From Chloroflexota bacterium (lineage in GTDB: Bacteria; Chloroflexota; Dehalococcoidia; Lucifugimonadales; Australimonadaceae): DNA of 64,000 nt. Numbering within the stretch: position 1 is the stretch's first letter; each line of letters starts with the position of its first letter. The translations under genes and the position numbers were made by a program. The stretch lies in assembly GCA_022561985.1 (NCBI GenBank), contig JADFQE010000001.1, forward strand, positions 3,344 to 67,343. Reading direction: 5' to 3'. This document shows, one piece after another, positions 1 through 64,000 of this stretch. The notes under the pieces were generated by a model that saw only the letters and a program-made list of their open reading frames with translations, ran no database searches and was not told where the DNA came from.

Positions 1-23
1 AATAGAAGAAAGGACGGCACGGA

Positions 24-752
24 ATGGCCGAAAGCAACACTCAAGAGAGGCAGCTGAGCTCCTCAGGGGCTCCTCAGCAGCTCACCGCTCCGTATGTTCC
101 CTTCAAGACCTTCCTCACAGCGATCGAGGTTTTGGAGCAGGGGCTGCCGCCTCGACTCGACCGGTCAGTATGGCCCACGCTTGCTGGCACCACCCAAGGA
201 GCGCTCTTGGTCGCATTCCGCTTCCTTGGGCTCGTCCGATCCGACGGAGCTGTGACCGGGGAGCTATCGGAGTTGGTAGCGGCGAAGGAAGCGGGGAGGA
301 AGCCTGTGCTCGCCACGATACTGGTGCGCAGCTATTCTGCGTTGCAGCCATTGGCTGAGCAGACCGCCTCGTTCCAGATGCTTCAGAACTCCATGCGCGA
401 GCATGGCGGCGTCCAAGGAGGGACGCTCGACAAGGCGATCAGATTCTACCTTGAGGCAAGCTTGTTCACCGGCCTCAAGCAGTCCCCTTTGTGGGAAAAG
501 GCACGCAAGACTAGCGGCAGCGGCCAACGCCGGCAGCGAACTCGACGGGACGCGAACCCCGCGTCCCCAACCCCCACCTCGCCAAGCGGGGGCTCGACGA
601 AGACCGTCAAACTTCGGAGCGGTGGCTCGGTGACTCTCAGCATAACCGTGGATGCAATCTCGATGTCGACGGGGGATCGCGATTGGGTGTTCGGGCTTGT
701 TGACACCCTGAACGCCTACGAACAGCAGGACGAATTGCCGCTAGAGACATAG
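24..752 (+). CDS. hypothetical protein; N-terminal half resembles DUF5343-type proteins (tentative)
   Basis: 242-aa ORF with ATG at 24 and GAAAGGA upstream. Balanced composition, a Ser/Thr/Pro/Arg-rich linker, then a small C-terminal domain. The family call rests only on a remembered motif (APYVPFxTF...GLPxxLDRS). Confidence 0.55.
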   Translation: MAESNTQERQLSSSGAPQQLTAPYVPFKTFLTAIEVLEQGLPPRLDRSVWPTLAGTTQGALLVAFRFLGLVRSDGAVTGELSELVAAKEAGRKPVLATILVRSYSALQPLAEQTASFQMLQNSMREHGGVQGGTLDKAIRFYLEASLFTGLKQSPLWEKARKTSGSGQRRQRTRRDANPASPTPTSPSGGSTKTVKLRSGGSVTLSITVDAISMSTGDRDWVFGLVDTLNAYEQQDELPLET

Positions 753-774
753 CCCCCGGTGGCCCACGAAAAAA

Positions 775-812
775 GGGTGACGTGCCTTGCTTGGAAGGCC
801 GACACGTCACCC
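775..812 (-). terminator. terminator-like hairpin (perfect 10-bp stem GGGTGACGTG/CACGTCACCC, 18-nt loop)
   Basis: A perfect inverted repeat starts 23 nt after the stop of the 24..752 ORF. The A6 run at 769-774 becomes a U-tract only when read on the minus strand, so it may act bidirectionally. Confidence 0.35.
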
Positions 813-980
813 AGCGCAATCAGACCCCCCAGTGAAGGAGAAGCCTTTTGCAGTCTCATCTTCCGCCCATCCGAGGGCCGCCGTCAAGCCAAGGATTTCC
901 GTTATGCCTGGCCGATATCACAAAAAAGCGGAGACGCAGGTGTTTGTGGCACCCACGTCCCCTAAGCCAACCAGGAAGGT

Positions 981-2021
981 TTGGTCTTCCCAATGGCCTC
1001 CATCAATGCTACCGCTGACGCGGCAGCCGTTCAAACGCCCCCTGTCGTCGCGGACCTCACGGCCGTGTTCGCGGCGCTGGAGGACGGAGAACTGCTCGCC
1101 GCACTCGCTGGCCCCCGCCGTCGCGGCCCCAAGGGGCATCCGCTCCGGGCGCTGTGGCGGTGCTTCGTCGCCAAGCACCGTCTCGGTCTGCACTCGACCG
1201 ACGCGATGATTCGGGCGCTCCACGACAATCCCTATCTGGCCGCCGTCTGCGGCATCGACTCGCCCGAGGCCATCCCGCACAAGAGCACGTTCAGCCGGTT
1301 CTTCGCCAAGCTCGCGCGAGATCGGATGAGCTTGAGCATGGTCAAGGACGTGTCCCGCCGTCTGGTGCGCCACCACTACGAGACGCTGCCGGGCTTCGGA
1401 GAACGCGTGGCGCTGGACTCCACGACGCTCAAAGGATGGGCGAACGGGGGGAAGGGGAAGAAGGTGGACCCGGACGCTGGCTGGTCGGTCAAGCGGGGTA
1501 CTCAGGGAGTCAAGGAGTACGTGTTCGGCTACAAGCTCCACCTACTCGTGGACTGCGAGTACGAACTGCCCATCGCGGCCCACGTCTCCGCTGGGAACGT
1601 CAACGATTCCGTGCGTGCCTCCAATGTGCTGTCCGAGGCGCGGGTCGCCGCGCCGGGCTTCCACCCGCGCGCGCTCATGGCGGACGCGGGATATTCCGGA
1701 GCCGCGTTCCAGGTGCTGCTCACACGCCAGTACGACATCCGCCGCCCGGTGATCGACATCAACAAATCCCACCGGCGCCTGCTGGAGCGCCTAGAAGGCT
1801 GGTACGGCTCGCCGGAGTGGAAGGCGCTGTACTCGCAGCGCCAGGCTGTCGAGCGGGCGTTCTCACGGCTCAAGGGCCAGCGGTCGCTGAATCACATCAC
1901 CGTGCGGCGCAGGCGCAAGGTCACGGTACACTGCTACCTGTCGCTGATCGCAATGCAGGCAGGCGCAACCCGAATCGGTGCCAATCTTGCGGGGGCCATG
2001 GTACACTCCGTCGAGGCTTGA
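981..2021 (+). mobile_element. IS4/IS5-superfamily insertion sequence, DDE transposase ORF (element ends not resolved)
   Basis: 346-aa ORF. The N-terminal block HPLRALWRCFVAKHRLGLHSTDAMIRAL resembles the transposase DUF772 domain. DDE_Tnp_1-like blocks are present: VALDSTTL, LMADAGYSG, YSQRQAVERAFSRLK. TTG at 981, alternative ATG at 993. I could not find convincing terminal inverted repeats. Confidence 0.8.
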
Positions 2022-2062
2022 CAAACGTTTGGCAACCAAATGGATGTGCGGAGCCTCCCCTC

Positions 2063-2392
2063 ATGGCTGATTCCAGAGACATTATCCTCCGATGCTACGC
2101 GTACCGGGCGGGTTCCACTTTTAGAGGCGAGTGCATAGACCTTGACCTTCTGGTCGAGCGCGACTCGCTCCCCGATGTGGTGCGCGCCCTCTCGGAGGCA
2201 GTCGTCGGCTATGTAGACACGGCTAACGAGCAGGGTTGGGTGGATCAACTGATCCCTCGCCCCTCGCCAGTCTCACGTCGGCTGAAGTATCACTGGTTGA
2301 CGTTTCCACCTCGATTTAGACGGTTCCTCGGTGGGTTGGTAGAGACCGACCACATCGTCAGTCTCAGCGACGGCCACGCGAGCGTTGCCTAG
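2063..2392 (+). CDS. hicB: HicB-like antitoxin (tentative)
   Basis: 109-aa ORF (MADSRDIILRCYAYRAGSTFRGECIDLDLLVERDSLPDVVRALSEAVVGY...). Its size and 8-nt overlap with the downstream HicA-type ORF fit a toxin-antitoxin pair. The region is visibly lower in GC than its flanks. Confidence 0.5.
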   Translation: MADSRDIILRCYAYRAGSTFRGECIDLDLLVERDSLPDVVRALSEAVVGYVDTANEQGWVDQLIPRPSPVSRRLKYHWLTFPPRFRRFLGGLVETDHIVSLSDGHASVA

Positions 2393-2642
2393 GAAGTACC
2401 CCACCCTCAGCCTCCAAGAAGTGCGCGCCATCCTCACGGCGCGCACTTTTGTTTTGGGCAACACAGCAGGCAGTCATGAGCAATGGGCAGGGCGGTGGAA
2501 TGGGGAACCACGGATCGTGACCGTCGATGCTCACCACAAAGACTTCAGCGTCGAAATACTCAAGTACATGATCCGACAATCTGGCATGACAAGAGAGCAG
2601 TTCTACGAATCGACTCCGCGCACAGCTCGGAAGATCGCCTAA
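2385..2642 (+). CDS. hicA: HicA-family mRNA interferase toxin
   Basis: 85 aa. The pattern SLQEVRAILTARTFVLGNTAGSHEQW...RIVTVDAHHKDFSVEILKYMIRQSGMTREQF matches the HicA/YcfA layout (GSH ... vtvp.H ... l..i.kq.g....eF). Confidence 0.65.
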   Translation: MPRKYPTLSLQEVRAILTARTFVLGNTAGSHEQWAGRWNGEPRIVTVDAHHKDFSVEILKYMIRQSGMTREQFYESTPRTARKIA

Positions 2643-2678
2643 CGCCAGCTAGCCTCTGGAAATGTGCAACACGCTCGA

Positions 2679-2707
2679 TTGCGGGCGGGCGCGCCGCGCA
2701 CTAGACT
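2679..2707 (+). promoter_or_regulatory. sigma70-like promoter TTGCGG-17 nt-TAGACT
   Basis: The hexamers have exact 17-nt spacing, upstream of SD GGAGG and ATG 2738. Confidence 0.45.
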
Positions 2708-2737
2708 GGCATGCATCCTGCGTACAGGAGGGGCAGC

Positions 2738-3202
2738 ATGGCCGCCATCAACCGCGTTGGGCACGTCGTTCTCTACGTCTCGGACGTCGGGGCCGCCGTG
2801 GACTTCTATCGGGACGCTCTTGGCATGGAGACGGTCCGCTACGACGATGAGCGGGGCATGGCCTTCATGTCCTTCGGCGCTCAGCACCACGACATCGGTC
2901 TGTTCAGGGTCCGCGGCGAGGCGACGCGCGGCAGCCTCGGCCTGGCCCACGTCGCGCTCGTCATCGACGGCGGCCTGAAGGAGCTCGAGGAGCTGCACGG
3001 GCGCCTCGTGAGCTGCGGCGCGAAGATCAAGAGCCTCACCGACCACGGCATGACCAAGAGCGTCTACTTCGAGGACCCCGACGGCAACCGTCTGGAGATC
3101 TACTGCGACACCATGAGCCAGGAGGAGGGCAAGCGCTTCCTGGGCAGCCGGCCCGGCCGTGGCGGCGAGTTCACCTTCGAGAAGGCCGGGGCCACGGGCT
3201 AG
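2738..3202 (+). CDS. VOC (glyoxalase/bleomycin-resistance/extradiol dioxygenase) family protein
   Basis: MAAINRVGHVVLYVSDVGAAVDFYRDALGME...SVYFEDPDGNRLEIY is a typical VOC fold signature. ATG 2738 has GGAGG 7 nt upstream. The track ORF begins at 2711. Confidence 0.8.
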   Translation: MAAINRVGHVVLYVSDVGAAVDFYRDALGMETVRYDDERGMAFMSFGAQHHDIGLFRVRGEATRGSLGLAHVALVIDGGLKELEELHGRLVSCGAKIKSLTDHGMTKSVYFEDPDGNRLEIYCDTMSQEEGKRFLGSRPGRGGEFTFEKAGATG

Positions 3203-4038
3203 CGCCTCGCCTCGCCCCGCATCGCTTGCGCGCCAGACGGACGCGCCCCGTTCGTCTTGGCGGGATCGTTCCACCCGCTGCGAGCAGGCAGCGATGCGCT
3301 GGAGGCCGATAACCCGTCGAGCTTGAGCGCGGTCTGACGATCTGGAACGGGTTGCCCCGATGGCGGAATAGTCCCTCACGTCCGCGGGACCGGCCGGATA
3401 CCGCCATATGCGATGGGAACTCCTTCTCCGGGGGCGTGAACCCCCATAACGCAGTCATGGGCCGCAGACGCAACCCTCGCGTCGGGGGCCGATATCTCAG
3501 GTCGGCTCCCCCCGGTCGTGGTGTCGATAACACCGGGATCGGGCGCGCCCGACCCCACGTTGCTGTTTCAGCAGTGGAATGCCATTGCGGCGGTGGAAAT
3601 CGGAGGTTGACACTCCGTCCGCCGTGCCGTTAGGGTTACGCGACTTTGCTGGCCCGGGTGCTTGGTACCAGCGTCCGGTGAGCAGGAGCCATCCTGTTTT
3701 CCGGGTCTACCGGCCCCGGTGTCCATCCTCCCCTTCGTGTCTCCACACGAGCCGATCTATGCCCGCCGCACGGTGATCGAACACGATGATTCATGTCTTT
3801 CGTCGAACCGCCGTCCGCGAAACCCGCTGTGAGATGCAGGGGGCGCTTTGCCCGTAGACGCAGGTGCGCAGGTGCGAGGCCCCTGGCCCGGTCCCCTGGC
3901 CTGGCCGAGAGATGTATCCGGACGACGTCCGGCTGAGGCGACACCCCGGTTCTCGGGAACGAGGAGCGCCGGTCCCCACGAGGAGACGGGCGGAGGGAGC
4001 GCGCCGGTGAAACACGGAATGACTCGGGAGGGCACTCG

Positions 4039-5559
4039 ATGCGACTGAGCAACGGCTCCGTGCGGCTTCTGATGATGATCGCCCTGGTGGCGGTGATGGG
4101 CGCGCTGATCGCGGCGTGCGGTGAGGACGAGGAGGAGGGGTCGAGCCGCACGCTGCGGATCGGCATGCTGGCCGACTACGACACGCTGGACCCGCCGAAG
4201 CTGCTGGGGTTGCCCGGCACCATCACGGTCGAGGCCACCTACGACGTGCTGGTCATGCGCAACCCGGACCTGACGCTTCAGCCGATGCTGGCGACGAGCT
4301 GGGAGGCCAACGACGACGCGTCGGAGTGGACCTTCAAGCTCCGCGAGGGCGTGAGATTCGCCCACGGCAAGGAGTTCACCGCCGAGGACGTGATCTACAC
4401 GTTCAACCGGATGTTCGAGGTCGAGTCGGCCCTCGCGAGCGTGATGGCGAAGCCGACGGCCATCGTCGCGGTGGACGACTACACGGTGCGGTTCGAGTTC
4501 GGCACCCCCAACGCCGTCCTGCTTGAATCCATCGTCAAGTACCACGCGCACATCACTCCCTCCGACGTGGACCCGGCGAGGTTCGCCCTCGAGACCTTCG
4601 GGACGGGCCCCTTCCGGATGACCGAGCTCGTGATCGGCGAGCGCGCGGTGTTCGAGAGGAACGAGGACTACTGGTGGGAGGGCCACCCCCTCGTCGACAA
4701 GATGGAGTACATCTTCCTGACGAGCCCCGAGGCCCGGGCCGAGGCGCTCAAGGCCGGCACCATCGACGTTGTCTTCGACCTTGAGATCTCCAGCATCCAG
4801 ACGATCGAGGACCACCCGGACACCAAGGTGATCGTCGCGCCCAGCGGGAGCTACATGGCCCTCGCCATGGACGTGCGCGAGGCACCGTTCGACGACATCT
4901 TGGTGCGGAAGGCCATGCAGGCCGCCACCGACCGGGAGGCGATCTTGCAGGGCGCGCAGTTCGGCCGGGGCGACATCGCCTACGACCACCCGATCCCGCC
5001 CACCGCCACCGTCTTCAACGACGCGTGTCTGCCCCCGGGCTACGACCCGGAGCTGGCCAAGAGCTTGCTCACGCGGGCTGGATACCCGGAGGGGCTTGAT
5101 GTGACCCTCTACACCTCCACGGCCGGAGCGGCCATGGTGGAGATGGCCACGGTCTTCAAGGAGAGGGCGGCCCCGGCCGGCATCAACGTCGAGATCGTGG
5201 TCGTGTCCGAGGACAACTACTGGGCGGACACGTGGATGAAGAAGCCCTTCACCACGGTCTGGTGGGGCGGACGTCCTCCCTACGAGGGGATCAGTGTGGT
5301 CTACGTGACCGGCGCGGCGTGGGGAGAGTCGTTCTACTCCAATGCGCGGGTGGATGAGCTGCTGGAGATCGCGTTTGGCCAGGGCGACCTTGAGGACCAG
5401 AAGGAGACCTTCGGCGAGCTCCAGTGCATCATCGTCGACGAGGTCCCGCGCATCATCCCCGTATTCCGGCCCGTGTCCCTGGGCCTGCGCAACGACGTGC
5501 AGGGGATGGACCCCATGTGGGACGGGACGATGACCGTCCACCGCGTCTACTTCGAGTAA
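4039..5559 (+). CDS. ABC transporter substrate-binding lipoprotein, peptide/nickel family 5 (DppA/OppA-like)
   Basis: 506 aa. The signal peptide has a lipobox (LIAAC). The protein is family-5 SBP-like throughout. It is the first gene of a four-gene ABC operon. Confidence 0.9.
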   Translation: MRLSNGSVRLLMMIALVAVMGALIAACGEDEEEGSSRTLRIGMLADYDTLDPPKLLGLPGTITVEATYDVLVMRNPDLTLQPMLATSWEANDDASEWTFKLREGVRFAHGKEFTAEDVIYTFNRMFEVESALASVMAKPTAIVAVDDYTVRFEFGTPNAVLLESIVKYHAHITPSDVDPARFALETFGTGPFRMTELVIGERAVFERNEDYWWEGHPLVDKMEYIFLTSPEARAEALKAGTIDVVFDLEISSIQTIEDHPDTKVIVAPSGSYMALAMDVREAPFDDILVRKAMQAATDREAILQGAQFGRGDIAYDHPIPPTATVFNDACLPPGYDPELAKSLLTRAGYPEGLDVTLYTSTAGAAMVEMATVFKERAAPAGINVEIVVVSEDNYWADTWMKKPFTTVWWGGRPPYEGISVVYVTGAAWGESFYSNARVDELLEIAFGQGDLEDQKETFGELQCIIVDEVPRIIPVFRPVSLGLRNDVQGMDPMWDGTMTVHRVYFE

Positions 5560-5693
5560 CGGGGGGTTCCGTGGACCGGATCGCAGTGAGCGAGAGGAGC
5601 CGAGGGGGTGCAGGAGACGGCCGCAGCGGCCGGCCCCTGCACCCTCCGGACCGCTGACGTGGAAAGAAGCGCTCCACCGGTGACAGGTGATCG

Positions 5694-6638
5694 ATGCTGC
5701 GCTTCCTGATCGCGCGCCTGAGCATGATCGGCGTGACCCTGCTGGTGGTCTCCGGCGTCATCTTCGTGGTGACCGAGATCCTGCCGGGCGACGTCGCGCA
5801 GATGATGCTCAAGCAGGAGGCGACCGAGGAGCGGCTCGCCGCCCTTCGCGCCGAGCTCGGCCTGGACCGTCCCGCCCATGTCCGGTATCTGGACTGGATC
5901 GGCGGCGTCGTCCGAGGGGACTTCGGCGACTCCTACGTTCAGAAGCAGCCGATCAGCGAGATCCTCCCTCGCAGGATCGGACACTCGCTCGTCCTGGCCC
6001 TCTTCGCCCTCGCACTCGGCGTGCCTGTCGCCGTGGCCGCGGGCGTCTGGGCGGGCGTGCGTCCCGATACGCTGTGGGACCGGGTCGTGAGCACCGTCGG
6101 GCTGGTGGGCATCTCGCTCCCCGAGTTCGTGACGGGCGTGCTGCTCATGCTCGTCCTGGCATCGACGCTGCACTGGCTGCCGCCCTCGAGCCACATCATC
6201 TCCGGCTCGACGCCGTTGACGCGCCCGGAGATCCTCGTGATGCCCGCGCTCACCCTCACGGGCGTGCTGTTCGCCTACATCATGCGCATGACGCGGGCCA
6301 ACGTCATGGAGGTGATGCAGACCCCGTATGTGCGCACGGCGGTGCTCAAGGGGCTGCCCATGCGGCAGGTCATCCTCCGTCACGTGCTGCCCAACGCCAT
6401 GCTCCCGACCATCACCATCATCGCCACCAACTTCGGGTGGATGCTCGGCGGGCTCATCATCGTCGAGAACGTCTTCTCCTACCCGGGGCTGGGGCAGCTG
6501 CTGCTGCGGTCGATCCAGACGCGCGACGTCCCCCTGCTGGAGGCGCTGTCGCTGCTCATCGCCGCGACCTACGCTCTGAGCAACCTCCTGGCCGACCTTG
6601 CGTACACGGCGCTCAACCCGCGGATCAGGTACGCCTGA
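5694..6638 (+). CDS. ABC transporter permease (DppB/OppB-like)
   Basis: 314 aa. MLRFLIARL N-terminus with multiple TM segments and an EAA-like loop. Its stop overlaps the next start (ATGA). Confidence 0.9.
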   Translation: MLRFLIARLSMIGVTLLVVSGVIFVVTEILPGDVAQMMLKQEATEERLAALRAELGLDRPAHVRYLDWIGGVVRGDFGDSYVQKQPISEILPRRIGHSLVLALFALALGVPVAVAAGVWAGVRPDTLWDRVVSTVGLVGISLPEFVTGVLLMLVLASTLHWLPPSSHIISGSTPLTRPEILVMPALTLTGVLFAYIMRMTRANVMEVMQTPYVRTAVLKGLPMRQVILRHVLPNAMLPTITIIATNFGWMLGGLIIVENVFSYPGLGQLLLRSIQTRDVPLLEALSLLIAATYALSNLLADLAYTALNPRIRYA

Positions 6639-7602
6639 TGGCTGCTACCGTCGTCGTCAGGGATCCCTGGACGGACCTGCTGCGGCGGGTCGCGCGGGCG
6701 CTGGCCCTGCCAGCACAGCGCATCGCGAGTGCCCTCCGCCTGGTGCTGCGGACGCCGTCGGGCCGCATCGGGCTGCCCATCCTTCTGATGCACCTCATCC
6801 TGGCGACCGTCGGACCGTGGCTCGCGCCGTACTCCGCGACGGAGTTCCAAGAACCCCTTGCGGAGTACCAGCTCCAACCGCCCTCCTGGCAGTTCTGGAT
6901 GGGCACGGACCAGTTCGGGCGGGACATCCTGAGCCGGGTCATGTCGGGGGCGACGTCCCTGATCGCGGTGTCCGTGTCCGGCGCGGCCCTGGGCATCGCG
7001 CTGGGGACGGCGATCGGCATGAGCAGCGGGTATCGGGGCGGCAGGATCGACGAGTTCGTCATGCGCGTGATGGACGGGCTCATGTCGTTCCCGTCGCTGC
7101 TGCTGGCGCTCCTCGTCATGTCGATGCTGGCGAACCGGCCGGCCCCCCTCGAGATCCTGCAGTCGAACTGGCAGAACATACTCATCGTCGTCACGATCGG
7201 GGTGGTCACCCTGCCACGGGTGGCTCGCGTCATCCGCAGCGTGACGCTCTCGCTCAAGACCTTGGAGTTCGTCCAGAGCGCGCGGCTTCGGGGCGAGCGT
7301 GCCCCGTACATCATCTTCCGCGAGATACTGCCGAACACCCTCCCCGTCCTCGGCGTGGAGGCGTCCGTGCGGCTCAGCTACGCCATCCTCACCATCTCCT
7401 CCCTGGGATTCTTGGGATTGGGCGTCCAGCCCCCATCTCCCGACTGGGGCCTGATGCTTGCTCAGAGCCGGCAGTTCCTCGGTTCGGCCCCCTGGGTGGC
7501 GCTGGGGCCTGCCGCCGCCATCGCGTCGCTGGTGGTCGGGGTCAACCTGGTCGCCGACGGCGTCAAGCAGGCGAGCGGCCTGCCGCGGGAGAAGGCGGCG
7601 AC

Positions 7603-7606
<4 letters not shown>
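6638..7606 (+). CDS. ABC transporter permease (DppC/OppC-like)
   Basis: ATG at 6638 overlaps the upstream TGA. Motifs WMGTDQFGRDILSRV and LPNTLPVLGVEAS are typical of DppC-type permeases. Confidence 0.9.
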
Positions 7607-9684
<2,078 letters not shown>

Positions 9685-9702
9685 CATGCCGGGAGCCACC
9701 GC

Positions 9703-10617
9703 ATGCGGGTCCTGATCGCCGGCGCGACCGGCTACATCGGCCGGGCGCTGACGCGCTCGCTCACCGCGGCGGGCCACGAGGTCGTCGGTCTGTCGCGATA
9801 CCCCCTCGGCGCCGCGCACACCGTCCCGGAGCTCGTCGCGGCCCACGGCTGGGCGCCGACGGAGGCGGAGCCGCCGGAGGAGGCGTGGGCCGGCATCGAG
9901 GGCGTCGTGAACCTCGTCGGCGAGCCCATCGCCGGCCGGTGGACCGACGCCAAGAAGCGCGAGATCTACGACACGCGCATCCAGGCGACGCGCAACCTCG
10001 TCGACGGCATACGCCAGCTCACGCACCGTCCCGCCGTGCTCGTGAACGCCAGCGCCATCGGCTACTACGGGGACCGTGGCGAGGCCGAGCTGGCCGAGTC
10101 CGACCCGCCGGGCGAGGGGTTCCTCCCCGGCCTGGTCCGGGACTGGGAGGCCGCGGCGGCCTCCGCCGAGCCGCTGGGGGTGCGCGTCGTCCGCCTCCGG
10201 GTGGGCTTCCTGATCGGGCGGGACGCCCCGTTCCTGAAGCCGCAGATGCCTCTGTTCAGGCTCGGACTCGGTGGCCCGCTGGGCTCCGGGAACCAGTGGT
10301 GGCCGTGGGTCCACCTCGACGACGTCCTCGGGCTCTACCGCCGCGCCCTGGAGGACGGCGGCATGAGCGGTCCGGTGAACGCGACCGCGCCCACCCCGGT
10401 GCGCCAGCGCGACTTCGCCAGGGCGGTCGGCCGCATCGTGGGGCGCCCCGCGCTGCTGCCCGCCCCGCGTTTCGCGCTCCGGCTCGTGCTCGGTGGGTTC
10501 GCGGCCGAGGTGCTCGATTCCAGGCGCGTCCTGTCCCGCGCCGCGGAGGCCGCCGGCTATGAGTTCGCGTACACGGAGCTCGAGCCGGCGCTGCGCGAAG
10601 CGCTGGGCGGCCCGTAG
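9703..10617 (+). CDS. TIGR01777/YfcH-type SDR epimerase-family protein (DUF1731 C-terminus)
   Basis: MRVLIAGATGYIGRAL Rossmann start and WVHLDDV motif. 304 aa. Confidence 0.85.
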   Translation: MRVLIAGATGYIGRALTRSLTAAGHEVVGLSRYPLGAAHTVPELVAAHGWAPTEAEPPEEAWAGIEGVVNLVGEPIAGRWTDAKKREIYDTRIQATRNLVDGIRQLTHRPAVLVNASAIGYYGDRGEAELAESDPPGEGFLPGLVRDWEAAAASAEPLGVRVVRLRVGFLIGRDAPFLKPQMPLFRLGLGGPLGSGNQWWPWVHLDDVLGLYRRALEDGGMSGPVNATAPTPVRQRDFARAVGRIVGRPALLPAPRFALRLVLGGFAAEVLDSRRVLSRAAEAAGYEFAYTELEPALREALGGP

Positions 10618-10713
10618 GCGCGCGCCCGCCTGACGCGACCGCCTGACGCGACCGACGGGTGCCGGTGCTATCATGCGTACGTGGCTGGAGCCCCATCTCC
10701 AGCCACGTTGCGT

Positions 10714-10789
10714 GGGCCTGTGGCGCAGCTGGGAGCGCGCCTCAATGGCATTGAGGAGGCCGAGGGTTCGAATCCCTCCAGGTCCACCA
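10714..10789 (+). tRNA. tRNA-Ala (anticodon GGC), CCA encoded
   Basis: Manual cloverleaf. Acceptor GGGCCTG/CAGGTCC includes the G3:U70 Ala identity pair. Anticodon loop ATGGCAT, T-arm GAGGG-TTCGAAT-CCCTC. An extended -10 box (TGCTATCAT) lies at 10666-10674. Confidence 0.9.
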
Positions 10790-10790
10790 G

Positions 10791-10814
10791 CAGGGCACAG
10801 CGCCGCACCCACTC
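10791..10814 (-). repeat. REP-like palindromic element, inverted orientation
   Basis: CAGGGCACAGCGCCGCACCCACTC starts 1 nt after the tRNA-Ala CCA end. It is the reverse complement of the GAGTGGGTSCAGGGCTGTGCCCTG family. Confidence 0.6.
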
Positions 10815-10949
10815 GGCAGGGCGCGGCCCATGGTATCGACGAACGCTCATGGGCGCTGGCCGGCCCGCTATGAACGACAGAGGTGCGCCCTTGTCAGCGA
10901 CGCTACCCCATGTGGGTCAAGGGCAGTGCCCTTGCGAGGTACCCGACGC

Positions 10950-11507
10950 ATGAGCCCACTCCCTGACTGGTACCGGGACTTCGTCGCGGCGGTCGTCGCC
11001 CACCTTCCGAGCGAGATCGACGAGGCGGCAGCCCGGCGGTGGATCAACGACCCCGGCGGCCTCGATGACGTGCTCGGCGCCCTGGCTGGCTCCGGCGGCG
11101 GGTCGCAGATAGCGGGCACCTTTGAGCACGATAAGACGAAGGACGGCTGGGTGCTCGTCGGGGACGTGACCGAGCCTTCGACCATCGCGGGCGACGTTAT
11201 CGAGATCACGCCGTTCAAGGCAGAGGGCGAAGAGGACCTCTTCGGGGACGAGGTGGTGGAGCGCGTGCTGGCGCTCGAGGGGGTGCTGGGACAGCGCCAC
11301 GCCGAGTTCCTGCTGGCCCATCCCGGCGAGATACCGGAGGAGTTCCAGCGGTACTCGCTGATCTTCCCCGGCACGATCTGGCGCAGCCCGGAGGGCAACC
11401 ACCAGGTGCCCTGCGCGAACTGGCGGCAGGGGGCTTGGGAGCTGACCTTCGGGATCGTCGAGGGCGGCTTCGACGCCGGCGACCGTCTGGTCCGGCTGCG
11501 CGCTTAG
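10950..11507 (+). CDS. hypothetical protein
   Basis: 185 aa from MSPLPDWYRDF, with an acidic, protein-like composition. No family recognised. The start was chosen at the first ATG after the junk-like N-terminal part of the track ORF. Confidence 0.5.
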   Translation: MSPLPDWYRDFVAAVVAHLPSEIDEAAARRWINDPGGLDDVLGALAGSGGGSQIAGTFEHDKTKDGWVLVGDVTEPSTIAGDVIEITPFKAEGEEDLFGDEVVERVLALEGVLGQRHAEFLLAHPGEIPEEFQRYSLIFPGTIWRSPEGNHQVPCANWRQGAWELTFGIVEGGFDAGDRLVRLRA

Positions 11508-11540
11508 GCGCCCAAGACTGCGCGCTAAGGCGCGCGGGCG

Positions 11541-12962
11541 CTAGAGCGGCGGGCGGCGCTCGTGCCAGTCGGTCCGCTGCTGGTAGGCGTACCCCACCCG
11601 GAACAGCGTGTTCTCGTCGAAGGGCCGCCCCGCGATCTGCATGCTGATGGGCAGCGCGCCTTCCGTGAAGCCGCAGGGCACCGCCATCGCCGGCACGCCC
11701 GCGAGGTTGAAGGGGCTGCGGTGCGAGCGCGACCCGAAGAACTGGCGCATCACCGCCTCCTTGCTGGTCAGCCCCGTCTCCGTCGCGATCTTGGGCGCCG
11801 CCTCCGGCTGCGTCGGCAGCACGAGCACGTCGAAGCGCCCGAGCGCCGCCATCACGTCGCGCCGCATCAGCGCGCGGAAGCGCGTCAGCTTCACGTAGGC
11901 CGCCGCCGGTATCAGGCTGGATGCCAGCAGCCGCCGTCGCGTCGCGAAGTCGTAGTCGGCCGGCCGCTCGCGGAGCCACCGGCGGTGGACGTGCGCCGCG
12001 TCCACGTCCGCCAGCACGTTGGCGATCAGCCCGCCGTGCGCGAAGAGCGGCAGCGTCGCGTCGGCGACCTTGGCGCCCGCCTCGCGGAGCACGCCCAGCG
12101 CCGCGTGCACGGCGGCCGCCACCTCGTCGCCCGCCGCGCCGTCGTCGATGGCCTCGCGCACCAGCCCCACGCGCAGCCCTTCTAGCCCCTGCTCCGGCGT
12201 CCAGTCGATGGGCTCGACAGGCCGTCGCGACGTGGACGGATCGCCGGGGTCGTGACCGGCGATGGCCCCGAAGACCAGCGCCGCGTCCTCCACCGTCTTG
12301 GCCATCGGGCCGACCGTGTCCATGGACCACGCCATCGGGAAGGCGCCACGGCGGCTCACGCGGCCCCACGTCGGACGCAGGCCGACGATGCCGCACCAGG
12401 CCGCCGGACTGCGGATGGACCCGGCGGTGTCGCCGCCGAGGGCCGCCGCGCAGAGCGACGCGGCGACCGCGACGCCCGAGCCGCTGGAGGACTGGCCGGC
12501 CTGGCGCTCCTCGTCCCAGGGGTTGTGGGGCACGCCGAAGGGGTGCTCGATGCTCCCGCCGAGGGCGTACTCGCTCATGTTGAGCTTGCCCAAGATCACC
12601 GCGCCCGCCTCGCGCAGCCGTGCGACCGCGCCCGCGTCCTCCAATGCCACGTAGTCGGCGATCCGCCCGCCGAGGGTGGTCCGCAAGCCCTTGACGTCGA
12701 GCTGATCCTTGACCGCGACCGGCAACCCGTGGAGCGGGCCGCGCGAGCTCCCGCGCGTCAGCTCGGCCTCGGCGGCGCGGGCGGCCCGGAGCGCGCCGTC
12801 GGGATCCAGCGTGATGTAGGCGTTGAGCCGCGCGAGCTCCCCGGCGCGCTTGAGGTACGCCTGCGTGAGCTCGACGGGCGAGAGCTCGCCGCGCGCGATC
12901 AGCGCCGACTGCGCGGTGGCCGAGGCGAGCGTGGGGTCGCTCGGGATATCACGGCTGGGCAT
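11541..12962 (-). CDS. amidase-signature (AS) family amidase
   Basis: GGSIEHPFGVPHNPWD...GQSSSGSGVAVAA...GGDTAGSIRSPAAWCG is the AS-family Ser-cisSer-Lys core. The start is taken at MPSRDIP (ATG 12962), adjacent to the stop of the upstream mini-ORF. Confidence 0.85.
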   Translation of the reverse strand: MPSRDIPSDPTLASATAQSALIARGELSPVELTQAYLKRAGELARLNAYITLDPDGALRAARAAEAELTRGSSRGPLHGLPVAVKDQLDVKGLRTTLGGRIADYVALEDAGAVARLREAGAVILGKLNMSEYALGGSIEHPFGVPHNPWDEERQAGQSSSGSGVAVAASLCAAALGGDTAGSIRSPAAWCGIVGLRPTWGRVSRRGAFPMAWSMDTVGPMAKTVEDAALVFGAIAGHDPGDPSTSRRPVEPIDWTPEQGLEGLRVGLVREAIDDGAAGDEVAAAVHAALGVLREAGAKVADATLPLFAHGGLIANVLADVDAAHVHRRWLRERPADYDFATRRRLLASSLIPAAAYVKLTRFRALMRRDVMAALGRFDVLVLPTQPEAAPKIATETGLTSKEAVMRQFFGSRSHRSPFNLAGVPAMAVPCGFTEGALPISMQIAGRPFDENTLFRVGYAYQQRTDWHERRPPL

Positions 12963-12963
12963 G

Positions 12964-13158
12964 CTACGGCTGCTCCTCGGCCGGCCAGGCCACCGGCAGC
13001 GGGTCGATCCGGTCCACGTCGGGGTGTTCGAGGGCCAAAACGGCCTCGTTGATGGCGTTGATCCGGTGCGTGACCTCGGCGAGGTCGTCATCGTCTTGGG
13101 GCGCGAGCCCGAGCGCCCGGAGCTGGGTGCGGACCTCTTCTGGGCTCAGATCGGCCAT
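12964..13158 (-). CDS. GatC/AtzG-like small subunit (64 aa)
   Basis: MADLSPEEVRTQLRALGLAPQDDDDLAEVTHRINAINEAVLALEHPDVDRIDPLP follows the GatC pattern (ls.eev..la.La.l.l...e...l...l..il..v..L...d...v.p). It lies directly upstream of an amidase. Confidence 0.55.
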   Translation of the reverse strand: MADLSPEEVRTQLRALGLAPQDDDDLAEVTHRINAINEAVLALEHPDVDRIDPLPVAWPAEEQP

Positions 13159-13280
13159 GCGCGCTCCTCTCCCTCAGGGATGGCAGCATCTTGGGGGCGG
13201 TGGCCCCCTCGGGCGGCAGCCATTCTAGCGCGCGGGCCGCTGCCCGTGCGTGCGCGCTCTGGTATGCTCGTAGCCTGGTT

Positions 13281-13369
13281 GGAGGGGTCGCATAGTGGCC
13301 TAGTGCACCCGCCTGCTAAGCGGGAGGGCCGGAAGGCTCACGCGGGTTCGAATCCCGCTCCCTCCGCCA
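13281..13369 (+). tRNA. tRNA-Ser (anticodon GCU), long variable arm, CCA encoded
   Basis: Acceptor GGAGGGG/TCCCTCC, anticodon arm CCCGC-CTGCTAA-GCGGG, long variable arm GGGCCGGAAGGCTCAC, T-arm GCGGG-TTCGAAT-CCCGC. Confidence 0.9.
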
Positions 13370-13395
13370 TCCCGGCACATCCCGCGAGGGGCTCG

Positions 13396-14685
13396 ATGAA
13401 CCGCTACCACGTCTGGACCGTCGGCTGTCAGATGAACAAGGCCGATTCCGAGCGGCTCGGCGCCGGTCTCGAGCAGCTCGGCCTCGTCTGGACGCCCAAG
13501 GCCAAGGACGCCGACGTCCTCATCCTCAATAGCTGCGTCGTCCGGCAGAACGCCGAGGACCGCGTCGTCGGCATGCTCACGAGCCTCAAGCCGTGGAAGG
13601 AGAGCAACCCCGGGGTGACCCTCGCGCTCATGGGCTGCATGGTGGGCCCGAAGAGCGACGAGCTGCGCGCCCGGTTCCCCTACGTCGACGTCTTCATGGC
13701 GCCCCAGCAGTTCGAGCCGCTGATCCGGCTCGTCGGCGACAAGGCCGGCATCGACCCGGACGGGTGCGTCGGGCCGCTCGTCCCCGGCCACCCGAACGTG
13801 ACGACCCACGTGCCCATCATCCACGGGTGCGACAAGTTCTGCACCTTCTGCATCATCCCCTACCGGCGCGGGCGTGAGGTCTCGCGGCCCCTCGATGAGC
13901 TCGTCGAGGAGTGCCACAAGCTCGTGGCCCGCGGCGTTCGCGAGGTGACGCTGCTCGGGCAGAACGTCGACTCCTACGGCCACGACCTGCCCGGCGCGCC
14001 GGACCTCGCCGACCTGCTGGAGGCCGTCCACGACGGCGTGCCGGAGCTCGTGCGCATCCGGTTCCTGACGTCGCACCCCAACGACATGAGCGAGCGCATC
14101 ATCGACGCGGTCGCCCGGCTCCCCCGCGCCATGGAGTGCATCAACCTGCCGTTCCAGGCGGGCAGCGACGAGGTGCTCTCGAGCATGCGCCGGGGGTACA
14201 CGAACGCGCAGTACCGCGAGCTCGTCGCTCGCGTCCGCGCCTCGGTCCCCGGCGTCGCCATGGTCACCGACCTCATCGTCGGCTTCCCCGGCGAGACTGA
14301 AACGCAGTTCGAGGACTCGCTCGCGATGGTCCAGGACCTCCGCTTCGACAAGGTGCACGCGGCCGCGTACTCGACGCGTCCCGGCACGATCGCCGCGCGC
14401 AAGCTCACCGACGACGTGGGGCACGAGGAGAAGCAGCGCCGCCTGCACGCCATCGAGGCCGTGCAGGAGAGCGTGCTCACGGAGATCAACGCGGGGTACC
14501 TCGGCTCCACGCAGGAGGTGCTGGTGGACGGCCGCTCGCGCGGACGCTGGCAGGGCCGGACGCGCACCGACAAGCTCGTCTTCTTCGACGACGAGCGCGA
14601 CCTGCTGGGGCGCCTGATGCAGGTGCGCATCACAAAGACGACCCCCTGGTCCCTCCAAGGCCATCTTGACGAAGCGCCCGCCTGA
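13396..14685 (+). CDS. miaB: tRNA-2-methylthio-N6-dimethylallyladenosine synthase (radical SAM methylthiotransferase)
   Basis: Starts YHVWTVGCQMNKADSERL. Radical-SAM cluster motif GCDKFCTFCIIPYRRG and a C-terminal TRAM-like region. It begins 26 nt after tRNA-Ser. Confidence 0.9.
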   Translation: MNRYHVWTVGCQMNKADSERLGAGLEQLGLVWTPKAKDADVLILNSCVVRQNAEDRVVGMLTSLKPWKESNPGVTLALMGCMVGPKSDELRARFPYVDVFMAPQQFEPLIRLVGDKAGIDPDGCVGPLVPGHPNVTTHVPIIHGCDKFCTFCIIPYRRGREVSRPLDELVEECHKLVARGVREVTLLGQNVDSYGHDLPGAPDLADLLEAVHDGVPELVRIRFLTSHPNDMSERIIDAVARLPRAMECINLPFQAGSDEVLSSMRRGYTNAQYRELVARVRASVPGVAMVTDLIVGFPGETETQFEDSLAMVQDLRFDKVHAAAYSTRPGTIAARKLTDDVGHEEKQRRLHAIEAVQESVLTEINAGYLGSTQEVLVDGRSRGRWQGRTRTDKLVFFDDERDLLGRLMQVRITKTTPWSLQGHLDEAPA

Positions 14686-14744
14686 ACCCGTCCCCTGGCG
14701 CCTGAACCTGGCACGGGCGCCCGCTCGGCGATAAACTGCAACGC

Positions 14745-15608
14745 ATGCTTCACCACTGGCACGGCACGATCCACTTGATCCAGCAGGCGCTCGCCGAAGA
14801 CGAGGCCGCCTACGACCCCACGAGCTCGCTGCTCCCGGACGACCTCACCTCCGAGGCGCTCATGATGCCCAAGGCCGACGGCGTGCTCGCGGGCGTCGAC
14901 GTGGCGCTCGCCGTCTTCCGCGAGGTCGACCCCGGCCTGGAGACCACCGTCATGGTCCCGGACGGGTCGCGGGTCGAGAAGGGCATGTACGTGGCCTCGA
15001 TCCGGGGCCGCATGGCCTCCATCCTGCGGGCCGAGCGCACGGCGCTCAACTTCGTCCAGCGCATGAGCGGCATCGCCACGGCCACCGCCGAGTTCGTGAA
15101 GGCCGTGGAGGGACTCCCGGTACAGATCATCGACACGCGCAAGACCGTGCCCGGCTTCCGGCTGCTCGACAAGTACGCGGTGCGGATGGGCGGGGGGCAC
15201 AACCACCGCATGAGCACGGGCGACGGCGTCCTCATCAAGGACAACCACATCGCCGCCATGGCCACGCGCGGCGAGTCCATGACGCAGCTCATCAAGCGCG
15301 CGCAGTCCCAGGTCCCGCACACGATCCGCATCGAGGTGGAGTGCGACACGCTGGAGCAGGTGCGCGAGGCCGTGGACGCGGGCGCCGACATCATCCTGTT
15401 CGACAACATGACCCCGGACCAGATGCGCGAGGGCGTCGATATCTGCCGGGGCCGCGCGATGACCGAGGCCTCCGGCGGCATCACCATCGACAACGTGCGC
15501 GAGGTCGCCGAGGCGGGCGTCGACCTGCTCTCCTCCGGCTCCATCACGCACTCGACCAAGGCGCTCGACATCAGCCTAGAGGTCAGGCCCGACCGGCCCT
15601 CTTCGTGA
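14745..15608 (+). CDS. nadC: nicotinate-nucleotide diphosphorylase (carboxylating)
   Basis: 287 aa. ALAEDEAAYDPTS, ERTALNFVQRMSGIAT, DTRKTVPG and LLDKYAVRMGGGHNHR are typical QPRTase blocks. Confidence 0.9.
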   Translation: MLHHWHGTIHLIQQALAEDEAAYDPTSSLLPDDLTSEALMMPKADGVLAGVDVALAVFREVDPGLETTVMVPDGSRVEKGMYVASIRGRMASILRAERTALNFVQRMSGIATATAEFVKAVEGLPVQIIDTRKTVPGFRLLDKYAVRMGGGHNHRMSTGDGVLIKDNHIAAMATRGESMTQLIKRAQSQVPHTIRIEVECDTLEQVREAVDAGADIILFDNMTPDQMREGVDICRGRAMTEASGGITIDNVREVAEAGVDLLSSGSITHSTKALDISLEVRPDRPSS

Positions 15609-16981
15609 TGCGCGCTGGCGCGCTGGGCCCGCTCCTCGCAGGCGTCCTCCTGCTCGCGGCCGGCTGCTCGCTGCTTCCGTCTTCCGTTCCCCGGGCGTCT
15701 ACACCGGAGCCCACAAGCGAGCCGGCCGTCCCCCAACGGGTCGTGTTCGTGGGGCCGGGCTGGGACGTGGGCACGGTCCAACGCGACGGGAGCGGCCCGC
15801 GAACGATCGTGGCGCCGAGCGAGCCTGGCGAGGAGCCCGACGACCCCAGCGCGCCGAACGAGCCGCTCGATGGCGTGCCGGTGGCGTTCGTCGAGGGGCG
15901 CGCGGGCGTGGGCGCCGTCCGAGCGGCGCTTGCCTACACCTGGCCGACGTGGTCCCCCGATGGACGCCGCGTCGCGCTCTCGCGCATCCCCGGCCCAGAC
16001 GCGGGCCAGATCGCCGCGCTGGTCGTGCTTGATGCCGACGGCTCGAACGAGCGCTTCATCCACACGACCAGCGACGGGCTCGTCAACTTCGTCGCGGACG
16101 GCGTCCCGCACTACGCGTACTGGTCGCCCGACGGCCGGCGCCTCTCCTTCGTCGCGCCGACGGCCGATGCCACGCGCCTCGGCCTCTTCGAGACGGCGAT
16201 GGCTTCGGCCGACCCGTACCTCGTCGCCGAGGACGCGCCGCTCTACCACGCCTGGTCGCCGGACAGCTCCGCCATCTTGGTGCACCGCGGCGCGCAGCTC
16301 TCGGTGTACTCCGTGGGCCGGCGCTCGCCCACGGAGGTCATCGGGCGCGACTCCGCGAGCTACCGCATGCCGGCCTACAGCGCGAGCGGCACGTGGATCG
16401 CGTACGTGGCGGAGGCCGGAGGCGGCGAGCAGCTCATCGCGTCGTCGCTGGAGGACGGCGCGGAGCGCGAGCTGTGGGCGCTGGACGGCGGGGTCGCCTT
16501 CGCCTGGTCGCCCCGCGAGGATGTCCTCGCCGCGACGCAGCGGCCCGGCCCCTCCTCCCCCGACCGCGGCGGCATCGTCCTGATCGACGCCGCGAGCGCC
16601 GAGCGCAGGCGCATCTTCGACGGCAGCGTCGTCGCATTCTTCTGGTCCCCCGACGGCTCCCGGATCGCCGTCGTTTCGCCTGGGCCCGACGGCGACGCGC
16701 TCCGATGGATCGTCGTGGACGTCGACACGGGGGCCGCGACGGAGCCCATGCCCTTCGCCCCCGCGCCGGAGTACCGGATCTTCCTCCAGTTCTTCGACCA
16801 GTTCGCTCCCTCGCACCTGGTGTGGTCCGCGGACTCCCGGTACCTCGTGTTCGCCGGCGCCGTCTTCCCCGAGAACGAAACCCGGCCGGAGGCGTGGGTC
16901 GTGGACGTCACGGGCGTCGAGGAGCCCCGGGCGTTGGCGGCGGCCCGGCTGGCGTTCTGGGTGCCGCCGCTCGCGCCCTAG
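15608..16981 (+). CDS. PD40/TolB-like beta-propeller lipoprotein
   Basis: Lipoprotein signal (LLAAGC). Repeated WSPDG-type PD40 motifs: WSPDGRRVAL, WSPDGRRLSF, WSPDSSAIL, WSPDGSRIAV. The start overlaps the nadC stop. Confidence 0.8.
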   Translation: MRAGALGPLLAGVLLLAAGCSLLPSSVPRASTPEPTSEPAVPQRVVFVGPGWDVGTVQRDGSGPRTIVAPSEPGEEPDDPSAPNEPLDGVPVAFVEGRAGVGAVRAALAYTWPTWSPDGRRVALSRIPGPDAGQIAALVVLDADGSNERFIHTTSDGLVNFVADGVPHYAYWSPDGRRLSFVAPTADATRLGLFETAMASADPYLVAEDAPLYHAWSPDSSAILVHRGAQLSVYSVGRRSPTEVIGRDSASYRMPAYSASGTWIAYVAEAGGGEQLIASSLEDGAERELWALDGGVAFAWSPREDVLAATQRPGPSSPDRGGIVLIDAASAERRRIFDGSVVAFFWSPDGSRIAVVSPGPDGDALRWIVVDVDTGAATEPMPFAPAPEYRIFLQFFDQFAPSHLVWSADSRYLVFAGAVFPENETRPEAWVVDVTGVEEPRALAAARLAFWVPPLAP

Positions 16982-17049
16982 CGCCCGCAGCGGTGAGGGT
17001 CGACGTATACTCGCCGCGTCCTCCTGCTCGCTCGCCAGAAGGAGCCAGC

Positions 17050-17265
17050 GTGACGCAGCACGACCCCGCCGAGCTCAGCCCCGAGACCTTCGCGGCGCTG
17101 GCCGCGCAGCTCGGCGTGCGCCTGAGCGCCGAGCGCCTCGATGAGCTCTACCCGGACGTCCGTGCGCTGCTCGCGCGGATCGCGCCGCTCTGGGACATCG
17201 ATGTGTCCGCGGTCGCGCCCGATGAGATCGGGGAGACCGCGCGGGACGTTGGCGGTGCGGCGTGA
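17050..17265 (+). CDS. GatC/AtzG-like small subunit (71 aa)
   Basis: GTG 17050 has GAAGGAG upstream. LSPETFAALAAQLGVRLSAERLDELYPDVRALLARIAPLWDIDVSAV follows the GatC-like pattern. Its stop overlaps the amidase start (GTGA). Confidence 0.5.
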   Translation: MTQHDPAELSPETFAALAAQLGVRLSAERLDELYPDVRALLARIAPLWDIDVSAVAPDEIGETARDVGGAA

Positions 17266-18680
17266 GCAGCGACGGCACCCTGACCGGCGGGACGCTCGCC
17301 GAGCTCTCCGCGCGCATCCGGCGCAGGGAGGTCTCGGCCACCGAGGTCGTCCAGGCGTTCATCGAGCGCACCGACGAGCTCGAGCCGGCCCTCGGCGCGT
17401 ACATCACGCGCATGTCCGGCGAAGCCCTCGCCGGTGCTCGCGCTGCCGACGCCGAGATCGCGGCGGGGAAGTACCGCGGCCCGCTGCACGGGGTGCCGGT
17501 GGCGGTCAAGGACATCTACTGGACCGAGGGCGTCCGCACGACCTCAGGGTCGGTGATCGACGCCGACTTCGTGCCGGAGCGCGACGCGACGGCCGTGCGG
17601 CGGCTCCGAGAGGCGGGCGCCGTGGTCATCGGCAAGACGAGCACGGTCGAGTTCGCCTTCGACCCGACGGGCCGCAACGCGCACTACGGGATGCCCAAGA
17701 ACCCGTGGGGGCCCGACCGCATGCCCGGCGGCTCCAGCAGCGGCTCCGCGGTCGCCGTCGCCTCCGGCATGGTCCCGCTCGCCCTCGGCACGGACACCGG
17801 CGGCTCCATCCGCATCCCCGCCGCGCTCTGCGGCATCACGGGCATCAAGCCGACCTTCGGCCTCGTCAGCCGCTCCGGCATCACGCCGCTCGCCTACTCC
17901 CTCGACACGGCCGGGCCGATGGCGCGGACCGCCGAGGACGCGGCGATCGCGCTCTCGGTGCTCGCCGGCCACGACCCCAGCGACCCGGCCTCGGCCATGA
18001 CGAGCGCCGTCGACTACACGCGCGGGCTCGATGGGGGCGTGCGCGGCGTGCGGATCGGGGTGCTGTCCGAGTACGTGTGGGAGCTGATGGACCCGCAGGT
18101 CGAGGCGGCGTTCCGAAAGGCGATGTCCGTCTTCGAAGACCTCGGCGCGTCCGTCGAGGAGGTCTCGGTGCCCGAGGTCGAGTGGACGGCGGTCGTCTCG
18201 GCCGCCATCACGACCGCGGAGGCGGCCGCAGTCCACGGAGACCGCGTCCTCGCCGAGGGCGAGCGCTTCGACCCGGCGGTCCGCCGGCGCATCGAGTCCG
18301 GCTTCTTCGTGTCCGCGGCCGCCTACGTCCGGGCCCAGCGCGCACGCGTCCTCCTCACGCGTCGCATGAGCGAGGCGCTGGAGCGGGTCGACCTCATCGC
18401 GATGCCGACGGTGCCGATGCCCGCGCCGCTGCGGGAGGCCGAGTCCACGGTGATCGGGGGCGTCGAGACGCCGGTGCGCGAGGCGCTGCTGCGCATCACG
18501 CGCATCTTCAACGTGACGCGGATGCCGGCGGTCTCGCTCCCCTGCGGCTTCTCGGACGACGGTCTGCCGGTCGCTTTCCAGATCGGCGGCCGCGCCTTCG
18601 ACGACGCAGCGGTGCTCCGCGCCGCCCACGCGTACCAGGGCGCCACGGATTGGCATACGAGACGCCTGCCAGGGGCGTAG
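17262..18680 (+). CDS. amidase-signature (AS) family amidase
   Basis: 472 aa. AS core motifs VAVKDIYWTEG, GGSSSGSAVAVASG, GTDTGGSIRIPAALCG. Confidence 0.85.
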   Translation: MSSDGTLTGGTLAELSARIRRREVSATEVVQAFIERTDELEPALGAYITRMSGEALAGARAADAEIAAGKYRGPLHGVPVAVKDIYWTEGVRTTSGSVIDADFVPERDATAVRRLREAGAVVIGKTSTVEFAFDPTGRNAHYGMPKNPWGPDRMPGGSSSGSAVAVASGMVPLALGTDTGGSIRIPAALCGITGIKPTFGLVSRSGITPLAYSLDTAGPMARTAEDAAIALSVLAGHDPSDPASAMTSAVDYTRGLDGGVRGVRIGVLSEYVWELMDPQVEAAFRKAMSVFEDLGASVEEVSVPEVEWTAVVSAAITTAEAAAVHGDRVLAEGERFDPAVRRRIESGFFVSAAAYVRAQRARVLLTRRMSEALERVDLIAMPTVPMPAPLREAESTVIGGVETPVREALLRITRIFNVTRMPAVSLPCGFSDDGLPVAFQIGGRAFDDAAVLRAAHAYQGATDWHTRRLPGA

Positions 18681-18793
18681 CGTTCGTGGGCGGCCTTGGC
18701 GTGCTGCAGGTGGACCTCGGGCCCATGGGGCGCTGGCCGGAACGCCATGGCCGCGCGGTGAGCATCCGGGCAGCCGTGCTGCAGCGCGGCAGC

Positions 18794-18817
18794 GAGTGGG
18801 TGCAGGGCTGTGCCCTG
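18794..18817 (+). repeat. REP-like palindromic element, forward orientation
   Basis: GAGTGGGTGCAGGGCTGTGCCCTG lies between the convergent amidase and aldolase genes. Confidence 0.65.
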
Positions 18818-18829
18818 CCTGTGCCCGGC

Positions 18830-19573
18830 CTATGCCTTTTTGAGGCCTGGGACCAGCGAGCGGAAGTATTCGTAGGCGTGCGGGGCCCGGCGGTTCCAGT
18901 CGGCCGCGAACTCCTCGACGTACGCCGGGTCGAGCGCCGTGGGCTCGCCGACGAGGTGCGCGATCACCGTCATGATCGCGGTGCGCTCCAGGTAGATCGT
19001 GTTGCTGACCGCATGGTCGATGGACTCGCCGACGACCACGACGCCGTGCCCGCGGAGCAGCGCGGCCGTCCGGTCGCCCAGGCATGCGGCGACGGCGTTG
19101 CCGGCTTCCAGCGTGGTGATGAGCTTCGGGTCCGGGAAGATCGGCGTCTCCGGCGCGAAGGGGAGCGCCTGGTTGTAGAGCGCTTTGATCGGCACGTTGC
19201 CCACGCCGACGGAGGTGGCGACGAGCTGGTGCGTGTGCACCACCGAGCCCACGTCCGGCCGTGCCTGGTACATGGCCACGTGCAGCATCGTCTCCCTCGG
19301 CGGCACCGGCGCGTCGATCACGCGGCCCTGCTGCTCCTCCGGGCTCCACTGGCTCCGGTTGGCCGACATGTACTCGTCCATGTCGACCGTGAGGATGTCC
19401 TTGGCCTTGATCTGGTTGTGCGGCCGGAGGACGGGCTTGATGAGGATGGAGTTGGTGCCGGGGATGCGCGCGCTCACGTGGCCGTGGTAGTCGACCAGCC
19501 CCTCGTGGAACAGGATGTGCGAGCTGTCGGCCACCTGCTGCGTGAGCCGCCTGATCTCGGTCTTGGTTGCCAA
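18830..19573 (-). CDS. class II aldolase/adducin-family protein
   Basis: Motifs HGHVSARIP, VHTH and LLRGHGVVVVGESI. TTG 19573 has GGAGG 5 nt upstream. The track ORF extends to ATG 19612. Confidence 0.8.
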   Translation of the reverse strand: MATKTEIRRLTQQVADSSHILFHEGLVDYHGHVSARIPGTNSILIKPVLRPHNQIKAKDILTVDMDEYMSANRSQWSPEEQQGRVIDAPVPPRETMLHVAMYQARPDVGSVVHTHQLVATSVGVGNVPIKALYNQALPFAPETPIFPDPKLITTLEAGNAVAACLGDRTAALLRGHGVVVVGESIDHAVSNTIYLERTAIMTVIAHLVGEPTALDPAYVEEFAADWNRRAPHAYEYFRSLVPGLKKA

Positions 19574-19624
19574 GGGGACCTCCAGGTCTCTCACGATGTG
19601 TAAGACACGCATCGCCGGGGACGG

Positions 19625-20344
19625 TTAGCGAGTGGCGAGGAACAGCGCGTAGGGGGCTTCGGCGAGCTCGCGGGCGTGCTCCTCGGGGCCGCAGGCCGCG
19701 CCGACCCAGACGGCGCCGTTCTCGAAGAACTCCTTCTTCCAGACCGGCACGATGTGCTTGATGCGGTCCACCGCGTACTGCGCGGCGAGGAACGCTTCGA
19801 GCCGGTGCGGGGCGGCCGCGGCCACCACCAGGCTCACGTCGCCGATCTCGAGGCGCCCGACGCGGTGGCGCGCCGCCATGTCGCTCACGCCGAAGCGCGT
19901 CACCGTCTCCTCCATGACCTGCGCGAGCACCTTCTCCGCCATGCGCTCGTCGGCCTCGTACTCCAGGTGGAGGACGCGCTCGCCGCCCGTCTCGTCGCGC
20001 GTCGTGCCCTCGAACGTCACGACCGCCCCGTTGCTCGCGCGGCGCACCGCGTCGGCGATCTCGCGGGCGTCGATGGCCTCGTGCACGACGCGCACGTCCA
20101 CGCCGCCGCTCACGGGCGGGTAGAGCGCGATCTCATCGCCATCGTGCAGCGGGTACGCCAGGTTGGCGAACTCGTCGTTGACGGCGATCAGGTGCGGCTT
20201 GAAGTCGGGTGGCAGCGACGGCGCGTCGGCGACGAGCCGGCTGATCGCGTCGGCCACCGTCCCGCCGTCGGCGAGCGCGACGTCGAGCCGGTCGCGGCCG
20301 GCCTGCTCGCGGTAGGAGGCGTACAGACGCACGTGGACGTTCAT
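19625..20344 (-). CDS. fused molybdopterin synthase: MoaD-like sulfur carrier plus MoaE catalytic subunit
   Basis: The N-terminal ~81 aa are MNVHVRLYASYREQAG...DGDEIALYPPVSGG (ThiS/MoaD fold ending in GG). This continues directly into a MoaE-like part (GAVVTFEGTTRDE...HRVGRLEIGDVSLVVAAAAPHR...PVWKKE). Confidence 0.8.
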   Translation of the reverse strand: MNVHVRLYASYREQAGRDRLDVALADGGTVADAISRLVADAPSLPPDFKPHLIAVNDEFANLAYPLHDGDEIALYPPVSGGVDVRVVHEAIDAREIADAVRRASNGAVVTFEGTTRDETGGERVLHLEYEADERMAEKVLAQVMEETVTRFGVSDMAARHRVGRLEIGDVSLVVAAAAPHRLEAFLAAQYAVDRIKHIVPVWKKEFFENGAVWVGAACGPEEHARELAEAPYALFLATR

Positions 20345-20410
20345 GGTGCGGATTATAGCGGCCCGGCCGGCGCGCGACCGCGGATGCCCAGAGCCGCGAT
20401 CTGCGCGAGC

Positions 20411-20434
20411 GAGTGGGTCCAGGGCTGTGCCCTG
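20411..20434 (+). repeat. REP-like palindromic element, forward orientation
   Basis: GAGTGGGTCCAGGGCTGTGCCCTG sits in the 103-bp divergent moaDE/rarA spacer. Confidence 0.65.
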
Positions 20435-20441
20435 GTAGACT
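20433..20441 (+). promoter_or_regulatory. extended -10 promoter TGGTAGACT driving a leaderless rarA mRNA
   Basis: The -10 box ends at 20441 and the A of ATG 20448 is exactly 7 nt downstream. There is no SD. The TG comes from the 3' end of the REP hairpin. Confidence 0.5.
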
Positions 20442-20447
20442 CCCGGC

Positions 20448-21806
20448 ATGGCAGCGAAGCGCGGCGGTGAGACCCTGTTCGAGCACCTCGGCAAGCAGCG
20501 CGAGGCCGGGTCAGCGCCGCTCGCGGCCCGGATGCGGCCGCGCACCCTCGAGGAGTTCACGGGGCAGGAGCACATCCTGGGCCCCGGCCACATCCTCGAG
20601 CGCGCCATCGCCACCAAGCAGGTGCCGTCCATGATCCTGTGGGGCCCGCCCGGGTCCGGCAAGACGACGCTTGCCCGGCTCGTCGCCGGCCTGACCGGCG
20701 CGCACTTCATCGGGCTCTCGGCCGTCACCTCCGGCGTTGCGGACCTGCGCAAGGGCGTCGAGGAGGCCCGCGAGCTGCGGGCGATGGAGGACCGGCCCAC
20801 GATCCTGTTCATCGACGAGGTCCACCGCTTCAACAAGGCGCAGCAGGACGCCATCCTGCCCCACGTCGAGAACGGCACGGTCACGTTCATCGGCGCCACC
20901 ACGGAGAACCCCTCGTTCGAGGTCATCGCGGCGCTGCTCTCCCGCACGCGCGTCCTCGTGCTCAAGCCGCTCACCGACGAGCACATGGCCGTCATCATCG
21001 ACCGCGCGCTCACCGACACCGAGCGCGGCCTGGGGAACGAGCACCTGGAGCTTGAGCCGGAGGCCCGCGCGTTCCTGCTGACGGTCGCCTCCGGCGACGC
21101 CCGGGTCGCGCTCAACGCCCTGGAGCTGGCCGCGCAGATCGCGCAGCCGGACGCCGGCGGCGTGCGGCGCGTGGGGCGGGCGTTCATGGAAGATGTCCTC
21201 CAGCGGCGTGCGCCGATGTACGACAAGGCTGGCGACTCCCACTACGACACCGTCTCGGCCTTCATCAAGTCGGTGCGCGCCTCCGACCCGGACGCCGCCG
21301 TGTACTGGCTCGCGCGGATGATCGAGGCCGGCGAGGACCCGATGTTCATCGCGCGCCGCATCGTGATCTCGGCTGCGGAGGACGTCGGCATGGCCGACCC
21401 GAACGCGCTCGGGATCGCCGTCGCCGCGCAGCAGGCCGTCCACTTCGTCGGGATGCCGGAGGGCGCGATCCCGCTCGCCGAGGCGGTCGTCTACCTGGCC
21501 ACGGCGCCGAAGAGCAACGCCTCCTACGTGGCTCTCAACCGTGCGCTGGAGGAGGTGCGCAGCGGTCAGCAGTACCCGGTGCCGCTGCACCTGCGCAACG
21601 CCGTCACCGGCCTCATGCGCTCGTTGGGCTACGGGAAGGACTACAAGTACGCCCACGACCATGAGGGGAGCTTCGCCGGGCAGCGGAACCTGCCGCCGGA
21701 GATCGAGGACAAGCGCTTCTACGAGCCGGGGGACCAGGGCTACGAGCTGACGGTGCGGGAGCGGATCGAGACGTGGTGGCGGAATACGAAGCAGAAAGAC
21801 GAATAA
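20448..21806 (+). CDS. rarA: replication-associated recombination protein A (AAA+ ATPase)
   Basis: 452 aa. LWGPPGSGKTTLARL, ILFIDEVHRFNKAQQD and the MgsA C-terminal block YDTVSAFIKSVRASDPDAAVYWLARM. Confidence 0.9.
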   Translation: MAAKRGGETLFEHLGKQREAGSAPLAARMRPRTLEEFTGQEHILGPGHILERAIATKQVPSMILWGPPGSGKTTLARLVAGLTGAHFIGLSAVTSGVADLRKGVEEARELRAMEDRPTILFIDEVHRFNKAQQDAILPHVENGTVTFIGATTENPSFEVIAALLSRTRVLVLKPLTDEHMAVIIDRALTDTERGLGNEHLELEPEARAFLLTVASGDARVALNALELAAQIAQPDAGGVRRVGRAFMEDVLQRRAPMYDKAGDSHYDTVSAFIKSVRASDPDAAVYWLARMIEAGEDPMFIARRIVISAAEDVGMADPNALGIAVAAQQAVHFVGMPEGAIPLAEAVVYLATAPKSNASYVALNRALEEVRSGQQYPVPLHLRNAVTGLMRSLGYGKDYKYAHDHEGSFAGQRNLPPEIEDKRFYEPGDQGYELTVRERIETWWRNTKQKDE

Positions 21807-21992
21807 ATGCCTGATACAGATGCATCCTATAGACGGTATCGGGAAAGTTGGAGACAGTAGCTCTGATACTCGCCGGAACCCCTTGCACGCTGCCGGTGGG
21901 AGGCGTACCATGGATATGCGGGGGTCGGAAGGGAGGGGCTGCGGCGTCTCCACCAGGCATCCACCGCGGTAGGATCGTCAGGAGGTGGCAGT

Positions 21993-22067
21993 GTGAAGAA
22001 GGCACTCTACGTGCTCAACCACCGTTGGCACTTCCCTAGGTGGGGCCCTTCGGAGGCGTGTGGCTAA
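21993..22067 (+). CDS. candidate small ORF, 24 aa (MKKALYVLNHRWHFPRWGPSEACG)
   Basis: GTG 21993 has AGGAGG 7 nt upstream and a TAGGAT hexamer at 21970-21975. It lies in a 488-bp A/T-richer gap between convergent genes. No homolog is known to me. Confidence 0.2.
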   Translation: MKKALYVLNHRWHFPRWGPSEACG

Positions 22068-22294
22068 CGTCCTCTGAAGGGGTGCAGGGCCGGACGCTCC
22101 GCCATGATTCTCAGATGAGCAATCCCGGGGGACGGGACGACCATCACCTTGGGTCTAGTAGGCCCAGAGCAGCGACGGAGCAGAGGCACGGTCCCGGCGT
22201 CACGAGCGCCGGGGCACAATCGGACGCCGGGGGGGCCGCAAGGTCGCTCCGGCGTCGTTGCGTTCGCCTCAGAGCACGCCGTGGGGCGTGGACG

Positions 22295-23305
<1,011 letters not shown>

Positions 23306-23412
23306 GGTGTCGGAGCGCAGGTCGATGGCGATGGCGTGCTCCTTGTGGGTGGGCTACGAGGCGATTCTAGCGCAGCGTGCGCGGCGCCGTAGGGCTGTGC
23401 GCTGTGCCCTGC

Positions 23413-23418
23413 TAGACT
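23413..23418 (+). promoter_or_regulatory. -10 box TAGACT (TGCTAGACT extended form) for a near-leaderless lspA
   Basis: ATG 23428 is 10 nt downstream of the hexamer end. A degenerate REP (AGGGCTGTGCGCTGTGCCCTG) lies immediately upstream. Confidence 0.4.
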
Positions 23419-23427
23419 GGCGAGGCC

Positions 23428-23949
23428 ATGATTGCGTTCCAGCAACGCCACCGTTTCGTCGTGCTCGTCGCTGCGGCGCTGTTCGCCCTCGACCAGGGCA
23501 CCAAGGCCGTCGTCGTGCAGAACCTTGCCCTGGGACATTCGTGGCCGGGCGAGGGGTTCTTCCGCATCACGCACATCGCCAATTCGGGCAGCGCCTTCGG
23601 GCTGCTCGACGGGCAGAACGTCCTGCTCACCATCGCGTCGGCGGTGGGGATCGGCGTGCTCGTGCTGTTCTACCGCTCCCACGCGAACCCCGGCCTGCTG
23701 GTGCGCCTGAGCCTTGGCCTCATGCTTGCGGGGGCCTTCGGGAACCTCACCGATCGGCTGGTGCGCGGCTACGTGACCGACTTCGTCGACATCGGGCCCT
23801 GGTACATCTTCAACGTCGCCGATGCCTCCATCGTCACGGGCGTCATCATCCTGGCGGTGAGCATCGTTCGCCCGGAGCCGGCCCCGGCATCCGCAGAGCC
23901 GGAGCCGGCCGCCGCCGTCTCGCCAGCCGATGACCAGCCTGCAAGCTGA
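23428..23949 (+). CDS. lspA: lipoprotein signal peptidase II
   Basis: 173 aa, 4 TM segments. Motifs ITHIANSGSAFGLL, GNLTDRL and VTDFVDI. Confidence 0.85.
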   Translation: MIAFQQRHRFVVLVAAALFALDQGTKAVVVQNLALGHSWPGEGFFRITHIANSGSAFGLLDGQNVLLTIASAVGIGVLVLFYRSHANPGLLVRLSLGLMLAGAFGNLTDRLVRGYVTDFVDIGPWYIFNVADASIVTGVIILAVSIVRPEPAPASAEPEPAAAVSPADDQPAS

Positions 23950-24856
23950 CCCCTCGCGCTCGCTGGAGGTGGACGCGGCCTCCGCGGGAGAGCGCGTCGA
24001 CCGCTTCGTCCACTCGCGCTGCCCCGACCTCAGCCGCTCGCGCTGCGCCGCGCTGGTGCGCGAGGGCTGGGTGACCGTCGACGGCGCGTCCGTGAAGCCC
24101 TCGACGCTCGTCCATCCGGGACAGACCGTCCGGGTCGTCGTGCCGCCCCCCGTGCCGCTGGACCTGGTCGCCCAGGAGATGCCGCTCACCGTCGTCTACG
24201 AGGACGGCGACATCCTCGTCGTCGACAAGCCCGCCGGTCTCACCGTGCATCCGGGCCCGGGGCATCCCGACCGCACCCTGGTCAACGCGCTGCTGGCGCT
24301 CGTCCCGGACCTGCCGGGCATCGGCGGCACGCAGCGCCCCGGCATCGTGCACCGGCTGGACAAGGACACGTCCGGGCTCATGGTCGTGGCGAAGACCGAC
24401 CGCGCCCACGCGAGCCTGACGCGCCAGCTCAAGGAGCGCCGCGTGCGGAAGACCTACGCCGCGCTCGTCGAGGGGGTCGTCAAGCGCGACGACGGCGAGC
24501 TCGACGGACCGATCGCGCGCCATCCGCGGAACCGCAAGAAGATGGCGGTGGTCGAGGGCGGGCGCGAGTCGCTGACGCGCTACCACGTCGTGCGCCGCTA
24601 CGAGCGCGTGACGCTCATGGAGGCCTACCCCCACACCGGGCGGACCCACCAGATCCGCGTGCACTTCGCGGCCCTCGGCCACCCGCTCGTGGGCGATGCC
24701 GTCTACGGCAGGCGATCGCCGCTGATCGAGCGCCACTGCCTCCACGCCGCCCGCCTCGCGTTCCACCTGCCGCCGGACGAGAGCGAGCTGCGCGAGTTCG
24801 AGGCGCCGTTGCCGGAGGACATGGCGGGCGTGCTCGCGGTGCTCGACGCGGCCTGA
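23930..24856 (+). CDS. RluA-family 23S rRNA pseudouridine synthase (RluD-like, S4 domain)
   Basis: S4-like N-terminus. Motifs VVDKPAGLTVHPG, HRLDKDTSGLMVVAK and HQIRVHFA. It overlaps lspA by 20 nt. Confidence 0.85.
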   Translation: MTSLQADPSRSLEVDAASAGERVDRFVHSRCPDLSRSRCAALVREGWVTVDGASVKPSTLVHPGQTVRVVVPPPVPLDLVAQEMPLTVVYEDGDILVVDKPAGLTVHPGPGHPDRTLVNALLALVPDLPGIGGTQRPGIVHRLDKDTSGLMVVAKTDRAHASLTRQLKERRVRKTYAALVEGVVKRDDGELDGPIARHPRNRKKMAVVEGGRESLTRYHVVRRYERVTLMEAYPHTGRTHQIRVHFAALGHPLVGDAVYGRRSPLIERHCLHAARLAFHLPPDESELREFEAPLPEDMAGVLAVLDAA

Positions 24857-24935
24857 AGGGGCCGCGGCCTGAACGGCGGACCCTCGTGGGTGATGGGCCT
24901 TCTCTCGGCGCGTCTGCGCCACTACCATTGCGGGT

Positions 24936-26387
24936 GTGAGCGTCCGCGTCAGATATGCACCGAGTCCCACCGGCGAGCCCCACGTCGGCAACATCCGCTC
25001 GGCCCTGTTCAACTGGCTCTACGCCCGGTCCACCGGCGGCACCTTCATCGTGCGCATCGAGGACACCGACCGGGCGCGGCTCGTCCCCGGCGCGGAGGAC
25101 GCGATCCTCGACGCGCTGGAGTGGCTCGGGCTCGACTGGGACGAGGGCCCGCGCAAGGGCGGGCCCTTCGGCCCCTACGTCCAGTCGGAGCGCAAGGCCC
25201 TCGGCATCTACCAGGAGCACGCCGACCGCCTCGTCGCCGACGGCGCCGCGTACCCCTGCTACTGCACGCCGGCGCGGCTCGATGCGATGCGCAAGGAGCA
25301 GCAGGCGGGCGGCCGCTCGCCCGGCTACGACCGGAACTGCCTCGACCCCACCAAGGCCGAGCGCGCCAGGGCCGAGAACCCGGTGGGGGTCGTGCGCTTC
25401 AAGATGCCGGTCGAGGGCACGATCGTCGTGCACGACCTGGTGCGCGGCGACGTCTCCTTCGAGGCGTCGCTGCTCGACGACTTCGTCCTGCTCAAGTCCG
25501 ACGGCTTCCCCACCTACCACCTGGCGAACGTGGTGGACGACCACCTGATGGAGATCACCCACGTGATGCGCGCCGAGGAGTGGCTGCCGAGCGCCCCCCG
25601 GCACCAGGAGCTCTACAAGGCGCTGGGCTTCGAGATGCCGCACCTGGTGCACCTGCCCATGATCCTCGGGCCCGATCGCTCCAAGCTCTCCAAGCGCCAC
25701 GGCGCCACGTCCGCGCTCCACTACCGCGACGACGGCTACTTGCCGCAGGCGATGTTCAACTTCCTGGCGCTCCTGGGCTGGTCGATGGACGATGCAACGG
25801 ACGTCATCTCCCGCGAGGAGCTGGTCGCGCACTTCAGCATCGAGCGGATCCTCGCCAGCCCGGCTGTGTTCAACGCGGAGAAGCTCGATTGGTTCAACGG
25901 CGTCTACATCCGTCAGATGGCGACCGAGGAGCTGGCCGAGGCGATCCTGCCCTGGCTCACGGCAGCCCTCCCGGACGCAGCTATCGACCGCGACTACCTC
26001 CAGCGCATCATCCCGCTGGAGCGCGAGCGGCTGCGCAAGCTCTCCGAGGCGCCGGAGATGCTGTCGTTCTTCTTCGAGGAGCAGCCCGCGCTCGACCCGA
26101 AGAAGCTGGTTGGCAAAGGCATGGACCGCGACGGTGCGCGCGGTGCGATCGAGGGAGCGCTCGCCGTCGCCGAGGGGACCGAGCCGTGGACGGCCGATGC
26201 GCTGGAGCCCGCCTACCGGGCGCTGGCCGAATCGCTCGGCGTGAGCACCGGCGGTCTCTTCGGCGCGATGCGCGCCGCCGTGACGGGCCGGACCGCCGCG
26301 CCGCCGCTGTTCGACACGATGGAGGTGCTCGGGCGGGACCGCTGCCTCGCGCGGCTGCGGCACGCGCTCGGCGTCCTGGGCGGCTAG
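24936..26387 (+). CDS. gltX: glutamate--tRNA ligase
   Basis: RVRYAPSPTGEPHVGNIR (HIGH motif) and KLSKRHG (KMSKS motif). 483 aa, GTG start. Confidence 0.9.
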   Translation: MSVRVRYAPSPTGEPHVGNIRSALFNWLYARSTGGTFIVRIEDTDRARLVPGAEDAILDALEWLGLDWDEGPRKGGPFGPYVQSERKALGIYQEHADRLVADGAAYPCYCTPARLDAMRKEQQAGGRSPGYDRNCLDPTKAERARAENPVGVVRFKMPVEGTIVVHDLVRGDVSFEASLLDDFVLLKSDGFPTYHLANVVDDHLMEITHVMRAEEWLPSAPRHQELYKALGFEMPHLVHLPMILGPDRSKLSKRHGATSALHYRDDGYLPQAMFNFLALLGWSMDDATDVISREELVAHFSIERILASPAVFNAEKLDWFNGVYIRQMATEELAEAILPWLTAALPDAAIDRDYLQRIIPLERERLRKLSEAPEMLSFFFEEQPALDPKKLVGKGMDRDGARGAIEGALAVAEGTEPWTADALEPAYRALAESLGVSTGGLFGAMRAAVTGRTAAPPLFDTMEVLGRDRCLARLRHALGVLGG

Positions 26388-26440
26388 CAAGCTGGCGTTT
26401 GCCCGGCCCGGCGCCTCTTTGCTAGCATGGTCATGCGCGT

Positions 26441-26514
26441 TGGGGATTCGGCTAGTGGTAGGCCGCCTGACTCTGGATCAGGTAACCGAGGTTCGAATCC
26501 TCGATCCCCAGCCA
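26441..26514 (+). tRNA. tRNA-Gln (anticodon CUG), CCA encoded
   Basis: Acceptor TGGGGAT/ATCCCCA with U1:A72. Anticodon arm CCTGA-CTCTGGA-TCAGG, T-arm CGAGG-TTCGAAT-CCTCG. TGCTAGCAT -10 box at 26419-26427. Confidence 0.9.
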
Positions 26515-26537
26515 CTTTTCCACCAGCCGACGGCCTG

Positions 26538-29519
26538 ATGCGCCGATCGGGGTCGTCCAGTCGGCGAGTGGGTGAACTCCCTGCTCGAGGGGGCCGCGTG
26601 GGACCACGGCAAGACGATGGACCGAGTCGTGGCTCTCTCCGATCGTTGCTCCTGCTGACGGGTGGCATCCTCGCCGCGGCGGCGTGTGTGCCGACGGGCG
26701 GCGTCGAGACGCAGGCTACCGTCGATGCTGCCATCGCCATCATCGCGACGGCGGAGGCGCGGGACGCCGCGCGGGCGAGCGGCGCCGGGGGAACGCCAAC
26801 TCCGCCATCGACGCCGGCGCCGACCCCGACGCCCACCCCGGCCGCACCGCCGGCTCCGGAGTTGACGCCGACGCCCAGCCCCATGCCGACCTCGGCGCCC
26901 ACGCCGAGCCCGACGCCCACGCAGGCCCCCACGCCCACGCCTACCCCGAGCCCGACGCCCACCCCGCCCCCCACGCCCACGTCGTTCGGGCTCGAATTCG
27001 TGGCGCAATGGCTCGGTCCCGTCACCCATGAGCTTTTCGACTTCCCGGCCGGCGTGGCCGTGTCCCCGTCCGGCGCGGTCTACGTGCTCGATTTCGGGGC
27101 CAGCCGCGTGCACCGGTTCGACCGTGACCTCGCGTTCCGGTTGAGCGAATGGGGCTCCGAGGGCAGCGGCAGTGGCCGATTCGATCAGCCCTTGGGCATC
27201 GCGGTCGGCGAGTCGGGGCGCGTCTACGTGGCCGACACGGGCAACCACCGGGTCCAGGTATTCGGGCCCACCGGCGAGTTCCTGGACGCGTGGGGGTCGC
27301 AGGGGGTGGCGGACGGCCAGTTCGAGGCGCCACGCGGGATCGCCGTGGGCCTCGACGGCGACGTCTACGTGGCCGACACCGGCAATAGCCGGGTCCAGGT
27401 GTTCACGTCCACCGGCGAGTTCCTTCGCACCTGGGGCAGGGCTGGCGCGCTCGATGGCGAGTTCCAGTTCCCTGAGGCCCTCGCGGTGAACGGCGACGGC
27501 GATGTCTACGTGGCCGATACGGGGAACCACCGCGTCCAGGTCTTCGGCGGCCGTGGCGAGTTCATGGCCAAGTGGGGTGTCGAAGGCTTCGGGATCGGGC
27601 GGTTCGCCAAGCCCCGTGGTATCGCGACGGACTCGAGCGGGCACGTCTACGTGGCCGATTCGGACAGCGCTTGGCTTCAGGTCTTCGACTCGGTAGGGAA
27701 CTTCGTGGCTGTCCGGGGCGGGCTTGAGGCTCCGTGGGGTGTGGCCGTGGATCCAGAGGGAGACGTCTACGTGACCGAGACCGGCAGCCGCCGGGTGCTG
27801 CAGCTCACCGGCATCGGGGACGCCGCGAGCATATGGGGTACCGAAGGCGTCTTGGCCGGCGAGTTCGGCTCTCCCGGGGGAGCTGCGGTGGGTGGCTCCG
27901 GCAACGTCTATATCACGGACACGGCCAACAACCGTGTGCAGGTGTTCGACAGCGAAGGGGTGTGGTTGGACGAATGGGGGGGCGAGGGTAGCGGGGCCGG
28001 TGAGTTCCGCTCGCCCGCCGGCATCGCGGTGGACGCGAACGAGTACGTCTACGTCGCCGACATGGGCAACCACCGGGTGCAGATCTTCGACGGCCGGGGG
28101 ACATTCCAGGCTGCATGGGGCAATCTTTCGAGCCAGGGCTGCGCGCTGACCGCGCCATGCCCCGGCACCGGCGCAGGCCACTTCGACCGGCCTTTCGGCA
28201 TCGCCGTCGGCCCTGAGGGGAACGTCTACGTCGCGGACACGTTCAATCACCGGGTCCAACGCTTCAGCCCCGACGGCACGTTCCTCGGTGTGTGGGGTAC
28301 GGCCGGATCGGGCGACGGCCAGTTCGCATCGCCTCGCGCCATCGCCGTCGGCCCCACGGGCGACGTCTACGTGGCCGACACCGGCAACGACCGGATCCAA
28401 CGGTTCAGCTCGACCGGGGTCTTCGATCGTGCTTGGCTCTCCGGGGGGGTCGAGCTCGGCCGTTTCCAGAATCCGCAGGGGATCGCCGTCGACCGGCTCG
28501 GGACCGTCTACGTGGCCGACACGGGCAATTCGCGCCTTCAGGCCATCGATGCTGCCGGCAGCTTGGCGATCCCGGTCAGTGTGGGCGGCGCGCTCCGCTC
28601 GCCCGTCGGGATCGCCGCTGACGCCGAAGGGAACGTGTACGTCGCCGACGCGGCGGCGGATCAGATCGTGGTGTGGAAGCCCGCCCTGCGGCTGATTCGA
28701 GATCGAGGCAGTGCGGACACGGGGGTGCTCGCGTCGCCGCAAGACCTCGCCGTGGGTCCGTCGGGGCTCATCTACGTGGCGAACACAGGCCTCGGGCGAG
28801 TCCACGTCTTCGACAGAGAGGGGGCGTTCGTCGGGGGATGGGCCCTGGAGGCGGGCGGATCTCCAGATCCGATCTCGGCAGAGGGGATCGCCGTCGATGA
28901 CGACGGGGACGTCTACATCGTGGATGCGGCCAACCATCAGGTCCAGGTCTACGACTCGAACGGGAGATTTCTTCGTGCGTGGGGCTCCGAAGGCCAGATC
29001 GAGGGTAAGTTCATACGTCCCAGCGGCGTAGCGGTGGACGCGGCGGGCGACGTGTACGTGACTGAAGCCGGCAGGAACCGGGTCCAGGTGTTCACGTCCA
29101 CCGGAGACTTTCTCCGCAAGTGGGGCACGTCCGGTAGCCTCAGGGGCCAGTTCCAGTCCCCGCAGGCCGTGGCCGTCGACGCCCAGGGGAGGATCTACGT
29201 CGCCGACAGGGACAACCAGCGCGTCCAGGTCTTCAGCGCAGCCGGCGAGTACCTCGGCGCGTGGGATGGGACGAGCCAACGCCCCGGAGGCGTCGCCGTG
29301 GATGCGCAAGGCTTCGTCTACGTGGCGGACACTCCCAACCACCGGGTCCAGGTGCTGAGTCCCCTGCTGAGCTCGATCGGAAGATGGGGTGGCGAAGGCG
29401 GTGGCGACGGCGAATTCCTGTTCCCCGGGGGGATCGCGGTGGACGGGTCAGGCCGTGTATACGTGGCCGACTCGGGCAACAACCGAGTGCAGGTCTTCGT
29501 GTTGGTCCCGGTGCCGTAG
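26538..29519 (+). CDS. NHL-repeat lipoprotein, 18 NHL blades (three six-bladed propellers) behind a Pro/Thr linker
   Basis: Signal and lipobox-like [14 protein letters not shown], then a ~65-aa PT-rich linker. I counted 18 repeats of the (D/N)[14 protein letters not shown] type. The start is uncertain (ATG 26538 or GTG 26598). The track ORF start at 26427 overlaps tRNA-Gln and is rejected. Confidence 0.85.
26790..26983 (+). repeat. low-complexity ACGCCC/CCGACG coding repeat (Pro/Thr linker)
   Basis: Encodes [63 protein letters not shown]. Confidence 0.8.
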
Positions 29520-29573
29520 GCCTGGGTCATGGGTGCGCAGGCCGCCCGGACGTGAGCGCGGACCGCGCTCCGG

Positions 29574-30875
29574 CTAGCTGCGCGGCGCGGTCCGTGCCCC
29601 AAGCAGCTCGCCTGCCTCGTCGTACTGATGGACCCGTCCGTCGGGATCGGCCGTGTAGCACCAGATGGCGCCCGTGAAGCGCACGTAGCTCTGGAGGAAG
29701 TCGGTCTGCTGGTTGTTCGCGACGACGTCGTGGCCGACCAGCACGTAGCCGTCCCTATCGCCCCCCTCGTAGGCGCGTCCGAACGGGTCCGTCAGCTTGT
29801 CGGCCGTTCCCGCGCCGGACGCCGTGTCCGGGAAGGCGCTCATGTCCCGGGTGCCCGTGGTGCACGGCGCCGTGTCGGCGGCGACGGGGTTGGGGATCGA
29901 CCCCAGGCCTGCGTGCCGCATCAGCAAGCTGACCGCATCGGAGATCTCTACCAGCTCACTCGCCCGCAGCCCCCGGATCAGGTCCGCCGGCACGGTCGGC
30001 GTGGGCGTCGGCGCGGGCGTCGGCGTGGGCGTCGGCGTGGGTACCGGCGTTGGTGTCGGCGTGGGGCGCGGCGGGCGCGGGGTCTCCACGCCGGCGGGGT
30101 CGAGCTGGTGCACGTAGCCGTCTGAGTCGGCGACGTAGCACCAGGACGTCCTCGCGAAGCTCAGGTAGTCGACGGAGCCCGACCTCAGGCCGTCGGCCGT
30201 GCGGTCGTGTCCGACGAGCACGTAGCCGCCCTTGTCCCCCAGGAAGTCGCTCCGCGCCGCGAGCGCCCACGGGACGCCATCCGTGTACGCGTTCCCGCTC
30301 GGGTCGATCAGCTTGTCGGCCGTCTCGACCGCCGAGGTGACATCCGGGAAGGCGGTCATGTCCTGCGTGCCCGTGGCGCACGGCGCCTCGTTGGCCGTGA
30401 CGGGATGGGGGATGCGCGGCAGGCCGTTATCCGCCATGAGGGCGGCGACGGCCGCTGAGACGGCCTCCAGCTCGGGCGCGCTCGGGGGCAGCCCCGGCGA
30501 CCCGGTGGGCGGCGCCGGGGCCATCGGGGACGCCGTGGGGGAGGGAGCGTCGGCCGGCCCCGGGGTCTGCGAGCCATCGGCTCCGGCGGGGGGCGTGGGC
30601 GTCGGCGTGGGATCGGGCGTTCCATCGAGCGCGGCCGCCGGAGGGGTGGCGGCCGAGGATGGCCCGGGCGTCGGTGTCGGCGGGAGCGTGGAGGCCGCCG
30701 CTGCGCTCGCTGCCGATGCCGCCGCCGCGCGGGCGACGAAGGCATCGATCGACGCGAGGAGGTCTTGGTCGTCCGCCGGGACGCACGCCGACGCGGCGAG
30801 CGCGATGGTGCTCGCGAAGAGAGCGAGCACGCGGGCGGACCGGAGCCGCACTCCGCTTCGTTCGAGAGGGCGCAC
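29574..30875 (-). CDS. secreted lipoprotein with two copies of an unrecognised ~130-aa two-Cys domain separated by Pro/Thr linkers
   Basis: GTG 30875 has GAGGAG 7 nt upstream. Lipobox LAASAC. The internal duplication is ...LMADNGLPRIPHPVTANEAPCATGTQDMTAFPD...GYVLVGHD...SWCYVADSDGYVHQLD versus ...LMRHAGLGSIPNPVAADTAPCTTGTRDMSAFPD...GYVLVGHD...IWCYTADPDGRVHQYD. Confidence 0.7.
   Translation of the reverse strand: MRPLERSGVRLRSARVLALFASTIALAASACVPADDQDLLASIDAFVARAAAASAASAAAASTLPPTPTPGPSSAATPPAAALDGTPDPTPTPTPPAGADGSQTPGPADAPSPTASPMAPAPPTGSPGLPPSAPELEAVSAAVAALMADNGLPRIPHPVTANEAPCATGTQDMTAFPDVTSAVETADKLIDPSGNAYTDGVPWALAARSDFLGDKGGYVLVGHDRTADGLRSGSVDYLSFARTSWCYVADSDGYVHQLDPAGVETPRPPRPTPTPTPVPTPTPTPTPAPTPTPTVPADLIRGLRASELVEISDAVSLLMRHAGLGSIPNPVAADTAPCTTGTRDMSAFPDTASGAGTADKLTDPFGRAYEGGDRDGYVLVGHDVVANNQQTDFLQSYVRFTGAIWCYTADPDGRVHQYDEAGELLGARTAPRS
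29994..30082 (-). repeat. hexanucleotide (GGCGTS)n coding repeat (central Pro/Thr linker)
   Basis: The plus strand reads GGTCGGCGTGGGCGTCGGCGCGGGCGTCGGCGTGGGCGTCGGCGTGGG... It encodes [26 protein letters not shown] on the minus strand. Confidence 0.8.
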
Positions 30876-31085
30876 GGGAGGTCTCCTCGGTTCGTGTTGC
30901 GGCCCAGGGCTGTGTCGCGGCCCAGGGGCCGCCTTCTAGAGCATCGCGGAGGATGGCCGCCGCATCAGCGTCCATTGGTGCGGTCCCACCCCGAACCTTC
31001 GTCCGGAGGTGCTCCCACCGGCCGCTTGGCCGCGCGGCCCATGGCCCGCTATACTGGGCAGTGGCCAGGCCGCGGCCTCCCGTGT

Positions 31086-31162
31086 GGCGCATTCGTCTAG
31101 CGGCCCAGGACATCGCCCTCTCAAGGCGAAGATCACGGGTTCAAATCCCGTATGCGCCACCA
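31086..31162 (+). tRNA. tRNA-Glu (anticodon CUC), CCA encoded
   Basis: Acceptor GGCGCAT/ATGCGCC, D-arm GTCT-AGCGGCCCA-GGAC, anticodon arm TCGCC-CTCTCAA-GGCGA, T-arm ACGGG-TTCAAAT-CCCGT. TATACT box about 30 nt upstream. Confidence 0.9.
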
Positions 31163-31163
31163 C

Positions 31164-31187
31164 CAGGGCACAGCCCTGGACCCACTC
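31164..31187 (-). repeat. REP-like palindromic element, inverted orientation (first of a tandem pair)
   Basis: CAGGGCACAGCCCTGGACCCACTC starts 1 nt after the tRNA-Glu CCA end. Confidence 0.65.
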
Positions 31188-31195
31188 GCTCGCGG

Positions 31196-31219
31196 CAGGG
31201 CGTCGCCCTGCACCTACTC
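31196..31219 (-). repeat. REP-like palindromic element, inverted orientation (second of a tandem pair)
   Basis: CAGGGCGTCGCCCTGCACCTACTC lies 8 nt after the first copy. Confidence 0.55.
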
Positions 31220-31351
31220 GTTCGCGCCAACTGCCGGTGCCGCCGGACCGCGGTTCCCATCCAGCAGTGCTCACCATGTAGAATCGCGGCGCTGCTGTTG
31301 CCACGCGGCAGCGAGCGCCCGTGCGGCGAGCACCTTCGAGGAGAATCACCC

Positions 31352-32215
31352 ATGACCGAGCTGCCACGGCTGAACGGCGTCATCAAGGCCCTGGAGGCCG
31401 GCGGGACCGCCTTCGCCACCTTCGCCAGCGCCGAGATCGAGAACGCGGTCAGCCTGGCCACCTCCGGCTACGACGCCGTCATCTTCGAGATGGAGCACAA
31501 CCCCTTCGACGTGAAGGGGCTGCGCGACAGCCTCCAGTTCCTGATGAACCGCCAGCAGATCGTCGACGGCGGAACGCTGGCGCCGACGGTCACGCCGCTT
31601 GTCCGCATCCCGCCGAACGGCGGCGAGATGAACCAGTGGCTCGCCAAGCAGGTGCTGGACCTCGGCGTCTACGGCGTCGTCTGGCCGCACGTGAGCACCG
31701 TCGAGGAGGCGCGCAACGCCGTCGCCGCGTGCCGCTATCCGCGCCCGGCGGACCGCCCGTACCTGGAGCCGCGCGGCCAGCGAGGCGATGCGCCCGTCGC
31801 GGCCGCGCGCTACTGGGGCATCGGGGGGCAGGACTACTACCGCGTCGCCGACGTCTGGCCGCTCAACCCCCAGGGCGAGATCCTCGTGACCATCATGTGC
31901 GAGGAGGTCCGCGCCATCGAGAACCTCCCCAAGATGCTCAAGGAGGTACCGGGCATCGGGGTCGTGCTCATCGGGGAGGGAGACCTCTCTCAGGACCTCG
32001 GACACCCTCGCGACTACGACCACCCGGTCGTGGTCGACGCGATGAAGCGCATCCGCGAGGCCTGCGCCGAGGCCGGCGTGGTCTGCGGCCATCCGCACGG
32101 CGGCACCGACAACATGGAGATGCTGGTCGAGCACGGGTACCGGTTCATCGTGGCAGCGCCCACGCGCACCTACGCCGCGCTCAAGGACGGCCGCGAGCGG
32201 ACGGCCAGCAGCTAG
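31352..32215 (+). CDS. HpcH/HpaI-family aldolase
   Basis: 287 aa from MTELPRLNGVIKALEAGG with GAGGAG upstream. VIFEMEHNPFD, VRIPPNG and GEGDLSQDLG resemble 2,4-dihydroxyhept-2-enedioate-type class II aldolases. Confidence 0.75.
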   Translation: MTELPRLNGVIKALEAGGTAFATFASAEIENAVSLATSGYDAVIFEMEHNPFDVKGLRDSLQFLMNRQQIVDGGTLAPTVTPLVRIPPNGGEMNQWLAKQVLDLGVYGVVWPHVSTVEEARNAVAACRYPRPADRPYLEPRGQRGDAPVAAARYWGIGGQDYYRVADVWPLNPQGEILVTIMCEEVRAIENLPKMLKEVPGIGVVLIGEGDLSQDLGHPRDYDHPVVVDAMKRIREACAEAGVVCGHPHGGTDNMEMLVEHGYRFIVAAPTRTYAALKDGRERTASS

Positions 32216-32286
32216 GGCGCGGCTACGGCGCGTCGAACGGCAGGTTCCCTTGAACGGGCGCCGCGCTCAAGGACGGCCGCCGGCAG

Positions 32287-33318
32287 CTAGGCGCTACTCT
32301 TCGCCTTCCGGCGCTTCTCGATGATCTTCTTGGCGTGCGGGTAGATCCGCATCGCGTTGTCCTCGAACAGCTTCTGGCGGTCCTCCGCGGTCAGCCAGTC
32401 GATGCCCTCGATGATCGGCTTCGTGTCGTCGAACCAGCGGCCCGTCTCCGGGTCGATCACGTTCACCGCGCCGATCATCTCCGAGGCGAACATCACGTTG
32501 TCCACGCCGGCGACCCGGAGCAGCATCTCCATCGCGGGCTGGTCGTAGATGGCCGTGTCGAAGTAGATGTTCTTGAGGAACTCGTCGAAGGGCTCGAAGC
32601 CGTCGCGCAGGGCGATGCCCCGGTAGCGCGCGAACTGGTAGGGGATCGCGCCCCCGCCGTGCGGCACCACGATCTTGAGCCCCGGCAGGTCCTTGAACAC
32701 CGAGGACTGATGGAGCTGCGCGATCACCGTGGAATCGGCGGTCATGTAGTGCGACGACGTGCTGTGGAAGTTCGGGTTGCAGGTGGCGCTCACGTGGATC
32801 ATCGCCGGCACGTCAAGCTCGATCAGCTTCTCGTAGAGCGGGTACCACCACTCCCGGTCGCTCATGGGCGGGTCGGTCCAGAAGCCGCCGCTGGGGTCGG
32901 GGTTGAGCACGCAGCCCACGAAGCCAAGCTCGTTCACGCACCGCTCGAGCTCCGCGACGCAGTTCGCCGGCGAGACGCCGGGCGATTGCGGGAGCTGGGC
33001 GACGGCGAGGAAGTTGTCCGGGTAGAGCTCGCACACACGCGCGATGAGGTCGTTGCAGTGCTCGGTCCAGTACTGGGAGATCCGAGCGTCGCCGAAGTGG
33101 TGGGCCATCGATGAGGCGCGAGGCGAGAAGAACATCACGTCCGTGCCGCGCTCGCGCTGCTTCTTGAGCTGCCCGCCTTCGAGCGACTCCCGTATCTCGT
33201 CGTCGCTGACCTTGACCACGCCCTTCTTCGGGTTCGCCATGTCCGAGATCTGCAGCCCCCGGTAGGCGACCAGGGGCGCGGGGACCGTCGTGTAGTGTCC
33301 GTGGATGTCGATGATCAT
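32287..33318 (-). CDS. amidohydrolase-2 family enzyme (LigJ hydratase / ACMSD decarboxylase type)
   Basis: MIIDIHGHYTT metal-binding start and the HVSATCNP...VPHGGGAIPY pattern. 343 aa. Confidence 0.8.
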   Translation of the reverse strand: MIIDIHGHYTTVPAPLVAYRGLQISDMANPKKGVVKVSDDEIRESLEGGQLKKQRERGTDVMFFSPRASSMAHHFGDARISQYWTEHCNDLIARVCELYPDNFLAVAQLPQSPGVSPANCVAELERCVNELGFVGCVLNPDPSGGFWTDPPMSDREWWYPLYEKLIELDVPAMIHVSATCNPNFHSTSSHYMTADSTVIAQLHQSSVFKDLPGLKIVVPHGGGAIPYQFARYRGIALRDGFEPFDEFLKNIYFDTAIYDQPAMEMLLRVAGVDNVMFASEMIGAVNVIDPETGRWFDDTKPIIEGIDWLTAEDRQKLFEDNAMRIYPHAKKIIEKRRKAKSSA

Positions 33319-33345
33319 GCGCTTCTCACCTCGTGTTCTGCGGCT

Positions 33346-35628
33346 CTAGATGCCCAACGCCGAGAGCGCGCGCTCGGCGTCGGCCGAGAGCTTGAGCCCA
33401 CCGCTCACGCCCGCGTCGTGCATCCGGTGCAGCGCCCGGAGCAGGTGCGGCGGCGGCTTGAGCCCCTCGGCCAGGTGCTCGGTGAGCTCCGCGAGCGAGT
33501 CGTAGGTGCGGTCGACGTGCCAGTAGAACGACAGGAGCCACGCCAGCTCGCGCTCGTCGTTGGGCGCGGGTATGTCCGTGAGGTCGAGGAGCGTTTCCGT
33601 CACCTTCGTGTAGCGCAGGATGCCCGCCTTGTCGGCGCTGTCCTGGCCGTAGTAGCGCCGGCGGCGCAGGCCGACGACCCGCTCGCGGTAGTCCGCATCG
33701 TCGTAGATGCGGCTGGGCAGCCACCCATCGCGCAGGTCCAGCACCTCCCGGCCCTTCGCGTCGACGATGGACACGGCGACCTCGGCGCCCATGATCGCGT
33801 CGTATTCGAAGCGCACGGCGTCGCGCAGGATCGCCTCCTGGAGCATCAGCGTCAGCTCCCGTGGGATCTTCCGGTAGTGCTCGCCCGATGCCTCGGCGTT
33901 GGTATCGGCGCCGACGCCGCCGGTGTTGAACGCGTAGAACTCTTGGCGGAGCCCCCCACGCTCGAGCTGATGGAGGATGTAGCCGAGGACGTTGGCGTTC
34001 TCGTCCTCCAGCCCGATGATGAACGGGTCCGAGAAGTATTCGACGTAGGGCCGCCCGATGGCGCCGGCCGCAGCGCCCATCTGCACCGCCTCCCCGTACA
34101 TCAGCACGCGGACGTACTGCTCGAGGCGGAGGCGCCGCAGCGGCGGCACCACGGTGTTCTGGCGCATGACGCCCTGCCAGAGCACGCGGTCGATGTCCTC
34201 CATGGGCACGTGCACCGCGTCGGTCAGGCGCCCGCCCGTGATCTTCTTCAGCACGTCCTGCGCCCCCTTGCGGGCGAGCAGTCCCTGGCGCGAGAGGATC
34301 ATGCGCATGTTGCGGGTCGGGTTCTGGAGGAAGTCGGGCGCGCCGGTCTCCAGGTCGACGACCACGTTCTCCAGCGTTTCTTGGGCATTGGGTGCATCGG
34401 GTGGGCCGCGCAGCACGTCGTGCGTGATGGGGTCGGTTTCCTTGGTCAGCCCGGCCGGCACCGCGTAGAAGTTGTTCTCGGTGCCGTCGATCCCGTGGGA
34501 GATGCGCAGCCGGTGGCCGCCGCGTGTCGTCTCGATCGGCTCGGCGAGCGGCTGGATCAGGACGATGTCGTCGTTCATCGGGTAGACCCCCTCTTCGGGG
34601 TCCGCCGTGAGTCCCAGCAGTCCGGCGAGCTCGCTGTCCTTGAGCTCGATCATGATGGTGAGCGTGCTCTTCCCGTGCAGCGACGGCCCTGCCGTGATGA
34701 CGGCGGAGTTCTCCATCCGGCCGTCGATGGTCCTCGTGCGGGCGACGCTGAGCGCCGCCTGGAGGGCGAGGCCGTTGGCCTCCTTGACCTTCGCCATGGC
34801 GATGGAGAGCGGCCCCATCTTGTGCTCGCCGGAGTAGTCGAAGCCGAGGTGGAGCGAGAGCCCCCGCGTCGGTGCCTTGAACACGAGCTGAGTCAGGCCG
34901 GCCTCGGCCACCTTTGCCTTCAAGGCATCGGGCAGGCCGAGGTCGTCGAGCCAGCGGGGGACAGACAGCTCGATGATGTCGGGCTCGTCTGCCTGAGTTG
35001 GGCCGGGCACTTGCGCGGGGCCGGGCATCGGGAACGTGAGCTGGCGCCACAGGTAGGGGAGCTGCATGTAGCGCGTGCCCACCACGAGCTGGCGCACGTG
35101 GAACGACCGGCCGGGGACGTCGCAGATGCTGCGGTCGGACTGAACGACGGTCTCGCCGGCGGCGAAGCTCTCGGTGAGCTTGCGGGTCAGATACGGCAGG
35201 ACCTCGGCGAACAGCGCCTGGCTCGATGCGCTGAAGGCCAGCGCGTCGCGGTTCTTCAAGAAGCCGTCGATGAAGTACTGGGTCAGGTCGGGACGCCGGG
35301 CCACGCCGAGCTGGCTGTAGAACGCCAGCCCCCCCGAGTCCAGCCGGACGACCGTCTCCGGCCCTGAGCGCGCTGCCGCCTTGCCCTGCGCGTTCACCGC
35401 CTCGCCGTCGGCGCGGATGGCGTCGCGCTCCTCGACGATCCGCGCGCGGTCTTCGGGGGAGCGCTCGCCGAAGATCTCCATCTGGCCGACGATCCATTCG
35501 TCCGGCGGGTTGAACAGCGTGCTGCTGGGCTTGTGGCCCTGGCGGGCGGCCGCGACGAGGTCGTCGAGCGCTCCGGCGAAAGCAGCGTTGATGGGAGGAC
35601 CGGCGAGGCCGGCGTCTTGTTCCGCCAT
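33346..35628 (-). CDS. oversized, divergent ATP-dependent PEP carboxykinase-like protein (760 aa)
   Basis: ATG 35628 has GGAGGG upstream. P-loop-like GPSLHGKSTL corresponds to the PEPCK kinase-1a motif. NDDIVLI, TRNMRM, VVPPLRRLRLEQYVRVLMYGEA and FYAFNTGGVG parallel PckA blocks. N- and C-terminal extensions of roughly 300 and 100 aa are unrecognised. Confidence 0.65.
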   Translation of the reverse strand: MAEQDAGLAGPPINAAFAGALDDLVAAARQGHKPSSTLFNPPDEWIVGQMEIFGERSPEDRARIVEERDAIRADGEAVNAQGKAAARSGPETVVRLDSGGLAFYSQLGVARRPDLTQYFIDGFLKNRDALAFSASSQALFAEVLPYLTRKLTESFAAGETVVQSDRSICDVPGRSFHVRQLVVGTRYMQLPYLWRQLTFPMPGPAQVPGPTQADEPDIIELSVPRWLDDLGLPDALKAKVAEAGLTQLVFKAPTRGLSLHLGFDYSGEHKMGPLSIAMAKVKEANGLALQAALSVARTRTIDGRMENSAVITAGPSLHGKSTLTIMIELKDSELAGLLGLTADPEEGVYPMNDDIVLIQPLAEPIETTRGGHRLRISHGIDGTENNFYAVPAGLTKETDPITHDVLRGPPDAPNAQETLENVVVDLETGAPDFLQNPTRNMRMILSRQGLLARKGAQDVLKKITGGRLTDAVHVPMEDIDRVLWQGVMRQNTVVPPLRRLRLEQYVRVLMYGEAVQMGAAAGAIGRPYVEYFSDPFIIGLEDENANVLGYILHQLERGGLRQEFYAFNTGGVGADTNAEASGEHYRKIPRELTLMLQEAILRDAVRFEYDAIMGAEVAVSIVDAKGREVLDLRDGWLPSRIYDDADYRERVVGLRRRRYYGQDSADKAGILRYTKVTETLLDLTDIPAPNDERELAWLLSFYWHVDRTYDSLAELTEHLAEGLKPPPHLLRALHRMHDAGVSGGLKLSADAERALSALGI

Positions 35629-35804
35629 GGACTGTTCACCCTCCTGGATAGACCCGGCGTGGCTGAGAGACCCCGCGTGGCCCCGCCGGGATAGCGACAC
35701 GGTGGACGGGGGCCGGGGTCAAGACTATCTTAACCGCTGGCCGCGCGGTCTTGGCCGCCGCGGCGCTGCAGGCACATCTCGCAAAGGGCGAAGGGAGACC
35801 CCTC

Positions 35805-36734
35805 ATGGCGCCACTGTCACTGAAGATCGCCACCGGCAACTACGGGCACACCGTGCCGATGAAGGACGGCTCCGTCACCTCCGAGAAGATCGCGTTCGAG
35901 CACGTCGACGTCCCCGTCATCATCACCGCCTTCCGCCGCATGATACGTGGCCTGGAGTTCGACGTCTCGGAGATGGCGTTGTCCACCTATCTGTGCGCCC
36001 GGGCCCACGGCCTCCCGATCACGGCCATCCCGATCTTCCTGGTGCGGGCCTTCCACCACGGCTCCTTGGTCTACAGCACCAAGTCGGGGATCGCCTCGCC
36101 CAAGGACCTCGAAGGCCGCCGGGTCGGCGTCCGGGGGTACACCGTCACCACCGGCGTGTGGGCCCGCGGCATCCTCGCCTCGCAGTACGGCGTGGACCTG
36201 GGCAAGGTCACGTGGGTCGTCGCGGGAGACGAGCACGTCGAGGCGTACAAGGCGCCGGCCAACGTCGTGTCCGATCCCGGCGACGGCGACCTCGGCCGCA
36301 TGCTGGATGCCGGAGAGATCGACGCCGCGGTCGCGGCCGTCAAGTCTCCGGACGTGAAGCCGATCATCCCGGACCCCGCGGCAGCGGCGGCGAAGCGCTT
36401 CGGCGAGGACGGGGTCTACCCGATCAACCACACCGTCGTCGTCAAGAACGAGCTGCTGGCCGCGAACCCCTGGCTGGCCCAGGAGCTCTTCTCGCTGTTC
36501 AAGGCGGCCAAGGGCAGGTATCTGGAGAGCCTCGCAGCGGATGGGCCCGCCGAGGACGACATCCAGGCCCGCACCCGCGAGGTCGTCGGCAACGACCCGC
36601 TGCCCTACGGGGTCGAGGCGAACCGCAAGACCCTCGAAACGTTCTTCGCGTACGCGCTCGACCAGAAGATCATCCCCCGGAAGGTCGACGTCGAAGAGGT
36701 CTTCGAGCCGAGCACGCTCAAGCTGGAGGGCTAG
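35805..36734 (+). CDS. 4,5-dihydroxyphthalate decarboxylase-like protein (periplasmic-binding-protein fold, no signal peptide)
   Basis: LSLKIATGNYGHTVPMKDGSV...FRRMIRGLEFDVSEMALSTYL...AIPIFLVRAFHHGS...LEGRRVGVRGYTVTTGVWARGIL matches my memory of the PhtD family. ATG 35805 has GGGAG upstream. Confidence 0.6.
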   Translation: MAPLSLKIATGNYGHTVPMKDGSVTSEKIAFEHVDVPVIITAFRRMIRGLEFDVSEMALSTYLCARAHGLPITAIPIFLVRAFHHGSLVYSTKSGIASPKDLEGRRVGVRGYTVTTGVWARGILASQYGVDLGKVTWVVAGDEHVEAYKAPANVVSDPGDGDLGRMLDAGEIDAAVAAVKSPDVKPIIPDPAAAAAKRFGEDGVYPINHTVVVKNELLAANPWLAQELFSLFKAAKGRYLESLAADGPAEDDIQARTREVVGNDPLPYGVEANRKTLETFFAYALDQKIIPRKVDVEEVFEPSTLKLEG

Positions 36735-36838
36735 CGGGTCGTGGGGGAGGCGGGAGGTCACGAAGCCTGATACAGTGATTCGAACTTGACGGCGGTACCG
36801 AGGCGCAGCGTTTCCTTTTTCTTGAAGGAGGGATCCCA

Positions 36839-37744
36839 GTGGCAACCAAGCAGAAGATACAGCTCGCAATCATGAACGCGATCCACGACCTCCCGGTGCT
36901 GGTCGCTCGCGACGAAGGGTTCTTCGCCGACGAGGGGCTGGACATCGAGTTCGTGACGACGCCAGGCATGGCGCAGACCACCACGACCCACCACGTGGAG
37001 TGGGACGCGATCTTCGAGCGGCCGCTGGACACCGAGTACAACGAGGGCGGGATCGACCAGTACCGCATGTGCGAATGGGGCATCGTGAAGCGGGCGGTGG
37101 AGTGCTCGGCGCAGGGGTTGCGTCCGCGCAAGATCGTGGCCCTCGGAGGGGCGATGTCGACGTTCGCCATCGTCGTCCGCTCGGACTCCGATGTCTTCGA
37201 GCCGGAGCAGCTCAAGAACCGGGCCATCGCGGTCACGCCCTTCAACGGCTCCAACTTCACCACCCTCAAGATGATGGAGGGCTTCCTCGCCCCGGAATTC
37301 ATCAAGACGACCGAAGCGGGGAACATGCAGAAGCGGCTCGAGGCCCTCAGGAAGGGCGACGTCGAGGCCGTCAGCCTCATGGAGCCCTGGATCAGCTACG
37401 CGCAGACACAGGGGCTCCGCATCGTCATCGAGTCCCACACGACCCGCGCCGAGGCCGCCGGCGACGAGCTCGACGGCCCCACGCTCGCGGCGATGTTCCG
37501 CGCGCAGGCCCACGCCTCCGAGGTCCTCGAGAAGGACCCCACCCCGTACATCCACCACCTGGTCGCGGAGACCGGCGGACTCCTCAAGGAGGAGGACTTC
37601 CAGACCTGGCGCCTCCTCAACACGGCGCCGCAGCCCTACACGCGCGAGCGGTGGGACGACACCTACAACTGGACGGTGAAGTGGGACATGGTCATCGAGG
37701 GCGCGACCTTCGAGGCCGTCGTCGACAACCGCGCCTGGGAGTAG
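36839..37744 (+). CDS. NMT1/THI5/SsuA-like binding-protein-fold protein without signal peptide
   Basis: 301 aa, GTG start with GGAGGGA upstream. KIQLAIMNAIHDLPVLVARDEGFF...VEAVSLMEPW resembles NitT/TauT-type SBPs, but the protein is cytoplasmic. Confidence 0.6.
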   Translation: MATKQKIQLAIMNAIHDLPVLVARDEGFFADEGLDIEFVTTPGMAQTTTTHHVEWDAIFERPLDTEYNEGGIDQYRMCEWGIVKRAVECSAQGLRPRKIVALGGAMSTFAIVVRSDSDVFEPEQLKNRAIAVTPFNGSNFTTLKMMEGFLAPEFIKTTEAGNMQKRLEALRKGDVEAVSLMEPWISYAQTQGLRIVIESHTTRAEAAGDELDGPTLAAMFRAQAHASEVLEKDPTPYIHHLVAETGGLLKEEDFQTWRLLNTAPQPYTRERWDDTYNWTVKWDMVIEGATFEAVVDNRAWE

Positions 37745-37750
37745 GAGCCT

Positions 37751-37909
37751 GACTGTGCGCCTACGCTTCGCTCCGGCTCCGGACTGAAGCGGCACGCGCT
37801 GCTCCGGCCCTCTTGCTGGGCAGGCGCATGCCCAAGACTGTGCGCCTACGCTTCGCTCCGGCTCCGGACTGAAGCGGCACGCGCTGCTCCGGCCCTCTTG
37901 CTGGGCAGG
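37751..37909. repeat. tandem direct repeat: two identical 74-bp units with an 11-bp spacer (85-bp period)
   Basis: GACTGTGCGCCTACGCTTCGCTCCGGCTCCGGACTGAAGCGGCACGCGCTGCTCCGGCCCTCTTGCTGGGCAGG occurs at 37751-37824 and 37836-37909. It sits between convergent genes. Each unit holds an imperfect hairpin CGCTTCGCTCCGG/CCGGACTGAAGCG. Confidence 0.9.
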
Positions 37910-37911
37910 GC

Positions 37912-38736
37912 CTATAGCGGGCGCAGTGGCGGGATAGGCGCGCCCTTGATGTCGCGCCCCTCGCGCACGTCCTCTGCGTACGCAGTGATGGCATCGAGCA
38001 ATGTGCGGGCGACGTTCGCGTAGCGCTCGCCGTCGTTCTCGAGGGCGCCAGCCATGTAGCCGGCGGCCGCCCACGCGACCCTGATGCGCCCGTCCAGCCA
38101 CGGCCCGCCGCCCACGCCGCCGATCACCGGGATCGACACCGCGCCGACCACCTCGGCCCCCGCCACCGGCCCGCTGTTCTGGAAGTCCAAGATCGACGCG
38201 CCGCACTCCTCGAGGAGCTGCGCGCCGCGCACCAGCTCGTCCTTGAGCTGGAGGGCGAGCTCGGTCCCGGCGACGCCGATGCCGCCGTAACGCTGGGCGG
38301 TCTGCGGCGTGATGCCGAGCTGCCCGAAGACGGGGATGCCGGCGCGGACGATCGCCCGGACCGCGTCGGGGAAGTCGGCGGCGCCGTCGAGCTTGACGAG
38401 GTCCGCGCCTCCCTCCTTGACGAGCCGGATCGCGGCACGCACCGCCGAGTCCGTGCCCTCCTGCAGAGGGCCGAAGGGGAAGTCGCAGCTCACGAGCGCC
38501 CGCCTGATGCCGCGCCGGACGCCCTGGCAGGCCAGGACCATCTGGTCCATCGTGACCTCGAGCAGCCCCGACTGGCCCCAGAGGTTGACGCCGACGGAGT
38601 CGCCGACCGAGACGAGGTCGACGCCGGCGCGGTCCACGACCTGCGCCATCTGGTAGTCGTAGACGACCGACGCGACGATCTTCTGCCCATCACGCTTCAT
38701 CTGCTGCAACGCTGGTATGGTGACCTTGTCTGCCAT
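37912..38736 (-). CDS. 3-methyl-2-oxobutanoate hydroxymethyltransferase (PanB)-family protein
   Basis: ATG 38736 has GAGGAG upstream. VSVGDSVGVNLWG, CDFPFG, DLVKLDG and GQLGITPQTA parallel E. coli PanB blocks. Confidence 0.8.
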   Translation of the reverse strand: MADKVTIPALQQMKRDGQKIVASVVYDYQMAQVVDRAGVDLVSVGDSVGVNLWGQSGLLEVTMDQMVLACQGVRRGIRRALVSCDFPFGPLQEGTDSAVRAAIRLVKEGGADLVKLDGAADFPDAVRAIVRAGIPVFGQLGITPQTAQRYGGIGVAGTELALQLKDELVRGAQLLEECGASILDFQNSGPVAGAEVVGAVSIPVIGGVGGGPWLDGRIRVAWAAAGYMAGALENDGERYANVARTLLDAITAYAEDVREGRDIKGAPIPPLRPL

Positions 38737-38821
38737 GGTTCTCCTCAAGGGGCGGCCGGGTGCGGACGAGAGGGTGCCACAAAGACGCCCGAAGCGCCAG
38801 GGTACAGTGCAGGAGCAGGCA

Positions 38822-39919
38822 ATGGCTCAGAAAGTCGTGGCGGCGACCCTCGTGGCACCGAAGGAGTTCGAGTTCCGGGAGTACGAGCTGCCCGATATCG
38901 CTGCGGACGACGGGCTGCTCAAGGTGGAGGCCGTGGGCGTCTGCGGTGCCGACGTGAACACGTACCGCCGGGAAGTGCCCAAGCCGCGCATCATGGGGCA
39001 CGAGAACGTCGGCGTGATCGCGGGCATCGGGAAGCAGGCGGAGGAGCGCTGGGGGGTGAAGGAGGGAGACCTCGTCATCCCCGAGGAGTACATCCCCTGT
39101 TTCCATTGCAAGTACTGCTACACGGGCCGGTACCGGTTCTGCAATCAGACCGACCGCGGCTACGGACAGATCCTCCGCCACGGGCAGACGACGACGGACG
39201 TTTGGCCCGCGCTCTGGGGCGGCTTCGCCGAGTACATGTACCTGCCGCCGAACACCGTCATGCACAAGATCGAGGCGCCGGTGCCCCCGCACGTGCTGGC
39301 GCTGTATCTGCCGCTGGCCGACGGCATCGAGTGGGCGTGCCGGTACGGCGGGGCGCAGCCCGGCAAGACCGTCCTGATCCAGGGCCCTGGCCAGATGGGC
39401 CTCTCGGCCGCCTTCGCCGCCTCCCAGGCGGGTGCGGACCTCGTCATCGTCACCGGTATGTCCCACGACGCCGTGCGCCTGGACATGGCCCGGCGCTTGG
39501 GCGCCGACCACACCATCGACGTCGAGACCGAGGACTTCGCCGAGCGCATCCGCGAGATCACGGGGGGCGACGGCGTGGACGTGGTCGTGAACGTGACGGG
39601 CGGCGGCAAGCACGCGACCGCCGACGCGCTGGAGGTCGCCAGCAAGGAGTGCACGATCGTGCTGGCGGGAGCGGGGGATGAGCCCATCTCCTTCGGCATC
39701 GCGGGCAAGCGGCCCCGCCGGGACCTCACCGTCAAGACGGCGAACGGGCATTCGTACGCGTCGGTCAAAGAAGCCATCGGCTATCTGACGTCGGGGAAGC
39801 ATCCCGAGCTCCTCGACATCGCGACCCATCAGTTCCCGTTGGAGCGGGTGAAGGACGCGCTTGATACCGCCGGTGGCGACGGTGAGCCGGGCGCCATCCA
39901 CGTGACGCTGCTCCCGTAA
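38822..39919 (+). CDS. zinc-dependent alcohol dehydrogenase (MDR family)
   Basis: VGVCGADV, GHENVGVI, a structural-Zn Cys cluster CFHCKYCYTGRYRFC and GPGQMGL Rossmann motif. AGGAG upstream of ATG 38822. Confidence 0.85.
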   Translation: MAQKVVAATLVAPKEFEFREYELPDIAADDGLLKVEAVGVCGADVNTYRREVPKPRIMGHENVGVIAGIGKQAEERWGVKEGDLVIPEEYIPCFHCKYCYTGRYRFCNQTDRGYGQILRHGQTTTDVWPALWGGFAEYMYLPPNTVMHKIEAPVPPHVLALYLPLADGIEWACRYGGAQPGKTVLIQGPGQMGLSAAFAASQAGADLVIVTGMSHDAVRLDMARRLGADHTIDVETEDFAERIREITGGDGVDVVVNVTGGGKHATADALEVASKECTIVLAGAGDEPISFGIAGKRPRRDLTVKTANGHSYASVKEAIGYLTSGKHPELLDIATHQFPLERVKDALDTAGGDGEPGAIHVTLLP

Positions 39920-40048
39920 GCTTTCGGGCTGCCGCAGGCCTGGGACGGGCGCCAAGGGCGCCGCCCGGCGGCGCGGGGCTTTACAGTCGTCCTGAGCACG
40001 GGTAGTTTGTGTATTCGAGTTCCAAGAGTTCCTGGTGGAGGTGACCCA

Positions 40049-41164
40049 GTGGCGGAAAGCTCACTGACCATGGTGAAGGTCGGGGCGGGCAAGATGGAGC
40101 CGCGCGAGTTCGCGGTCCCGGAGATTGACGAGGACTCGGCTCTCCTGAAGATGGAGGTCGCCGGCATCTGCGGGAGTGACGTCGGCAACTACGCCAAGCC
40201 GTTGACCGCCGGTCCGATGATCATGGGCCATGAGAACGTTGGCATCATCGCCAAGGCCGGGAAGAAGTTCTTGGAGCGCAAGGGCGTCAAGGAAGGCGAC
40301 CTCGTGCTCCTGGAGCACTATCTGCCCTGCATGCAGTGCGAGTGGGACCACAAGGGTGAGTACCGCCACTGCGAGTCCACCGACTGGCACTACAACCCCG
40401 ACGCGATCCGCTACGGGTACACCTCGGCCGACCTCTCGCCGCACCTGTGGGGAGGCTTCAGCCACTACCTCTACATGCCCCATAACGCCGTCGTCCACAA
40501 GGTGCCCGACGGCGTGACCGCGGAGCTGGCCGGACTCGCCACCCCGATGGGCAACGGCGTGCAGTGGTCGCTGATCGAAGCCGGCATCGGCTACGGCTCC
40601 AAGGTGCTGATCCAGGGCCCCGGCCAGCAAGGCCTCTGCAACCTGGTCATCTCCAAGCAGGCGGGCGCGGACCTCATCATCGTCACGGGCACCACGCGCG
40701 ACGCCAAGCGGATGGAGGTCGCCAAGGCCCTGGGCGCCGACTACGTGATCGACGTGCTCAAGGAGGACCCGCTCGAGCGCATCAAGGAGATCACGGGCGG
40801 GGTGGGCGTGGATGTCTCCATCGACTGCACGGCGGGGGCCGGCACGGCGGCGATAGACCTCGGCGTGGAGGCCGTGAAGCGCCGGGGAGGGACGCTCGTG
40901 ATCCAGGGCAACGAGGACCCCGTCTTCAAGGACTTCCCCATCGGCAGGATCACGCTCAAGTACATCACGCTCAAAAGCGCGCGCGGCCACAGCTACCGCG
41001 CCTTGGAGCTCGCGCTGGCGCAGCTCGCCTCGCACCGCTTCCCCCTGGAGAAGATGACGACGCACACCATGGGGTTGTCCGAGGTGGACTACGCCATCAA
41101 GTCGGTCGGCGGCAAGGGCGCGGCGGACGTCATCCACGTCTCCGTCCTGCCCTGGAAGGAATAG
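40049..41164 (+). CDS. zinc-dependent alcohol dehydrogenase (MDR family), paralog
   Basis: AGICGSDV, GHENVGII and GPGQQGL. GTG 40049 has GGAGG 7 nt upstream; alternative ATG at 40070. Confidence 0.8.
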   Translation: MAESSLTMVKVGAGKMEPREFAVPEIDEDSALLKMEVAGICGSDVGNYAKPLTAGPMIMGHENVGIIAKAGKKFLERKGVKEGDLVLLEHYLPCMQCEWDHKGEYRHCESTDWHYNPDAIRYGYTSADLSPHLWGGFSHYLYMPHNAVVHKVPDGVTAELAGLATPMGNGVQWSLIEAGIGYGSKVLIQGPGQQGLCNLVISKQAGADLIIVTGTTRDAKRMEVAKALGADYVIDVLKEDPLERIKEITGGVGVDVSIDCTAGAGTAAIDLGVEAVKRRGGTLVIQGNEDPVFKDFPIGRITLKYITLKSARGHSYRALELALAQLASHRFPLEKMTTHTMGLSEVDYAIKSVGGKGAADVIHVSVLPWKE

Positions 41165-41270
41165 GCGGCTGCGGGCTGCGGCTCGCCGGCTGAGGGACGT
41201 AGGGAACGAGCGCCCGCGCGGATCATCGACCTGCGCGGGCGCTTCTTGGAAAGTCGAGGGAGGTCCGTGC

Positions 41271-42551
41271 ATGCTGTCTGAGCGTCTGAATGAGATCGTC
41301 ACGCGGGTCGGACCGGGAACGCCCATGGGGGAGCTCATGCGGCGGTACTGGCAGCCCGTGCTCCTGTCGTGGGAGCTGCCGGGCCCCGACTGCCCGCCTG
41401 TGCGCGTGCGGCTCCTGGGCGAGGACCTCGTGGCCTTCCGCGACACCAGCGGGCGCGTCGGGCTCCTTGAGGAGTGGTGCGCCCACCGCCGGACCTCCCT
41501 GTGGCTCGGGCGCAACGAGGAGGACGGGTTGCGGTGCGTCTTCCACGGCTGGAAGTACGACGTGACCGGCCAGTGCGTGGACATGCCCAACGAGCTGCCC
41601 GAGTACGACGTGAAGGACAAGGTGCGGGTCGTCTCCTACCCGACGCAGGAGCTGGGGGGCGCGATCTGGGCCTACCTGGGCCCGAAGGAGGCCCAGCCCC
41701 CCGCGCCCAACTTCGAGTGGACCCGCCAGCCGGAGAGCCACCGTCACGTCTCCAAGGGGCTGCAGGAGTGCAACTGGCTCCAGGCCCTGGAGGGAGGCAT
41801 CGACTCGATCCATACCTCCTTCCTGCACCGGCGCTTCACCGGTGGCCGGGCGGGCCTTGAGGGCCTCCGGGCGAAGGCGACGGCCGCCAAGCTGGAGGTC
41901 AACCTGACCTCCTACGGCTACACCTACGCCTCCATCCGGACCCTGGACGAGGGGGAGGGCAAGTACGTCCGGACGTATCACTACGTCATGCCCAACCACC
42001 AGATCCGCGCGATCCAGGGCTACACCGCCGACACCAAGGTGCAGAAGTTCAAGATCGCCGGGCACGTGTGGGTGCCGGTGGACGACGAGCACTGCATGAC
42101 TTGGAACTGGTACTACAGCCTGGACAAGCCCCTGGACGACGAGGAGCGGGACGAGGGTTTCTGGGGCAACGGGCCCAGCTACATCGATGCCAAGAACGGC
42201 TTCCGCGGCTACTTGAACAAGGCGAACGACTACAAGATCGATCGTGAGGTCCAGCGGATGGAGACCTTCACCGGCATCGAGGGGATCAACCAGCAGGACC
42301 GGGCGGTCCAGGAGGCCATGGGGCCGATCGTCGACCGCCGTGGGGAGCATCTCGGGCAGACCGACAAGGCGATCATCGCGTCCCGCAAGCTCCTGCTGGC
42401 CGCCGTCAAGACCGTCGAGGACGGCGGGGTCCCGCCGGGAGCCGACGACTCCTACTACGACCTCCGCGCCATCGAGCAGGTGCTGCCGCAGGACGCCGAC
42501 TGGGTCGAGGCGCTCAAGGACCTGATGTACCCGGCCGGCGTCCCGACCTAG
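41271..42551 (+). CDS. Rieske [2Fe-2S] non-heme iron oxygenase, alpha subunit type
   Basis: Rieske motif CAHRRTSLWLGRNEEDGLRCVFHGWKY. Mononuclear-iron motif NWLQALEGGIDSIHTSFLH. 426 aa. Confidence 0.85.
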   Translation: MLSERLNEIVTRVGPGTPMGELMRRYWQPVLLSWELPGPDCPPVRVRLLGEDLVAFRDTSGRVGLLEEWCAHRRTSLWLGRNEEDGLRCVFHGWKYDVTGQCVDMPNELPEYDVKDKVRVVSYPTQELGGAIWAYLGPKEAQPPAPNFEWTRQPESHRHVSKGLQECNWLQALEGGIDSIHTSFLHRRFTGGRAGLEGLRAKATAAKLEVNLTSYGYTYASIRTLDEGEGKYVRTYHYVMPNHQIRAIQGYTADTKVQKFKIAGHVWVPVDDEHCMTWNWYYSLDKPLDDEERDEGFWGNGPSYIDAKNGFRGYLNKANDYKIDREVQRMETFTGIEGINQQDRAVQEAMGPIVDRRGEHLGQTDKAIIASRKLLLAAVKTVEDGGVPPGADDSYYDLRAIEQVLPQDADWVEALKDLMYPAGVPT

Positions 42552-42553
42552 CG

Positions 42554-43279
42554 TTGGCCACGCCCGAGCGGACCGTCATCGGCTACCTGGGCGGACGGGA
42601 GGCCCGCGCGCCGCACTTCGACGCCCTCGCCGCGCTCTTCCCCCCCGGCGTCGAGCTGGACACGGAGCCGCTGAGCCTCTGGCGCGACCCGCCCGCAGAC
42701 CCCGTCCAGGGCGAGAACGCGTATGTGGAGAGCGCGATCGAGCGGGCTCTGGCGCACGAGTGGGGCGCGCTCGCCCTCACGGGCACGCCCAACGAGGTGC
42801 TCTACCCCGGCGCGCTGGCCCGCATCCGCGAGGCCGCCGGCATGCCCACCACCGCGTCGCTCGCCGCGAGCGTCGCCGCCCTGCACGCCCTGGGGGTCGG
42901 GCGCACGCTGCTGCTCACGCCGTTCGATGCGGCGATGAACCGCGGCGTCGAGGCCCTCTTCGCCGCCGCGGGCATCGCCACGGTGCTCCCGGCGAGCGGG
43001 TTCGGCAGCATCGACGAAGCGGGCGCCCTCGGCCCCGACGGCGTCTACGCCTACACGCGCGATGCGCTCGCGGCGGCCCCCGACGTGGAGGGCATCTGCT
43101 TCCAGGGCGCGCGCCTCGATCCCGTACCCCTGCTCGACCGGCTCGAAGGCGACCTGGGCAAGCCCGTGGTCGCAAGCAACACGGCGATGGCGTGGCAGCT
43201 CCTCAGCGAGCTGGGCCAGCGCCACCACATCGAGCGCGGTGGTAGGCTGTTCCGTGAGTGGCCGCCCCTCAGGTCCTGA
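42554..43279 (+). CDS. Asp/Glu/hydantoin racemase-superfamily protein (maleate isomerase / arylmalonate decarboxylase-like)
   Basis: 241 aa, TTG start 2 nt after the upstream stop. The layout ...LALTGTPNE...TLLLTPFD...GICFQGARLD...PVVASNTAMAWQ resembles maleate cis-trans isomerases. Confidence 0.55.
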   Translation: MATPERTVIGYLGGREARAPHFDALAALFPPGVELDTEPLSLWRDPPADPVQGENAYVESAIERALAHEWGALALTGTPNEVLYPGALARIREAAGMPTTASLAASVAALHALGVGRTLLLTPFDAAMNRGVEALFAAAGIATVLPASGFGSIDEAGALGPDGVYAYTRDALAAAPDVEGICFQGARLDPVPLLDRLEGDLGKPVVASNTAMAWQLLSELGQRHHIERGGRLFREWPPLRS

Positions 43280-43339
43280 GCCAGGGTCCTGAGCAGGGGC
43301 CTGAGCGCGGCCCGGACATCCCACCAAGGTGATGAGCGC

Positions 43340-44632
43340 ATGCTGTCCATCGAAGAGAACGCGAAGCTGAGCGAGGTTGGCCGTGGCACGGCCATGGGCG
43401 AGCTGATGAGGCGCTACTGGATCCCCTTCCGCCTGTCCTCGGACCTGCCCGAGCCCGACGGCGACCCGGTGAAGGTCACGCTGCTGGGCGAATCGCTCGT
43501 CGCGTACCGTGAGACCAGCGGCAAGGTCTGTCTGATCCAGCGCCACTGCGCGCACCGGTGGTCCGACCTCTTCTACGGACGCAACGAGGAGGGCGGCCTG
43601 CGCTGCACCTACCACGGCTGGAAGTACGACGGTTCTGGGCGGTGCATCGACATGCCGACCGAGACCGAGGACAGCTCCTACAAGGACAAGATCAGGATCA
43701 CCGCCTACCCCGTGGAGGAGAGTGGCGGCGTCCTGTGGACGTACATGGGGCCGCCGGAGTTCGCCTCCGAGATGCCGCGGTTCGAGTACCTGAACGTGCC
43801 GGAGGACCACCGGCACGTGTCGTGGAACTGGCAGGAGAACAACTTCGCGCAGGCGATCGAGGGGGGCATCGACTCGGCGCACTCCAACTTCCTGCACGCG
43901 ACCCTCGACCAGTACCACCGCACGGAGAAGTGGGTCGAGGAGGGACGGCGCACGCAGAACCTCCGGGACCTGTACCACGCGCGCGACCAGCACCCGAAGT
44001 TCTTCTCGGAGGACACGGACTACGGCGTCATGACCGGCGCCCGGCGCGACACCGGCGAGGGCCAGCACTACTGGCGCTTCAACCTGTTCCTCATGCCCTT
44101 CTACACGATGCCGCCGTCGGCCAAGACGCTGAAGTTCTTCCACGCATTCGTGCCCATCGACGACGTGAACGTCCAGCGATGGACCTTCACCTGGTCGCTC
44201 GATGCTCCGCTGAGGGGCGATCAGGTCCAGGAGTGGCGCAAGGGCTCCGGCCTGCACGCGGCGCTCGAGCCCGGTCCCGACCACATCCCGCTGCGCCGCC
44301 TGGCGAACGACTACCTGATCGACCGCGGGACCCAGCGCACGCGCAACTTCACGGGGATCACCGGCACCGGGGAGCAGGACTTCTCCGTCCAGGAGGGCAT
44401 GGGCCCGCTCACGCCGCGCCACAAGGAGCATCTGGGCACCACGGACGTTGGCATCATCAAGATGCGGCGCCGGCTGCTCCGGGACGCCACGGCCCTGGAG
44501 GACGGCGATGCGCCGCGCTCGGCGGCCGACGGCGGGGTCTACCACCTGCGCTCCGGCGACATCCTCCTGGAGTCCAGCGCGCACTGGATGGACGACGCTC
44601 GGGTCAGGGAGATCATGACCGCGACCTGGTGA
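43340..44632 (+). CDS. Rieske [2Fe-2S] non-heme iron oxygenase, alpha subunit type (paralog)
   Basis: CAHRWSDLFYGRNEEGGLRCTYHGWKY and NFAQAIEGGIDSAHSNFLH. 430 aa. Confidence 0.85.
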   Translation: MLSIEENAKLSEVGRGTAMGELMRRYWIPFRLSSDLPEPDGDPVKVTLLGESLVAYRETSGKVCLIQRHCAHRWSDLFYGRNEEGGLRCTYHGWKYDGSGRCIDMPTETEDSSYKDKIRITAYPVEESGGVLWTYMGPPEFASEMPRFEYLNVPEDHRHVSWNWQENNFAQAIEGGIDSAHSNFLHATLDQYHRTEKWVEEGRRTQNLRDLYHARDQHPKFFSEDTDYGVMTGARRDTGEGQHYWRFNLFLMPFYTMPPSAKTLKFFHAFVPIDDVNVQRWTFTWSLDAPLRGDQVQEWRKGSGLHAALEPGPDHIPLRRLANDYLIDRGTQRTRNFTGITGTGEQDFSVQEGMGPLTPRHKEHLGTTDVGIIKMRRRLLRDATALEDGDAPRSAADGGVYHLRSGDILLESSAHWMDDARVREIMTATW

Positions 44633-44730
44633 GGTGCCTCCTCCACCCTCGCTCCCCCGCTGCGCGCTAGAATGAGGTTCCGGGCAGTGCAAGCCGGCGC
44701 CCCGCGCTCGGCTCGCTTCCGGTACCACCC

Positions 44731-45489
44731 ATGACGAACAGACGACAGCAACCTCCCCAGCAGCCGGAGCCCGACACCGAGGCCATCGAGCGGGCCGTCG
44801 GCGAGCTCCGGCGGCGCCTGAAGCAGGCGGCGAGTCCGCGGGAAGCGGAGGGACTCCGGCGCTCGCTGGGCGCCGATGTCCCCGTCTACGGGCTCAAGGC
44901 GGCCGACTCGCACCGCATCGGCCTCGAGCTCGTGCGCCGGCTGCGATCGGCCCCGCCCGCGCTCAGCATGGACATCGCCGATGCGCTGTTCACCACCGGC
45001 AACCTGGAGGAGGGTCTGGTCGGCGCGCAGCTCCTCGGCGCCATGGCCCGCCACATCGGCGGTGGTGACTTCGCGCGCTTCGACAAGTGGGCCGGCGCCC
45101 TCACGAACGCGCAGACAGCGGACGGACTCGCCATGAGCGGCATCGCCAAGGCGCTCGCCGCCAAGCCGTCGCTGGCCGCGCAGCTCGTTGTGTGGGCAAA
45201 GTCGACGACGGTGTGGCGGCGCCGTGCGGCCGTCTCCTCCTTCATCCCGCTGGTCCGTGAGGGGCGCTTCCTCACCGACGCGCTCACCGTGGCCGAGGTC
45301 GTGATGACGGACGCCCACGAGGAGGTGCAGCGCGGGGTCGGCACGCTGCTCCTGGAGGCGAGCCGGCTGCAGTCCTCCCGTGTCGTGGAATTCCTCCAGA
45401 CGTGGAAGGGGAAGGCTCCGCGGCTCGTCCTCCAGATCGCCGCGACGAAGCTGGCGCCGCAGGACCGATCGGCCGTGCTCGGCTCGTGA
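44731..45489 (+). CDS. DNA alkylation repair protein (AlkC/AlkD-like HEAT-repeat family)
   Basis: 252 aa. VPVYGLKAADSHRIG...WRRRAAVSSFIPLVREG...DAHEEVQRGVGTLLLE is typical of this family. TAGAAT box at 44668-44673. Confidence 0.7.
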   Translation: MTNRRQQPPQQPEPDTEAIERAVGELRRRLKQAASPREAEGLRRSLGADVPVYGLKAADSHRIGLELVRRLRSAPPALSMDIADALFTTGNLEEGLVGAQLLGAMARHIGGGDFARFDKWAGALTNAQTADGLAMSGIAKALAAKPSLAAQLVVWAKSTTVWRRRAAVSSFIPLVREGRFLTDALTVAEVVMTDAHEEVQRGVGTLLLEASRLQSSRVVEFLQTWKGKAPRLVLQIAATKLAPQDRSAVLGS

Positions 45490-45854
45490 GCAGCGCCGAG
45501 CCTGCGCCGTCCCCGCCGACGACCGGCCGGCGGCTCTACCGTGGCCTCCTCTTCGCCATCCTGATCGCTTTGGCGGGGGCGGCGGTCTCGGCCGTGCCGG
45601 GGCTGTTCCTCCAGTCCGTCTTCGTCGGCGAGGCGCAGCGCTGCCTCGAAGCGCAGCGGAAGGACATCGCCGTGGGCGGCGAGATCATCACCGACTGTGG
45701 GGAGGCGAGCGCCGACGCGCCCGTCTGGCTCCCGGCCGTCATGACCGCCGCCGGTGGGGCCGTGGGCTTCGTTGGCGGCTTCGGCTACGGATTCTTCCAG
45801 CCGCCGCGCCGGAGCGGGGCGTCCGTGCGCGAAGAGGCCTGGCTCCCGTTCTAG
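45486..45854 (+). CDS. hypothetical membrane protein
   Basis: GTG overlaps the upstream stop (GTGA). Two hydrophobic segments (LLFAILIALAGAAVSAVPGLF and VWLPAVMTAAGGAVGFVGGFGYGFF). No family recognised. Confidence 0.4.
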   Translation: MSSAEPAPSPPTTGRRLYRGLLFAILIALAGAAVSAVPGLFLQSVFVGEAQRCLEAQRKDIAVGGEIITDCGEASADAPVWLPAVMTAAGGAVGFVGGFGYGFFQPPRRSGASVREEAWLPF

Positions 45855-46010
45855 CGCGTGAGCGAACGCCTCGCGCGTGGCGAAATGGCCTGAACCGTAC
45901 CTCCGAACCCGATAGGCAGCTACGGGGGTTCCTGCTAGCTTGTACGGGCGGTCCCGTCCGTCCGTTCGTCCATCGATGGGCCCGTTCATCCAAGGACCGC
46001 TTGTTGTCTG

Positions 46011-47033
46011 ATGCATGCCGCTTCTCTGAACAGCCGAAGAGGGATCGTAGCGCTGCTGGTGGGCGCGGTCGCGTCGCTGGCGGGCGCCTGCGGCCTGTTC
46101 AGCGAGCCCGGCCTGGTCGTGTACACGGCCGGGGAGGAGGGGCAGCGCGACATCGTGATCGTCGGGACCGACGGGGCCGAGGTCGCGACGAGCCTCGCCC
46201 ACGAGGCCGACGACTTCGGGCCGGTCTGGTCGCCGAACCGCCAGAGCATCGCCTTCCTGAGCGACCGTGACGGCAACGTCGAGCTCTACATCGCGGGGGC
46301 CGATGGCGGCAGCGTGCTGCGCGCGACGAACACCGGGGTCCCCGAGTCCCAGCCCACCTGGTCTCCGGAGGGCGACCGCCTGGCCTACACGTCTCCGGAT
46401 GGAGACGGCAAGCCGCAGATCTACTGGCTCCGCCTCTCCGACCTGATCCCCCACCGGCTCCAGTTCAGGAGCGAGAGCGAGTCGGACCCCGCGTGGTCGC
46501 CGAAGGGCGTCTGGATCGCCTTCGCCTCGCTGGACGCGGACGGGCGATCACTGGGGCTGTCGCTGCGGAACCCGGACGGCGTGGACGAGCTGAGGATCTC
46601 CCAGTCGCCCGATCGCTCCCCCGTGTGGTCCCCCGACGGCAAGAAGCTGGCGTTCGTGTCCGAGCGGGACGGCGACGAGGAGATCTACGTCCTCGACGTC
46701 GACGAGCGCGGGCCGGTCGGCGAAGCGCGGAACCTCACCAATCACCCCGGGCGCGATTTCGCACCCCAGTGGTCCCCCGACGGCAGGCGCATCGCGTTCC
46801 TCTCGGACCGTGGCGAGAGCCTGGACATACTCACCGTTTCCGACGGCGGCGAGGACCTTCGCGAGCTGACCCGCAACGACATCGCGGAGGTCGCCGTCCG
46901 CTGGGGCGCCGACGGCCGCATCGTGTTCGAGTCGCAGCCGCTCGGGCTCTCGGCGCTCTTCATCGTGGAAGCCGACGGGACGCAGCAGCAGCTCACCCAT
47001 GGGACCGCATCAGCCTCGCAGCCCAACTGGTAG
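46011..47033 (+). CDS. PD40/TolB-like beta-propeller lipoprotein
   Basis: Lipobox LAGAC. Repeated WSP(D/N/E/K)G motifs, six or more. Confidence 0.8.
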   Translation: MHAASLNSRRGIVALLVGAVASLAGACGLFSEPGLVVYTAGEEGQRDIVIVGTDGAEVATSLAHEADDFGPVWSPNRQSIAFLSDRDGNVELYIAGADGGSVLRATNTGVPESQPTWSPEGDRLAYTSPDGDGKPQIYWLRLSDLIPHRLQFRSESESDPAWSPKGVWIAFASLDADGRSLGLSLRNPDGVDELRISQSPDRSPVWSPDGKKLAFVSERDGDEEIYVLDVDERGPVGEARNLTNHPGRDFAPQWSPDGRRIAFLSDRGESLDILTVSDGGEDLRELTRNDIAEVAVRWGADGRIVFESQPLGLSALFIVEADGTQQQLTHGTASASQPNW

Positions 47034-47056
47034 CCCACAACCGGCAGGCGGCCGCC

Positions 47057-48199
47057 TCAGCCGGCGATGCGCACCACCGCGTAGAGGTGCCGGTACAGCT
47101 TGAGCGACTCCCTCAGCAGCCCGATGGGCCCCACGCCCACGCCCGGGTCCACGTGCGAGAAGAACGAGAACTCCGTATAGACCGTGTCGCCCCGGTCCGC
47201 CACCGCATCGGCGAGGCGGCGCGACTCCTCCACGGGCGCGAGGGAGTCCTCGCGGTCGTGCATGATGAGCAGCCGCGCGCTCACCCCGTCCAGGTGCTTG
47301 CTCGGCGAGAGTGCGTCGACGGCGTCCAGGAGCCGCTGCGGCACCTCGCGCAGGAGCGCATCGGCCTCCTCCAGCGTCGTGCCGGAGAGGAGACCGTGGA
47401 CCGCCTGAGCTTCGCGCGAGAGGTCCCGGACCTCGGCGGCGGTCAGCGTCCGGCCGCCCGAGAAGTGGCCTTCGAGCACGTCGCGCTCCGAGGGCAGCGA
47501 GAGGCTCTCGATCATGAGCAGGCTCAGCACCTCGGCCGTCAGCGGGTCCGGCTCCCAGGGCTCCTCGGTCCCGTCGTAGAACGTCCGGCGCGCTGCGAAC
47601 TGCTTGATGTAGTCGCGCCCGTCGTAGAAGCCGCTGAAGAAGTTGATGAAGGAGACGTCGGCGCTGATCCGTGGGTCGGACGCCGCCACGACGAGCAGCG
47701 ACGACCCAACGCAGAAGCCGGCGCCGCCGATCCGCTCGGGGTCGACGCGGTCGAGGCTGCGGAGGTACTGGAACGCCGCCACCAGCATCTCGACGTCGGC
47801 CGGCGAGACGCGCTTGCTCATCATGTTCTCGGACCAGGGCACGAGCACGACGAACCCGGCGCGCGCCAGGGCCGAGGCCAGGTTGACGACGCGATCGTCG
47901 TCGCGTCCGGCCGGGTTCACGCCCAGGAACAGGACCACCGCGGCGCGCTGCTTGCGGTCGGGGATGCGGTAGATGTCCGCCTCCACCGACTGGGTGCCCG
48001 CGGAGTATTCGACCGCCGTGCGCACGGGCTCCTTCGTGAACCAGCCGAGAGGCTGGATGGGGAAGCCGGGGACCACCTGGAGCACGAAGCCGGCGGTCTT
48101 GGCCGATGCGCGGCCTTGGGGCGTCACGACGGCGGCCAACGAGAGGACGGCCAGCGCGGCTAGGAGCCCCAGCCCGACTCGTTTGAGCCATCGCCTCAT
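47057..48199 (-). CDS. alpha/beta hydrolase (dienelactone-hydrolase-like, Cys nucleophile GFCVGS), membrane anchored or secreted
   Basis: 380 aa with an N-terminal signal or TM segment. VVLFLGVNP, GGAGFCVGS and LIMHDREDS follow the catalytic-triad layout. Confidence 0.8.
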   Translation of the reverse strand: MRRWLKRVGLGLLAALAVLSLAAVVTPQGRASAKTAGFVLQVVPGFPIQPLGWFTKEPVRTAVEYSAGTQSVEADIYRIPDRKQRAAVVLFLGVNPAGRDDDRVVNLASALARAGFVVLVPWSENMMSKRVSPADVEMLVAAFQYLRSLDRVDPERIGGAGFCVGSSLLVVAASDPRISADVSFINFFSGFYDGRDYIKQFAARRTFYDGTEEPWEPDPLTAEVLSLLMIESLSLPSERDVLEGHFSGGRTLTAAEVRDLSREAQAVHGLLSGTTLEEADALLREVPQRLLDAVDALSPSKHLDGVSARLLIMHDREDSLAPVEESRRLADAVADRGDTVYTEFSFFSHVDPGVGVGPIGLLRESLKLYRHLYAVVRIAG

Positions 48200-49499
48200 C
48201 GCTCGTTCTCCAAGGGCGCCGCTGGCGCGATGGGCGAACTGCGTCCCGCGCGATGGGCCAGCCAGCCTCTCGCGCCATAGCCTCGAGCTCGCCCACCTCG
48301 GCGATCAAGGATACGCGGTCGAGGAACGCTCCGAGGCCGGCCGCGTCCGCACGGACCGCGCGGAGCTGCGCCTCGATGGGGCTGGCCGCGGCCGGGCTGC
48401 CCGCGTAGGTGCCGTGGAAGGCGAAGAATGCCGTGTTGAGCTTGCGGAGCTGGTGTCCGTTCGCCACGAATGCGAGCCGGCGCTCCTCGAGGTACGCCTC
48501 GGCCTCCACGACCAGCCCGCCCGCGAGCAGCTCGTCGAGCCGCGTCCGCGTGAGGCGCATCTCCCGGTTGAAGTCGAAGACGCCGGGCGGCGGCTCGGCG
48601 CGCTCCCCGCGGGGGCGCCACGGCTCCCGCTCGAACGCCTCGCCCGTCAGGCGCTCCAGCGCCCGGTCGCCGATGTCTTCGGCGGCGATGTTCGCCACGG
48701 TCTCGTTGATGCTCCGCAGCTCGCCGCCCGCACCCCACCTGCGGCCGAGCGGACGGAAGGCGAGCCAGTGGTGCAGCCACTCGTGGCTGGCCAGGGTCAG
48801 CGTCGTGTGGAGCGAGGCGGACGGGATCACCTGGGCCGGGTAGGTGGCCAGGCCGCCGAGCCGTATCACCAGCGCCGAAACCCCATCGGGCCCGGCCTCC
48901 ACCCCCTGCTCCAGCGCGATCTGGTCCAGGGTGCTCACGCCGGGCTCGAGCAGCACGTCGTCGAGCCGCACGATCGCATCAAGCGGCGAGCGCACCAGCA
49001 CGAGCGCCTGGGCCTCGAAGGTGAAGTCGACCGGCGGCCAGCGCACCGGTCCCACGCGCCAGATGATGCCCAGCTCGTCCACCACGCCGGAGATCGCCGC
49101 TTCGAGCGTCTCCTCGACGGTGGCGCGCAGCTCGCCGCGGCGTGCTTGGAGCGCGCCGCCGTCCGCGGCGATGGCCTCGGGCGCCCGCCGCCCGGCCTCG
49201 GGCGCGGCCAGCGTGCGGTCGAGCTCCGCCTCGATGAGGCGCAGCCCGTCGCCGAGGGCGAAGAACTCGGTCACCGCCGCGCGCCGGGCCTCCTCGTCCA
49301 CCGAGCGCCACGGCAGCGCCAGGTAGAGCCACTTGTCCAGGGCGTGGGTCAGCTCCCAGCGCACCAGGTCCTGTGCGTAGGGACCGGCGATGCGCCGAAG
49401 CTCCGAGGGCGTATCGCCCCTGCCTGCCGCCACGAGGACCAGCAGCACGGCGAGGGCCGTGAGCAGGGTTGTGTGGGCGTTGGCGCGGATCGTGGTCAT
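48196..49499 (-). CDS. membrane-anchored HExxH (zinc-metallopeptidase-like) protein; reading frame disrupted near the 3' end
   Basis: MTTIRANAHTTLLTALAVLLVLVAAG TM anchor and motif ASHEWLHHW. The protein-like frame has no stop until 47010. The frame ending at TGA 48196 (ATGA overlap with the hydrolase) is reached only by skipping 23 nt. 1304 nt is not a multiple of 3, but 1304 minus 23 is. Confidence 0.6.
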
Positions 49500-49577
49500 G
49501 ACGTCGTGGCGGTTCCCATGTGCTGCACCGGAGATACTGTTCTTTAACAGAGATACGGATGGCTTATCGTGGAGCGT

Positions 49578-49606
49578 TTGCACCATCCCATCCCGTTCAC
49601 TAGAAT
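49578..49606 (+). promoter_or_regulatory. sigma70-like promoter TTGCAC-17 nt-TAGAAT
   Basis: Exact 17-nt spacer in an A/T-richer divergent spacer. SD GGAGG lies 8 nt before TTG 49645. Confidence 0.6.
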
Positions 49607-49644
49607 GACGCCGTTGCGCGCCCTGGCGCGCTGGAGGCGCGATC

Positions 49645-51675
49645 TTGGATCAGTTCACTGGCCCGAAGATACGCAATGTCGTTCTGCTCTCCCACTCAGG
49701 GGCGGGTAAAACGTCGCTCGCCGAGGCGATGCTGTTCGCCTCGAAGGGTATCAGCAGGCTCGGGAGCGTCGGCGACGGCAACACCGTTTCCGATTTCGAC
49801 CCCGAGGAGCAGCGGCGGGAGACCAGCCTCCAGCTCGCGGTCATCCCCTGCGTGTGGAAGGGAACGAAGGTCAACCTCCTCGATACTCCCGGCTACGCTG
49901 ATTTTATCGGCGAGACGGTTTCCGCGCTGCGGGCGGCCGATGCGGCGGTGGTCGTGGTCTCCGCGGCCAGCGGCGTGGAGGTCGGGACGGAGCTTGTCTG
50001 GGAGCGGGTGCGCGAGGCCGGCCTGCCCGTCATCGTGTTCGTGAGCAAGATGGACCGGGAGCACGCCGACTTCGCCGCGGCGCTCGCCCAGATCCGGGCG
50101 AAGCTCGGGAACCGGTGCGCCGCGGTCAACCTCCCCATCGGCGCCGAGGCGTCCTTCAGCGGCGTCGCCGACCTCGTCGCCGGCGACGTTCCGGCGGACG
50201 CACAAGCCGACGCCGGCGCGGCCCGCGACCAGCTCGCCGAGGCGGTGGCCGAGACCGACGACGACCTGACGCTGAAGTTCCTGGAGGAGGAGCGCCTCAG
50301 CGCCGAGGAGATCGCCTCCGGCCTGCGTGCCGGCGTGCGCACCGGCGCCGTGGTCCCCGTGCTCACGGGGTCGTCCATGAACGGCGCGGGCATCGGGGAG
50401 CTGCTCGATGCCATCGTCGATTATCTGCCGGCGCCGACCGACGCTCCGCCGGTCAAGGCGGAGAAGGGCGGCACGGAGGTCGAGCTCACCGCCGACCCGG
50501 CGGGCCCGCTCGCGGCCTTCGTGTTCAAGACCTCGGCCGACCCCTTCGTCGGCAAGCTGTCCTACATCCGCGTCGTGAGCGGCACCCTCGCCTCCAACAG
50601 CGAGGTGTGGGACTCGAAGACGTCGGAGGCCGAGCGCGTGAGCCAGGTCTTCGTCTCCATCGGGAAGCACCAGGAGAACGTGCCGAGCCTCGTGGCTGGA
50701 GACATCGGGAGCGTGGCCAAGCTCTCCCATGCGGTCACCGGCAGCACGCTCACCACCAAGGACGCGGCGATCGCGCTGCCGCCCGTCGAGTTCCCGCCCG
50801 CCGTCTACAACGTGGCGGTCCATCCCAAGTCCAAGGCGGACCACGACAAGCTGTCGGTGTCGCTGGCCCGGCTCATCGAGGAGGACCCGTCGCTGCACCT
50901 CTCGCGGGACCCATCGACGGCCGAGACCATCGTGGCGGGCCTCGGCGACACGCACGTCGAGGTCATGGCCGAGCGGGCGAAGCGCAAGTTCGGCGTCGAG
51001 ATCGAGCTGGCGCCGCCGCGCGTGCCCTATCAGGAGACCGTCAGCAAGGTCACGAAGGCCGAGTACCGGCACAAGAAGCAGTCGGGCGGCCACGGCCAGT
51101 ACGGGCACGTCGTCCTCCGCCTGGAGCCCAACGGCCGCGGCGAAGGGTTCAGCTTCAAGAGCGAGGTGGTCGGCGGCACCGTGCCGCGCGAATACATCCC
51201 CGCGGTGGAGAAGGGCGTGCAGAAGAGGATGGGCGAGGGGGCGCTCGCCGGCTTCCCCATCGTGGACGTGAAGGTGGTGCTGATCGACGGCAGCTCGCAC
51301 GCCGTCGACTCGTCCGGGCAGAGCTTCGAGATCGCGGGGAGCATGGCCATGCGCCAGGGCGTCCTCGACGCCGCGCCGACCCTGCTTGAGCCGATCATGA
51401 AGGTGCACATCACCGCGCCCGAGCAGTTCGCCGGGGCCGTCGTCGGCGACCTCAACACACGCCGCTCCCACATCCAGGGCATGTCGCCGGAGGGCGGCAT
51501 CGCGTACATCGACGCGGAGATGCCGCGGTCCGAGGCGCAGCAGTACTCCACGCAGCTCCGTGCGCTCACGCAGGGCCGTGGTGTGCTCACGATGGAGTTC
51601 GGCCACTACGGCCAGGTGCCGCCGAACCTCGTGGAGCGCATCGTGCAGAGCACGCAGGAAGCCACGAAGGCCTAG
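49645..51675 (+). CDS. elongation factor G paralog (EF-G2-like translational GTPase)
   Basis: 676 aa. G1 SHSGAGKTS, G3 DTPGYADF, G4 SKMD. EF-G domains II to V are recognisable (e.g. KKQSGGHGQYGHV). Confidence 0.9.
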   Translation: MDQFTGPKIRNVVLLSHSGAGKTSLAEAMLFASKGISRLGSVGDGNTVSDFDPEEQRRETSLQLAVIPCVWKGTKVNLLDTPGYADFIGETVSALRAADAAVVVVSAASGVEVGTELVWERVREAGLPVIVFVSKMDREHADFAAALAQIRAKLGNRCAAVNLPIGAEASFSGVADLVAGDVPADAQADAGAARDQLAEAVAETDDDLTLKFLEEERLSAEEIASGLRAGVRTGAVVPVLTGSSMNGAGIGELLDAIVDYLPAPTDAPPVKAEKGGTEVELTADPAGPLAAFVFKTSADPFVGKLSYIRVVSGTLASNSEVWDSKTSEAERVSQVFVSIGKHQENVPSLVAGDIGSVAKLSHAVTGSTLTTKDAAIALPPVEFPPAVYNVAVHPKSKADHDKLSVSLARLIEEDPSLHLSRDPSTAETIVAGLGDTHVEVMAERAKRKFGVEIELAPPRVPYQETVSKVTKAEYRHKKQSGGHGQYGHVVLRLEPNGRGEGFSFKSEVVGGTVPREYIPAVEKGVQKRMGEGALAGFPIVDVKVVLIDGSSHAVDSSGQSFEIAGSMAMRQGVLDAAPTLLEPIMKVHITAPEQFAGAVVGDLNTRRSHIQGMSPEGGIAYIDAEMPRSEAQQYSTQLRALTQGRGVLTMEFGHYGQVPPNLVERIVQSTQEATKA

Positions 51676-51707
51676 ACGTCGCCCCGCGCGTATCGCCGAG
51701 GCACAGC

Positions 51708-51736
51708 GGAAGGGGCGCGACTATCGCGCCCCTTCC
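51708..51736. terminator. bidirectional intrinsic-terminator hairpin
   Basis: Perfect 13-bp stem GGAAGGGGCGCGA/TCGCGCCCCTTCC with a 3-nt loop, followed by GTTGCGTTCTT. It lies between convergent genes. Confidence 0.7.
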
Positions 51737-51769
51737 GTTGCGTTCTTGGGCGTTGAGCCGGTGTCCGGC

Positions 51770-52216
51770 CTAGTTGCCGGTGCGGGACCAGAGGGTGTGG
51801 TAGGGGCCCTGACCCTGGATCATCGCCACCAGGGAGCGCCGCTCCCACTGGCGGAGCTCGCCGAGCGCGCCGGCGCACTGCTCCTCCGTGCCCTCGAACC
51901 CGGATGCGTTCATCCGGCGCTCGAGCAGCTCCCACGCGCGGGAGGCGGAGAAGGCCTCGACGGACCCGGTCCACGGGATGACGGAGAGCTCGCGTGCGCG
52001 TGGCAGGTCCGGGCGGGCGCGGTTCACGTGCCGGAGCCTGCGCTCGCCGGAGCCCAGCGGCGCCGAGACGGCGATACGAGGCGGATCGTCGGGCGCCGAC
52101 CGGCTGTCGTAGACGAGACACTGGTCGATGATGGGCAGGATCACGCAGACGACCTCGGCCGTCTCCGCGCCATCGAGGGCTTCCGTCATCTCGCGGTCGT
52201 AGTCGTGCTCAGCCAT
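51770..52216 (-). CDS. hypothetical protein (148 aa)
   Basis: ATG 52216 has AGGAGG 8 nt upstream. Protein-like composition (MAEHDYDREMTEALDG...). No family recognised. Confidence 0.6.
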   Translation of the reverse strand: MAEHDYDREMTEALDGAETAEVVCVILPIIDQCLVYDSRSAPDDPPRIAVSAPLGSGERRLRHVNRARPDLPRARELSVIPWTGSVEAFSASRAWELLERRMNASGFEGTEEQCAGALGELRQWERRSLVAMIQGQGPYHTLWSRTGN

Positions 52217-52243
52217 GACGCAGCACCTCCTGCCCATCTAGTC

Positions 52244-52340
52244 TAGCAGTTCATGCCTCTCGCGGGAGCGCGAAGCTCCTCCGGGAAGCTTCACCTTGGC
52301 TCCACGTCGGAGGAGTAGTGGTGTGGCATGGCTGGTCATC
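52244..52340. repeat. decayed copy of the etfA 3' region (copy A)
   Basis: TAGCAGTTCATGCCTCTCGCG is identical to 53420-53440. The following ~90 nt align by eye with 53441-53530 and, more weakly, with etfA codons around DWAKVLPAF. Confidence 0.6.
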
Positions 52341-52639
52341 GCCAGGTGCGGGCAGTGGGATCGTCGGCCCCGACGTCAGCGGCGGCCCGATCGCTCATCG
52401 CCCGATAGAGCCGCCGTGGTGCCGACCGCGGGTGTACTCGGGCTGGCGGAGCTACGCAACAGGACCGTCTACGTTGGCGCATTGCCGAACAGGCGCGGTG
52501 TTCGGGTGTACGCGCAACCCCCGCCATTCATGACGGAACGTGAGCTTGTGAACCACTTGCGGTTACGCTATCGTGCACTGGCTGCGGCTGCCGGACGGCA
52601 TCGCGCATGTGCCCCGTTCACTGGTGTGAAGAGTCCATC

Positions 52640-53422
52640 ATGACAGTGACGCCCTCCGACGCGCTCAACACGGCCCTCTACAAGCTAACGGGCTACCGCC
52701 TCACACAGGCTGCCCCGCACGCGCTGACTGACACCGGTGTTGGCGTGCCGTGGCTGCGGTCCTACCTGTACCTGGCAGACCTCTTGGACGGGGCTCCGGA
52801 TGGCGGCGCCATCGTGGAGTGTGGCGTTGCCACCGGCGGCACCCTGGCGATGCTTGTCGATCTGAGCCAACTTCGTCGGGTTGCCATGGGACGCGATGGG
52901 AACGTCTACGGGTTCGACTCTTGGGCTGGCCACATGCCCTCACCAACAGTCGCCGACTTCGACGGGTCGGGGGACAACAAGGCTTCCTGGTACGAGCCGC
53001 CGAAGGGCGGCAAAGAAGCCGTGCTGGCGAACCTAAAGAACTGGGGCTACGAGTCTCGGCATGTGACTCTCGTGCAAGGCTGGTTCGAGGACACGATGGA
53101 CCAGCTCCCCGACCGCATCTCGTTCCTGCACATCGACGCTGACCTCTACGAGAGCTACCGCACGGTGCTCCGAGCGGCAACGCCCAAGCTTGTCCCTGGC
53201 GCGATCATTGCACTGGATGAGTACGAGCGCCCAAAGGAATGGCCAGGGGCGCGCCGCGCCGTTGACGAATGGCTGGCCGAGAACCCAGAGGGGTACGAGA
53301 TCACACAGCACCCCCACGGCAAGTTCTACATCACATGCGGGCGCGAGTTGGTACCCGGCGATGTCCCTGAGGATGCCAGCGAACGGGCGGGGCTAACCCG
53401 GCTGCCCAGTGGAGCCGGATAG
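52640..53422 (+). CDS. TylF/MycF-type class I SAM-dependent O-methyltransferase
   Basis: GAIVECGVATGG (SAM motif I), SFLHIDADLYESY and ALDEY are TylF-family blocks. The start is ATG 52640 or 52607. The last 9 codons are antisense to a pseudo-etfA tail. Confidence 0.7.
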   Translation: MTVTPSDALNTALYKLTGYRLTQAAPHALTDTGVGVPWLRSYLYLADLLDGAPDGGAIVECGVATGGTLAMLVDLSQLRRVAMGRDGNVYGFDSWAGHMPSPTVADFDGSGDNKASWYEPPKGGKEAVLANLKNWGYESRHVTLVQGWFEDTMDQLPDRISFLHIDADLYESYRTVLRAATPKLVPGAIIALDEYERPKEWPGARRAVDEWLAENPEGYEITQHPHGKFYITCGRELVPGDVPEDASERAGLTRLPSGAG

Positions 53423-53530
53423 CAGTTCATGCCTCTCGCGTGAGCACCAAGGTCCACTCGCAGGCTCCATGTTGAGCGCTACGTCGGGGGAAGCGATATG
53501 GCTTGGTCACAGCCATTGCCCAGGGCGGGC
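53393..53530. repeat. decayed copy of the etfA 3' end (copy B)
   Basis: 53393-53432 is 35/40 identical to 54214-54253 (the etfA stop plus the last 12 codons). On the minus strand it still reads HELLSGSTGQPG*. Confidence 0.75.
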
Positions 53531-53564
53531 AGGACGCTGGGCCAGCCTAGTGAGATCGCGAGGG

Positions 53565-53933
53565 TCACGCTCTTAAAACCACGAGGGACGTGAACATCCT
53601 CTGCGCGGCGATGACCGTGACCAGCCACCCGGTGAAGGCGACTGTCTCGAGTAGGGAGCCGTAGAGCACAACGGTCGGGATCCACTCCCACGGCGATGCC
53701 CCATACGCTTGTGCTGCGGCAGCACTCAGAGCGAGCAGGGAGCAGGACGCGGAGCCTATGACCACCACAGCCAGCACGCGGGCCGAGCCGTAATACGCTG
53801 CCTGTCCCTCCGGCCCCCGAGCCTGGCGCAACCTGTACCCCGCTATGACCAGCCCGAGCACCACCATGAGAAGGGCGGTCAACGCGAGGGAGACCGTGAG
53901 CAGGTCAGCAGGTCGAGTTGCCAGCTCCTTCAT
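53565..53933 (-). CDS. hypothetical small membrane protein (about 3 TM)
   Basis: 122 aa from MKELATRPADLL, with three hydrophobic helices. The track ORF is longer (to 54089), but its N-terminus looks non-coding. Confidence 0.45.
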   Translation of the reverse strand: MKELATRPADLLTVSLALTALLMVVLGLVIAGYRLRQARGPEGQAAYYGSARVLAVVVIGSASCSLLALSAAAAQAYGASPWEWIPTVVLYGSLLETVAFTGWLVTVIAAQRMFTSLVVLRA

Positions 53934-54213
53934 CGCTTGAGCCCAGCTCGATAGCGTGATCACACATCTCCTGTCGCGGAACTCGCCCTTGAAACAGCCA
54001 GTCTCGGCCGGCGTGCGCAGTGGATGAGAACCCCACCATCGACCTATCGACCGCCGCAGTTGGCCTCCGACGCGCAGCGCTACCGCCACGGCACGTTAGT
54101 GCCTCCGCGGCGTAGTCGCTATGTACGTTCGTACGACGTGGCGGGTACTTCGCACACCGGGTTTCGCAAGACCCGTGGGGGCAGGCGATGGGCGTTGTGG
54201 TGCGGGGGTGGAG

Positions 54214-55218
54214 CTAGCCGGGCTGCCGAGTGGAGCCGGAGAGCAGCTCATGCAACTGCTCGGTGAACGCGGGCAGCACCTTGGCCCAGTCGCCGATGAC
54301 GCCGAAGCGGGCGTCCTTGAAGATGTTGGCGCCCGCGTCCTTGTTGATCGCAACGATCGCCTTGGCGTTGGCGCAGCCCGCCATGTGCTGGCTGGCGCCC
54401 GAGATGCCGACGGCGATGTACAGCTCCGGCGTGACCGTCTTGCCCGTCAACCCCACCTGGTAGCTCGTCGGCACCCACCCGGCGTCGCAGGCGGCGCGGG
54501 AGGCGCCCACGGCGCCGCCCAGCAGCGTGGCGAGCTCCGCGAGCTGCTCGAAGGGCTCGGGGCCGCCGAGGCCCCTGCCCCCGCTCACGATCACGCGCGC
54601 GTCCTCCAGCCGCAGGCCGCTCGCCGCCTGCTCGACGCGCTCGATCGACCGCGTCCGCACGGTCGCCTCGTCGATGGCCGCATCGACCGCGACGACCTCG
54701 CCGGTGCGCGTCGCGTCGGCCTCCAGCGCGTCGACGGTGCCGGGGCGGAGCGACGCCACCGCCGGCGTGCCGAGGCAGCGCACCGTCGCATCGGCGTTCC
54801 CGCCGTAGGTGGGCCGCGTCGCGAGCAGGCGGCCGTCGCCGTCCAGGGCAAGTGCCGTGCAGTCCGACGCGAGCGCCGTGCCCAGGCGGAAGGCCAGCCG
54901 GGGCATGACGTCGCGGCCGAGGAGCGTCTTCGCGCCGAGGACGATGCGCGGCCCGGCCGCTGCGACGGCGGCCGCTGCCGCCGCGACGACCGCATCGGGC
55001 GCGGCGTCGGCGAGCAACGCGCTCTCGATCGCGTAGACGGCGTCGGCGCCTGACGCGATGGCGGTCTGGGCGGCGTTGCCCACGCTCTCGCCCGCGAGCA
55101 TCACGCCGACCGGCCCGCCGCCCAGGGCGCGCGCGGCCGCGATGGCTTCGAGCGTGGCCGGCGCCGGAGCGCCGTCCACCAGCTCGCCGATCACGAGGAT
55201 GGAGGTGGGGTCGGGCAT
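54214..55218 (-). CDS. etfA: electron transfer flavoprotein alpha subunit
   Basis: 334 aa from MPDPTSILVIGE. Motifs GGRGLG, ELYIAVGISGASQHMAG and IVAINKDAGANIF. Confidence 0.9.
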   Translation of the reverse strand: MPDPTSILVIGELVDGAPAPATLEAIAAARALGGGPVGVMLAGESVGNAAQTAIASGADAVYAIESALLADAAPDAVVAAAAAAVAAAGPRIVLGAKTLLGRDVMPRLAFRLGTALASDCTALALDGDGRLLATRPTYGGNADATVRCLGTPAVASLRPGTVDALEADATRTGEVVAVDAAIDEATVRTRSIERVEQAASGLRLEDARVIVSGGRGLGGPEPFEQLAELATLLGGAVGASRAACDAGWVPTSYQVGLTGKTVTPELYIAVGISGASQHMAGCANAKAIVAINKDAGANIFKDARFGVIGDWAKVLPAFTEQLHELLSGSTRQPG

Positions 55219-55223
55219 CGCCA

Positions 55224-56003
55224 CTACACCAGATGCTCTTCGCGGAGCCGCAGCGCCAGCTTGCGCCCTGCGTCCGCGTCGTCGTCGCCGGTGATCATCT
55301 CGGTCTCCACGCGCCGCTCCGGCGCCGCGAGCGACACCAGCTCGAAGGCTGGCGCCACCTCCGTGGGCTCGATGCCGAGGTCCGCGGCCGACCACACCGC
55401 CGGCTGGATGCGCCGCGCCCCCATGATGCCGCGCATGTTCGGATACCGCGGTGCGCCCAGCTCGTTCGAGACCGTCACCACGGCCGGGAGGGCAGCCTCC
55501 ACGAGCTCGTGGCCGTCGGGGAGCACGCGCTGGACGCGCACGGTCGTGCCGTCGACCTCCACGTGCTTGGCGATGGTGGCGATGGGCCAGCCGAGCGCCT
55601 CCGCGATCCCCGCGGGGACCTGGGCGTTGTCCCAGTCGCTCGCCTGGCGCCCCGCGAGCACGAGGTCGACGTCGCCGAGCTTGCGGATGGCCGCGACCAG
55701 CGCCGCGACCGTCAGCATCGGGTCGATCACGTTCTCGAAGGCGGGGTCCTGGAGCAGCACGAGGTCGTCCGCGCCCATGGCGAGCGGCTTCTTGATGACG
55801 TCGAGCGCGAAGTCGGTGCCGTAGGACAGCACGGTGACGTGCGTGCCGTCGACGGCCTCCTTGATGCGCAGCGCGGCCTCGACGGCCTGCTCGTCGAAGC
55901 CGTTGATGACGGGCGCCATGTTGGATGCGGCGGCCACCCGGTCGTCCTCGATCCGGAATGCGGACAGCGGTGTCTCGGGATCGAGCACCTGCTTGGCCGT
56001 CAC
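55224..56003 (-). CDS. etfB: electron transfer flavoprotein beta subunit
   Basis: Motifs VINGFDEQAVEAALRIKE and DLVLAGRQASDWDNAQV. The first canonical start (GTG 56003) removes the conserved first beta-strand HIVV. ATC 56021 has GAGG 7 nt upstream (see findings). Confidence 0.9.
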   Translation of the reverse strand: MTAKQVLDPETPLSAFRIEDDRVAAASNMAPVINGFDEQAVEAALRIKEAVDGTHVTVLSYGTDFALDVIKKPLAMGADDLVLLQDPAFENVIDPMLTVAALVAAIRKLGDVDLVLAGRQASDWDNAQVPAGIAEALGWPIATIAKHVEVDGTTVRVQRVLPDGHELVEAALPAVVTVSNELGAPRYPNMRGIMGARRIQPAVWSAADLGIEPTEVAPAFELVSLAAPERRVETEMITGDDDADAGRKLALRLREEHLV

Positions 56004-56163
56004 GACGATGTGGAGCGCGATGGGACGGCCTCGCGAGAGAGAGTAGGTGCCCGGCGCCCGGCGGGGCGAGCCGAGGCACGAGCAGATGCTAGCACGGCGG
56101 GGCTGTGCGCTGGCAGCGGGCCGGTAGGATGACAGCGCTCGTCGTGCTCCGTCGGCGCTACCG

Positions 56164-56188
56164 GATGTGGGTGCAGGGCTGTGCCCTG
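56164..56188 (+). repeat. REP-like palindromic element, forward orientation
   Basis: GATGTGGGTGCAGGGCTGTGCCCTG lies 8 nt upstream of TAGAAT (56197-56202). Confidence 0.6.
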
Positions 56189-56233
56189 CGCCCTGCTAGA
56201 ATCCGGACGAATCTGTGGTGTTTGGGGCCCTTC

Positions 56234-58828
56234 TTGCTGCCCATCAGTCTGACCCTTCGTAATTTCCTCTCCTACCGTGACGCCGCGCCCACGCTGCGCC
56301 TCGAAGACGTGCACCTCGTGTGCCTCTGCGGGCCGAACGGCCACGGCAAGTCGGCGCTGCTCGATGCCATCACCTGGGTGCTGTGGGGCAACGCGCGCGG
56401 GCTTCGCGGGCGGCATGGGCCGCTGCTGCACCACGGCCAGGACGAGATGTTCGTCGAGCTCGAATTCGACGTCCGCGACGAGCGTTACCGTGTCACCCGG
56501 CGCTACTCCCAGGCCCGGCGCTCCCCCCAGAGCTCGCTGGAGCTTGCCGTGCGCTCGGGCGACGACTACCAGCCGATCACGGGCGACACCATCGACCAGA
56601 CCCAGGCCCACATCATCCGCATCATCAACATGGACTACGACACCTTCGTGAACAGCGCGTTCCTGGTCCAGGGCCGCGCCGATCAGTTCACCATGTCCAC
56701 GCCGGCCGCGCGCAAGGAGGTCCTGTCGCGGGTGCTCGGCCTCGGGCTCTACGACCGCCTGGAGGAGCGCGCGAAGCTCCGCTCGCGGGAGCTCCAAGCC
56801 GTGCTGTCCTCGACCGCCGGCACCATGGACGTCCTCCGGGAGCGCGCGGCGCAGGCTGAGGGCCTCCGCGAGGAGCTTGCCGAGGCCGGCCGTGAGCTCG
56901 CGGCGGCGGCCGAAGCGGCCGCGTCTGCCGCCGAGCGCCTGAGCCTCCTGCGTGCCCGCGTCGAGCAGCTTGAGCGCTGGCGGGAGGAGGCAACGGGACT
57001 GGACGAGCAGGCCCGTCGCGTCGCGGCCCGGCAGCGTGAGGCCGCGGCGGACGCCGAGACCATCGAGCGGCGCGTCGGCGAGTGGCGCTCGGCGCTCTCC
57101 GACGCGGCCGGGATCGAGGCGGGCGTCGCGGCGCTCGAGCGGGCGCGCGAGCAGTACCGGGCGGTGAGCACGGCCGCGCAGCAGGTGGCCACGCTCCAGC
57201 GGGAGCTCGCGCCGCTGGACGAGGCGGTCATCACGGCGCGGGCGGGGTTCGAAAGCGACGCCGCCGCCCAGAACCACCACATCTCCCACGAGCTTGCGCC
57301 GCGTGCCGACGCGCTCCCGGCGGTCGAGCAGCGCCGCACCGAGGTCGCGAGCGAGACCGAGGCGCTGGCCGCGTCCTCGGCCGACGCGGAGAAGGCGGAG
57401 GAGGAGCACCGGCGCTTGAGCCTCGAAGCACGGCAGCTTGAGCAGGCCAACGCGCTGCTGGCGGAGCAGGGCAAGGAGACGAAGGCCAAGCTGGACCTGC
57501 TCGATCACGGCCACGAGGAAGGGGTGCCGTGCCCGCTCTGCGGGACCGCGCTGGGCGAGGCGTCGCTGGAGCGTATCCAGACGGCCTACCGCGAGGAGAT
57601 CGAGGAGCAGCGCACCCGCTTCGGCGTGCAGCAGACCAGGGTGAAGGTCCTCGACAAGCAGGCTGAGGACCTCGCCGTTCTTGCCGCGAAGGCCAGGCAG
57701 GCGCTCGATGCGAGCCGTCGTGAGCTCGATGTGGAGCGCGTGGCGCTCGATCTGCGCCTCGATGAGTCTCGGCGGGCCGCCGCGCAGATCGAGGGTGCGC
57801 GCCGCGTCCTGGCCGAGGCCGAGGCCGCTCTGGCGAGCGGGGCGTACGCCGCCGGGGAGCAGGCCGCCGCGAAGGCGCTGCGCGAGCGCATCGCCGCGCT
57901 CGCCTACGACGCCCACGCGTTCGAGGCCGCCGAGGCCCAGGTGACGGAGCTGACGCCGTGGGAGACGCGCGCCCAAGCGCTGGTGCAGGCCAGGACCCGT
58001 CTGGACGAGGATGCGGTGGCGCTCGATGGCGCGAAGCGGCGCGTTGCCGAGGCCGACGAGGAGCTCGCCCGCGTGGGGGCGCAGCAGCAGGCGATCGCGG
58101 CGGACCTCAAGGGGCTGCCGGGCGCGCGGGAGGAGCGCGACGTGGCGCAGACCGTGGCGAGCGCCGCCGAGCCCCGGCGGGACGAGGCGCGTGCGGCCCA
58201 GGCCGCGCTCGCGTACCGGCTGGATGAGGCGGAGGCCGCTGGGACGGAGCTCACGAAGCAGGAAACGGCGCACCGGGACCTCGTCCAGGAGGCGGGCGTC
58301 TACAGCGAGCTGGCGCTGGCGTTCGGGAAGGGCGGCGTGCAGGCGCTGCTGATCGAGGCGGCGATCCCACGGCTTGAGGACGAGGCGAACGAGCTGCTGA
58401 AGCGCATGACGAATGGGGAGATGACGCTCAAGATCGAGACGCAGCGCGCGCGGCGCACGGGCCCCGGCGCCGATGGGTCGGACGCGGTCGAGACGCTGGA
58501 CATCCAGATCGCGGACGGGCTCGGCACGCGGGCGTATGAGATGTTCAGCGGTGGCGAGCGTTTCCGCATCGACTTCGCGATCCGCATCGCACTCAGCAAG
58601 CTGCTGGCGTGGCGCGCCGGCGCCCCGCTGCCCACGCTGTTCATCGACGAGGGGTTCGGGACGCAGGACGCGGAGGGCCGTGACCGCATCCTGGACGTGA
58701 TCAGGGCGATCCAGGACCGCTTCGAGCGCATCTTGGTCATCACGCACATGGAGGAGATGAAGGACGCGTTCCCGCTGCGCATCGAGGTATCGCGCACCGC
58801 GGAGGGCTCGACCTTCACGATGTCGTAA
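56234..58828 (+). CDS. sbcC: SbcC/Rad50-family SMC-like ATPase with CxxC zinc hook
   Basis: TTG 56234 gives (M)LPISLTLRNFLSY. Walker A GPNGHGKSAL, long Ala/Glu/Arg coiled coil, central hook VPCPLCG, signature FSGGERF, Walker B LFIDEGFG, H-loop VITH. Confidence 0.85.
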   Translation: MLPISLTLRNFLSYRDAAPTLRLEDVHLVCLCGPNGHGKSALLDAITWVLWGNARGLRGRHGPLLHHGQDEMFVELEFDVRDERYRVTRRYSQARRSPQSSLELAVRSGDDYQPITGDTIDQTQAHIIRIINMDYDTFVNSAFLVQGRADQFTMSTPAARKEVLSRVLGLGLYDRLEERAKLRSRELQAVLSSTAGTMDVLRERAAQAEGLREELAEAGRELAAAAEAAASAAERLSLLRARVEQLERWREEATGLDEQARRVAARQREAAADAETIERRVGEWRSALSDAAGIEAGVAALERAREQYRAVSTAAQQVATLQRELAPLDEAVITARAGFESDAAAQNHHISHELAPRADALPAVEQRRTEVASETEALAASSADAEKAEEEHRRLSLEARQLEQANALLAEQGKETKAKLDLLDHGHEEGVPCPLCGTALGEASLERIQTAYREEIEEQRTRFGVQQTRVKVLDKQAEDLAVLAAKARQALDASRRELDVERVALDLRLDESRRAAAQIEGARRVLAEAEAALASGAYAAGEQAAAKALRERIAALAYDAHAFEAAEAQVTELTPWETRAQALVQARTRLDEDAVALDGAKRRVAEADEELARVGAQQQAIAADLKGLPGAREERDVAQTVASAAEPRRDEARAAQAALAYRLDEAEAAGTELTKQETAHRDLVQEAGVYSELALAFGKGGVQALLIEAAIPRLEDEANELLKRMTNGEMTLKIETQRARRTGPGADGSDAVETLDIQIADGLGTRAYEMFSGGERFRIDFAIRIALSKLLAWRAGAPLPTLFIDEGFGTQDAEGRDRILDVIRAIQDRFERILVITHMEEMKDAFPLRIEVSRTAEGSTFTMS

Positions 58829-58843
58829 GGGGAGGAGTTTCGC

Positions 58844-59518
58844 ATGACGACCCATCAGCAGCTCACCGGCTCGACCGACGACGAATTCCTGCAGCGGATG
58901 ATCGACACCACGGCTGGCCGGTTCACGGACGCGTTCTGGGCGCTGTTCGACGCCGAGGTGCGCCCACGGCTGCCCGAGGCGCCCGCCGTCGTCGACTTCG
59001 GCTGCGGGCCGGGTCTGTTCCTCCAAGCCGTGAGCCGGCGGATCCCCGCCGCGACGCTGAGCGGCTTCGACCTGACGCCCGCCATGATCGAGCACGCGCG
59101 CGGCCTCGAATTCGCGGGTGCGCCGGCGTCGTTCGAGGTCGCCGACCTCACGGCGGACCGCATCCCGCTGGCCGATGCATCGGTGCACCTCGGGGCGATG
59201 ACGGCCGTGCTGCACGTCTTCGACGACCCGTTCGCGTTCCTGGGGGAGGTGCGGCGTGCGCTGGCGCCGGGCGGCATCTTCCTGCTCTACGACTGGGTCC
59301 GGACCCCGCTGCGGGACTACCTCACGGACCGCGTCCCGCGGGAGGCCGGGGATGCGGCGGGCGCGCGTCTGCGGGCGATGCGCCTCTTCCCGAGCCACAA
59401 CAAGTACACGGTCGAGGACTGGCGCTGGCTGTTGGGCGAGTGTGGCTTCACCGTTGTCGCGGACGCCGCGCCCCGTCCCAACTTCCACGCGTTCGTGACC
59501 ACGGCCGAGGCGAACTAG
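58844..59518 (+). CDS. class I SAM-dependent methyltransferase
   Basis: VVDFGCGPG motif I and GGIFLLYDW. GGGGAGGAG SD upstream, 15 nt after the sbcC stop. Confidence 0.8.
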   Translation: MTTHQQLTGSTDDEFLQRMIDTTAGRFTDAFWALFDAEVRPRLPEAPAVVDFGCGPGLFLQAVSRRIPAATLSGFDLTPAMIEHARGLEFAGAPASFEVADLTADRIPLADASVHLGAMTAVLHVFDDPFAFLGEVRRALAPGGIFLLYDWVRTPLRDYLTDRVPREAGDAAGARLRAMRLFPSHNKYTVEDWRWLLGECGFTVVADAAPRPNFHAFVTTAEAN

Positions 59519-59569
59519 CACGGGTGTTCGACAAGGCTCGATGCGAACGGGTGTTTGCCGGGCGGTGGC

Positions 59570-62044
59570 CTACTTCACCACCACGCTGACCAGGTAGCGG
59601 CCCGGCACGAAGACGACCTTGGTGACCTCGTGGCCGTCGGTGTAGGCGCGCACGCGCTCGCTCCCGAGCGCCTGCTCCCTGGCATCGGCCTCGCTGATGC
59701 CGGCCGGCACGGCGATGCGGTCGCGCACCTTGCCGTTGACCTGCACCACGAGCGTCGCCTCCTCGATGGCGGCGAGCGCGTCGTCCCACTCCGGCAGCGG
59801 CTGCGCGTGGATGCTGTAGGGGTTGCCGGTGCGCTCCCACAGCTCCTCGGTGACGTGTGGGGCCATCGGCGCGAGGAGCAGGAGCAGGCTGCGGATCGTC
59901 CCGGCCCAGACGGGCCGCGAGACCGTGCGGGCCTCCAGCGCCGGCCCCATCTCGTTGGTGAGCTCCATCATCGCCGAGAGCGCCGTGTTGTACTTGAAGC
60001 GCTCGATGTCGGTGATGACGCGCCGGATCGTCTGGTGCATGCGGCGGGTCATGTCGCGGTCGGCGGGGCCGTCGTCAGCCGGCAGGTCGTCCGTGGGACT
60101 CGTGCAGAGGTCCCAAACGCGGTTCATCCAGCGGGCGAGCCCGTTGATCCCCGCGTCGCTCCAGTCGCCGCCGCCCTCCCAGGGCCCCATGAACATGAGG
60201 TAGAGCCGGACGACGTCGGCGCCGAGCTCGCTCACGTAGACGTCGGGCGAGACCACGTTGCCGCGGCTCTTGCTCATCTTCATGTGGTCCGAGAGCACCG
60301 TGCCCTGGTTGAAGAGGCGCAAGAAGGGCTCGCCGTGGCCGACGAGGCCCAGGTCGCGGATCACCCTGGTGAAGAAGCGGGCGTAGAGCAGGTGCATCAC
60401 CGCGTGCTCGGCGCCGCCCGTGTACTGGTCGACGGGGCCCCACAGCTTCGCCTTCTCCGCGTCGAAGGGGGCGTCGCCTTCGTCCACGCTTACGTAGCGT
60501 AAGAAGTACCACGACGAGTCCACGAACGTGTCCATCGTGTCGGTCTCGCGGGTCGCCGCGCCGCCGCACTGGGGGCACGTCGTGTTGAGGAAGCCCGCAT
60601 GCTGCTTCAGCGGCGACTCGCCCGTCGGCTTGAACTCCGCGTCCTCCGGCAGGAGGACGGGGAGCTGGTCCTCGGGCACCGGCTGCATGCCGCAGTCGTC
60701 GCAGTAGAGGATCGGGATCGGCGTGCCCCAGTAGCGCTGGCGCGAGATCAGCCAGTCGCGCATGCGGTAGGTGACCTTCCGCTCGCCCCACCCCTGCTCC
60801 ACGATGTGGTCGGCGATGGCCTCGTACCCCTCGGCGTTCCCCATGCCGTCGAAGCGCCCCGAGCTCACCTGCGAGCCCGTGCGTCCCAGGTACGCCTCGG
60901 GCAGCGGCTCGCCGTCCCACTCCGGCGGCGCGACGACCACGCGGATCTCGAGCCCGTAGCGCTGCGCGAACTCGAAGTCGCGGGCGTCGTGGGCCGGCAC
61001 GCCCATGACCGCGCCCGTGCCGTAGGTCAGCAGCACGTAGTCCGCCGTCCAGATGGGCACGCGCTCCCCGCTCAGGCGGTTGATGGCATACGCGCCGGTG
61101 AACACACCCGTCTTCTCGCGCTCGGTGGACAGCCGGTCGATCTCGGACGCCTCGCGTGCCTGCTGCACGTACGCCTCGACCTCGGCCCGCCGCTCGCCGG
61201 TCGTGATGCGCGCGACCAGCGGGTGCTCGGGCGCCAGCACGAGGAACGTCACGCCGAACACGGTGTCGATGCGCGTGGTGAACGTGGCAATCTCGCGCTC
61301 GTCGACCCCGAGGTCCGAGATGTCGAACGATATCTCGACGCCCTCGCTGCGCCCGATCCAGTTCGTCTGCATCGTCTTGATGCGCTCGGGCCAGTCGAGA
61401 ACGCCGGAGAAGTCCAGGAGCTCGTCGGCGTAGGCCGTGATCTTGAAGAACCACTGCTCCATCTCGCGCCGGATGACGGTGTCGCCGGTGCGCTCGCAGC
61501 GGCCGTCGATCACCTGCTCGTTGGCGAGCACGGTCTGGCAGGTGGGGCACCAGTTGACGGGCGCGGCGGCCCGGTACGCGAGCCCCTTCTCGTACATCTT
61601 CAGGAAGAACCACTGGTTCCACCGGTAGTAGGAGGGGAGGCAGGTGACGATCTCGCGGTCCCAGTCGTACACGCAGCCCATGGAGCGGAGCTGGCCGCGC
61701 ATGCGCTCCATGTTGTCCATGGTCCATGCGTAGGGGTGGATGCCGCGCTTGATGGCGGCGTTCTCGGCGGGCAGGCCGAAGGCGTCGAAGCCGATGGGGT
61801 GGAGCACGTTGTAGCCGCGCATCCGCATGAAGCGCGCGTGGGCGTCGGAGGGCGCCATGGCGTACCAGTGGCCGATGTGCAGGTCGCCGGAGGGGTACGG
61901 ATACATGGTCAGCGCGTACCACTTCGGGCGCGGGTCGTCGTCGTCCACGTGGTAGATGCGGTCCTCGTCCCAGCGCCGCTGCCATTTGCGGTCGATGGCG
62001 GCTGGGTCGTAGCGGAGGCGGGAGGGTCTGGACGAGGTGGCCAT
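59570..62044 (-). CDS. leuS: leucine--tRNA ligase
   Basis: 824 aa from MATSSRPS. HIGH motif PYPSGDLHIGH, KMSKS motif, CP1 editing domain and Zn-like CPTC/CPQCG motifs. Confidence 0.95.
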   Translation of the reverse strand: MATSSRPSRLRYDPAAIDRKWQRRWDEDRIYHVDDDDPRPKWYALTMYPYPSGDLHIGHWYAMAPSDAHARFMRMRGYNVLHPIGFDAFGLPAENAAIKRGIHPYAWTMDNMERMRGQLRSMGCVYDWDREIVTCLPSYYRWNQWFFLKMYEKGLAYRAAAPVNWCPTCQTVLANEQVIDGRCERTGDTVIRREMEQWFFKITAYADELLDFSGVLDWPERIKTMQTNWIGRSEGVEISFDISDLGVDEREIATFTTRIDTVFGVTFLVLAPEHPLVARITTGERRAEVEAYVQQAREASEIDRLSTEREKTGVFTGAYAINRLSGERVPIWTADYVLLTYGTGAVMGVPAHDARDFEFAQRYGLEIRVVVAPPEWDGEPLPEAYLGRTGSQVSSGRFDGMGNAEGYEAIADHIVEQGWGERKVTYRMRDWLISRQRYWGTPIPILYCDDCGMQPVPEDQLPVLLPEDAEFKPTGESPLKQHAGFLNTTCPQCGGAATRETDTMDTFVDSSWYFLRYVSVDEGDAPFDAEKAKLWGPVDQYTGGAEHAVMHLLYARFFTRVIRDLGLVGHGEPFLRLFNQGTVLSDHMKMSKSRGNVVSPDVYVSELGADVVRLYLMFMGPWEGGGDWSDAGINGLARWMNRVWDLCTSPTDDLPADDGPADRDMTRRMHQTIRRVITDIERFKYNTALSAMMELTNEMGPALEARTVSRPVWAGTIRSLLLLLAPMAPHVTEELWERTGNPYSIHAQPLPEWDDALAAIEEATLVVQVNGKVRDRIAVPAGISEADAREQALGSERVRAYTDGHEVTKVVFVPGRYLVSVVVK

Positions 62045-62086
62045 GCGTGCTCCGGGGCCGTGGGCTGGAACCGCCAGTTTACCAGG

Positions 62087-62108
62087 CAGGGCACGCCCTG
62101 CACCCACT
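62087..62108 (-). repeat. REP-like palindromic element; forward relative to leuS transcription
   Basis: The plus strand reads CAGGGCACGCCCTGCACCCACT. On the minus strand it is followed 5 nt later by TGGTAAACT (extended -10; rc of 62076-84), then SD GGAG and the leuS ATG. Confidence 0.6.
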
Positions 62109-62197
62109 TGCTCGCGCCGGCCGCTGATGCCTACAACCGCCGTTGGGCGCTCGCCGGAACGCGCGGGTATCCCGTTTCGTGCCTCCGGATGTGCTGA

Positions 62198-62869
62198 CTA
62201 CCTCTCGGCCCTCGGCGCCCGCTCGAGCTCCTTCTCGAACGCGTCTGGCTGCCCGTGCTGACGGGTGTACCAAACGCCCTCGGTGAAGTACTGGCTCGCG
62301 ATCCCCTCGCGCTTGAGCTCCCGGAGCTTGACCGCCGAGTCGAGGGCCGGGCGGAGGTCGGGCTCGCTGGTCCAGTTCGCCTTGAAATGGACGTGGCCGG
62401 TGTGGTCGATGATCCAGCTCATGTTGGAGCACCCCGCCCACGTCCGGTGGACCGCGCCGTCCACGTCGTCGATCAGGATGATCCGGGGCGTCCCGTGCCG
62501 CTCCTTCATGATCCGCGCGTGGTCAAACTTCTGCTCGATCGAGCGGATGGCGGGGAACTCCGGATGCTTGTCCGGGTGCGCCTCTCTCGTGTAGACGAAA
62601 AGGAAGTGGGCCTCGTTCTCGTAGTCCCGGGCGAGCTGGTCCATGAGCGGGAACTCCCGCTGGCAGGGCGGTCAGGTGATGGAACCGAACTCGATGAGCA
62701 CCGGTTTGCCACGGAGGTCCGAGAGGGTGACCTCGCCGCCGTCCACCCGTGGGAGCGTGAAGTCCGGCGCGGCCTCGCCCGCACGAAAGATGTTCCTGAA
62801 GTCCCAATGCGGCTCCTTCAGGTACGGCGACGCGTCGTAGTTGTAGTCGTGACCGTGGAAGAGAGTCAT
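62198..62869 (-). CDS. deiodinase-like thioredoxin-fold protein with in-frame UGA (candidate selenocysteine at 62674-62672)
   Basis: Two same-frame ORFs are joined by a single TGA. The junction FGSIT-U-PPC...FLFVYTREAHP parallels the iodothyronine deiodinase FGS(C/A)T-U-PPF...YI(E/D)EAHP. AAGGAGG lies 5 nt before ATG 62869. Confidence 0.7.
62646..62661 (-). promoter_or_regulatory. bSECIS-like hairpin AGCGGG-AGUU-CCCGCU
   Basis: The stem starts 11 nt after the UGA. The apical loop begins 17 nt after the UGA and has G at loop position 2. Confidence 0.5.
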
Positions 62870-62973
62870 GCCGCCTCCTTCATTCGGGCGACGCCCGCGG
62901 GTCCGGATGATAGCACCGGCAAGCGCTCCTCAGAATGACAGGAACGGGCGGGCGCCGTCGGCCGCCGGCCGCG

Positions 62974-62998
62974 GAGTGGGTCAAGGGCTTTGCCCTTG
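62974..62998 (+). repeat. REP-like palindromic element (variant GAGTGGGTCAAGGGCTTTGCCCTTG)
   Basis: It overlaps the last codons and stop of the HIT gene on the opposite strand. Confidence 0.5.
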
Positions 62999-63409
62999 GC
63001 TGCGCCGTTTGCGGTTCGGGTCGTACTCCGTGCGGCCGTAGCGGCGCAGCCAGAAGTCGCCCTTGCGCGGGAAGTCCACGTAGAGGCCCAACCCCGTGCC
63101 GCCGATCACGTGGAGGTGGCCGTGCTCCTGGGTCTGGAGCGCGTCCTCGCCGAAGTTCGAGACGACCCGGAAGCCGCCCGGCGCGTCCGATCCGCCGATG
63201 TCGATGGCGAGGGCGGCGGCGCGGGCGAAGAGCGGCGAGCGCCAGAACTCCTCCTGGCCCATGTGGGCTTTGGGCGCGATGAGGTACATCACGGGCACCC
63301 ACGTCAGCTCGTTGTGGAAGACGATGAGGTCGTCGTCCTCGTGCCGGACGGTGCGGGGCAGCCGCCCGGAGACGATGCCGCAGAAGTCGCAGCCCCGGTC
63401 GCCGTCCAA
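62981..63409 (-). CDS. HIT (histidine triad) family nucleotide hydrolase/transferase
   Basis: CDFCGIV N-terminal motif and histidine triad EHGHLHVIGG. TTG start at 63409. The N-terminal region appears disrupted by a 37-bp duplication. Confidence 0.8.
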   Translation of the reverse strand: MDGDRGCDFCGIVSGRLPRTVRHEDDDLIVFHNELTWVPVMYLIAPKAHMGQEEFWRSPLFARAAALAIDIGGSDAPGGFRVVSNFGEDALQTQEHGHLHVIGGTGLGLYVDFPRKGDFWLRRYGRTEYDPNRKRRSQGQSP

Positions 63410-63459
63410 GTCGCCCTCGGGGCGCGCCGGGGTGGTCGCGGTCCAGGTCGCCCTCGGGG
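63398..63459. repeat. imperfect tandem duplication, 37-bp period
   Basis: GTCGCCGTCCAAGTCGCCCTCGGGG (63398-63422) and GTCGCGGTCCAGGTCGCCCTCGGGG (63435-63459) match at 23/25 positions. Confidence 0.75.
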
Positions 63460-63499
63460 TCGCCGCCGGGGTCGCCCCCAGGACCGCTGGGCGGCGTGC

Positions 63500-64000
63500 T
63501 CATCCAGCGCCGGCGGCGCGCTTGCGGCGTGGCGTCACGCTCGGCTGGCGGTAGTCGGGCGCGGTGATGGGCATGACCACCACGAGCCGTGGGTCGTTCA
63601 GCCGCGATGCGATCGGGTTGTTGGAGCCCGTGGGGATGGCGCGCGTGGTGATGACGGTGGGCAGCCGTGCGTTGTGCCGGTGGACGATGATCTGGTAGAG
63701 CTTCTCGTTCGCCCACGGGGTCGAGGTCTCGGAGCCGAGGTCGTCGAGCACCAGCAGGGGCGTCTGTTTCACGCGGTCGAACAGCTCGTCGTAGGTCACG
63801 CGGGAATCGGGGCTGAAGGTGTAGCGCAGGTGGTCGAGCAGGTCGGGCACGAAGGCGAAGAAGACCTCCTCCCCCCGCTGGAGCGCCGCGTTGGCGACGG
63901 CGACCGCGAGGTGCGTCTTGCCGCAGCCCGAGTCGCCCACGAGCACGAGCCAGCCGTGCGGGTCCCGCGCGAAGGCCGTGCTCATGGCGATCGCCGCCTG
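63500..64000 (-). CDS. DnaC/IstB-family AAA+ ATPase (helicase-loader-like), 5' end outside the window
   Basis: Walker A GDSGCGKTHLA, Walker B LLVLDDLG, sensor TTR. The ORF stays open to the window edge. Confidence 0.75.
   Translation of the reverse strand, partial: QAAIAMSTAFARDPHGWLVLVGDSGCGKTHLAVAVANAALQRGEEVFFAFVPDLLDHLRYTFSPDSRVTYDELFDRVKQTPLLVLDDLGSETSTPWANEKLYQIIVHRHNARLPTVITTRAIPTGSNNPIASRLNDPRLVVVMPITAPDYRQPSVTPRRKRAAGAG

Follow-up and report, generated by a model that had tools for sequence, protein, structure and literature searches.

The repeat analysed here is a genuine family. It comprises about 230 small DNA elements with hairpin ends, which are of the REP/REPIN kind and probably mobile. 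The family is GT[AG]G-tagged and of a kind already known. The placements at tRNA ends and -10 boxes that first drew attention to it are two cases of a wider rule, by which a hairpin end abuts the next functional boundary, most often a stop codon.

Within the window, i.e. the whole stretch of 64,000 nt that was analysed, seven matches to the search motif GAGTGGGTNCAGGGCNNNGCCCTG were found with at most three mismatches, while shuffled sequences gave a mean of 0.02 and never seven, which bears out the repeat family claimed in a preliminary description of this DNA. Nine copies had been listed there; the seven motif matches lie where it placed them and the decayed copy at 23391-23410 is present, but the copy at 10896-10937 (+) had been missed. 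The latter was added, together with 62083-62123 (-), by a profile search of the window (E<0.01), which returned nine copies. The host is an uncultured member of the Chloroflexota with a genome of 2.4 Mb, 87% of it coding. Genome-wide, there are 179 motif matches with three or fewer mismatches (60 exact), 213 perfect hairpins and 233 profile copies at E<0.01. These 233 copies comprise 176 that are intergenic, 34 that partly overlap a gene and 23 within genes; about 90% are extragenic or overlap merely a gene end. Orientation is opposite to co-directional genes in 69 cases versus 42, and convergent spacers are favoured. The window loci are collected in Table 1; Pfam confirmed the gene identities proposed earlier (rarA/MgsA, lspA, SbcC-like ATPase, leuS), and the positions of tRNA-Ala and tRNA-Glu, with the tandem pair at the latter, were likewise correct.

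Table 1. Copies of the family and their surroundings in the window.
Feature	Position	Strand	Context
Complete 145-nt REPIN-like unit	10790..10934	.	111-nt spacing class
Left hairpin of tRNA-Ala unit, decayed (GCAGGGCACAGCGCCGC)	10790-10806		Right after CCA of tRNA-Ala(GGC) 10714-10789; followed by ACCCACTC
Right end of tRNA-Ala unit: ATGTGGGT + hairpin CAAGGGCAGTGCCCTTG	10918-10934		15 nt before ATG at 10950
Copy, head GAGTGGGT, hairpin GCAGGGCTGTGCCCTGC (18802-18818)	18794..18818	+	Between amidase gene (end 18680) and convergent class II aldolase gene (stop 18830); followed by partial tail duplicate CTGTGCCC
Half unit at rarA: central motif AGCGGCCCGGCCGGCGCGC, GCGCGAGC-GAGTGGGT, hairpin CCAGGGCTGTGCCCTGG (20419-20435)	20360..20435	+	TAGACT 20436-20441 flush with hairpin, then 6 nt, ATG 20448; leaderless-promoter layout
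Decayed copy AGGGCTGTGCGCTGTGCCCTGC, read from sequence	23391..23418	+	Abuts TAGACT (23413-23418), 9 nt before lspA ATG 23428
Inverted tandem pair: hairpins 31163-31179 (CCAGGGC type) and 31195-31211 (GCAGGGC type); heads on + strand ACCCACTC and ACCTACTC	31163..31219	-	Directly after CCA of tRNA-Glu(CTC) 31086-31162
Copy, head ATGTGGGT, hairpin GCAGGGCTGTGCCCTGC (56173-56189)	56165..56202	+	7-nt tail duplicate GCCCTGC, then TAGAAT 56197-56202; upstream of SbcC-like gene
Copy with shortened loop (AAGTGGGT-GCAGGGCGTGCCCTGC)	62076..62123	-	Upstream of leuS (start 62044); on minus strand CTGG follows, then TAAACT (62081-62076), giving TGG-TAAACT
Copy, head GAGTGGGT, hairpin CAAGGGCTTTGCCCTTG	62974..62998	+

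The hairpin consists of a GC-rich 7-bp stem and a 3-nt loop; the loop had been described correctly, whereas the stem had been given as a 6-bp core (CAGGGC/GCCCTG). Stem types (GCAGGGC/GCCCTGC, CCAGGGC/GCCCTGG, CAAGGGC/GCCCTTG and GAAGGGC/GCCCTTC) are invariably Watson-Crick compensated, and the two outer pairs covary perfectly. The head, GTGGGT in the position matrix, which contains no T-run, carries the GT[AG]G tag in its GTGG form ((G)TGGGT) and stands on a single side only in 201 of 213 perfect hairpins. About two thirds of the copies belong to a longer unit of ~110-210 bp whose two extreme ends are hairpins with inward-pointing heads. A central motif lies on the head side in 134 of the 201 copies, and neighbouring copies are arranged heads-inward (37) or in tandem (29), never tails-inward (0). 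The inner sequence is conserved and asymmetric, with ...GCGCTGGC-GAGTGGGT at end A, GGGCGCTGGCCGG..TGAACGAC in the centre and ...GCTACCCC-ATGTGGGT at end B. In computed folds the unit ends pair as a single strand in a 23-bp terminal stem, with energies of -91 kcal/mol as RNA (z -7.0) and -51 kcal/mol as DNA (z -5.9), and the two-hairpin unit is thereby predicted to fold like a REPIN. Mismatched stems carry G-T on the head strand 17 times versus A-C five times, which fits folding of the GTGGGT-hairpin strand, i.e. the RAYT substrate strand, and not of the mRNA of the abutted gene.

Between 45 and 50 copies genome-wide abut a stop codon. Where a tail faces a gene end (99 cases), the distance from stop to stem is 0 in 37 and -1 in 8, or 41 and 9 once tail duplicates are collapsed. 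Native stops are retained: of 22 proteins with an abutted stop, 20 end at the same residue as their orthologue in the sister species G001, where about half of the matching sites have no copy. The last codons of genes are overwritten by 25 copies, giving QGHSP* or RA* tails. In the window, the minus-strand ORF 62981-63409 runs into the last copy of Table 1 and ends at the element's TGA (tail ...QGQSP*); its last three residues extend beyond the alignment with the G001 orthologue, whose stop adjoins the aligned part. Abutted stops are TAG in 33 cases, TAA in 8 and TGA in 4, versus a genome usage of 55%, 11% and 34% (p = 0.002), and the stem is followed immediately by T in 47% of copies and by C in 43%, versus 17% and 33% in the intergenic background. 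Spacers without a REP have a median length of 31 nt between convergent and 47 nt between tandem genes. Tail abutment is not seen in the genome's second REP family, whose nearest neighbour is 8 nt off.

At four tRNAs and one tRNA fragment the hairpin is flush with the CCA, in a single orientation throughout, and occupied 3' ends are more frequent among tRNAs (5/47) than among protein genes (50/2302; Fisher p = 0.004). On the promoter side, a TAnnnT box lies 0-7 nt from 27 of 55 start-facing tails, versus 5.2% in the control (p = 2e-20), and no copies occur at offsets 1 and 2. Both placements reported from the window recur genome-wide. Counting from the 7-bp stem leaves 0 nt after the CCA instead of 1 nt, and 0 nt before TAGACT at rarA. 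TGn precedes 20 of the 27 abutted -10 boxes, versus 30% of leaderless-type promoters generally. The proposal that the element supplies the TG of an extended -10 holds for six of ten copies at offset 0, which end in CCCTG[GC], but fails for the four that end in CCCTTG. At rarA the tail yields TGG-TAGACT, an extended -10, and the corresponding place in G001 and in a further species of the genus, G002, holds a decayed REP-like stretch and TGCTAAGAT. In copies directly before a -10 box the GTGGGT head is located 17 bp upstream of the box.

Comparison with relatives points to turnover between species. This genome carries 182 exact copies, two congeneric species 33 and 12, and representatives of two other genera 14 and 4; the others among the 30 relatives have 0-1. 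A counterpart at the orthologous G001 locus exists for about 28% of copies and is lacking for ~70%, and a single convergent spacer carries oppositely oriented elements in the two species. The hairpin is missing from the tRNA-Ala of another genus and from the 100%-identical tRNA-Leu(GAG) of G001. All three species of the genus have a copy at the tRNA-Ala and tRNA-Glu junctions; the left copy after the tRNA-Ala CCA is kept in G001 and G002, and their tRNA-Glu junction holds another subtype (CAAGGGC stem, different inner end). Sharing with G001 is slightly more frequent among copies at stop sites than among the rest (14/36 vs 10/53, p = 0.05), which also fits maintenance by selection. The same placement contexts recur in two other genera, including TGCTAGAAT three times. 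The sister-species comparison gave no filled-versus-empty pair showing one precise insertion, the spacers being too rearranged.

The preliminary description had offered three readings, of which a REP/RAYT-type mobile palindrome is the best supported: the GTGG head, the GC-rich hairpin, the copy number, the extragenic location, the inward-facing dimers and the differences between species all agree with it. The RAYT gene flanked by copies that it would lead one to look for was, however, not found in the genome, nor does any other transposase have copies of the family at its sides. The sole Y1/RAYT ORF (G000:C84:8358-8957; Pfam Y1_Tnp 24.4 bits) lies, like its G001 orthologue, between GTAGGGGCGCAC..GTGCGCCC repeats of a different REP family. 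RAYT was not detected in the two relatives holding 14 and 4 copies, and the family hairpin is absent from 80 of 80 RAYT loci of other organisms.

Promoter-creating MITEs such as the Neisseria Correia element are likewise small and non-coding, have inverted ends, lie beside genes and can contribute promoter parts. Unlike these, the present units show no TA target duplication at their two ends (29 complete units), and they end in hairpins that bear a REP-type tag. A close known comparison is the GTAG superfamily (SMAG of Stenotrophomonas; GTAG-1 to GTAG-24; Di Nocera et al., 2013, PMC3733652). The family, which the preliminary description did not recognise as a described one, is not new in kind: GT[AG]G-tagged REPs are catalogued there, Chloroflexi examples among them, and the tag is known in a GTGG version (GTAG-20). 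Common features are the short GC-rich hairpin (7-bp stem, 3-nt loop) with a one-sided conserved tag, hundreds of mostly extragenic copies, sub-families with compensated stem changes, the predominance of head-to-head dimers, and REP ends near, at or over ORF ends and stop codons (PMC3733652). The present family differs in its GTGG tag, with GT between tag and stem; in stops that abut the tail (hairpin foot) instead of the tag, which cannot supply TAG; in a long (76-176 nt), conserved, asymmetric dimer spacer; and in having no RAYT found flanked by it. Like the REPINs of Pseudomonas fluorescens (Bertels and Rainey, 2011), two inverted REPs form one long single-strand hairpin, the unit that replicates seems to be the doublet instead of a lone REP, and populations persist and differ between related genomes; unlike them, the halves are complementary over only ~23 nt, the inner 80-110 nt are asymmetric with a hairpin of their own, and no cognate RAYT was found. 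Escherichia coli REP/BIME sequences also form clusters of alternating orientation, many lying within 15 nt of stop codons, and their Y1 enzyme TnpA-REP binds tag and hairpin on one strand and cuts beside the hairpin at C|T (PMC8266576, PMC3479197), with the tag as a guide and GTGG shifting the site (PMC8266576). A cut of this kind would give base-exact ends without target duplication. The present family differs in its perfect stem, which lacks the bulge needed by the E. coli enzyme, and in mixed junction dinucleotides (TG, CT, CG, TA) that are not strictly CT.

We consider it probable that this is a non-coding, likely mobile REP/REPIN-type family whose boundary precision stems from junction preference and selection together. 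The elements probably spread as single-stranded DNA, copied or moved in trans by a putative Y1 (HUH) transposase of RAYT/TnpA-REP type; the element end would be the exact hairpin foot, without target duplication, and we infer that T, especially (Y)TA, is preferred at the junction. As intergenic T and TA far outnumber stop codons, such a rule alone cannot produce the spike at distance 0, and selection or another factor is needed. Under strong purifying selection in a compact genome with REP-free spacers of ~30-50 nt, the survivors would be copies wedged between a stop or tRNA CCA and the next promoter box. Compaction alone is insufficient, given the second REP family without tail abutment.

An unlikely, though not negligible, alternative is that the element, of whatever origin, is now retained as putative gene punctuation in a streamlined genome: a hairpin after a stop or CCA would cap or define the upstream RNA 3' end, and the opposite hairpin end would give the next, often leaderless, promoter its TGn and, at 17 bp, the -35-like GTGGGT. 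It would account for the base-exact positions at stops, CCA and -10/-35 boxes, the retained native stops, the TGn excess with its empty TGn-breaking offsets, the contexts repeated in two other genera, the tRNA-Ala and tRNA-Glu junctions filled throughout the genus (the latter by differing subtypes), the slight excess of shared stop-abutting copies and the second family's lack of abutment. An effect of REPs on E. coli expression when they lie within 15 nt of a stop, reported by Liang et al. (as cited in PMC12306157), would also agree with it. Copies occupy only ~2% of protein-gene ends and 5/47 tRNA ends, however, so that this is no general signal. Most copies also lack a sister-species counterpart, the hairpin is absent at the other genus's tRNA-Ala and the identical tRNA-Leu(GAG), four of ten offset-0 copies provide no TGn, overwritten last codons resemble tolerated damage, and the wobble bias points to the head strand instead of the strand that is mRNA for the abutted gene.

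That the hairpin is primarily an RNA signal for transcription termination or tRNA trailer removal is highly improbable, even though it starts right after the CCA of four tRNAs and one tRNA fragment in constant orientation and prefers spacers between convergent genes and, next to co-directional genes, the opposite orientation. No T/U run follows it in either orientation, the next bases being ACCCAC and GC-rich; 42 of 47 tRNAs are without it, as are the orthologous tRNA-Ala of another genus and the identical tRNA-Leu of G001; and the same element in the other orientation precedes promoters. In bacterial tRNA 3' maturation, moreover, a hairpin flush with CCA should impede exonucleolytic trimming, not aid it. 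Least probable of all is a shared operator of a regulon, bound by a putative DNA-binding protein, despite a perfect palindrome over the -35/spacer region of at least 27 promoters. Most copies lie off promoters (~80 at gene 3' ends, 19-23 within genes, 5 at tRNA ends), and the neighbouring genes are functionally unrelated (rarA, lspA, sbcC, leuS, assorted metabolic genes). Compensatory stem changes keep the pairing and not the sequence, which fits a folded strand better than a duplex operator.

The family is thus ordinary in kind, and what distinguishes it is the single-base precision of its ends against stop codons, tRNA ends and promoter boxes. A copy directly before a -10 may be tolerated because its CCCTG[GC] tail rebuilds the TGn of an extended -10, and copies may have been co-opted as a putative upstream promoter half or 3' cap. 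The precision itself is most likely due to a preference for T, especially TA, at the junction, together with selection in a very compact genome.

The copies are a real and well-defined family, belonging to an already known kind of element, the GT[AG]G-tagged REP and REPIN sequences. The window lies on contig C49 of the assembly G000 (2.39 Mb, 153 contigs, 69% G+C, 88.7% complete), in which genes were called with a codon-usage model trained on G000 itself (2302 genes, 87% of the sequence); the called stop positions were later compared with those of orthologues. Seven motif matches with at most 3 mismatches occur in the window at the places named in the preliminary description, and its four tRNA genes were recovered by ARAGORN and Rfam, while shuffled versions of the window contained a mean of 0.02 matches and never seven. 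A profile search of the same window returned nine copies, including one that the preliminary description had overlooked. Genome-wide, 179 matches were obtained at the same tolerance, 60 of them exact, and a profile built from these 179 recovered 233 copies at E<0.01, well beyond a handful. They are mostly extragenic: 176 are intergenic, 34 overlap a gene end only and 23 lie inside genes, against a coding fraction of 87%.

Each copy consists of a GTGGGT head and a hairpin, whose foot on the side opposite the head is referred to here as the tail. The stem comprises 7 base pairs and not the 6 originally described, as judged from a position matrix built on the full set of copies and from a stringent search for hairpins. 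Its outer two pairs covary (CA..TG in 93 copies, GC..GC in 62, CC..GG in 41 and GA..TC in 5) and are always of the Watson-Crick type, and the loop is TGT in most copies. The head occurs on a single side in 201 of 213 perfect hairpins and on both sides in none, its G-T-G-G being present at 171-176 of the 179 matrix positions. The hairpin is flanked by ACCCAC on one side and by variable sequence on the other, both GC-rich, and a T-run is absent from either side. The stretch before the head falls into several types, namely GCGCTGGC-GAGT (43 copies), GCGCGAGC-GAGT (33), GCGGCAGC-GAGT (18), GCTACCnn-(A/T)TGT (40) and GCCCCTnn-TGT (44).

Neighboring copies less than 400 nt apart are arranged with heads inward in 37 pairs and in tandem in 29, and never with tails inward. 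The 29 strict heads-inward pairs are separated by 76-176 nt, with modes of 87 and 111 nt between hairpins, and share an asymmetric inner sequence with the center GGGCGCTGGCCGG..CGCT..TGAACGAC; this central motif is found on the head side in 134 of 201 copies. A typical 145-nt unit is predicted to fold into a 23-bp terminal stem formed from both ends plus an inner hairpin, the calculated energies being -91 kcal/mol (z = -7.0) for RNA and -51 kcal/mol (z = -5.9) for DNA. Given these inward-facing pairs, their common center and the long fold, the 24-nt palindrome first described does exist, but it is the terminal module of a REPIN- or BIME-like unit and not the whole element, and the hairpin foot is the outer end of that element. 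Two tandem arrays were also observed, on contigs C88 and C134, with three to four repeats of a ~91-96-nt stretch that includes one copy.

With respect to known systems, the family shows all structural hallmarks of the GT[AG]G-tagged REP superfamily: a short (20-40 nt), GC-rich palindrome in more than 100 mostly extragenic copies, a GTAG/GTGG tetranucleotide restricted to one side of the hairpin, and sub-families with compensated stem changes. It also shows presence/absence differences at orthologous sites, as expected of a mobile element. The inverted pairs at regular spacing, predicted to fold as one long hairpin, likewise correspond to REPINs or BIMEs. The first alternative raised in the preliminary description, a REP/RAYT-type mobile palindrome, was the right one, except that no RAYT gene flanked by copies was found; such a flanking Y1 transposase gene, the mark of a REPtron (a REP with its cognate RAYT), is the one feature that is lacking. 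A MITE of the cut-and-paste DDE type shares the inverted ends but was rejected for want of a target site duplication, with no common duplication, of TA or otherwise, in the flanks of 29 complete units. An intrinsic (Rho-independent) terminator was rejected because no T-run follows the hairpin. Rfam searches of the whole window returned only the four tRNAs at gathering score, and those of the 145-nt unit one chance-level hit (CRISPR-DR29, E 0.93).

The search for a mobilizing enzyme led to a different repeat. A scan of the whole of G000 with the Pfam profile Y1_Tnp gave no match; a motif search combined with hmmscan recovered one RAYT-like ORF on contig C84 (motifs NHIHGIV and RGYYEH, Y1_Tnp 24.4 bits), and the negative Pfam scan is thus a problem of sensitivity. 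The closest relatives of this protein are found in Chloroflexota MAGs. Both this ORF and its 75%-identical orthologue in G001, another species of the genus, are flanked by a second REP family of the GTAG-GGGCGCAC type, which numbers ~25-40 copies in G000. A third copy, inverted, even falls inside the ORF; it separates the two catalytic motifs and contributes the residues RAHGRAPLH, and the arrangement of ORF and repeats is kept in G001. A Y1 transposase or RAYT gene with copies of the present family on its flanks, as sought by the preliminary description, was not found in the G000 assembly, whose sole RAYT-like ORF carries GTAGGGGCGCAC... repeats instead, and we rejected this ORF as the REPtron partner because the flanking repeats, here as in G001, belong to the other family. 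RAYT homologues were detected in only 3 of 18 genera of the bacterial family; none was found in two genomes carrying 14 and 4 copies, and the hairpin is absent from 80 RAYT loci of other organisms. Likewise, ORFs enclosed by inward-facing copies 200-4000 nt apart included no candidate transposase and no repeated ORF, and were judged by eye from their translations to be metabolic or housekeeping-like. The RAYT of C84 could act in trans, since the two genomes that carry it are also the richest in copies; the responsible gene could also be absent from the assembly, which is 88.7% complete.

As a general rule of placement, the hairpin foot sits flush with the neighboring functional boundary. Both placements initially proposed, at tRNA 3' ends and at extended -10 boxes, do exist, as particular instances of this wider rule, in which the boundary is most often a stop codon. 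Of 99 copies whose tails point toward a gene 3' end, 37 have the stop codon flush with the stem and 8 have it overlapping by one base; with partial tail duplicates collapsed, these exact classes rise to 41 and 9. In 25 of the 99, the ORF enters the element and ends either at a TAG in the loop (11) or at a TGA in CCCTTGACCC (14), the latter adding QGHSP and a stop; the element takes the place of the last 0-19 native codons, as seen by comparison with G001 orthologues. At least 25 predicted genes thereby carry element-encoded C-terminal tails, which read QGHSP or QGQSP before the stop (CAAGGGC stem) or end in RA (loop TAG). For the flush class, the element was rejected as the donor of the stop codon, because 20 of 22 genes end at the same residue as the G001 orthologue, and about half of these counterparts are without a copy.

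ARAGORN called 47 tRNA and tmRNA genes, and in 4 of them (Ala-GGC, Glu-CTC, Glu-TTC and Leu-GAG) the hairpin comes directly after CCA, the head pointing away from the tRNA in every case; occupancy is ~5 times higher than at the ends of protein genes (Fisher p = 0.004). A tRNA-Met-like 3' fragment on contig C33, which has an anticodon arm, T arm and CCA but lacks a matching 5' acceptor strand, adjoins a copy in the same manner, and could have been left behind by an integration event at a tRNA gene. An ARAGORN tmRNA call on contig C75 has an unusual tag peptide, AERPGCCGPDAARDRLRAAAGG followed by a stop, which is probably due to a wrong resume-codon call.

Upstream of genes, 55 tails lie 12-150 nt before a gene start, and 27 of these are followed within 0-7 nt by a TAnnnT box, compared with 5.2% of control positions (p = 2e-20). 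Ten of the 55 have the box at offset 0 (control 0.66%), while offsets 1 and 2 are empty; TGn stands ahead of 20 of the 27 abutted boxes, and a few tails abut TTGACA-type -35 boxes instead. Throughout G000, TAnnnT boxes, most commonly TAGAAT and TAGACT and preceded by TGn in 30%, peak 6-9 nt before predicted starts (~90-107 genes, background 3-5 per position), a layout which suggests, from sequence, that many mRNAs are leaderless. A divergent spacer of 103 nt in the window, between a MoaD/MoaE-like gene and rarA, is filled end to end: ATTATA, which is TATAAT reversed, lies 8 nt from the start of the left gene and is followed by half an element and then by TAGACT, 6 nt from the rarA start. The same contexts recur in two other genera of the family, where TGCTAGAAT stands after the tail in three cases and CTA stops are found at distance 0.

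Coordinates of loci described in the text (positions without a contig refer to the window)
Location	Strand	Feature
10790-10934		complete two-hairpin unit: tRNA-Ala copy plus the overlooked copy
10896-10937		copy overlooked in the preliminary description
20345-20447		MoaD/MoaE-like gene/rarA spacer
20436-20450		leaderless-type box, example
23413-23430		leaderless-type box, example
62981-63409	-	gene ending inside an element
G000:C33:~11510-11580		tRNA-Met-like 3' fragment, outside the window
G000:C75:3797-4143		tmRNA call
G000:C84:8276-8957		RAYT-like locus, outside the window; two direct flanking copies of the second REP family, GTAGGGGCGCACGGCGTGCGCCC
G000:C88:200-500		tandem array
G000:C112:14315-14401 and downstream		tRNA-Leu(GAG) locus; end of synteny with G001
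G000:C134:1900-2300		tandem array

The copies differ between species. G000 has 182 exact copies and its two congeneric species have 33 and 12; in two further genera the numbers are 14 and 4, and in the remaining relatives searched 0-1. Of the copies that could be placed, about 28% are matched by one at the orthologous site in G001 and ~72% are not. The tRNA-Ala junction carries a copy in all three species of the genus; so does the tRNA-Glu junction, but the subtypes there differ. In one convergent spacer, the elements of G000 and G001 point in opposite directions and lie flush with different stops. The tRNA-Leu(GAG) gene of G001, 100% identical to that of G000, is without a copy, but synteny between the two genomes stops at the exact tRNA 3' end. 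The DNA downstream of this gene differs from that of G001, as expected for a tRNA-integrated island. Clean pairs of filled and empty sites were sought with G001 and the third species, G002, and none was obtained, as the spacers are too rearranged.

The compactness of the genome contributes to the precision of these ends. REP-free spacers have a median length of 31 nt when convergent and 47 nt when tandem, and copy-bearing spacers are ~100-125 nt longer, which means that the element is often nearly the whole spacer. Compaction alone was nevertheless rejected, since it predicts exact-boundary occupancy of only a few percent and the tail of the second REP family (GTAGGGGCGCAC..GTGCGCCC) shows none, never lying less than 8 nt from its nearest neighbor. 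In 7 of 23 copies of that family, however, the upstream gene terminates at the TAG of the head itself, a situation known from GTAG REPs (PMC3733652). A preference at the junction is indicated by the base right after the stem, which is T or C in 90% of copies, by a ~6-fold enrichment of T[AG]G or TA at offset 0-1, and by the abutted stops (TAG 33, TAA 8, TGA 4), which depart from genome usage (55%, 11% and 34%, with TAG the main stop codon; p = 0.002). One target trinucleotide can be rejected, as TAG, TAA, TGA, CCA, CTA or CAA precede the hairpin and have only a purine end in common.

Partial tail duplicates, e.g., GCCCTGC-GCCCTGC-TAGAAT, and remnants of 3-7 nt (CTGC, CTGG) before -10 boxes are common, and suggest repeated events at one junction. 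Mismatched stems carry G-T on the head strand in 17 cases and on the other strand in 5, a bias that fits a folded GTGGGT-hairpin strand, the substrate type of RAYT enzymes, and not a fold within the transcript of the gene next to the copy. According to published biochemistry, TnpA-REP enzymes are guided by the tag and cleave at C|T next to the hairpin, at a site that is shifted with GTGG (PMC8266576). The element ends fall at the hairpin foot, and cutting of a similar kind would define them to the base. Taken together, the precision is best explained by a junction preference combined with strong selection, and co-option is possible. A further and rather unlikely reading is that the insertion chemistry itself, e.g., guide-directed joining 5' of T or TA, sets the ends at boundaries, and that copies were later co-opted as two-faced punctuation, one end capping the preceding mRNA or tRNA right at the stop codon or CCA and the other providing TGn and the -35-like half of a leaderless promoter. 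REPs near stop codons have been described before (PMC3733652; Liang et al., as cited in PMC12306157), and a possible role as promoter parts has been raised (PMC3733652). Our literature search returned no account of REP ends flush with tRNA CCA ends or of a tail restoring TGn, although a full-text search is no proof of absence.

To our knowledge, work on REPs and REPINs to date has dealt almost exclusively with Proteobacteria, and the family studied here is a well-resolved one from an uncultured Chloroflexota lineage with small genomes. Because its ends are flush with stop codons, tRNA ends and promoter boxes, they can be read to the base, and thus provide a useful natural data set on how elements of the REP type select their sites or persist there and on whether they contribute promoter or 3'-end functions. 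The copies also matter for annotation, given the element-encoded gene ends in G000 and the many copy-adjacent starts of the leaderless type. Should the punctuation reading prove true, a selfish REPIN family would have become a standard intergenic spacer in a streamlined Chloroflexota lineage.

Follow-up and report, generated by a model that had tools for sequence, protein, structure and literature searches.

Probable stepwise accretion of two single-gene, CIME-like modules in the last etfA codons of uncultivated Chloroflexota

What process placed two unrelated genes, each bordered by short direct repeats, at the 3' end of the etfA gene of a soil Chloroflexota bacterium? The locus is found in a stretch of DNA of 64,000 nucleotides, referred to here as the window. 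A sequence-only reading of the window had described two single-gene insertions delimited by the etfA 3' end in three nested copies, and had proposed serial insertion at this end of the gene. Comparison with related genomes and alignment of the repeats make it probable that two non-autonomous modules, resembling cis-mobilizable elements (CIMEs), were accreted in tandem by site-specific recombination at an att site located in the last etfA codons.

In the window, etfA is encoded on the minus strand (whole ORF 54214-55218; Pfam ETF and ETF_alpha), and its body down to the recombination core occupies 54254..55218. Three relatives (L002, L023 and L024; ~88-90% identical) carry an empty site, in which etfA ends in HELLD-stop and the next gene starts 18-20 nt after the etfA stop; the ancestral site reads ...GAGCAGCTA-CATGAACTGCT-AGACTAG, with the next gene directly behind. 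Colinearity with these relatives extends through etfA down to 54242, breaks at the core and is restored at 52255 (L002 and L024) or 52252 (L023), from where it continues to 51770 across a conserved minus-strand gene for a 148-aa protein (51770..52216) that has no family match in Pfam, NCBIfam or PADLOC. Relative to the empty sites, 1,997 bp have been inserted, comprising two unrelated single-gene modules of 821 and 1,176 nt (~0.8 and 1.2 kb) that are stacked one behind the other, have matching ends and occupy the same 11-13-nt site in the last etfA codons. Read in the etfA orientation, each module consists of a left end of ~35 nt, one cargo gene in either orientation, a right arm of ~100 nt and the 11-13-nt core. 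The core, CATGARCTGCT (codons HELL), occurs three times on the minus strand: at 54241-54253 (GCATGAGCTGCTC, coding for H-E-L-L), the attL-type junction at which colinearity with the empty sites breaks; at 53420-53432, identified by repeat comparison and strain contigs as a hybrid junction between the right end of one module and the left end of the other (site B); and at 52244-52256, the attR-type junction at which colinearity resumes (site C). Its sixth base (CATGA[A/G]CTGCT) differs among strains, and the three cores and both end types are all in direct orientation. Behind site C lies the true displaced original end of etfA, GACTAG (Asp, stop; 52238..52243, minus strand), identical to the etfA end in L002, L023 and L024. 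The comparison supports two independent single-gene modules bounded by att-like direct repeats.

The same comparison revealed polymorphism of the cargo in addition to the empty sites. Nine contigs (L011-L014 and L017-L021), 98-99.4% identical to the window, contain only the module with a small hydrophobic protein (the 3-TM module), in the order etfA, tail A, 3-TM gene, the whole right arm X_B, core and GACTAG, the junction lying exactly at the core CATGAACTGCT. The two-module state is represented by the window and four independent contigs covering junctions unique to that state: L016 extends from etfA through the 3-TM module and across site B into a methyltransferase gene, and in L001, L008 and L009 the methyltransferase module is covered together with both of its flanks, B and C. 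Since these are independent assemblies, the structure is not an assembly artefact; the two-module contig L008 and the one-module contig L018 were obtained from a single sample. Samples such as ERZ23499094, ERZ23499143 and ERZ23505103 contain both alleles, and assembly GCA_022560295.1 (JADFTN01) has the one-module state. All strains with at least 96% identity to the window have the 3-TM module, whereas the methyltransferase module varies in presence among strains that are 98-99% identical. The boundary of the latter falls exactly at the core, and it lies on the attR side of the 3-TM module, where the original end of etfA is retained. In a matrix derived from metagenome consensus contigs, flanking-SNP haplotypes are common to one- and two-module contigs, and presence or absence of the methyltransferase module does not track them. 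The occurrence of zero, one or two modules in close relatives is a small, recombinase-less version of known island build-up, in agreement with the serial insertion proposed earlier.

The repeats themselves proved to be of two kinds. At the left end, the 40-nt repeat reported between 54214-54253 and 53393-53432 (35/40 identical) was recovered and runs 8 nt past the stop codon, to 54206 and 53385, respectively (41/48, 85%; BLAST E 2.6e-11). On the minus strand the two copies read HELLSGSTRQPG and HELLSGSTGQPG, each followed by a stop, and four of the five differences are, as had been noted, synonymous third-position changes. Apart from the core, these copies are the left end, or tail, of the 3-TM module (54206..54240, minus strand; SGSTRQPG and a stop at 54214-54240, then 8 conserved nt) and that of the methyltransferase module (53385..53419, minus strand), which is no longer read as an etfA end. 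At the right end, the reported 21/21 identity of TAGCAGTTCATGCCTCTCGCG at 52244 and 53420 is real and unique in the window, with no further copy even when three mismatches were allowed (chance expectation 0), but it belongs to the haplotype of the window strain; in the sister strains L001, L008 and L016 the stretch common to B and C is only ~12-13 nt round the core. The partial similarity previously seen by eye beyond these 21 nt amounts to ~75% identity over 89-113 nt (BLAST E 2.6e-11), with a local score of 45; random genomic segments scored 17.4 +/- 2.8, and not one of the 2,000 sampled attained 45. It defines the arms X_B of the 3-TM module (53433..53533, minus strand) and X_C of the methyltransferase module (52257..52356, minus strand).

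This second repeat had been interpreted as decayed etfA codons. When X_B and X_C were aligned locally with the 130 nt that precede the core in etfA and judged against shuffled and genomic null sets, the score was 22, compared with 17.5 +/- 3 for random genomic segments (p = 0.08 and 0.11 under the genomic null), and the best matches were not colinear; descent of the arm from etfA was rejected. From these alignments, the ~100-nt B/C repeat is the other end of the elements and not a pseudo-etfA. The three nested copies of the gene end reduce to the HELL core: only CATGARCTGCT is common to the modules and the uninterrupted etfA of the relatives, and both tail and arm are element-borne. Judged by sequence, the repeats combine a short target core with two end sequences conserved across a family of integrating modules, which is represented by two modules and hence two copies of each end; they are not displaced gene ends. 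Because these ends diverge by 15-25% between the modules and strains by ~1%, the modules are separate members of an older family and not products of a local duplication.

The arrangement might also have arisen with no site-specific enzyme, if foreign DNA entered through homologous recombination, or through illegitimate recombination helped by homology, with the etfA end as the anchor. The repeats would then be by-products, and gain or loss of modules would reflect ordinary homologous exchange or deletion between repeats. The 21-nt B-C identity of the window could carry a precise RecA-mediated loss of the methyltransferase module, so the polymorphism alone does not prove a site-specific enzyme, and the strain haplotypes look mosaic. 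Patches of X_C-like sequence are also observed inside X_B of two-module strains; they suggest gene conversion between the repeats, as this explanation would have it. However, the two unrelated cargos both end at exactly the same 11-13-nt core and have the same two end types, 15-25% diverged, an architecture that illegitimate joins would not repeat, and arm X, not being homologous to etfA, cannot have been the anchor. We therefore regard recombination of this general kind as a very unlikely origin of the modules.

Under site-specific accretion, the left end exchanges the last EtfA codon for an 8-codon tail and a stop (27 nt including the stop; SGST(R/G)QPG-stop, SGSTRQPG-stop in the window). 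The synonymous differences between the two copies had been taken to show divergence while both were coding, for example as etfA alleles. An origin of the tail as an etfA allele is ruled out, as each of the 120 best EtfA homologues ends in HELLx-stop, with no tail, and in a phmmer search of the last 35 EtfA residues against 1.84 billion representative proteins no alignment extended over the tail; the hit reaching furthest, P0237, ends in the unrelated DHSKEVE. These two results assign the tail to the element. A look-up of EtfA by its exact sequence returned no entry. Among three tail variants, four variable sites fall in third, two in first and none in second codon positions, a distribution which hints that the tail evolved under translation. 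Known elements also complete the genes that they interrupt: phage 21 and e14 in Escherichia coli integrate at the 3' end of icd and bring a replacement end. As at etfA, the element completes the interrupted frame, and the far junction receives the original end; in contrast, these prophages supply a homologous copy of ~50 icd codons and encode their own integrase, whereas at etfA a tail of 8 unrelated codons takes the place of a single codon, with no integrase. Homologous replacement of the icd type was rejected for this locus, the displaced end being D-stop, the supplied one SGSTRQPG-stop, and no EtfA having such a tail.

The in-frame tail and stop also bear on transposition. Insertion of a transposon or MITE with duplication of 11-13 nt at the target would leave direct repeats on both sides of each module, as observed. 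However, the module ends have no terminal inverted repeats, none pairing tail with arm, both insertions use the identical site with their ends in the same orientation, and the left end provides EtfA with a tail and a stop. The sole transposase found by Pfam scan of the window is an IS-type DDE enzyme at 981-2021, 50 kb away. An origin by transposition is accordingly given scarcely any credence.

The cargo genes are mutually unrelated, run in opposite directions and retain 215-280 nt of their own upstream DNA, with one intact ORF per module. Their composition is foreign: the segment, which had been described as more A/T-rich than its surroundings, has a GC content of 63-66% versus 70-78% around it, and GC3 is 0.77 in both cargo genes versus 0.92-0.96 in host genes. 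The gene at 52640..53422 (plus strand) encodes, as first recognized without database searches, a TylF-type O-methyltransferase (Pfam PF05711, 5e-20). Its homologue in L007 has different neighbours and 82.5% nucleotide identity, limited to 52663-53343, with 43 synonymous and 45 non-synonymous codon changes. The gene reads into the tail and its TAG stop (53420-53422) lies inside the second core copy. Its last codons are antisense to the tail as had been stated, but the tail is the element's and not a remnant of etfA. The gene would have lost its native 3' end and now read through into the tail, which fits a deletion of any sequence that once separated it from the left end of the element. A 37-aa ORF suggested upstream of the methyltransferase exists as an open frame, but the 115-aa frame containing it (52296-52643) is not coding-like (GC by codon position 0.70/0.62/0.63), and L007 shares nothing upstream of 52663. 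The other cargo (53565..53963, minus strand) encodes a 132-aa hydrophobic ORFan with about three membrane segments as judged by eye. It has no Pfam, NCBIfam or PADLOC match, and its homologues are confined to its own 90%-identity cluster. NCBIfam and defence-system (PADLOC) annotation returned nothing for the cargo, the Rfam search of 51600-54400 gave no structured-RNA match, and the promoter and terminator consensus search found none.

In site-specific accretion, the arm, core and tail (~150 nt) would together constitute the attP of the element family, and a recombinase of the tyrosine or large serine type, encoded at another place in the genome or by a lost autonomous relative, would perform or have performed the exchange within the core, adding the two modules successively. 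The modules may have arisen by deletion from larger elements with an integrase, or may be cassettes built for moving in trans. As the earlier reading had stated, the modules carry no recombinase: none was detected in them by Pfam, NCBIfam and PADLOC scans, nor among 41 further Pfam-scanned candidate ORFs of the window outside the modules. Two scans of viral contigs gave 0 matches to the family, phage and plasmid collections contained no member, a JGI metagenome scan gave one chance match inside an ATPase gene, and nhmmer searches with arm and tail profiles of the window and of L002-L007, L010, L023 and L024 recovered known copies only.

The alternative that the modules are not decayed larger islands but belong to a dedicated, integron-like cassette system, with single-gene modules, a ~150-nt site, a fixed chromosomal position and a recombinase acting in trans, draws on their sizes of just 821 and 1,176 nt with one intact ORF each, on the conservation of both ends despite unrelated cargo, and on the independence of methyltransferase-module presence from the flanking-SNP haplotypes, the latter as seen in a matrix of metagenome consensus contigs. 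Integron cassettes and CALIN arrays (Cury et al. 2016, PMC4889954) are likewise composed of ~1-kb single-gene units with sites of ~100-150 nt, gathered at one locus with no adjacent integrase. The etfA modules differ in the absence of an attC-type hairpin (site B DNA-fold z-scores of -0.3 and -0.9) and of an R''/R' pair (RYYYAAC...GTTRRRY) at their boundaries, in cargo facing opposite directions with its own upstream regions kept, and in the anchoring of the array in a coding sequence. Moreover, there are only two cassettes, the recombinase scans were negative, and the truncated native 3' end of the methyltransferase gene resembles deletion scarring. A cassette system of this type is considered unlikely, and it is similarly doubtful that soil Chloroflexota capture cassettes by letting non-attC arm-core-tail modules enter and leave in trans at the etfA stop region, each rewriting the EtfA C-terminus. 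Integron attC sites were rejected by the same folding and boundary analyses, and a complete integron (IntI and attI) because none of the 41 candidate ORFs outside the modules scored as a tyrosine recombinase. Xer/dif-type modules (pdif, IMEX), with 28-nt XerC/XerD sites of 11-6-11 structure that alternate in orientation in pdif modules, were set aside as well, the three cores and both end types being in direct orientation and inspection revealing no dif-like 11-6-11 site.

The closest parallels to tandem accretion are found among CIMEs. The model case for accretion at the 3' end of a protein gene, the ICESt1/ICESt3-related elements of Streptococcus thermophilus, has the fda gene as its target. 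Like these elements, the etfA modules form a tandem array with attL/attR-type direct repeats and no integration or transfer genes, the newer element sits at the att site keeping the original end of the target gene, and relatives have empty sites. These features correspond to the CIME and accretion model defined in PMC5704250, citing Pavlovic 2004 and Bellanger 2011: the direct-repeat cores have breakpoints matching the empty sites, genes for integration, excision or transfer are absent, and relatives contain an unoccupied attB. The etfA modules differ in being ~10 times smaller, with a single gene each, in having no known related ICE, IME or integrase, and in their new target (the last etfA codons) and host (uncultivated soil Chloroflexota); for their putative descent from a larger element, the truncated methyltransferase 3' end is the sole hint. 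Within the same phylum, Dehalococcoides carries islands arranged in tandem where ssrA ends (3' side), and for 15 of these, which have no integration module, CIME status was proposed (McMurdie et al. 2011, PMC3146451). As at etfA, a single-copy essential gene is targeted at its 3' end, a short target repeat adjoins a conserved element-specific motif that does not align with the target, and an integration module is missing from many of the islands. Unlike the etfA modules, the ssrA islands target a tmRNA gene, have a 20-bp repeat, reach lengths of many kb and are linked to the serine recombinase DsiB, which is CcrB-like (PMC3146451); no counterpart of these features was found at etfA.

In this uncultivated Chloroflexota lineage, the etfA locus provides a clean natural series of alleles that contain no, one or two modules and whose junctions are exact to the base pair. 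It indicates that accretion-type island building is possible with units down to a single gene, and that the C-terminus of a core redox protein can be permanently rewritten by an integrating element. If a trans-acting recombinase exists, the modules would represent a further way of capturing single-gene cassettes, second to that of integrons and distinct from it; otherwise they are a well-documented fossil of CIME-type decay and, as such, a test case for island-detection tools that depend on an integrase. The attL junction holds an imperfect palindrome, GAGCAGT-N7-GCTGCTC, the left half of which is missing from sites B and C. The insertion also parts etfA from its usual downstream neighbour, which would otherwise begin no more than 20 nt away.

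The feature composed of two insertions at the 3' end of etfA is real. Downstream of the genes for EtfB (55224-56003, minus strand) and EtfA (54214-55218, minus strand), the window encodes a 132-aa hydrophobic protein with three transmembrane segments as judged by eye (3-TM protein; 53565-53963, minus strand), a TylF-type methyltransferase (52640-53422, plus strand) and a conserved 148-aa protein of no known family (51770-52216), in agreement with the genes described in the sequence-only reading. The A/T enrichment noted there is borne out as well: GC content is 63-66% compared to 70-78% around the segment, and GC3 is 0.77 in both inserted genes versus 0.92-0.96 in host genes. The three repeat copies were found where they had been placed. 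Copies A (54214-54253) and B (53393-53432) are identical at 35 of 40 positions, and the match runs 8 nt past the etfA stop, to 54206/53385. An exact 21-mer links copies B (53420) and C (52244); allowing up to three mismatches gave no further occurrence in the window (0 expected by chance). Beyond this 21-mer, B and C remain about 75% identical over 89-113 nt (E 2.6e-11), with a local score of 45, whereas random genomic segments score 17.4 +/- 2.8.

Comparison with relatives, which the sequence-only reading had called for, revealed empty sites and module polymorphism. In L002, a Chloroflexota metagenome-assembled genome of about 88% nucleotide identity, both flanks of the locus are colinear with the window and 52256-54241 is missing; the etfA of L002 ends in ...GAGCAGCTA CATGAACTGCT AGAC TAG, with the 148-aa gene beginning 19 nt further on, and the same empty site is present in two other relatives (L023, L024). 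Only the module with the 3-TM gene occurs in nine contigs (L011-L014, L017-L021; one is from GCA_022560295.1) with 98-99.4% identity to the window, and in all nine the whole right arm of this module is followed by CATGAACTGCT, AGACTAG and the 148-aa gene. The two-module junctions are confirmed in independent assemblies: L016 extends from etfA across the 3-TM module, passes site B and enters the methyltransferase gene, and the methyltransferase module together with its flanking sites B and C is contained in L001, L008 and L009; sample ERZ23499094 yields both alleles (L018, one module; L008, two). A contig of 96% identity (L022) likewise carries the 3-TM module, which makes this the older insertion and the polymorphic methyltransferase module the younger. 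The latter occupies the side that retains the original etfA end, the position predicted for the newer element by the accretion model (PMC5704250). Exact loss of the methyltransferase module could alternatively result from RecA acting within the 21-nt identity of B and C; in sister strains, the identity around the core drops to about 12-13 nt.

The mechanism suggested earlier, serial site-specific integration, is essentially right, whereas the anatomy needed correction: the repeats do not represent three etfA ends, given that the empty site and the three junctions have only the core CATGARCTGCT (+/- 1 nt) in common, and the true displaced etfA end is GACTAG at 52238-52243. In the etfA orientation, each module consists of a tail (~35 nt), the cargo, an arm (X, ~100 nt) and the core, with unit lengths of 821 nt for the 3-TM module and 1,176 nt for the methyltransferase module. 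A 27-nt tail encodes SGST(R/G)QPG and a stop; 120 of the 120 best EtfA homologues terminate in HELL plus one residue, and no alignment reached the tail when the last 35 EtfA residues were searched against 1.84 billion representative proteins. These results assign the tail to the element. Arm X is not the decayed etfA that it was previously taken for: aligned to the etfA codons that precede the core, it scores 22 (genomic null 17.5 +/- 3, p about 0.1), and its best matches are non-colinear. Both arms (53500-53525 and 52300-52320) match best the same etfA segment, 54270-54295 (GACTGGGCCAAGGTGCTGCCCGC, encoding DWAKVLPA), at unequal distances from the core, each match alone with p about 0.1. Since the two cargo genes are unrelated and oppositely directed, the shared ends are not gene-regulatory sequence.

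Two separate elements have probably integrated site-specifically, one after the other, at the etfA core. The tails differ by 15% and the arms by about 25%, compared to about 1% among strains and about 12% for the empty-site relatives, so the ends diverged long before arrival at this locus, which rules out local duplication. Illegitimate recombination would not twice produce an identical core and the same arrangement of ends around unrelated cargos. The absence of terminal inverted repeats at the module ends argues against a transposon, and that of an attC hairpin and R boxes against integron cassettes. The attL junction (54235-54261, minus strand) contains an imperfect palindrome, GAGCAGT-TGCATGA-GCTGCTC (7-7-7), with a layout resembling a simple recombinase site; it is reduced to AGCAG...CTGCT at the empty attB, and sites B and C lack its left half.

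Among known systems, tandem accretion of cis-mobilizable elements (CIMEs; PMC5704250) comes closest. In the same phylum, Dehalococcoides ssrA islands, 15 of which lack an integration module, likewise form tandems with a short target repeat and an adjoining element-specific motif (PMC3146451). The etfA modules differ in that they are very small, with one gene each, lack any known autonomous relative and occupy a protein-coding target, the end of which is replaced by a non-homologous 8-codon tail. No recombinase was found inside the modules or among 41 other candidate ORFs of the window, and no other family members in viral contigs, JGI metagenomes, phages, plasmids or the related loci examined; the enzyme and present-day mobility of the modules are therefore what we infer. 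The sole mobility gene found in the window encodes an IS-type DDE transposase (DDE_Tnp_1 and DUF772; 981-2021, plus strand), 50 kb from the etfA locus.

The 3-TM protein is an ORFan. The nearest relative of the methyltransferase outside the locus, in contig L007, is 82.5% identical at the nucleotide level, matches only 52663-53343 and is flanked by genes for an Xre-type regulator and ATP sulfurylase. The final ~13 native codons of the window gene are gone, and its frame continues across non-homologous sequence and the tail as far as a TAG within the core, as a deletion between the left end of the element and the gene would leave it, which favours a decayed island (CIME) over a purpose-built cassette; we consider it unlikely that the modules represent a genuine non-integron cassette system. 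Codon changes relative to L007 (43 synonymous, 45 non-synonymous) give an estimated dN/dS of roughly 0.35, which would indicate purifying selection. About 220 nt downstream of the L007 homologue is a tRNA-Sec-like sequence (1687-1804) ending in GGTTCGACTCCCACGCACTCCCGCCA, with an Rfam score of 24.7 bits, under the gathering score, and no ARAGORN call; it could mark another island context.

The ends also vary among strains. L018, overall 98.5% identical to the window, carries a third tail variant, SGSTRQTG plus stop, with 5 of 27 nt changed (~164-190, window 54214-54240), reflecting either a local hot spot or a swap from another copy of the element. Variable sites in the three tail variants fall at third (4), first (2) and second (0) codon positions, which hints weakly (p about 0.1) at evolution of the tails while they were translated. 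The core-proximal part of the 3-TM module arm (53433-53470) occurs in three haplotypes when the window is compared with L001, L008, L009, L016 and L014. The haplotype of L001, L008, L009 and L016, all in the two-module state, includes a 9-nt patch, GGAGCTTCG, identical to the arm of the methyltransferase module, which suggests gene conversion between the arms.

In empty-site relatives, the 148-aa gene starts 18-20 nt past the etfA stop (L002 3547-3571) and is therefore probably co-transcribed with etfBA; the insertions place 0.8-2 kb between them, including the antisense methyltransferase gene. The GGAGG ribosome-binding sequence of the 148-aa gene is still present (52217-52243 region). A distant, AT-rich-looking EtfA (P0237) ends in HELLD-HSKEVE, a different 6-residue extension past the usual end, which might mark this position as the site of a further, unrelated insertion.

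What the first reader, a model, noticed from the sequence alone, without database searches (positions are those of the whole stretch)
62198..62869. In-frame UGA at a deiodinase-type active site: candidate bacterial selenoprotein with a SECIS-like hairpin
Two minus-strand ORFs, 62672..62869 and 62198..62644, are in the same frame. Only one TGA (62674-62672) and nine sense codons separate them.

Read through, the junction is ...RGKPVLIEFGSIT-U-PPCQREFPLMDQLARDYENEAHFLFVYTREAHPDKHP.... This aligns residue for residue with the vertebrate iodothyronine deiodinase core (RPLV(L/V)NFGS(C/A)T-U-P(P/S)F ... DFL(I/V)YI(E/D)EAH(P/A)SDGW). The stop falls exactly where those enzymes carry selenocysteine. 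It also creates a UxxC redox pair in a thioredoxin fold.

Ten nt after the UGA there is a 6-bp stem AGCGGG/CCCGCU with an AGUU loop (62661..62646). The loop begins 17 nt after the UGA and has a G at loop position 2, which is the geometry expected of bacterial SECIS elements.

The upstream half has its own strong SD (AAGGAGG, 5 nt) and a TGCTATCAT extended -10 box. The downstream half starts only at an internal Met and has no SD. Automatic annotation would split or truncate this gene.
Basis: partly seen in the sequence, partly recalled or inferred. Interest (0 to 1): 0.8.

Follow-up and report, generated by a model that had tools for sequence, protein, structure and literature searches.

The report
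Bacterial deiodinase-like selenoprotein gene, mis-split
The two short minus-strand ORFs are one gene for a 223-residue selenocysteine-containing thioredoxin-fold enzyme of the bacterial "deiodinase-like" family, known since 2005, whose UGA codon makes gene callers cut it in two.

Summary

**The gene.** ORFs 62869-62672 and 62644-62198 (minus strand) share a frame and are separated by one TGA (62674-62672). With that TGA read as an amino acid (modelled as Cys for searching), the product passes Pfam T4_deiodinase. A family profile hits mouse Dio3 and Dio2 catalytic cores far above any other solved structure.

**Conservation.**
- All 79 related genome loci that include this site, out of the 80 kept, carry an in-frame TGA at the same FGS(I/V)T-U-P-x-C position. 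They come from Chloroflexota/Dehalococcoidia/SAR202, Ktedonobacterales, Actinomycetota and others.
- There is purifying selection on both sides of the TGA.
- Full-length homologs carry Cys at that position.

**SECIS.** A hairpin with G/U in a small apical loop follows the UGA at a fixed distance and shows compensatory changes. The nearest Cys homolog lacks it.

**Sec machinery.** Two family members sit beside Sec-decoding genes: selB, selA and tRNA-Sec in cultured Haloechinothrix aidingensis, and tRNA-Sec in an Egibacteraceae MAG. The window itself holds no Sec genes, so its own genome remains untested.

**Novelty.** The family (PF00837, UxxC) was described by Zhang, Fomenko and Gladyshev in 2005. 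This is a new, mis-annotated member, not a new kind. Its substrate is unknown. The thyronine-binding features of animal deiodinases are absent.

The parts
62198..62869 (-). Complete gene for a 223-residue deiodinase-like selenoprotein: ATG at 62869, Sec codon 66, TAG stop at 62200-62198.
   Evidence: One frame. Pfam T4_deiodinase, AhpC-TSA and Redoxin all score above their cutoffs when U is replaced by C. The start is supported by orthologs that begin eight residues before a conserved YNY motif.
62672..62674 (-). In-frame UGA, read as selenocysteine 66. It corresponds to Sec170 of mouse Dio3.
   Evidence: TGA sits at the same position in all 79 related genome loci that include this site, out of the 80 kept. 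Homologs P0007 and P0055-P0067 have Cys there. It aligns to the Sec-to-Cys position of 4tr3.
62663..62665 (-). TGC codon for Cys69, the +3 partner in the U-P-P-C motif and the presumed resolving cysteine.
   Evidence: Read from the sequence. The Cys is conserved in almost all family members as UP(P/Y)C. Its role is inferred from CxxC/UxxC thioredoxin-fold chemistry.
62637..62671 (-). SECIS-like region. The core hairpin is 62661-62646 (AGCGGG / AGUU / CCCGCU), with weaker flanking pairs.
   Evidence: Fold. Family covariation. A covariance model built without the window sequence scores this site 41 bits (E about 2e-9), against 16 bits for the next best site in the window.
62576..62584 (-). Codons for Glu96-Ala97-His98 of the YTREAHP motif. 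These correspond to Dio3 Glu200 and His202 in the proton relay and substrate site.
   Evidence: E96, H98 and P99 are invariant in alignment A3. Residue roles are taken from PMC11592359.
62874..62880 (-). Shine-Dalgarno-like AAGGAGG, 4 nt upstream of the ATG at 62869.
   Evidence: Read directly from the sequence. Function not tested.
62907..62915 (-). TGCTATCAT, a possible extended -10 element. This is only a candidate.
   Evidence: The sequence is present. The consensus promoter scan found no full -35/-10 site in 62000-63100.

Best explanation
Positions 62869-62198 (minus strand) form a single gene for a cytosolic, thioredoxin-fold selenoprotein of the prokaryotic 'deiodinase-like' family.

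**Translation (inferred from the established bacterial Sec pathway).** The hairpin 10 nt downstream of UGA-66 acts as a bacterial SECIS. SelB-GTP carrying Sec-tRNA(Sec) binds its G/U-containing apical loop and delivers selenocysteine to the UGA, so the ribosome continues to the TAG at 62198.

**Enzyme (inferred from homology).**
- Sec66 sits at the N-terminus of helix alpha-1 in the motif FGSIT-U-PPC. It is the nucleophile that attacks an oxidised or halogenated substrate.
- The resulting selenenic acid or selenenyl intermediate is resolved by Cys69, giving an intramolecular selenenylsulfide.
- A thioredoxin-type reductant then re-reduces that bond.
- The Ser63/Thr65/Tyr93/Glu96/His98 network, shared with Dio2 and Dio3, supplies protons.

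**Substrate.** The natural substrate is unknown. The thyronine-recognition elements of animal deiodinases are missing, so it is not a thyroid-hormone deiodinase.

**Shown versus inferred.** Shown here: gene structure, family membership, conservation of the TGA, the hairpin and the catalytic residues, and linkage of family members to selA, selB and selC. Inferred: actual Sec insertion in this organism, and the chemistry.
For: **Gene structure**
- One frame with a single TGA.
- The identical split appears in three independent assemblies.

**Family membership**
- Pfam PF00837 scores 45.9 bits against a cutoff of 27.
- The family profile hits Dio3 (4tr3) at 106 bits, E = 1.6e-29, over profile positions 23-190. 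Dio2 (9h48) scores E = 4e-25. The best non-deiodinase scores 56 bits, on the N-terminal ~60 residues only.
- hhalign gives 99.4% probability against Dio3.
- The AlphaFold model of the closest Cys homolog P0007 (pLDDT 81.8) has 9h48 and 4tr3 as its top PDB matches.

**Sec codon**
- TGA is conserved in all 79 loci that include this site, drawn from several phyla. These are the top 80 of 493 matching loci.
- Full-length homologs have Cys at that position.
- dN/dS is 0.1-0.5 both upstream and downstream of the TGA.
- The internal Met is not conserved in the UPYC subfamily, so there is no conserved independent start.
- TGA is still an ordinary stop in this genome: 12 of 36 likely genes end in it.

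**SECIS**
- The hairpin lies at a fixed distance, with G27 nearly invariant and mostly U at position 28 in the loop.
- Cells paired: 79% versus 63% in shuffles. Double-sided changes: 109 versus 43. Covariation score: 0.477 versus 0.09-0.20 for slid controls.
- The Cys homolog lacks the hairpin: -5.3 versus -13.3 kcal/mol.
- A covariance model built without the window sequence picks out this site alone.

**Sec machinery in family members**
- L064 (Haloechinothrix aidingensis) has selB (270 bits, cutoff 242), selA (426 bits, cutoff 268) and tRNA-Sec directly beside the gene.
- L079 has tRNA-Sec about 40 nt from the gene start.

**Literature**
- Deiodinase-like protein, PF00837, UxxC, with a bacterial SECIS: PMC1088965, PMC2398784, PMC9312934, PMC13188914.
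Against: - No selA, selB, selD or tRNA-Sec lies within the 64-kb window. The Sec trait of this particular genome is therefore not demonstrated.
- The window's own hairpin is short (6 bp). It sits one register away from the family majority, so 3 of 8 model pairs are non-canonical in that register. It is not significant alone.
- Much of the hairpin is dictated by the amino-acid sequence. Synonymous recoding loses only about 3.4 kcal/mol on average.
- The covariation shuffle control does not account for phylogeny.
- His219 of the Dio3 relay is Ile108 in this protein.
- Gene neighbourhoods gave no conserved functional partner, so the chemistry rests on homology alone.
- No experimental data exist for any bacterial member, as far as the searched literature shows.
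Confidence: 0.9

Rival explanations
1. The TGA is a genuine stop. The locus is then either two separate small genes (65 aa and 148 aa) or a pseudogene inactivated by a nonsense mutation.
For: Gene callers annotate it this way in every database copy. A GGGAG lies 9 nt upstream of the internal ATG. No Sec machinery is in the window.
Against: The same TGA is kept in all 79 loci that include this site, across phyla, with no other lesions. Purifying selection acts on both sides, including the nine codons between the TGA and the internal Met. The split would cut a thioredoxin fold at its active site. The internal Met is absent in the UPYC subfamily. Homologs have Cys at that position.
Confidence: 0.03
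2. The UGA is recoded, but not to selenocysteine. It could be read as Cys or Trp by a variant tRNA or by near-cognate read-through, in a genome without selenium metabolism.
For: The Sec genes of this genome were not seen. One paralog in L065 carries TGG (Trp) at this position. Recoding of the Sec machinery to Cys has been reported in some uncultured bacteria; this rests on my own knowledge and I did not check it here.
Against: TGA is a normal stop for about a third of the window's genes. A SECIS-type hairpin with covariation follows the codon. Family members are physically linked to canonical selA, selB and tRNA-Sec with anticodon UCA. The family has been catalogued as a selenoprotein family since 2005.
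Confidence: 0.04
3. The TGA is a sequencing or assembly error for TGC or TGT, and the real gene encodes a Cys enzyme.
For: A single-base change would give Cys, and Cys-containing homologs exist.
Against: Identical TGA in three independent assemblies from different samples, and in 79 orthologous loci.
Confidence: 0.01
4. Functional rival. The protein is a selenium-dependent reductive dehalogenase acting on natural halogenated phenolics such as iodo- or bromotyrosine derivatives or bromophenols. On this reading it is not a generic peroxidase or disulfide reductase.
For: It is homologous to the only known Sec-dependent dehalogenases, and the Ser/Thr/Sec/Tyr/Glu/His network is conserved. Record titles point to many marine SAR202/Dehalococcoidia MAGs. 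That these include sponge-associated MAGs from organohalogen-rich habitats is my own reading of the isolate names, not a tested result.
Against: Loop-D is 7 residues shorter, and Trp207, Asp211, Arg275 and Cys239 of Dio3 are not conserved. The UxxC motif is typical of thiol-disulfide oxidoreductases. No dehalogenation-related neighbours were found. The original authors expected a general redox role.
Confidence: 0.12

Closest known systems
Prokaryotic deiodinase-like selenoprotein family (Pfam PF00837, UxxC). Described by Zhang, Fomenko and Gladyshev 2005 (Sargasso Sea), found again in the GOS data, and listed in the 2022 and 2026 reviews.
   Same: Pfam family; Sec in a UxxC motif; bacterial-type SECIS immediately downstream with a G in a small apical loop; Cys-containing homologs exist; predominantly marine and uncultured bacteria.
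   Different: Nothing essential. This is a specific high-GC (70%) member that is unannotated as a selenoprotein. I could not compare it directly with the published example accessions (MFL2763324.1, MBO99264.1).
Vertebrate iodothyronine deiodinases Dio1-3 (structures 4tr3 and 9h48).
   Same: Homologous thioredoxin/peroxiredoxin-like catalytic core; FGSxT-U-P motif with Sec at the same position; Y..EAHP motif (Tyr197, Glu200, His202); Asp244 equivalent.
   Different: No N-terminal membrane anchor. Cys at +3 (UPPC) instead of Phe (UPPF). Loop-D is 7 residues shorter and lacks Trp207 and Asp211. Arg275 is replaced by Trp, Cys239 by Arg and His219 by Ile in the window protein. The SECIS is a bacterial in-frame hairpin, not a 3'-UTR element.
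TlpA/ResA/DsbE-type thiol-disulfide oxidoreductases (CxxC thioredoxin-fold proteins).
   Same: N-terminal beta-alpha-beta portion and a redox pair spaced x-x apart. The fold matches are nearly as good as to the deiodinases.
   Different: Similarity covers only about the first 60 residues of the domain: 56 bits or less, against 106 for Dio3. The NCBIfam ResA model scores 50 bits against a cutoff of 170. There is no signal peptide or membrane anchor. The C-terminal half, including truncated database copies, matches only PF00837.
NCBIfam NF038285 'deiodinase family protein'.
   Same: Best NCBIfam match, 82.8 bits over residues 31-164.
   Different: Far below the curated cutoff of 250 bits, and the profile is 347 positions long. 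It is a related but distinct subfamily. No curated NCBI model covers this clade, which helps explain why it is routinely annotated as a truncated ORF.

Membership tests
Prokaryotic deiodinase-like selenoprotein (PF00837, UxxC) | Match to Pfam T4_deiodinase above the gathering threshold | tested here: met
   45.9 bits against a cutoff of 27, residues 22-141. Truncated homologs carry PF00837 on their C-terminal part.
Prokaryotic deiodinase-like selenoprotein (PF00837, UxxC) | In-frame UGA aligned with Cys of homologs, within a UxxC motif | tested here: met
   The window reads FGSIT-U-PPC. P0007 has FGSLT-C-PNC and P0055-57 have FGSIT-C-P... TGA is present in all 79 loci that include this site.
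Prokaryotic deiodinase-like selenoprotein (PF00837, UxxC) | Bacterial SECIS: hairpin just downstream of the UGA, with a small apical loop containing G | tested here: met
   A 6-bp stem with an AGUU loop starts 10 nt after the UGA. Family covariation. Covariance model hit of 41 bits. The window hairpin alone is not statistically significant.
Prokaryotic deiodinase-like selenoprotein (PF00837, UxxC) | Sec-decoding genes (selA, selB, selC, selD) in the same genome | not testable with these tools
   None in the 64-kb window, and the rest of the genome is not available. In family members, selB, selA and tRNA-Sec lie next to the gene in L064, and tRNA-Sec lies next to it in L079.
Prokaryotic deiodinase-like selenoprotein (PF00837, UxxC) | Selenium actually incorporated at the UGA | not testable with these tools
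   Needs 75Se labelling or mass spectrometry.
Iodothyronine deiodinases (Dio1-3), homology | Catalytic core homologous to the Dio thioredoxin/peroxiredoxin-like domain, with Sec at the start of alpha-1 | tested here: met
   Profile against 4tr3 gives E = 1.6e-29, and against 9h48 gives 4e-25. hhalign 99.4%. Foldseek top hits for the Cys homolog model are 9h48 and 4tr3.
Iodothyronine deiodinases (Dio1-3), function | Proton-relay residues Ser167, Thr169, Tyr197, Glu200, His202 and His219 (Dio3 numbering) | tested here: inconclusive
   S63, T65, Y93, E96 and H98 are conserved. His219 is Ile108 in the window protein, though it is His in most family members.
Iodothyronine deiodinases (Dio1-3), function | Thyronine-binding elements: full loop-D with Trp207 and Asp211, the Arg275 clamp, and the distal Cys239 | tested here: not met
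   Loop-D is 7 residues shorter. The aligned positions are Pro103 (for Trp207), Trp165 (for Arg275) and Arg129 (for Cys239).
Iodothyronine deiodinases (Dio1-3), function | N-terminal transmembrane anchor and a eukaryotic 3'-UTR SECIS | tested here: not met
   The N-terminus MTLFHGHDYNYDASPYLKEPHWDF has no hydrophobic segment. The recoding signal is an in-frame bacterial hairpin.
TlpA/ResA/DsbE thiol-disulfide oxidoreductases | Full-length match to the family models, and an extracytoplasmic anchor | tested here: not met
   The NCBIfam ResA model scores 50 bits against a cutoff of 170, and TlpA scores 30 against 230. PDB ResA/TlpA matches are limited to about residues 27-95. No signal peptide is visible.
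NCBIfam NF038285 deiodinase family protein | Score above the curated cutoff | tested here: not met
   82.8 bits against a cutoff of 250.

The most novel reading that the evidence does not exclude
The UPxC deiodinase-like clade may be a cobalamin-independent, selenium-dependent reductive dehalogenase. It would act on natural iodinated or brominated phenolics in Dehalococcoidia/SAR202 and Actinomycetota. That would make Sec-based dehalogenation an ancient bacterial chemistry from which animal thyroid-hormone deiodinases descend. It would be directly testable in the cultured Haloechinothrix aidingensis YIM 98757, whose copy sits beside selB, selA and tRNA-Sec.
Probability: 0.1. Interest if true: 0.75.

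Novelty: new member of a known kind. Interest (0 to 1): 0.3.

Why it matters
**Annotation.** The gene shows how consistently this family is mis-annotated.
- About 54 of the closest database proteins are C-terminal fragments that start at the internal Met.
- No curated NCBIfam model covers the clade.
- At least 493 loci among species-representative genomes carry a relative. All 79 of the 80 inspected loci that include the site have the in-frame TGA.

**Biology.** The function of bacterial deiodinase homologs has been open since 2005. Two results from this analysis help:
- A residue-level map of which Dio features are conserved and which are lost.
- A cultured actinomycete whose copy is adjacent to selB, selA and tRNA-Sec, which gives an experimental entry point.

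For the window itself, the result is an ordinary gene-model correction: one 223-codon selenoprotein gene instead of two ORFs.

Tried and rejected
- **Rfam.** A scan of the whole window at gathering thresholds found only four tRNAs and no SECIS family.
- **tRNA-Sec.** ARAGORN found none in the window or in L004-L063. It was found only in L064 and L079.
- **Sec enzymes.** Motif scans for SelA, SelB and SelD across the window and all loci hit only L064. selD was not found near the L064 cluster.
- **L079 neighbours.** ORFs beside the tRNA-Sec in L079 had no NCBIfam hit, perhaps because I chose the wrong frames.
- **Gene neighbourhoods.** Clustering over 79 loci gave only lineage synteny: GFO/IDH/MocA oxidoreductase, amidohydrolase, MutS, a Zn-ribbon protein, luciferase-like monooxygenase and glyoxalase. 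There was no consistent functional partner.
- **Promoter and terminator scan.** It found nothing in 62000-63100.
- **Other TGA-split genes.** A scan of the window found no second convincing candidate.
- **Hairpin statistics.** Single-sequence tests for the window hairpin were not significant.
- **Literature.** Searches for a characterised bacterial iodothyronine-deiodinase homolog, or for SAR202 selenoproteins, returned nothing specific.
- **Rejected readings.** A reassigned genetic code, because TGA ends 12 of 36 likely genes. Membership of TlpA/ResA.
Full report
**1. Observation**

On the minus strand an ATG at 62869 opens 65 sense codons. These are followed by TGA (62674-62672), nine sense codons, an internal ATG (62644) and a further 147 codons up to TAG (62200-62198), all in one frame.

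The hairpin AGCGGG/AGUU/CCCGCU occupies 62661-62646, beginning 10 nt after the UGA.

Minor corrections:
- The AAGGAGG-to-ATG spacer is 4 nt, not 5.
- A weak GGGAG lies 9 nt before the internal ATG, inside the hairpin.
- The consensus scan finds no complete sigma-70 promoter around TGCTATCAT.

The window is 69.8% G+C. Of its 222 TGA sites with at least 40 open codons on both sides, only this one has two flanks that read as ordinary protein sequence, as judged by eye among the 13 sites that passed a GC3 filter. The exact 148-residue downstream ORF, preceded by the same 65-codon ORF and TGA, occurs in three independent assemblies from different samples (L001-L003). An assembly error is therefore very unlikely.

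**2. What the protein is**

With Sec written as Cys, the 223-residue product passes three Pfam models: T4_deiodinase (45.9 bits, cutoff 27, residues 22-141), AhpC-TSA and Redoxin.

As a single sequence against the PDB it hits TlpA/ResA-like thioredoxins and mouse Dio2/Dio3 about equally. A profile of 31 family members (A3) separates them clearly:

| Target | Result |
|---|---|
| Dio3, 4tr3 | 106 bits, E = 1.6e-29, profile positions 23-190 |
| Dio2, 9h48 | E = 4e-25 |
| Best TlpA/ResA-like | 56 bits, N-terminal ~60 residues only |

hhalign against the Dio3 core gives 99.4% probability. Its AlphaFold model has mean pLDDT 81.8. Its best PDB matches are 9h48 and 4tr3, narrowly ahead of ResA-type proteins.

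Residue mapping to mouse Dio3 (residue roles from PMC11592359):
- Conserved: Ser63/Thr65/Sec66 = Ser167/Thr169/Sec170; Tyr93 = Tyr197; Glu96 = Glu200; His98 = His202; Asp134 = Asp244.
- Not conserved: loop-D is 7 residues shorter, with no Trp207 or Asp211. Arg275 aligns to Trp165, Cys239 to Arg129, and His219 to Ile108 (His in most relatives).
- Different motif: Phe173 of Dio3 is Cys69 here, giving U-P-P-C.
- No hydrophobic N-terminal segment is present.

So the protein belongs to the deiodinase homology family but lacks the elements that recognise thyronines.

**3. Is the UGA a Sec codon?**

*Database homologs.* A search of 5.8 billion proteins returned about 54 close homologs of 134-185 residues. 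Each covers only the C-terminal 45-66% of the query, and the ones I inspected start at the same internal Met. This is the signature of systematic truncation at a stop. Full-length homologs carry Cys at the aligned position (P0007 FGSLT-C-PNC; P0055-P0067 FGSIT-C-PPF).

*Genome loci.* A scan of one genome per GTDB species found 493 matching loci. In the best 80, every locus that includes this site (79) has an in-frame TGA at FGS(I/V/L/F/Y)T-U-P(P/Y)C, with conserved protein sequence on both sides. The remaining locus, L050, is cut off by the contig end. The hosts are:
- Mostly Dehalococcoidia/SAR202/Chloroflexota.
- Also Ktedonobacterales, Thermomicrobiales, Streptosporangiales, Trebonia, Gaiellaceae, Egibacteraceae, Rokubacteria and Polyangiaceae.
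- One cultured isolate, Haloechinothrix aidingensis YIM 98757.

*Other tests.*
- dN/dS against ten orthologs is 0.1-0.5 for the 45 codons upstream and the 24 codons downstream of the TGA.
- The internal Met is Leu in the UPYC subfamily, so there is no conserved independent start.
- TGA ends 12 of 36 likely genes in the window, so the genetic code is not reassigned.

**4. The SECIS**

Every ortholog can form a hairpin starting 10-13 nt after the UGA. In an ungapped, codon-register alignment of 77 distinct sequences, G25 is invariant and G24 and G27 are nearly so. The loop carries G27 and mostly U at position 28.

For the majority register (8 pairs), one search gives:

| Measure | Observed | Control |
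|---|---|---|
| Cells paired | 79.4% | 63.1% in shuffles |
| Double-sided changes | 109 | 43 in shuffles |
| Pairs with compensatory changes | 7 of 8 | n/a |
| Covariation score | 0.477 | 0.09-0.20 for slid controls |

Stems differ widely between clades: AGCGGG/CCCGCU, AGGGGG/CCCCCU, GGACUGGC/GCCGGUCC, GCAGAGG/CCUCUGC.

The window and its closest relatives use a register shifted by one nucleotide, with a 4-nt AGUU loop instead of the 3-nt GUC/GUU/GGC loops of the majority. An actinobacterial group is shifted further.

Controls:
- Synonymous recoding shows the hairpin is partly imposed by the peptide. The family mean is -14.2 versus -10.8 kcal/mol, and the window alone gives p = 0.12.
- The window hairpin is not exceptional against dinucleotide shuffles (z = -0.84).
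- The nearest Cys homolog (TGC, L084) keeps ...EFPL... but has lost the stem: -5.3 versus -13.3 kcal/mol over the same 39 nt.
- A covariance model built from 69 family sequences, excluding the window, scores 62674-62637(-) at 41 bits (E about 2e-9). The next best site in the window scores 16 bits. Much of this score reflects sequence conservation.

**5. Sec machinery**

The window holds four ordinary tRNAs and no tRNA-Sec. It has no SelA, SelB or SelD motifs. Pfam annotation of ten large ORFs shows housekeeping genes only. That is uninformative for a 64-kb sample of a genome.

Among family members the evidence is positive:
- L064 (H. aidingensis) has the gene convergent with selB (TIGR00475, 270 bits, cutoff 242). 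This is followed by selA (TIGR00474, 426 bits, cutoff 268) and tRNA-Sec with anticodon UCA.
- L079 (an Egibacteraceae MAG) has tRNA-Sec about 40 nt from the gene start.

The family therefore lives in Sec-decoding genomes and is sometimes physically linked to the machinery.

**6. Mechanism (inferred)**

*Translation.* SelB-GTP carrying Sec-tRNA(Sec) binds the hairpin loop and decodes UGA-66. This is the established bacterial Sec pathway.

*Chemistry.* Sec66 at the N-terminus of helix alpha-1 attacks the substrate, and Cys69 resolves the intermediate into a selenenylsulfide. A thioredoxin-like reductant then recycles the enzyme. The conserved Ser/Thr/Tyr/Glu/His network relays protons.

*Substrate.* It is unknown. 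A generic peroxide or disulfide redox role fits the UxxC motif and matches the original authors' expectation. A dehalogenase role towards natural halophenolics is not excluded. Gene neighbourhoods gave no functional clue.

**7. Comparison with what is known**

'Deiodinase-like protein, Pfam00837' was reported as a new bacterial selenoprotein family, with Cys homologs and bacterial SECIS elements:
- In the Sargasso Sea analysis: 4 Sec-containing and 6 Cys-containing sequences (PMC1088965).
- In the GOS data (PMC2398784).
- In the 2022 and 2026 reviews, listed with the UxxC motif (PMC9312934; PMC13188914).

The window gene meets every defining feature that I could test. No curated NCBIfam model covers this clade: the best is NF038285 at 82.8 bits against a cutoff of 250. 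That fits the pervasive truncated annotations.

**8. Verdict**

- Novelty is low: this is a new, mis-annotated member of a known kind.
- Rivals (a genuine stop or pseudogene, non-Sec recoding, assembly error) together carry less than 10%.
- Still open: the Sec trait of this particular genome, and the substrate.
- Interest is about 0.3. It rests mainly on the annotation lesson, the breadth of the family in Chloroflexota and Actinomycetota, and the cultured H. aidingensis as a route to testing what bacterial deiodinase homologs do.

Noticed in passing
L064:10001-13866 (Haloechinothrix aidingensis YIM 98757, NZ_JACCKD010000001.1): In this cultured actinomycete the deiodinase-like UGA gene lies directly beside selB (10692-12470, minus strand), selA (12434-13726, minus strand) and tRNA-Sec (13774-13866, minus strand). 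It looks like a compact Sec island, and the organism could be used experimentally. selD was not found in the adjacent 1.3 kb.
   Followed up: partly
L079:4127-4929 (Egibacteraceae MAG DATLGM010000354.1): tRNA-Sec (4127-4222, minus strand) lies about 40 nt from the start of the deiodinase-like gene, in divergent orientation. The neighbouring ORFs I scanned had no NCBIfam hit.
   Followed up: partly
L065: TGG codon at nt 4044, with the TGA copy upstream within the tblastn match 2911-3540 (Deltaproteobacteria MAG JACQUW010000361.1): Two deiodinase-like paralogs lie within roughly 1 kb of each other. One has TGA (UPYC). The other has TGG, giving Trp at the Sec position (FGSITWPPF), and is also followed by a strong hairpin. 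It could be a Sec-to-Trp derivative or a base-call error.
   Followed up: no
window, 36 GC3-selected ORFs across 1-64000: Stop-codon usage is TAG 20, TGA 12, TAA 4. TAG seems a high share for a genome of 70% G+C (my impression; I ran no comparison). Several family genes in other genomes also end in TAG.
   Followed up: no
window 62840-62842 region (residues 10-12) and all family loci: A YNY motif about 55 residues upstream of Sec is conserved in all subfamilies, outside the thioredoxin fold. The corresponding N-terminal region of the modelled Cys homolog has low pLDDT. Its role is unknown.
   Followed up: no
window 62981-63409 (-) and 63500-63985 (-): The upstream neighbours are a small protein with an HGHLHVIGG histidine-triad-like motif and an IstB/DnaC-like ATPase. 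The first gives only a weak HinT-like NCBIfam hit (26 bits, cutoff 130). The second matches PF01695 at 58.8 bits. LeuRS lies downstream of the selenoprotein gene at 59570-62107 (-).
   Followed up: partly
L011:10714-11100 and 17 other SAR202/Dehalococcoidia loci: A small Zn_ribbon_8 (FmdB-type) protein gene sits about 0.5 kb downstream on the same strand in 18 loci. This may be lineage synteny rather than a functional link.
   Followed up: partly
window 41271-42551 (+): A Rieske [2Fe-2S] plus LigXa_C-type oxygenase, a family that includes lignin-derived aromatic demethylases. It is unrelated to the finding.
   Followed up: no
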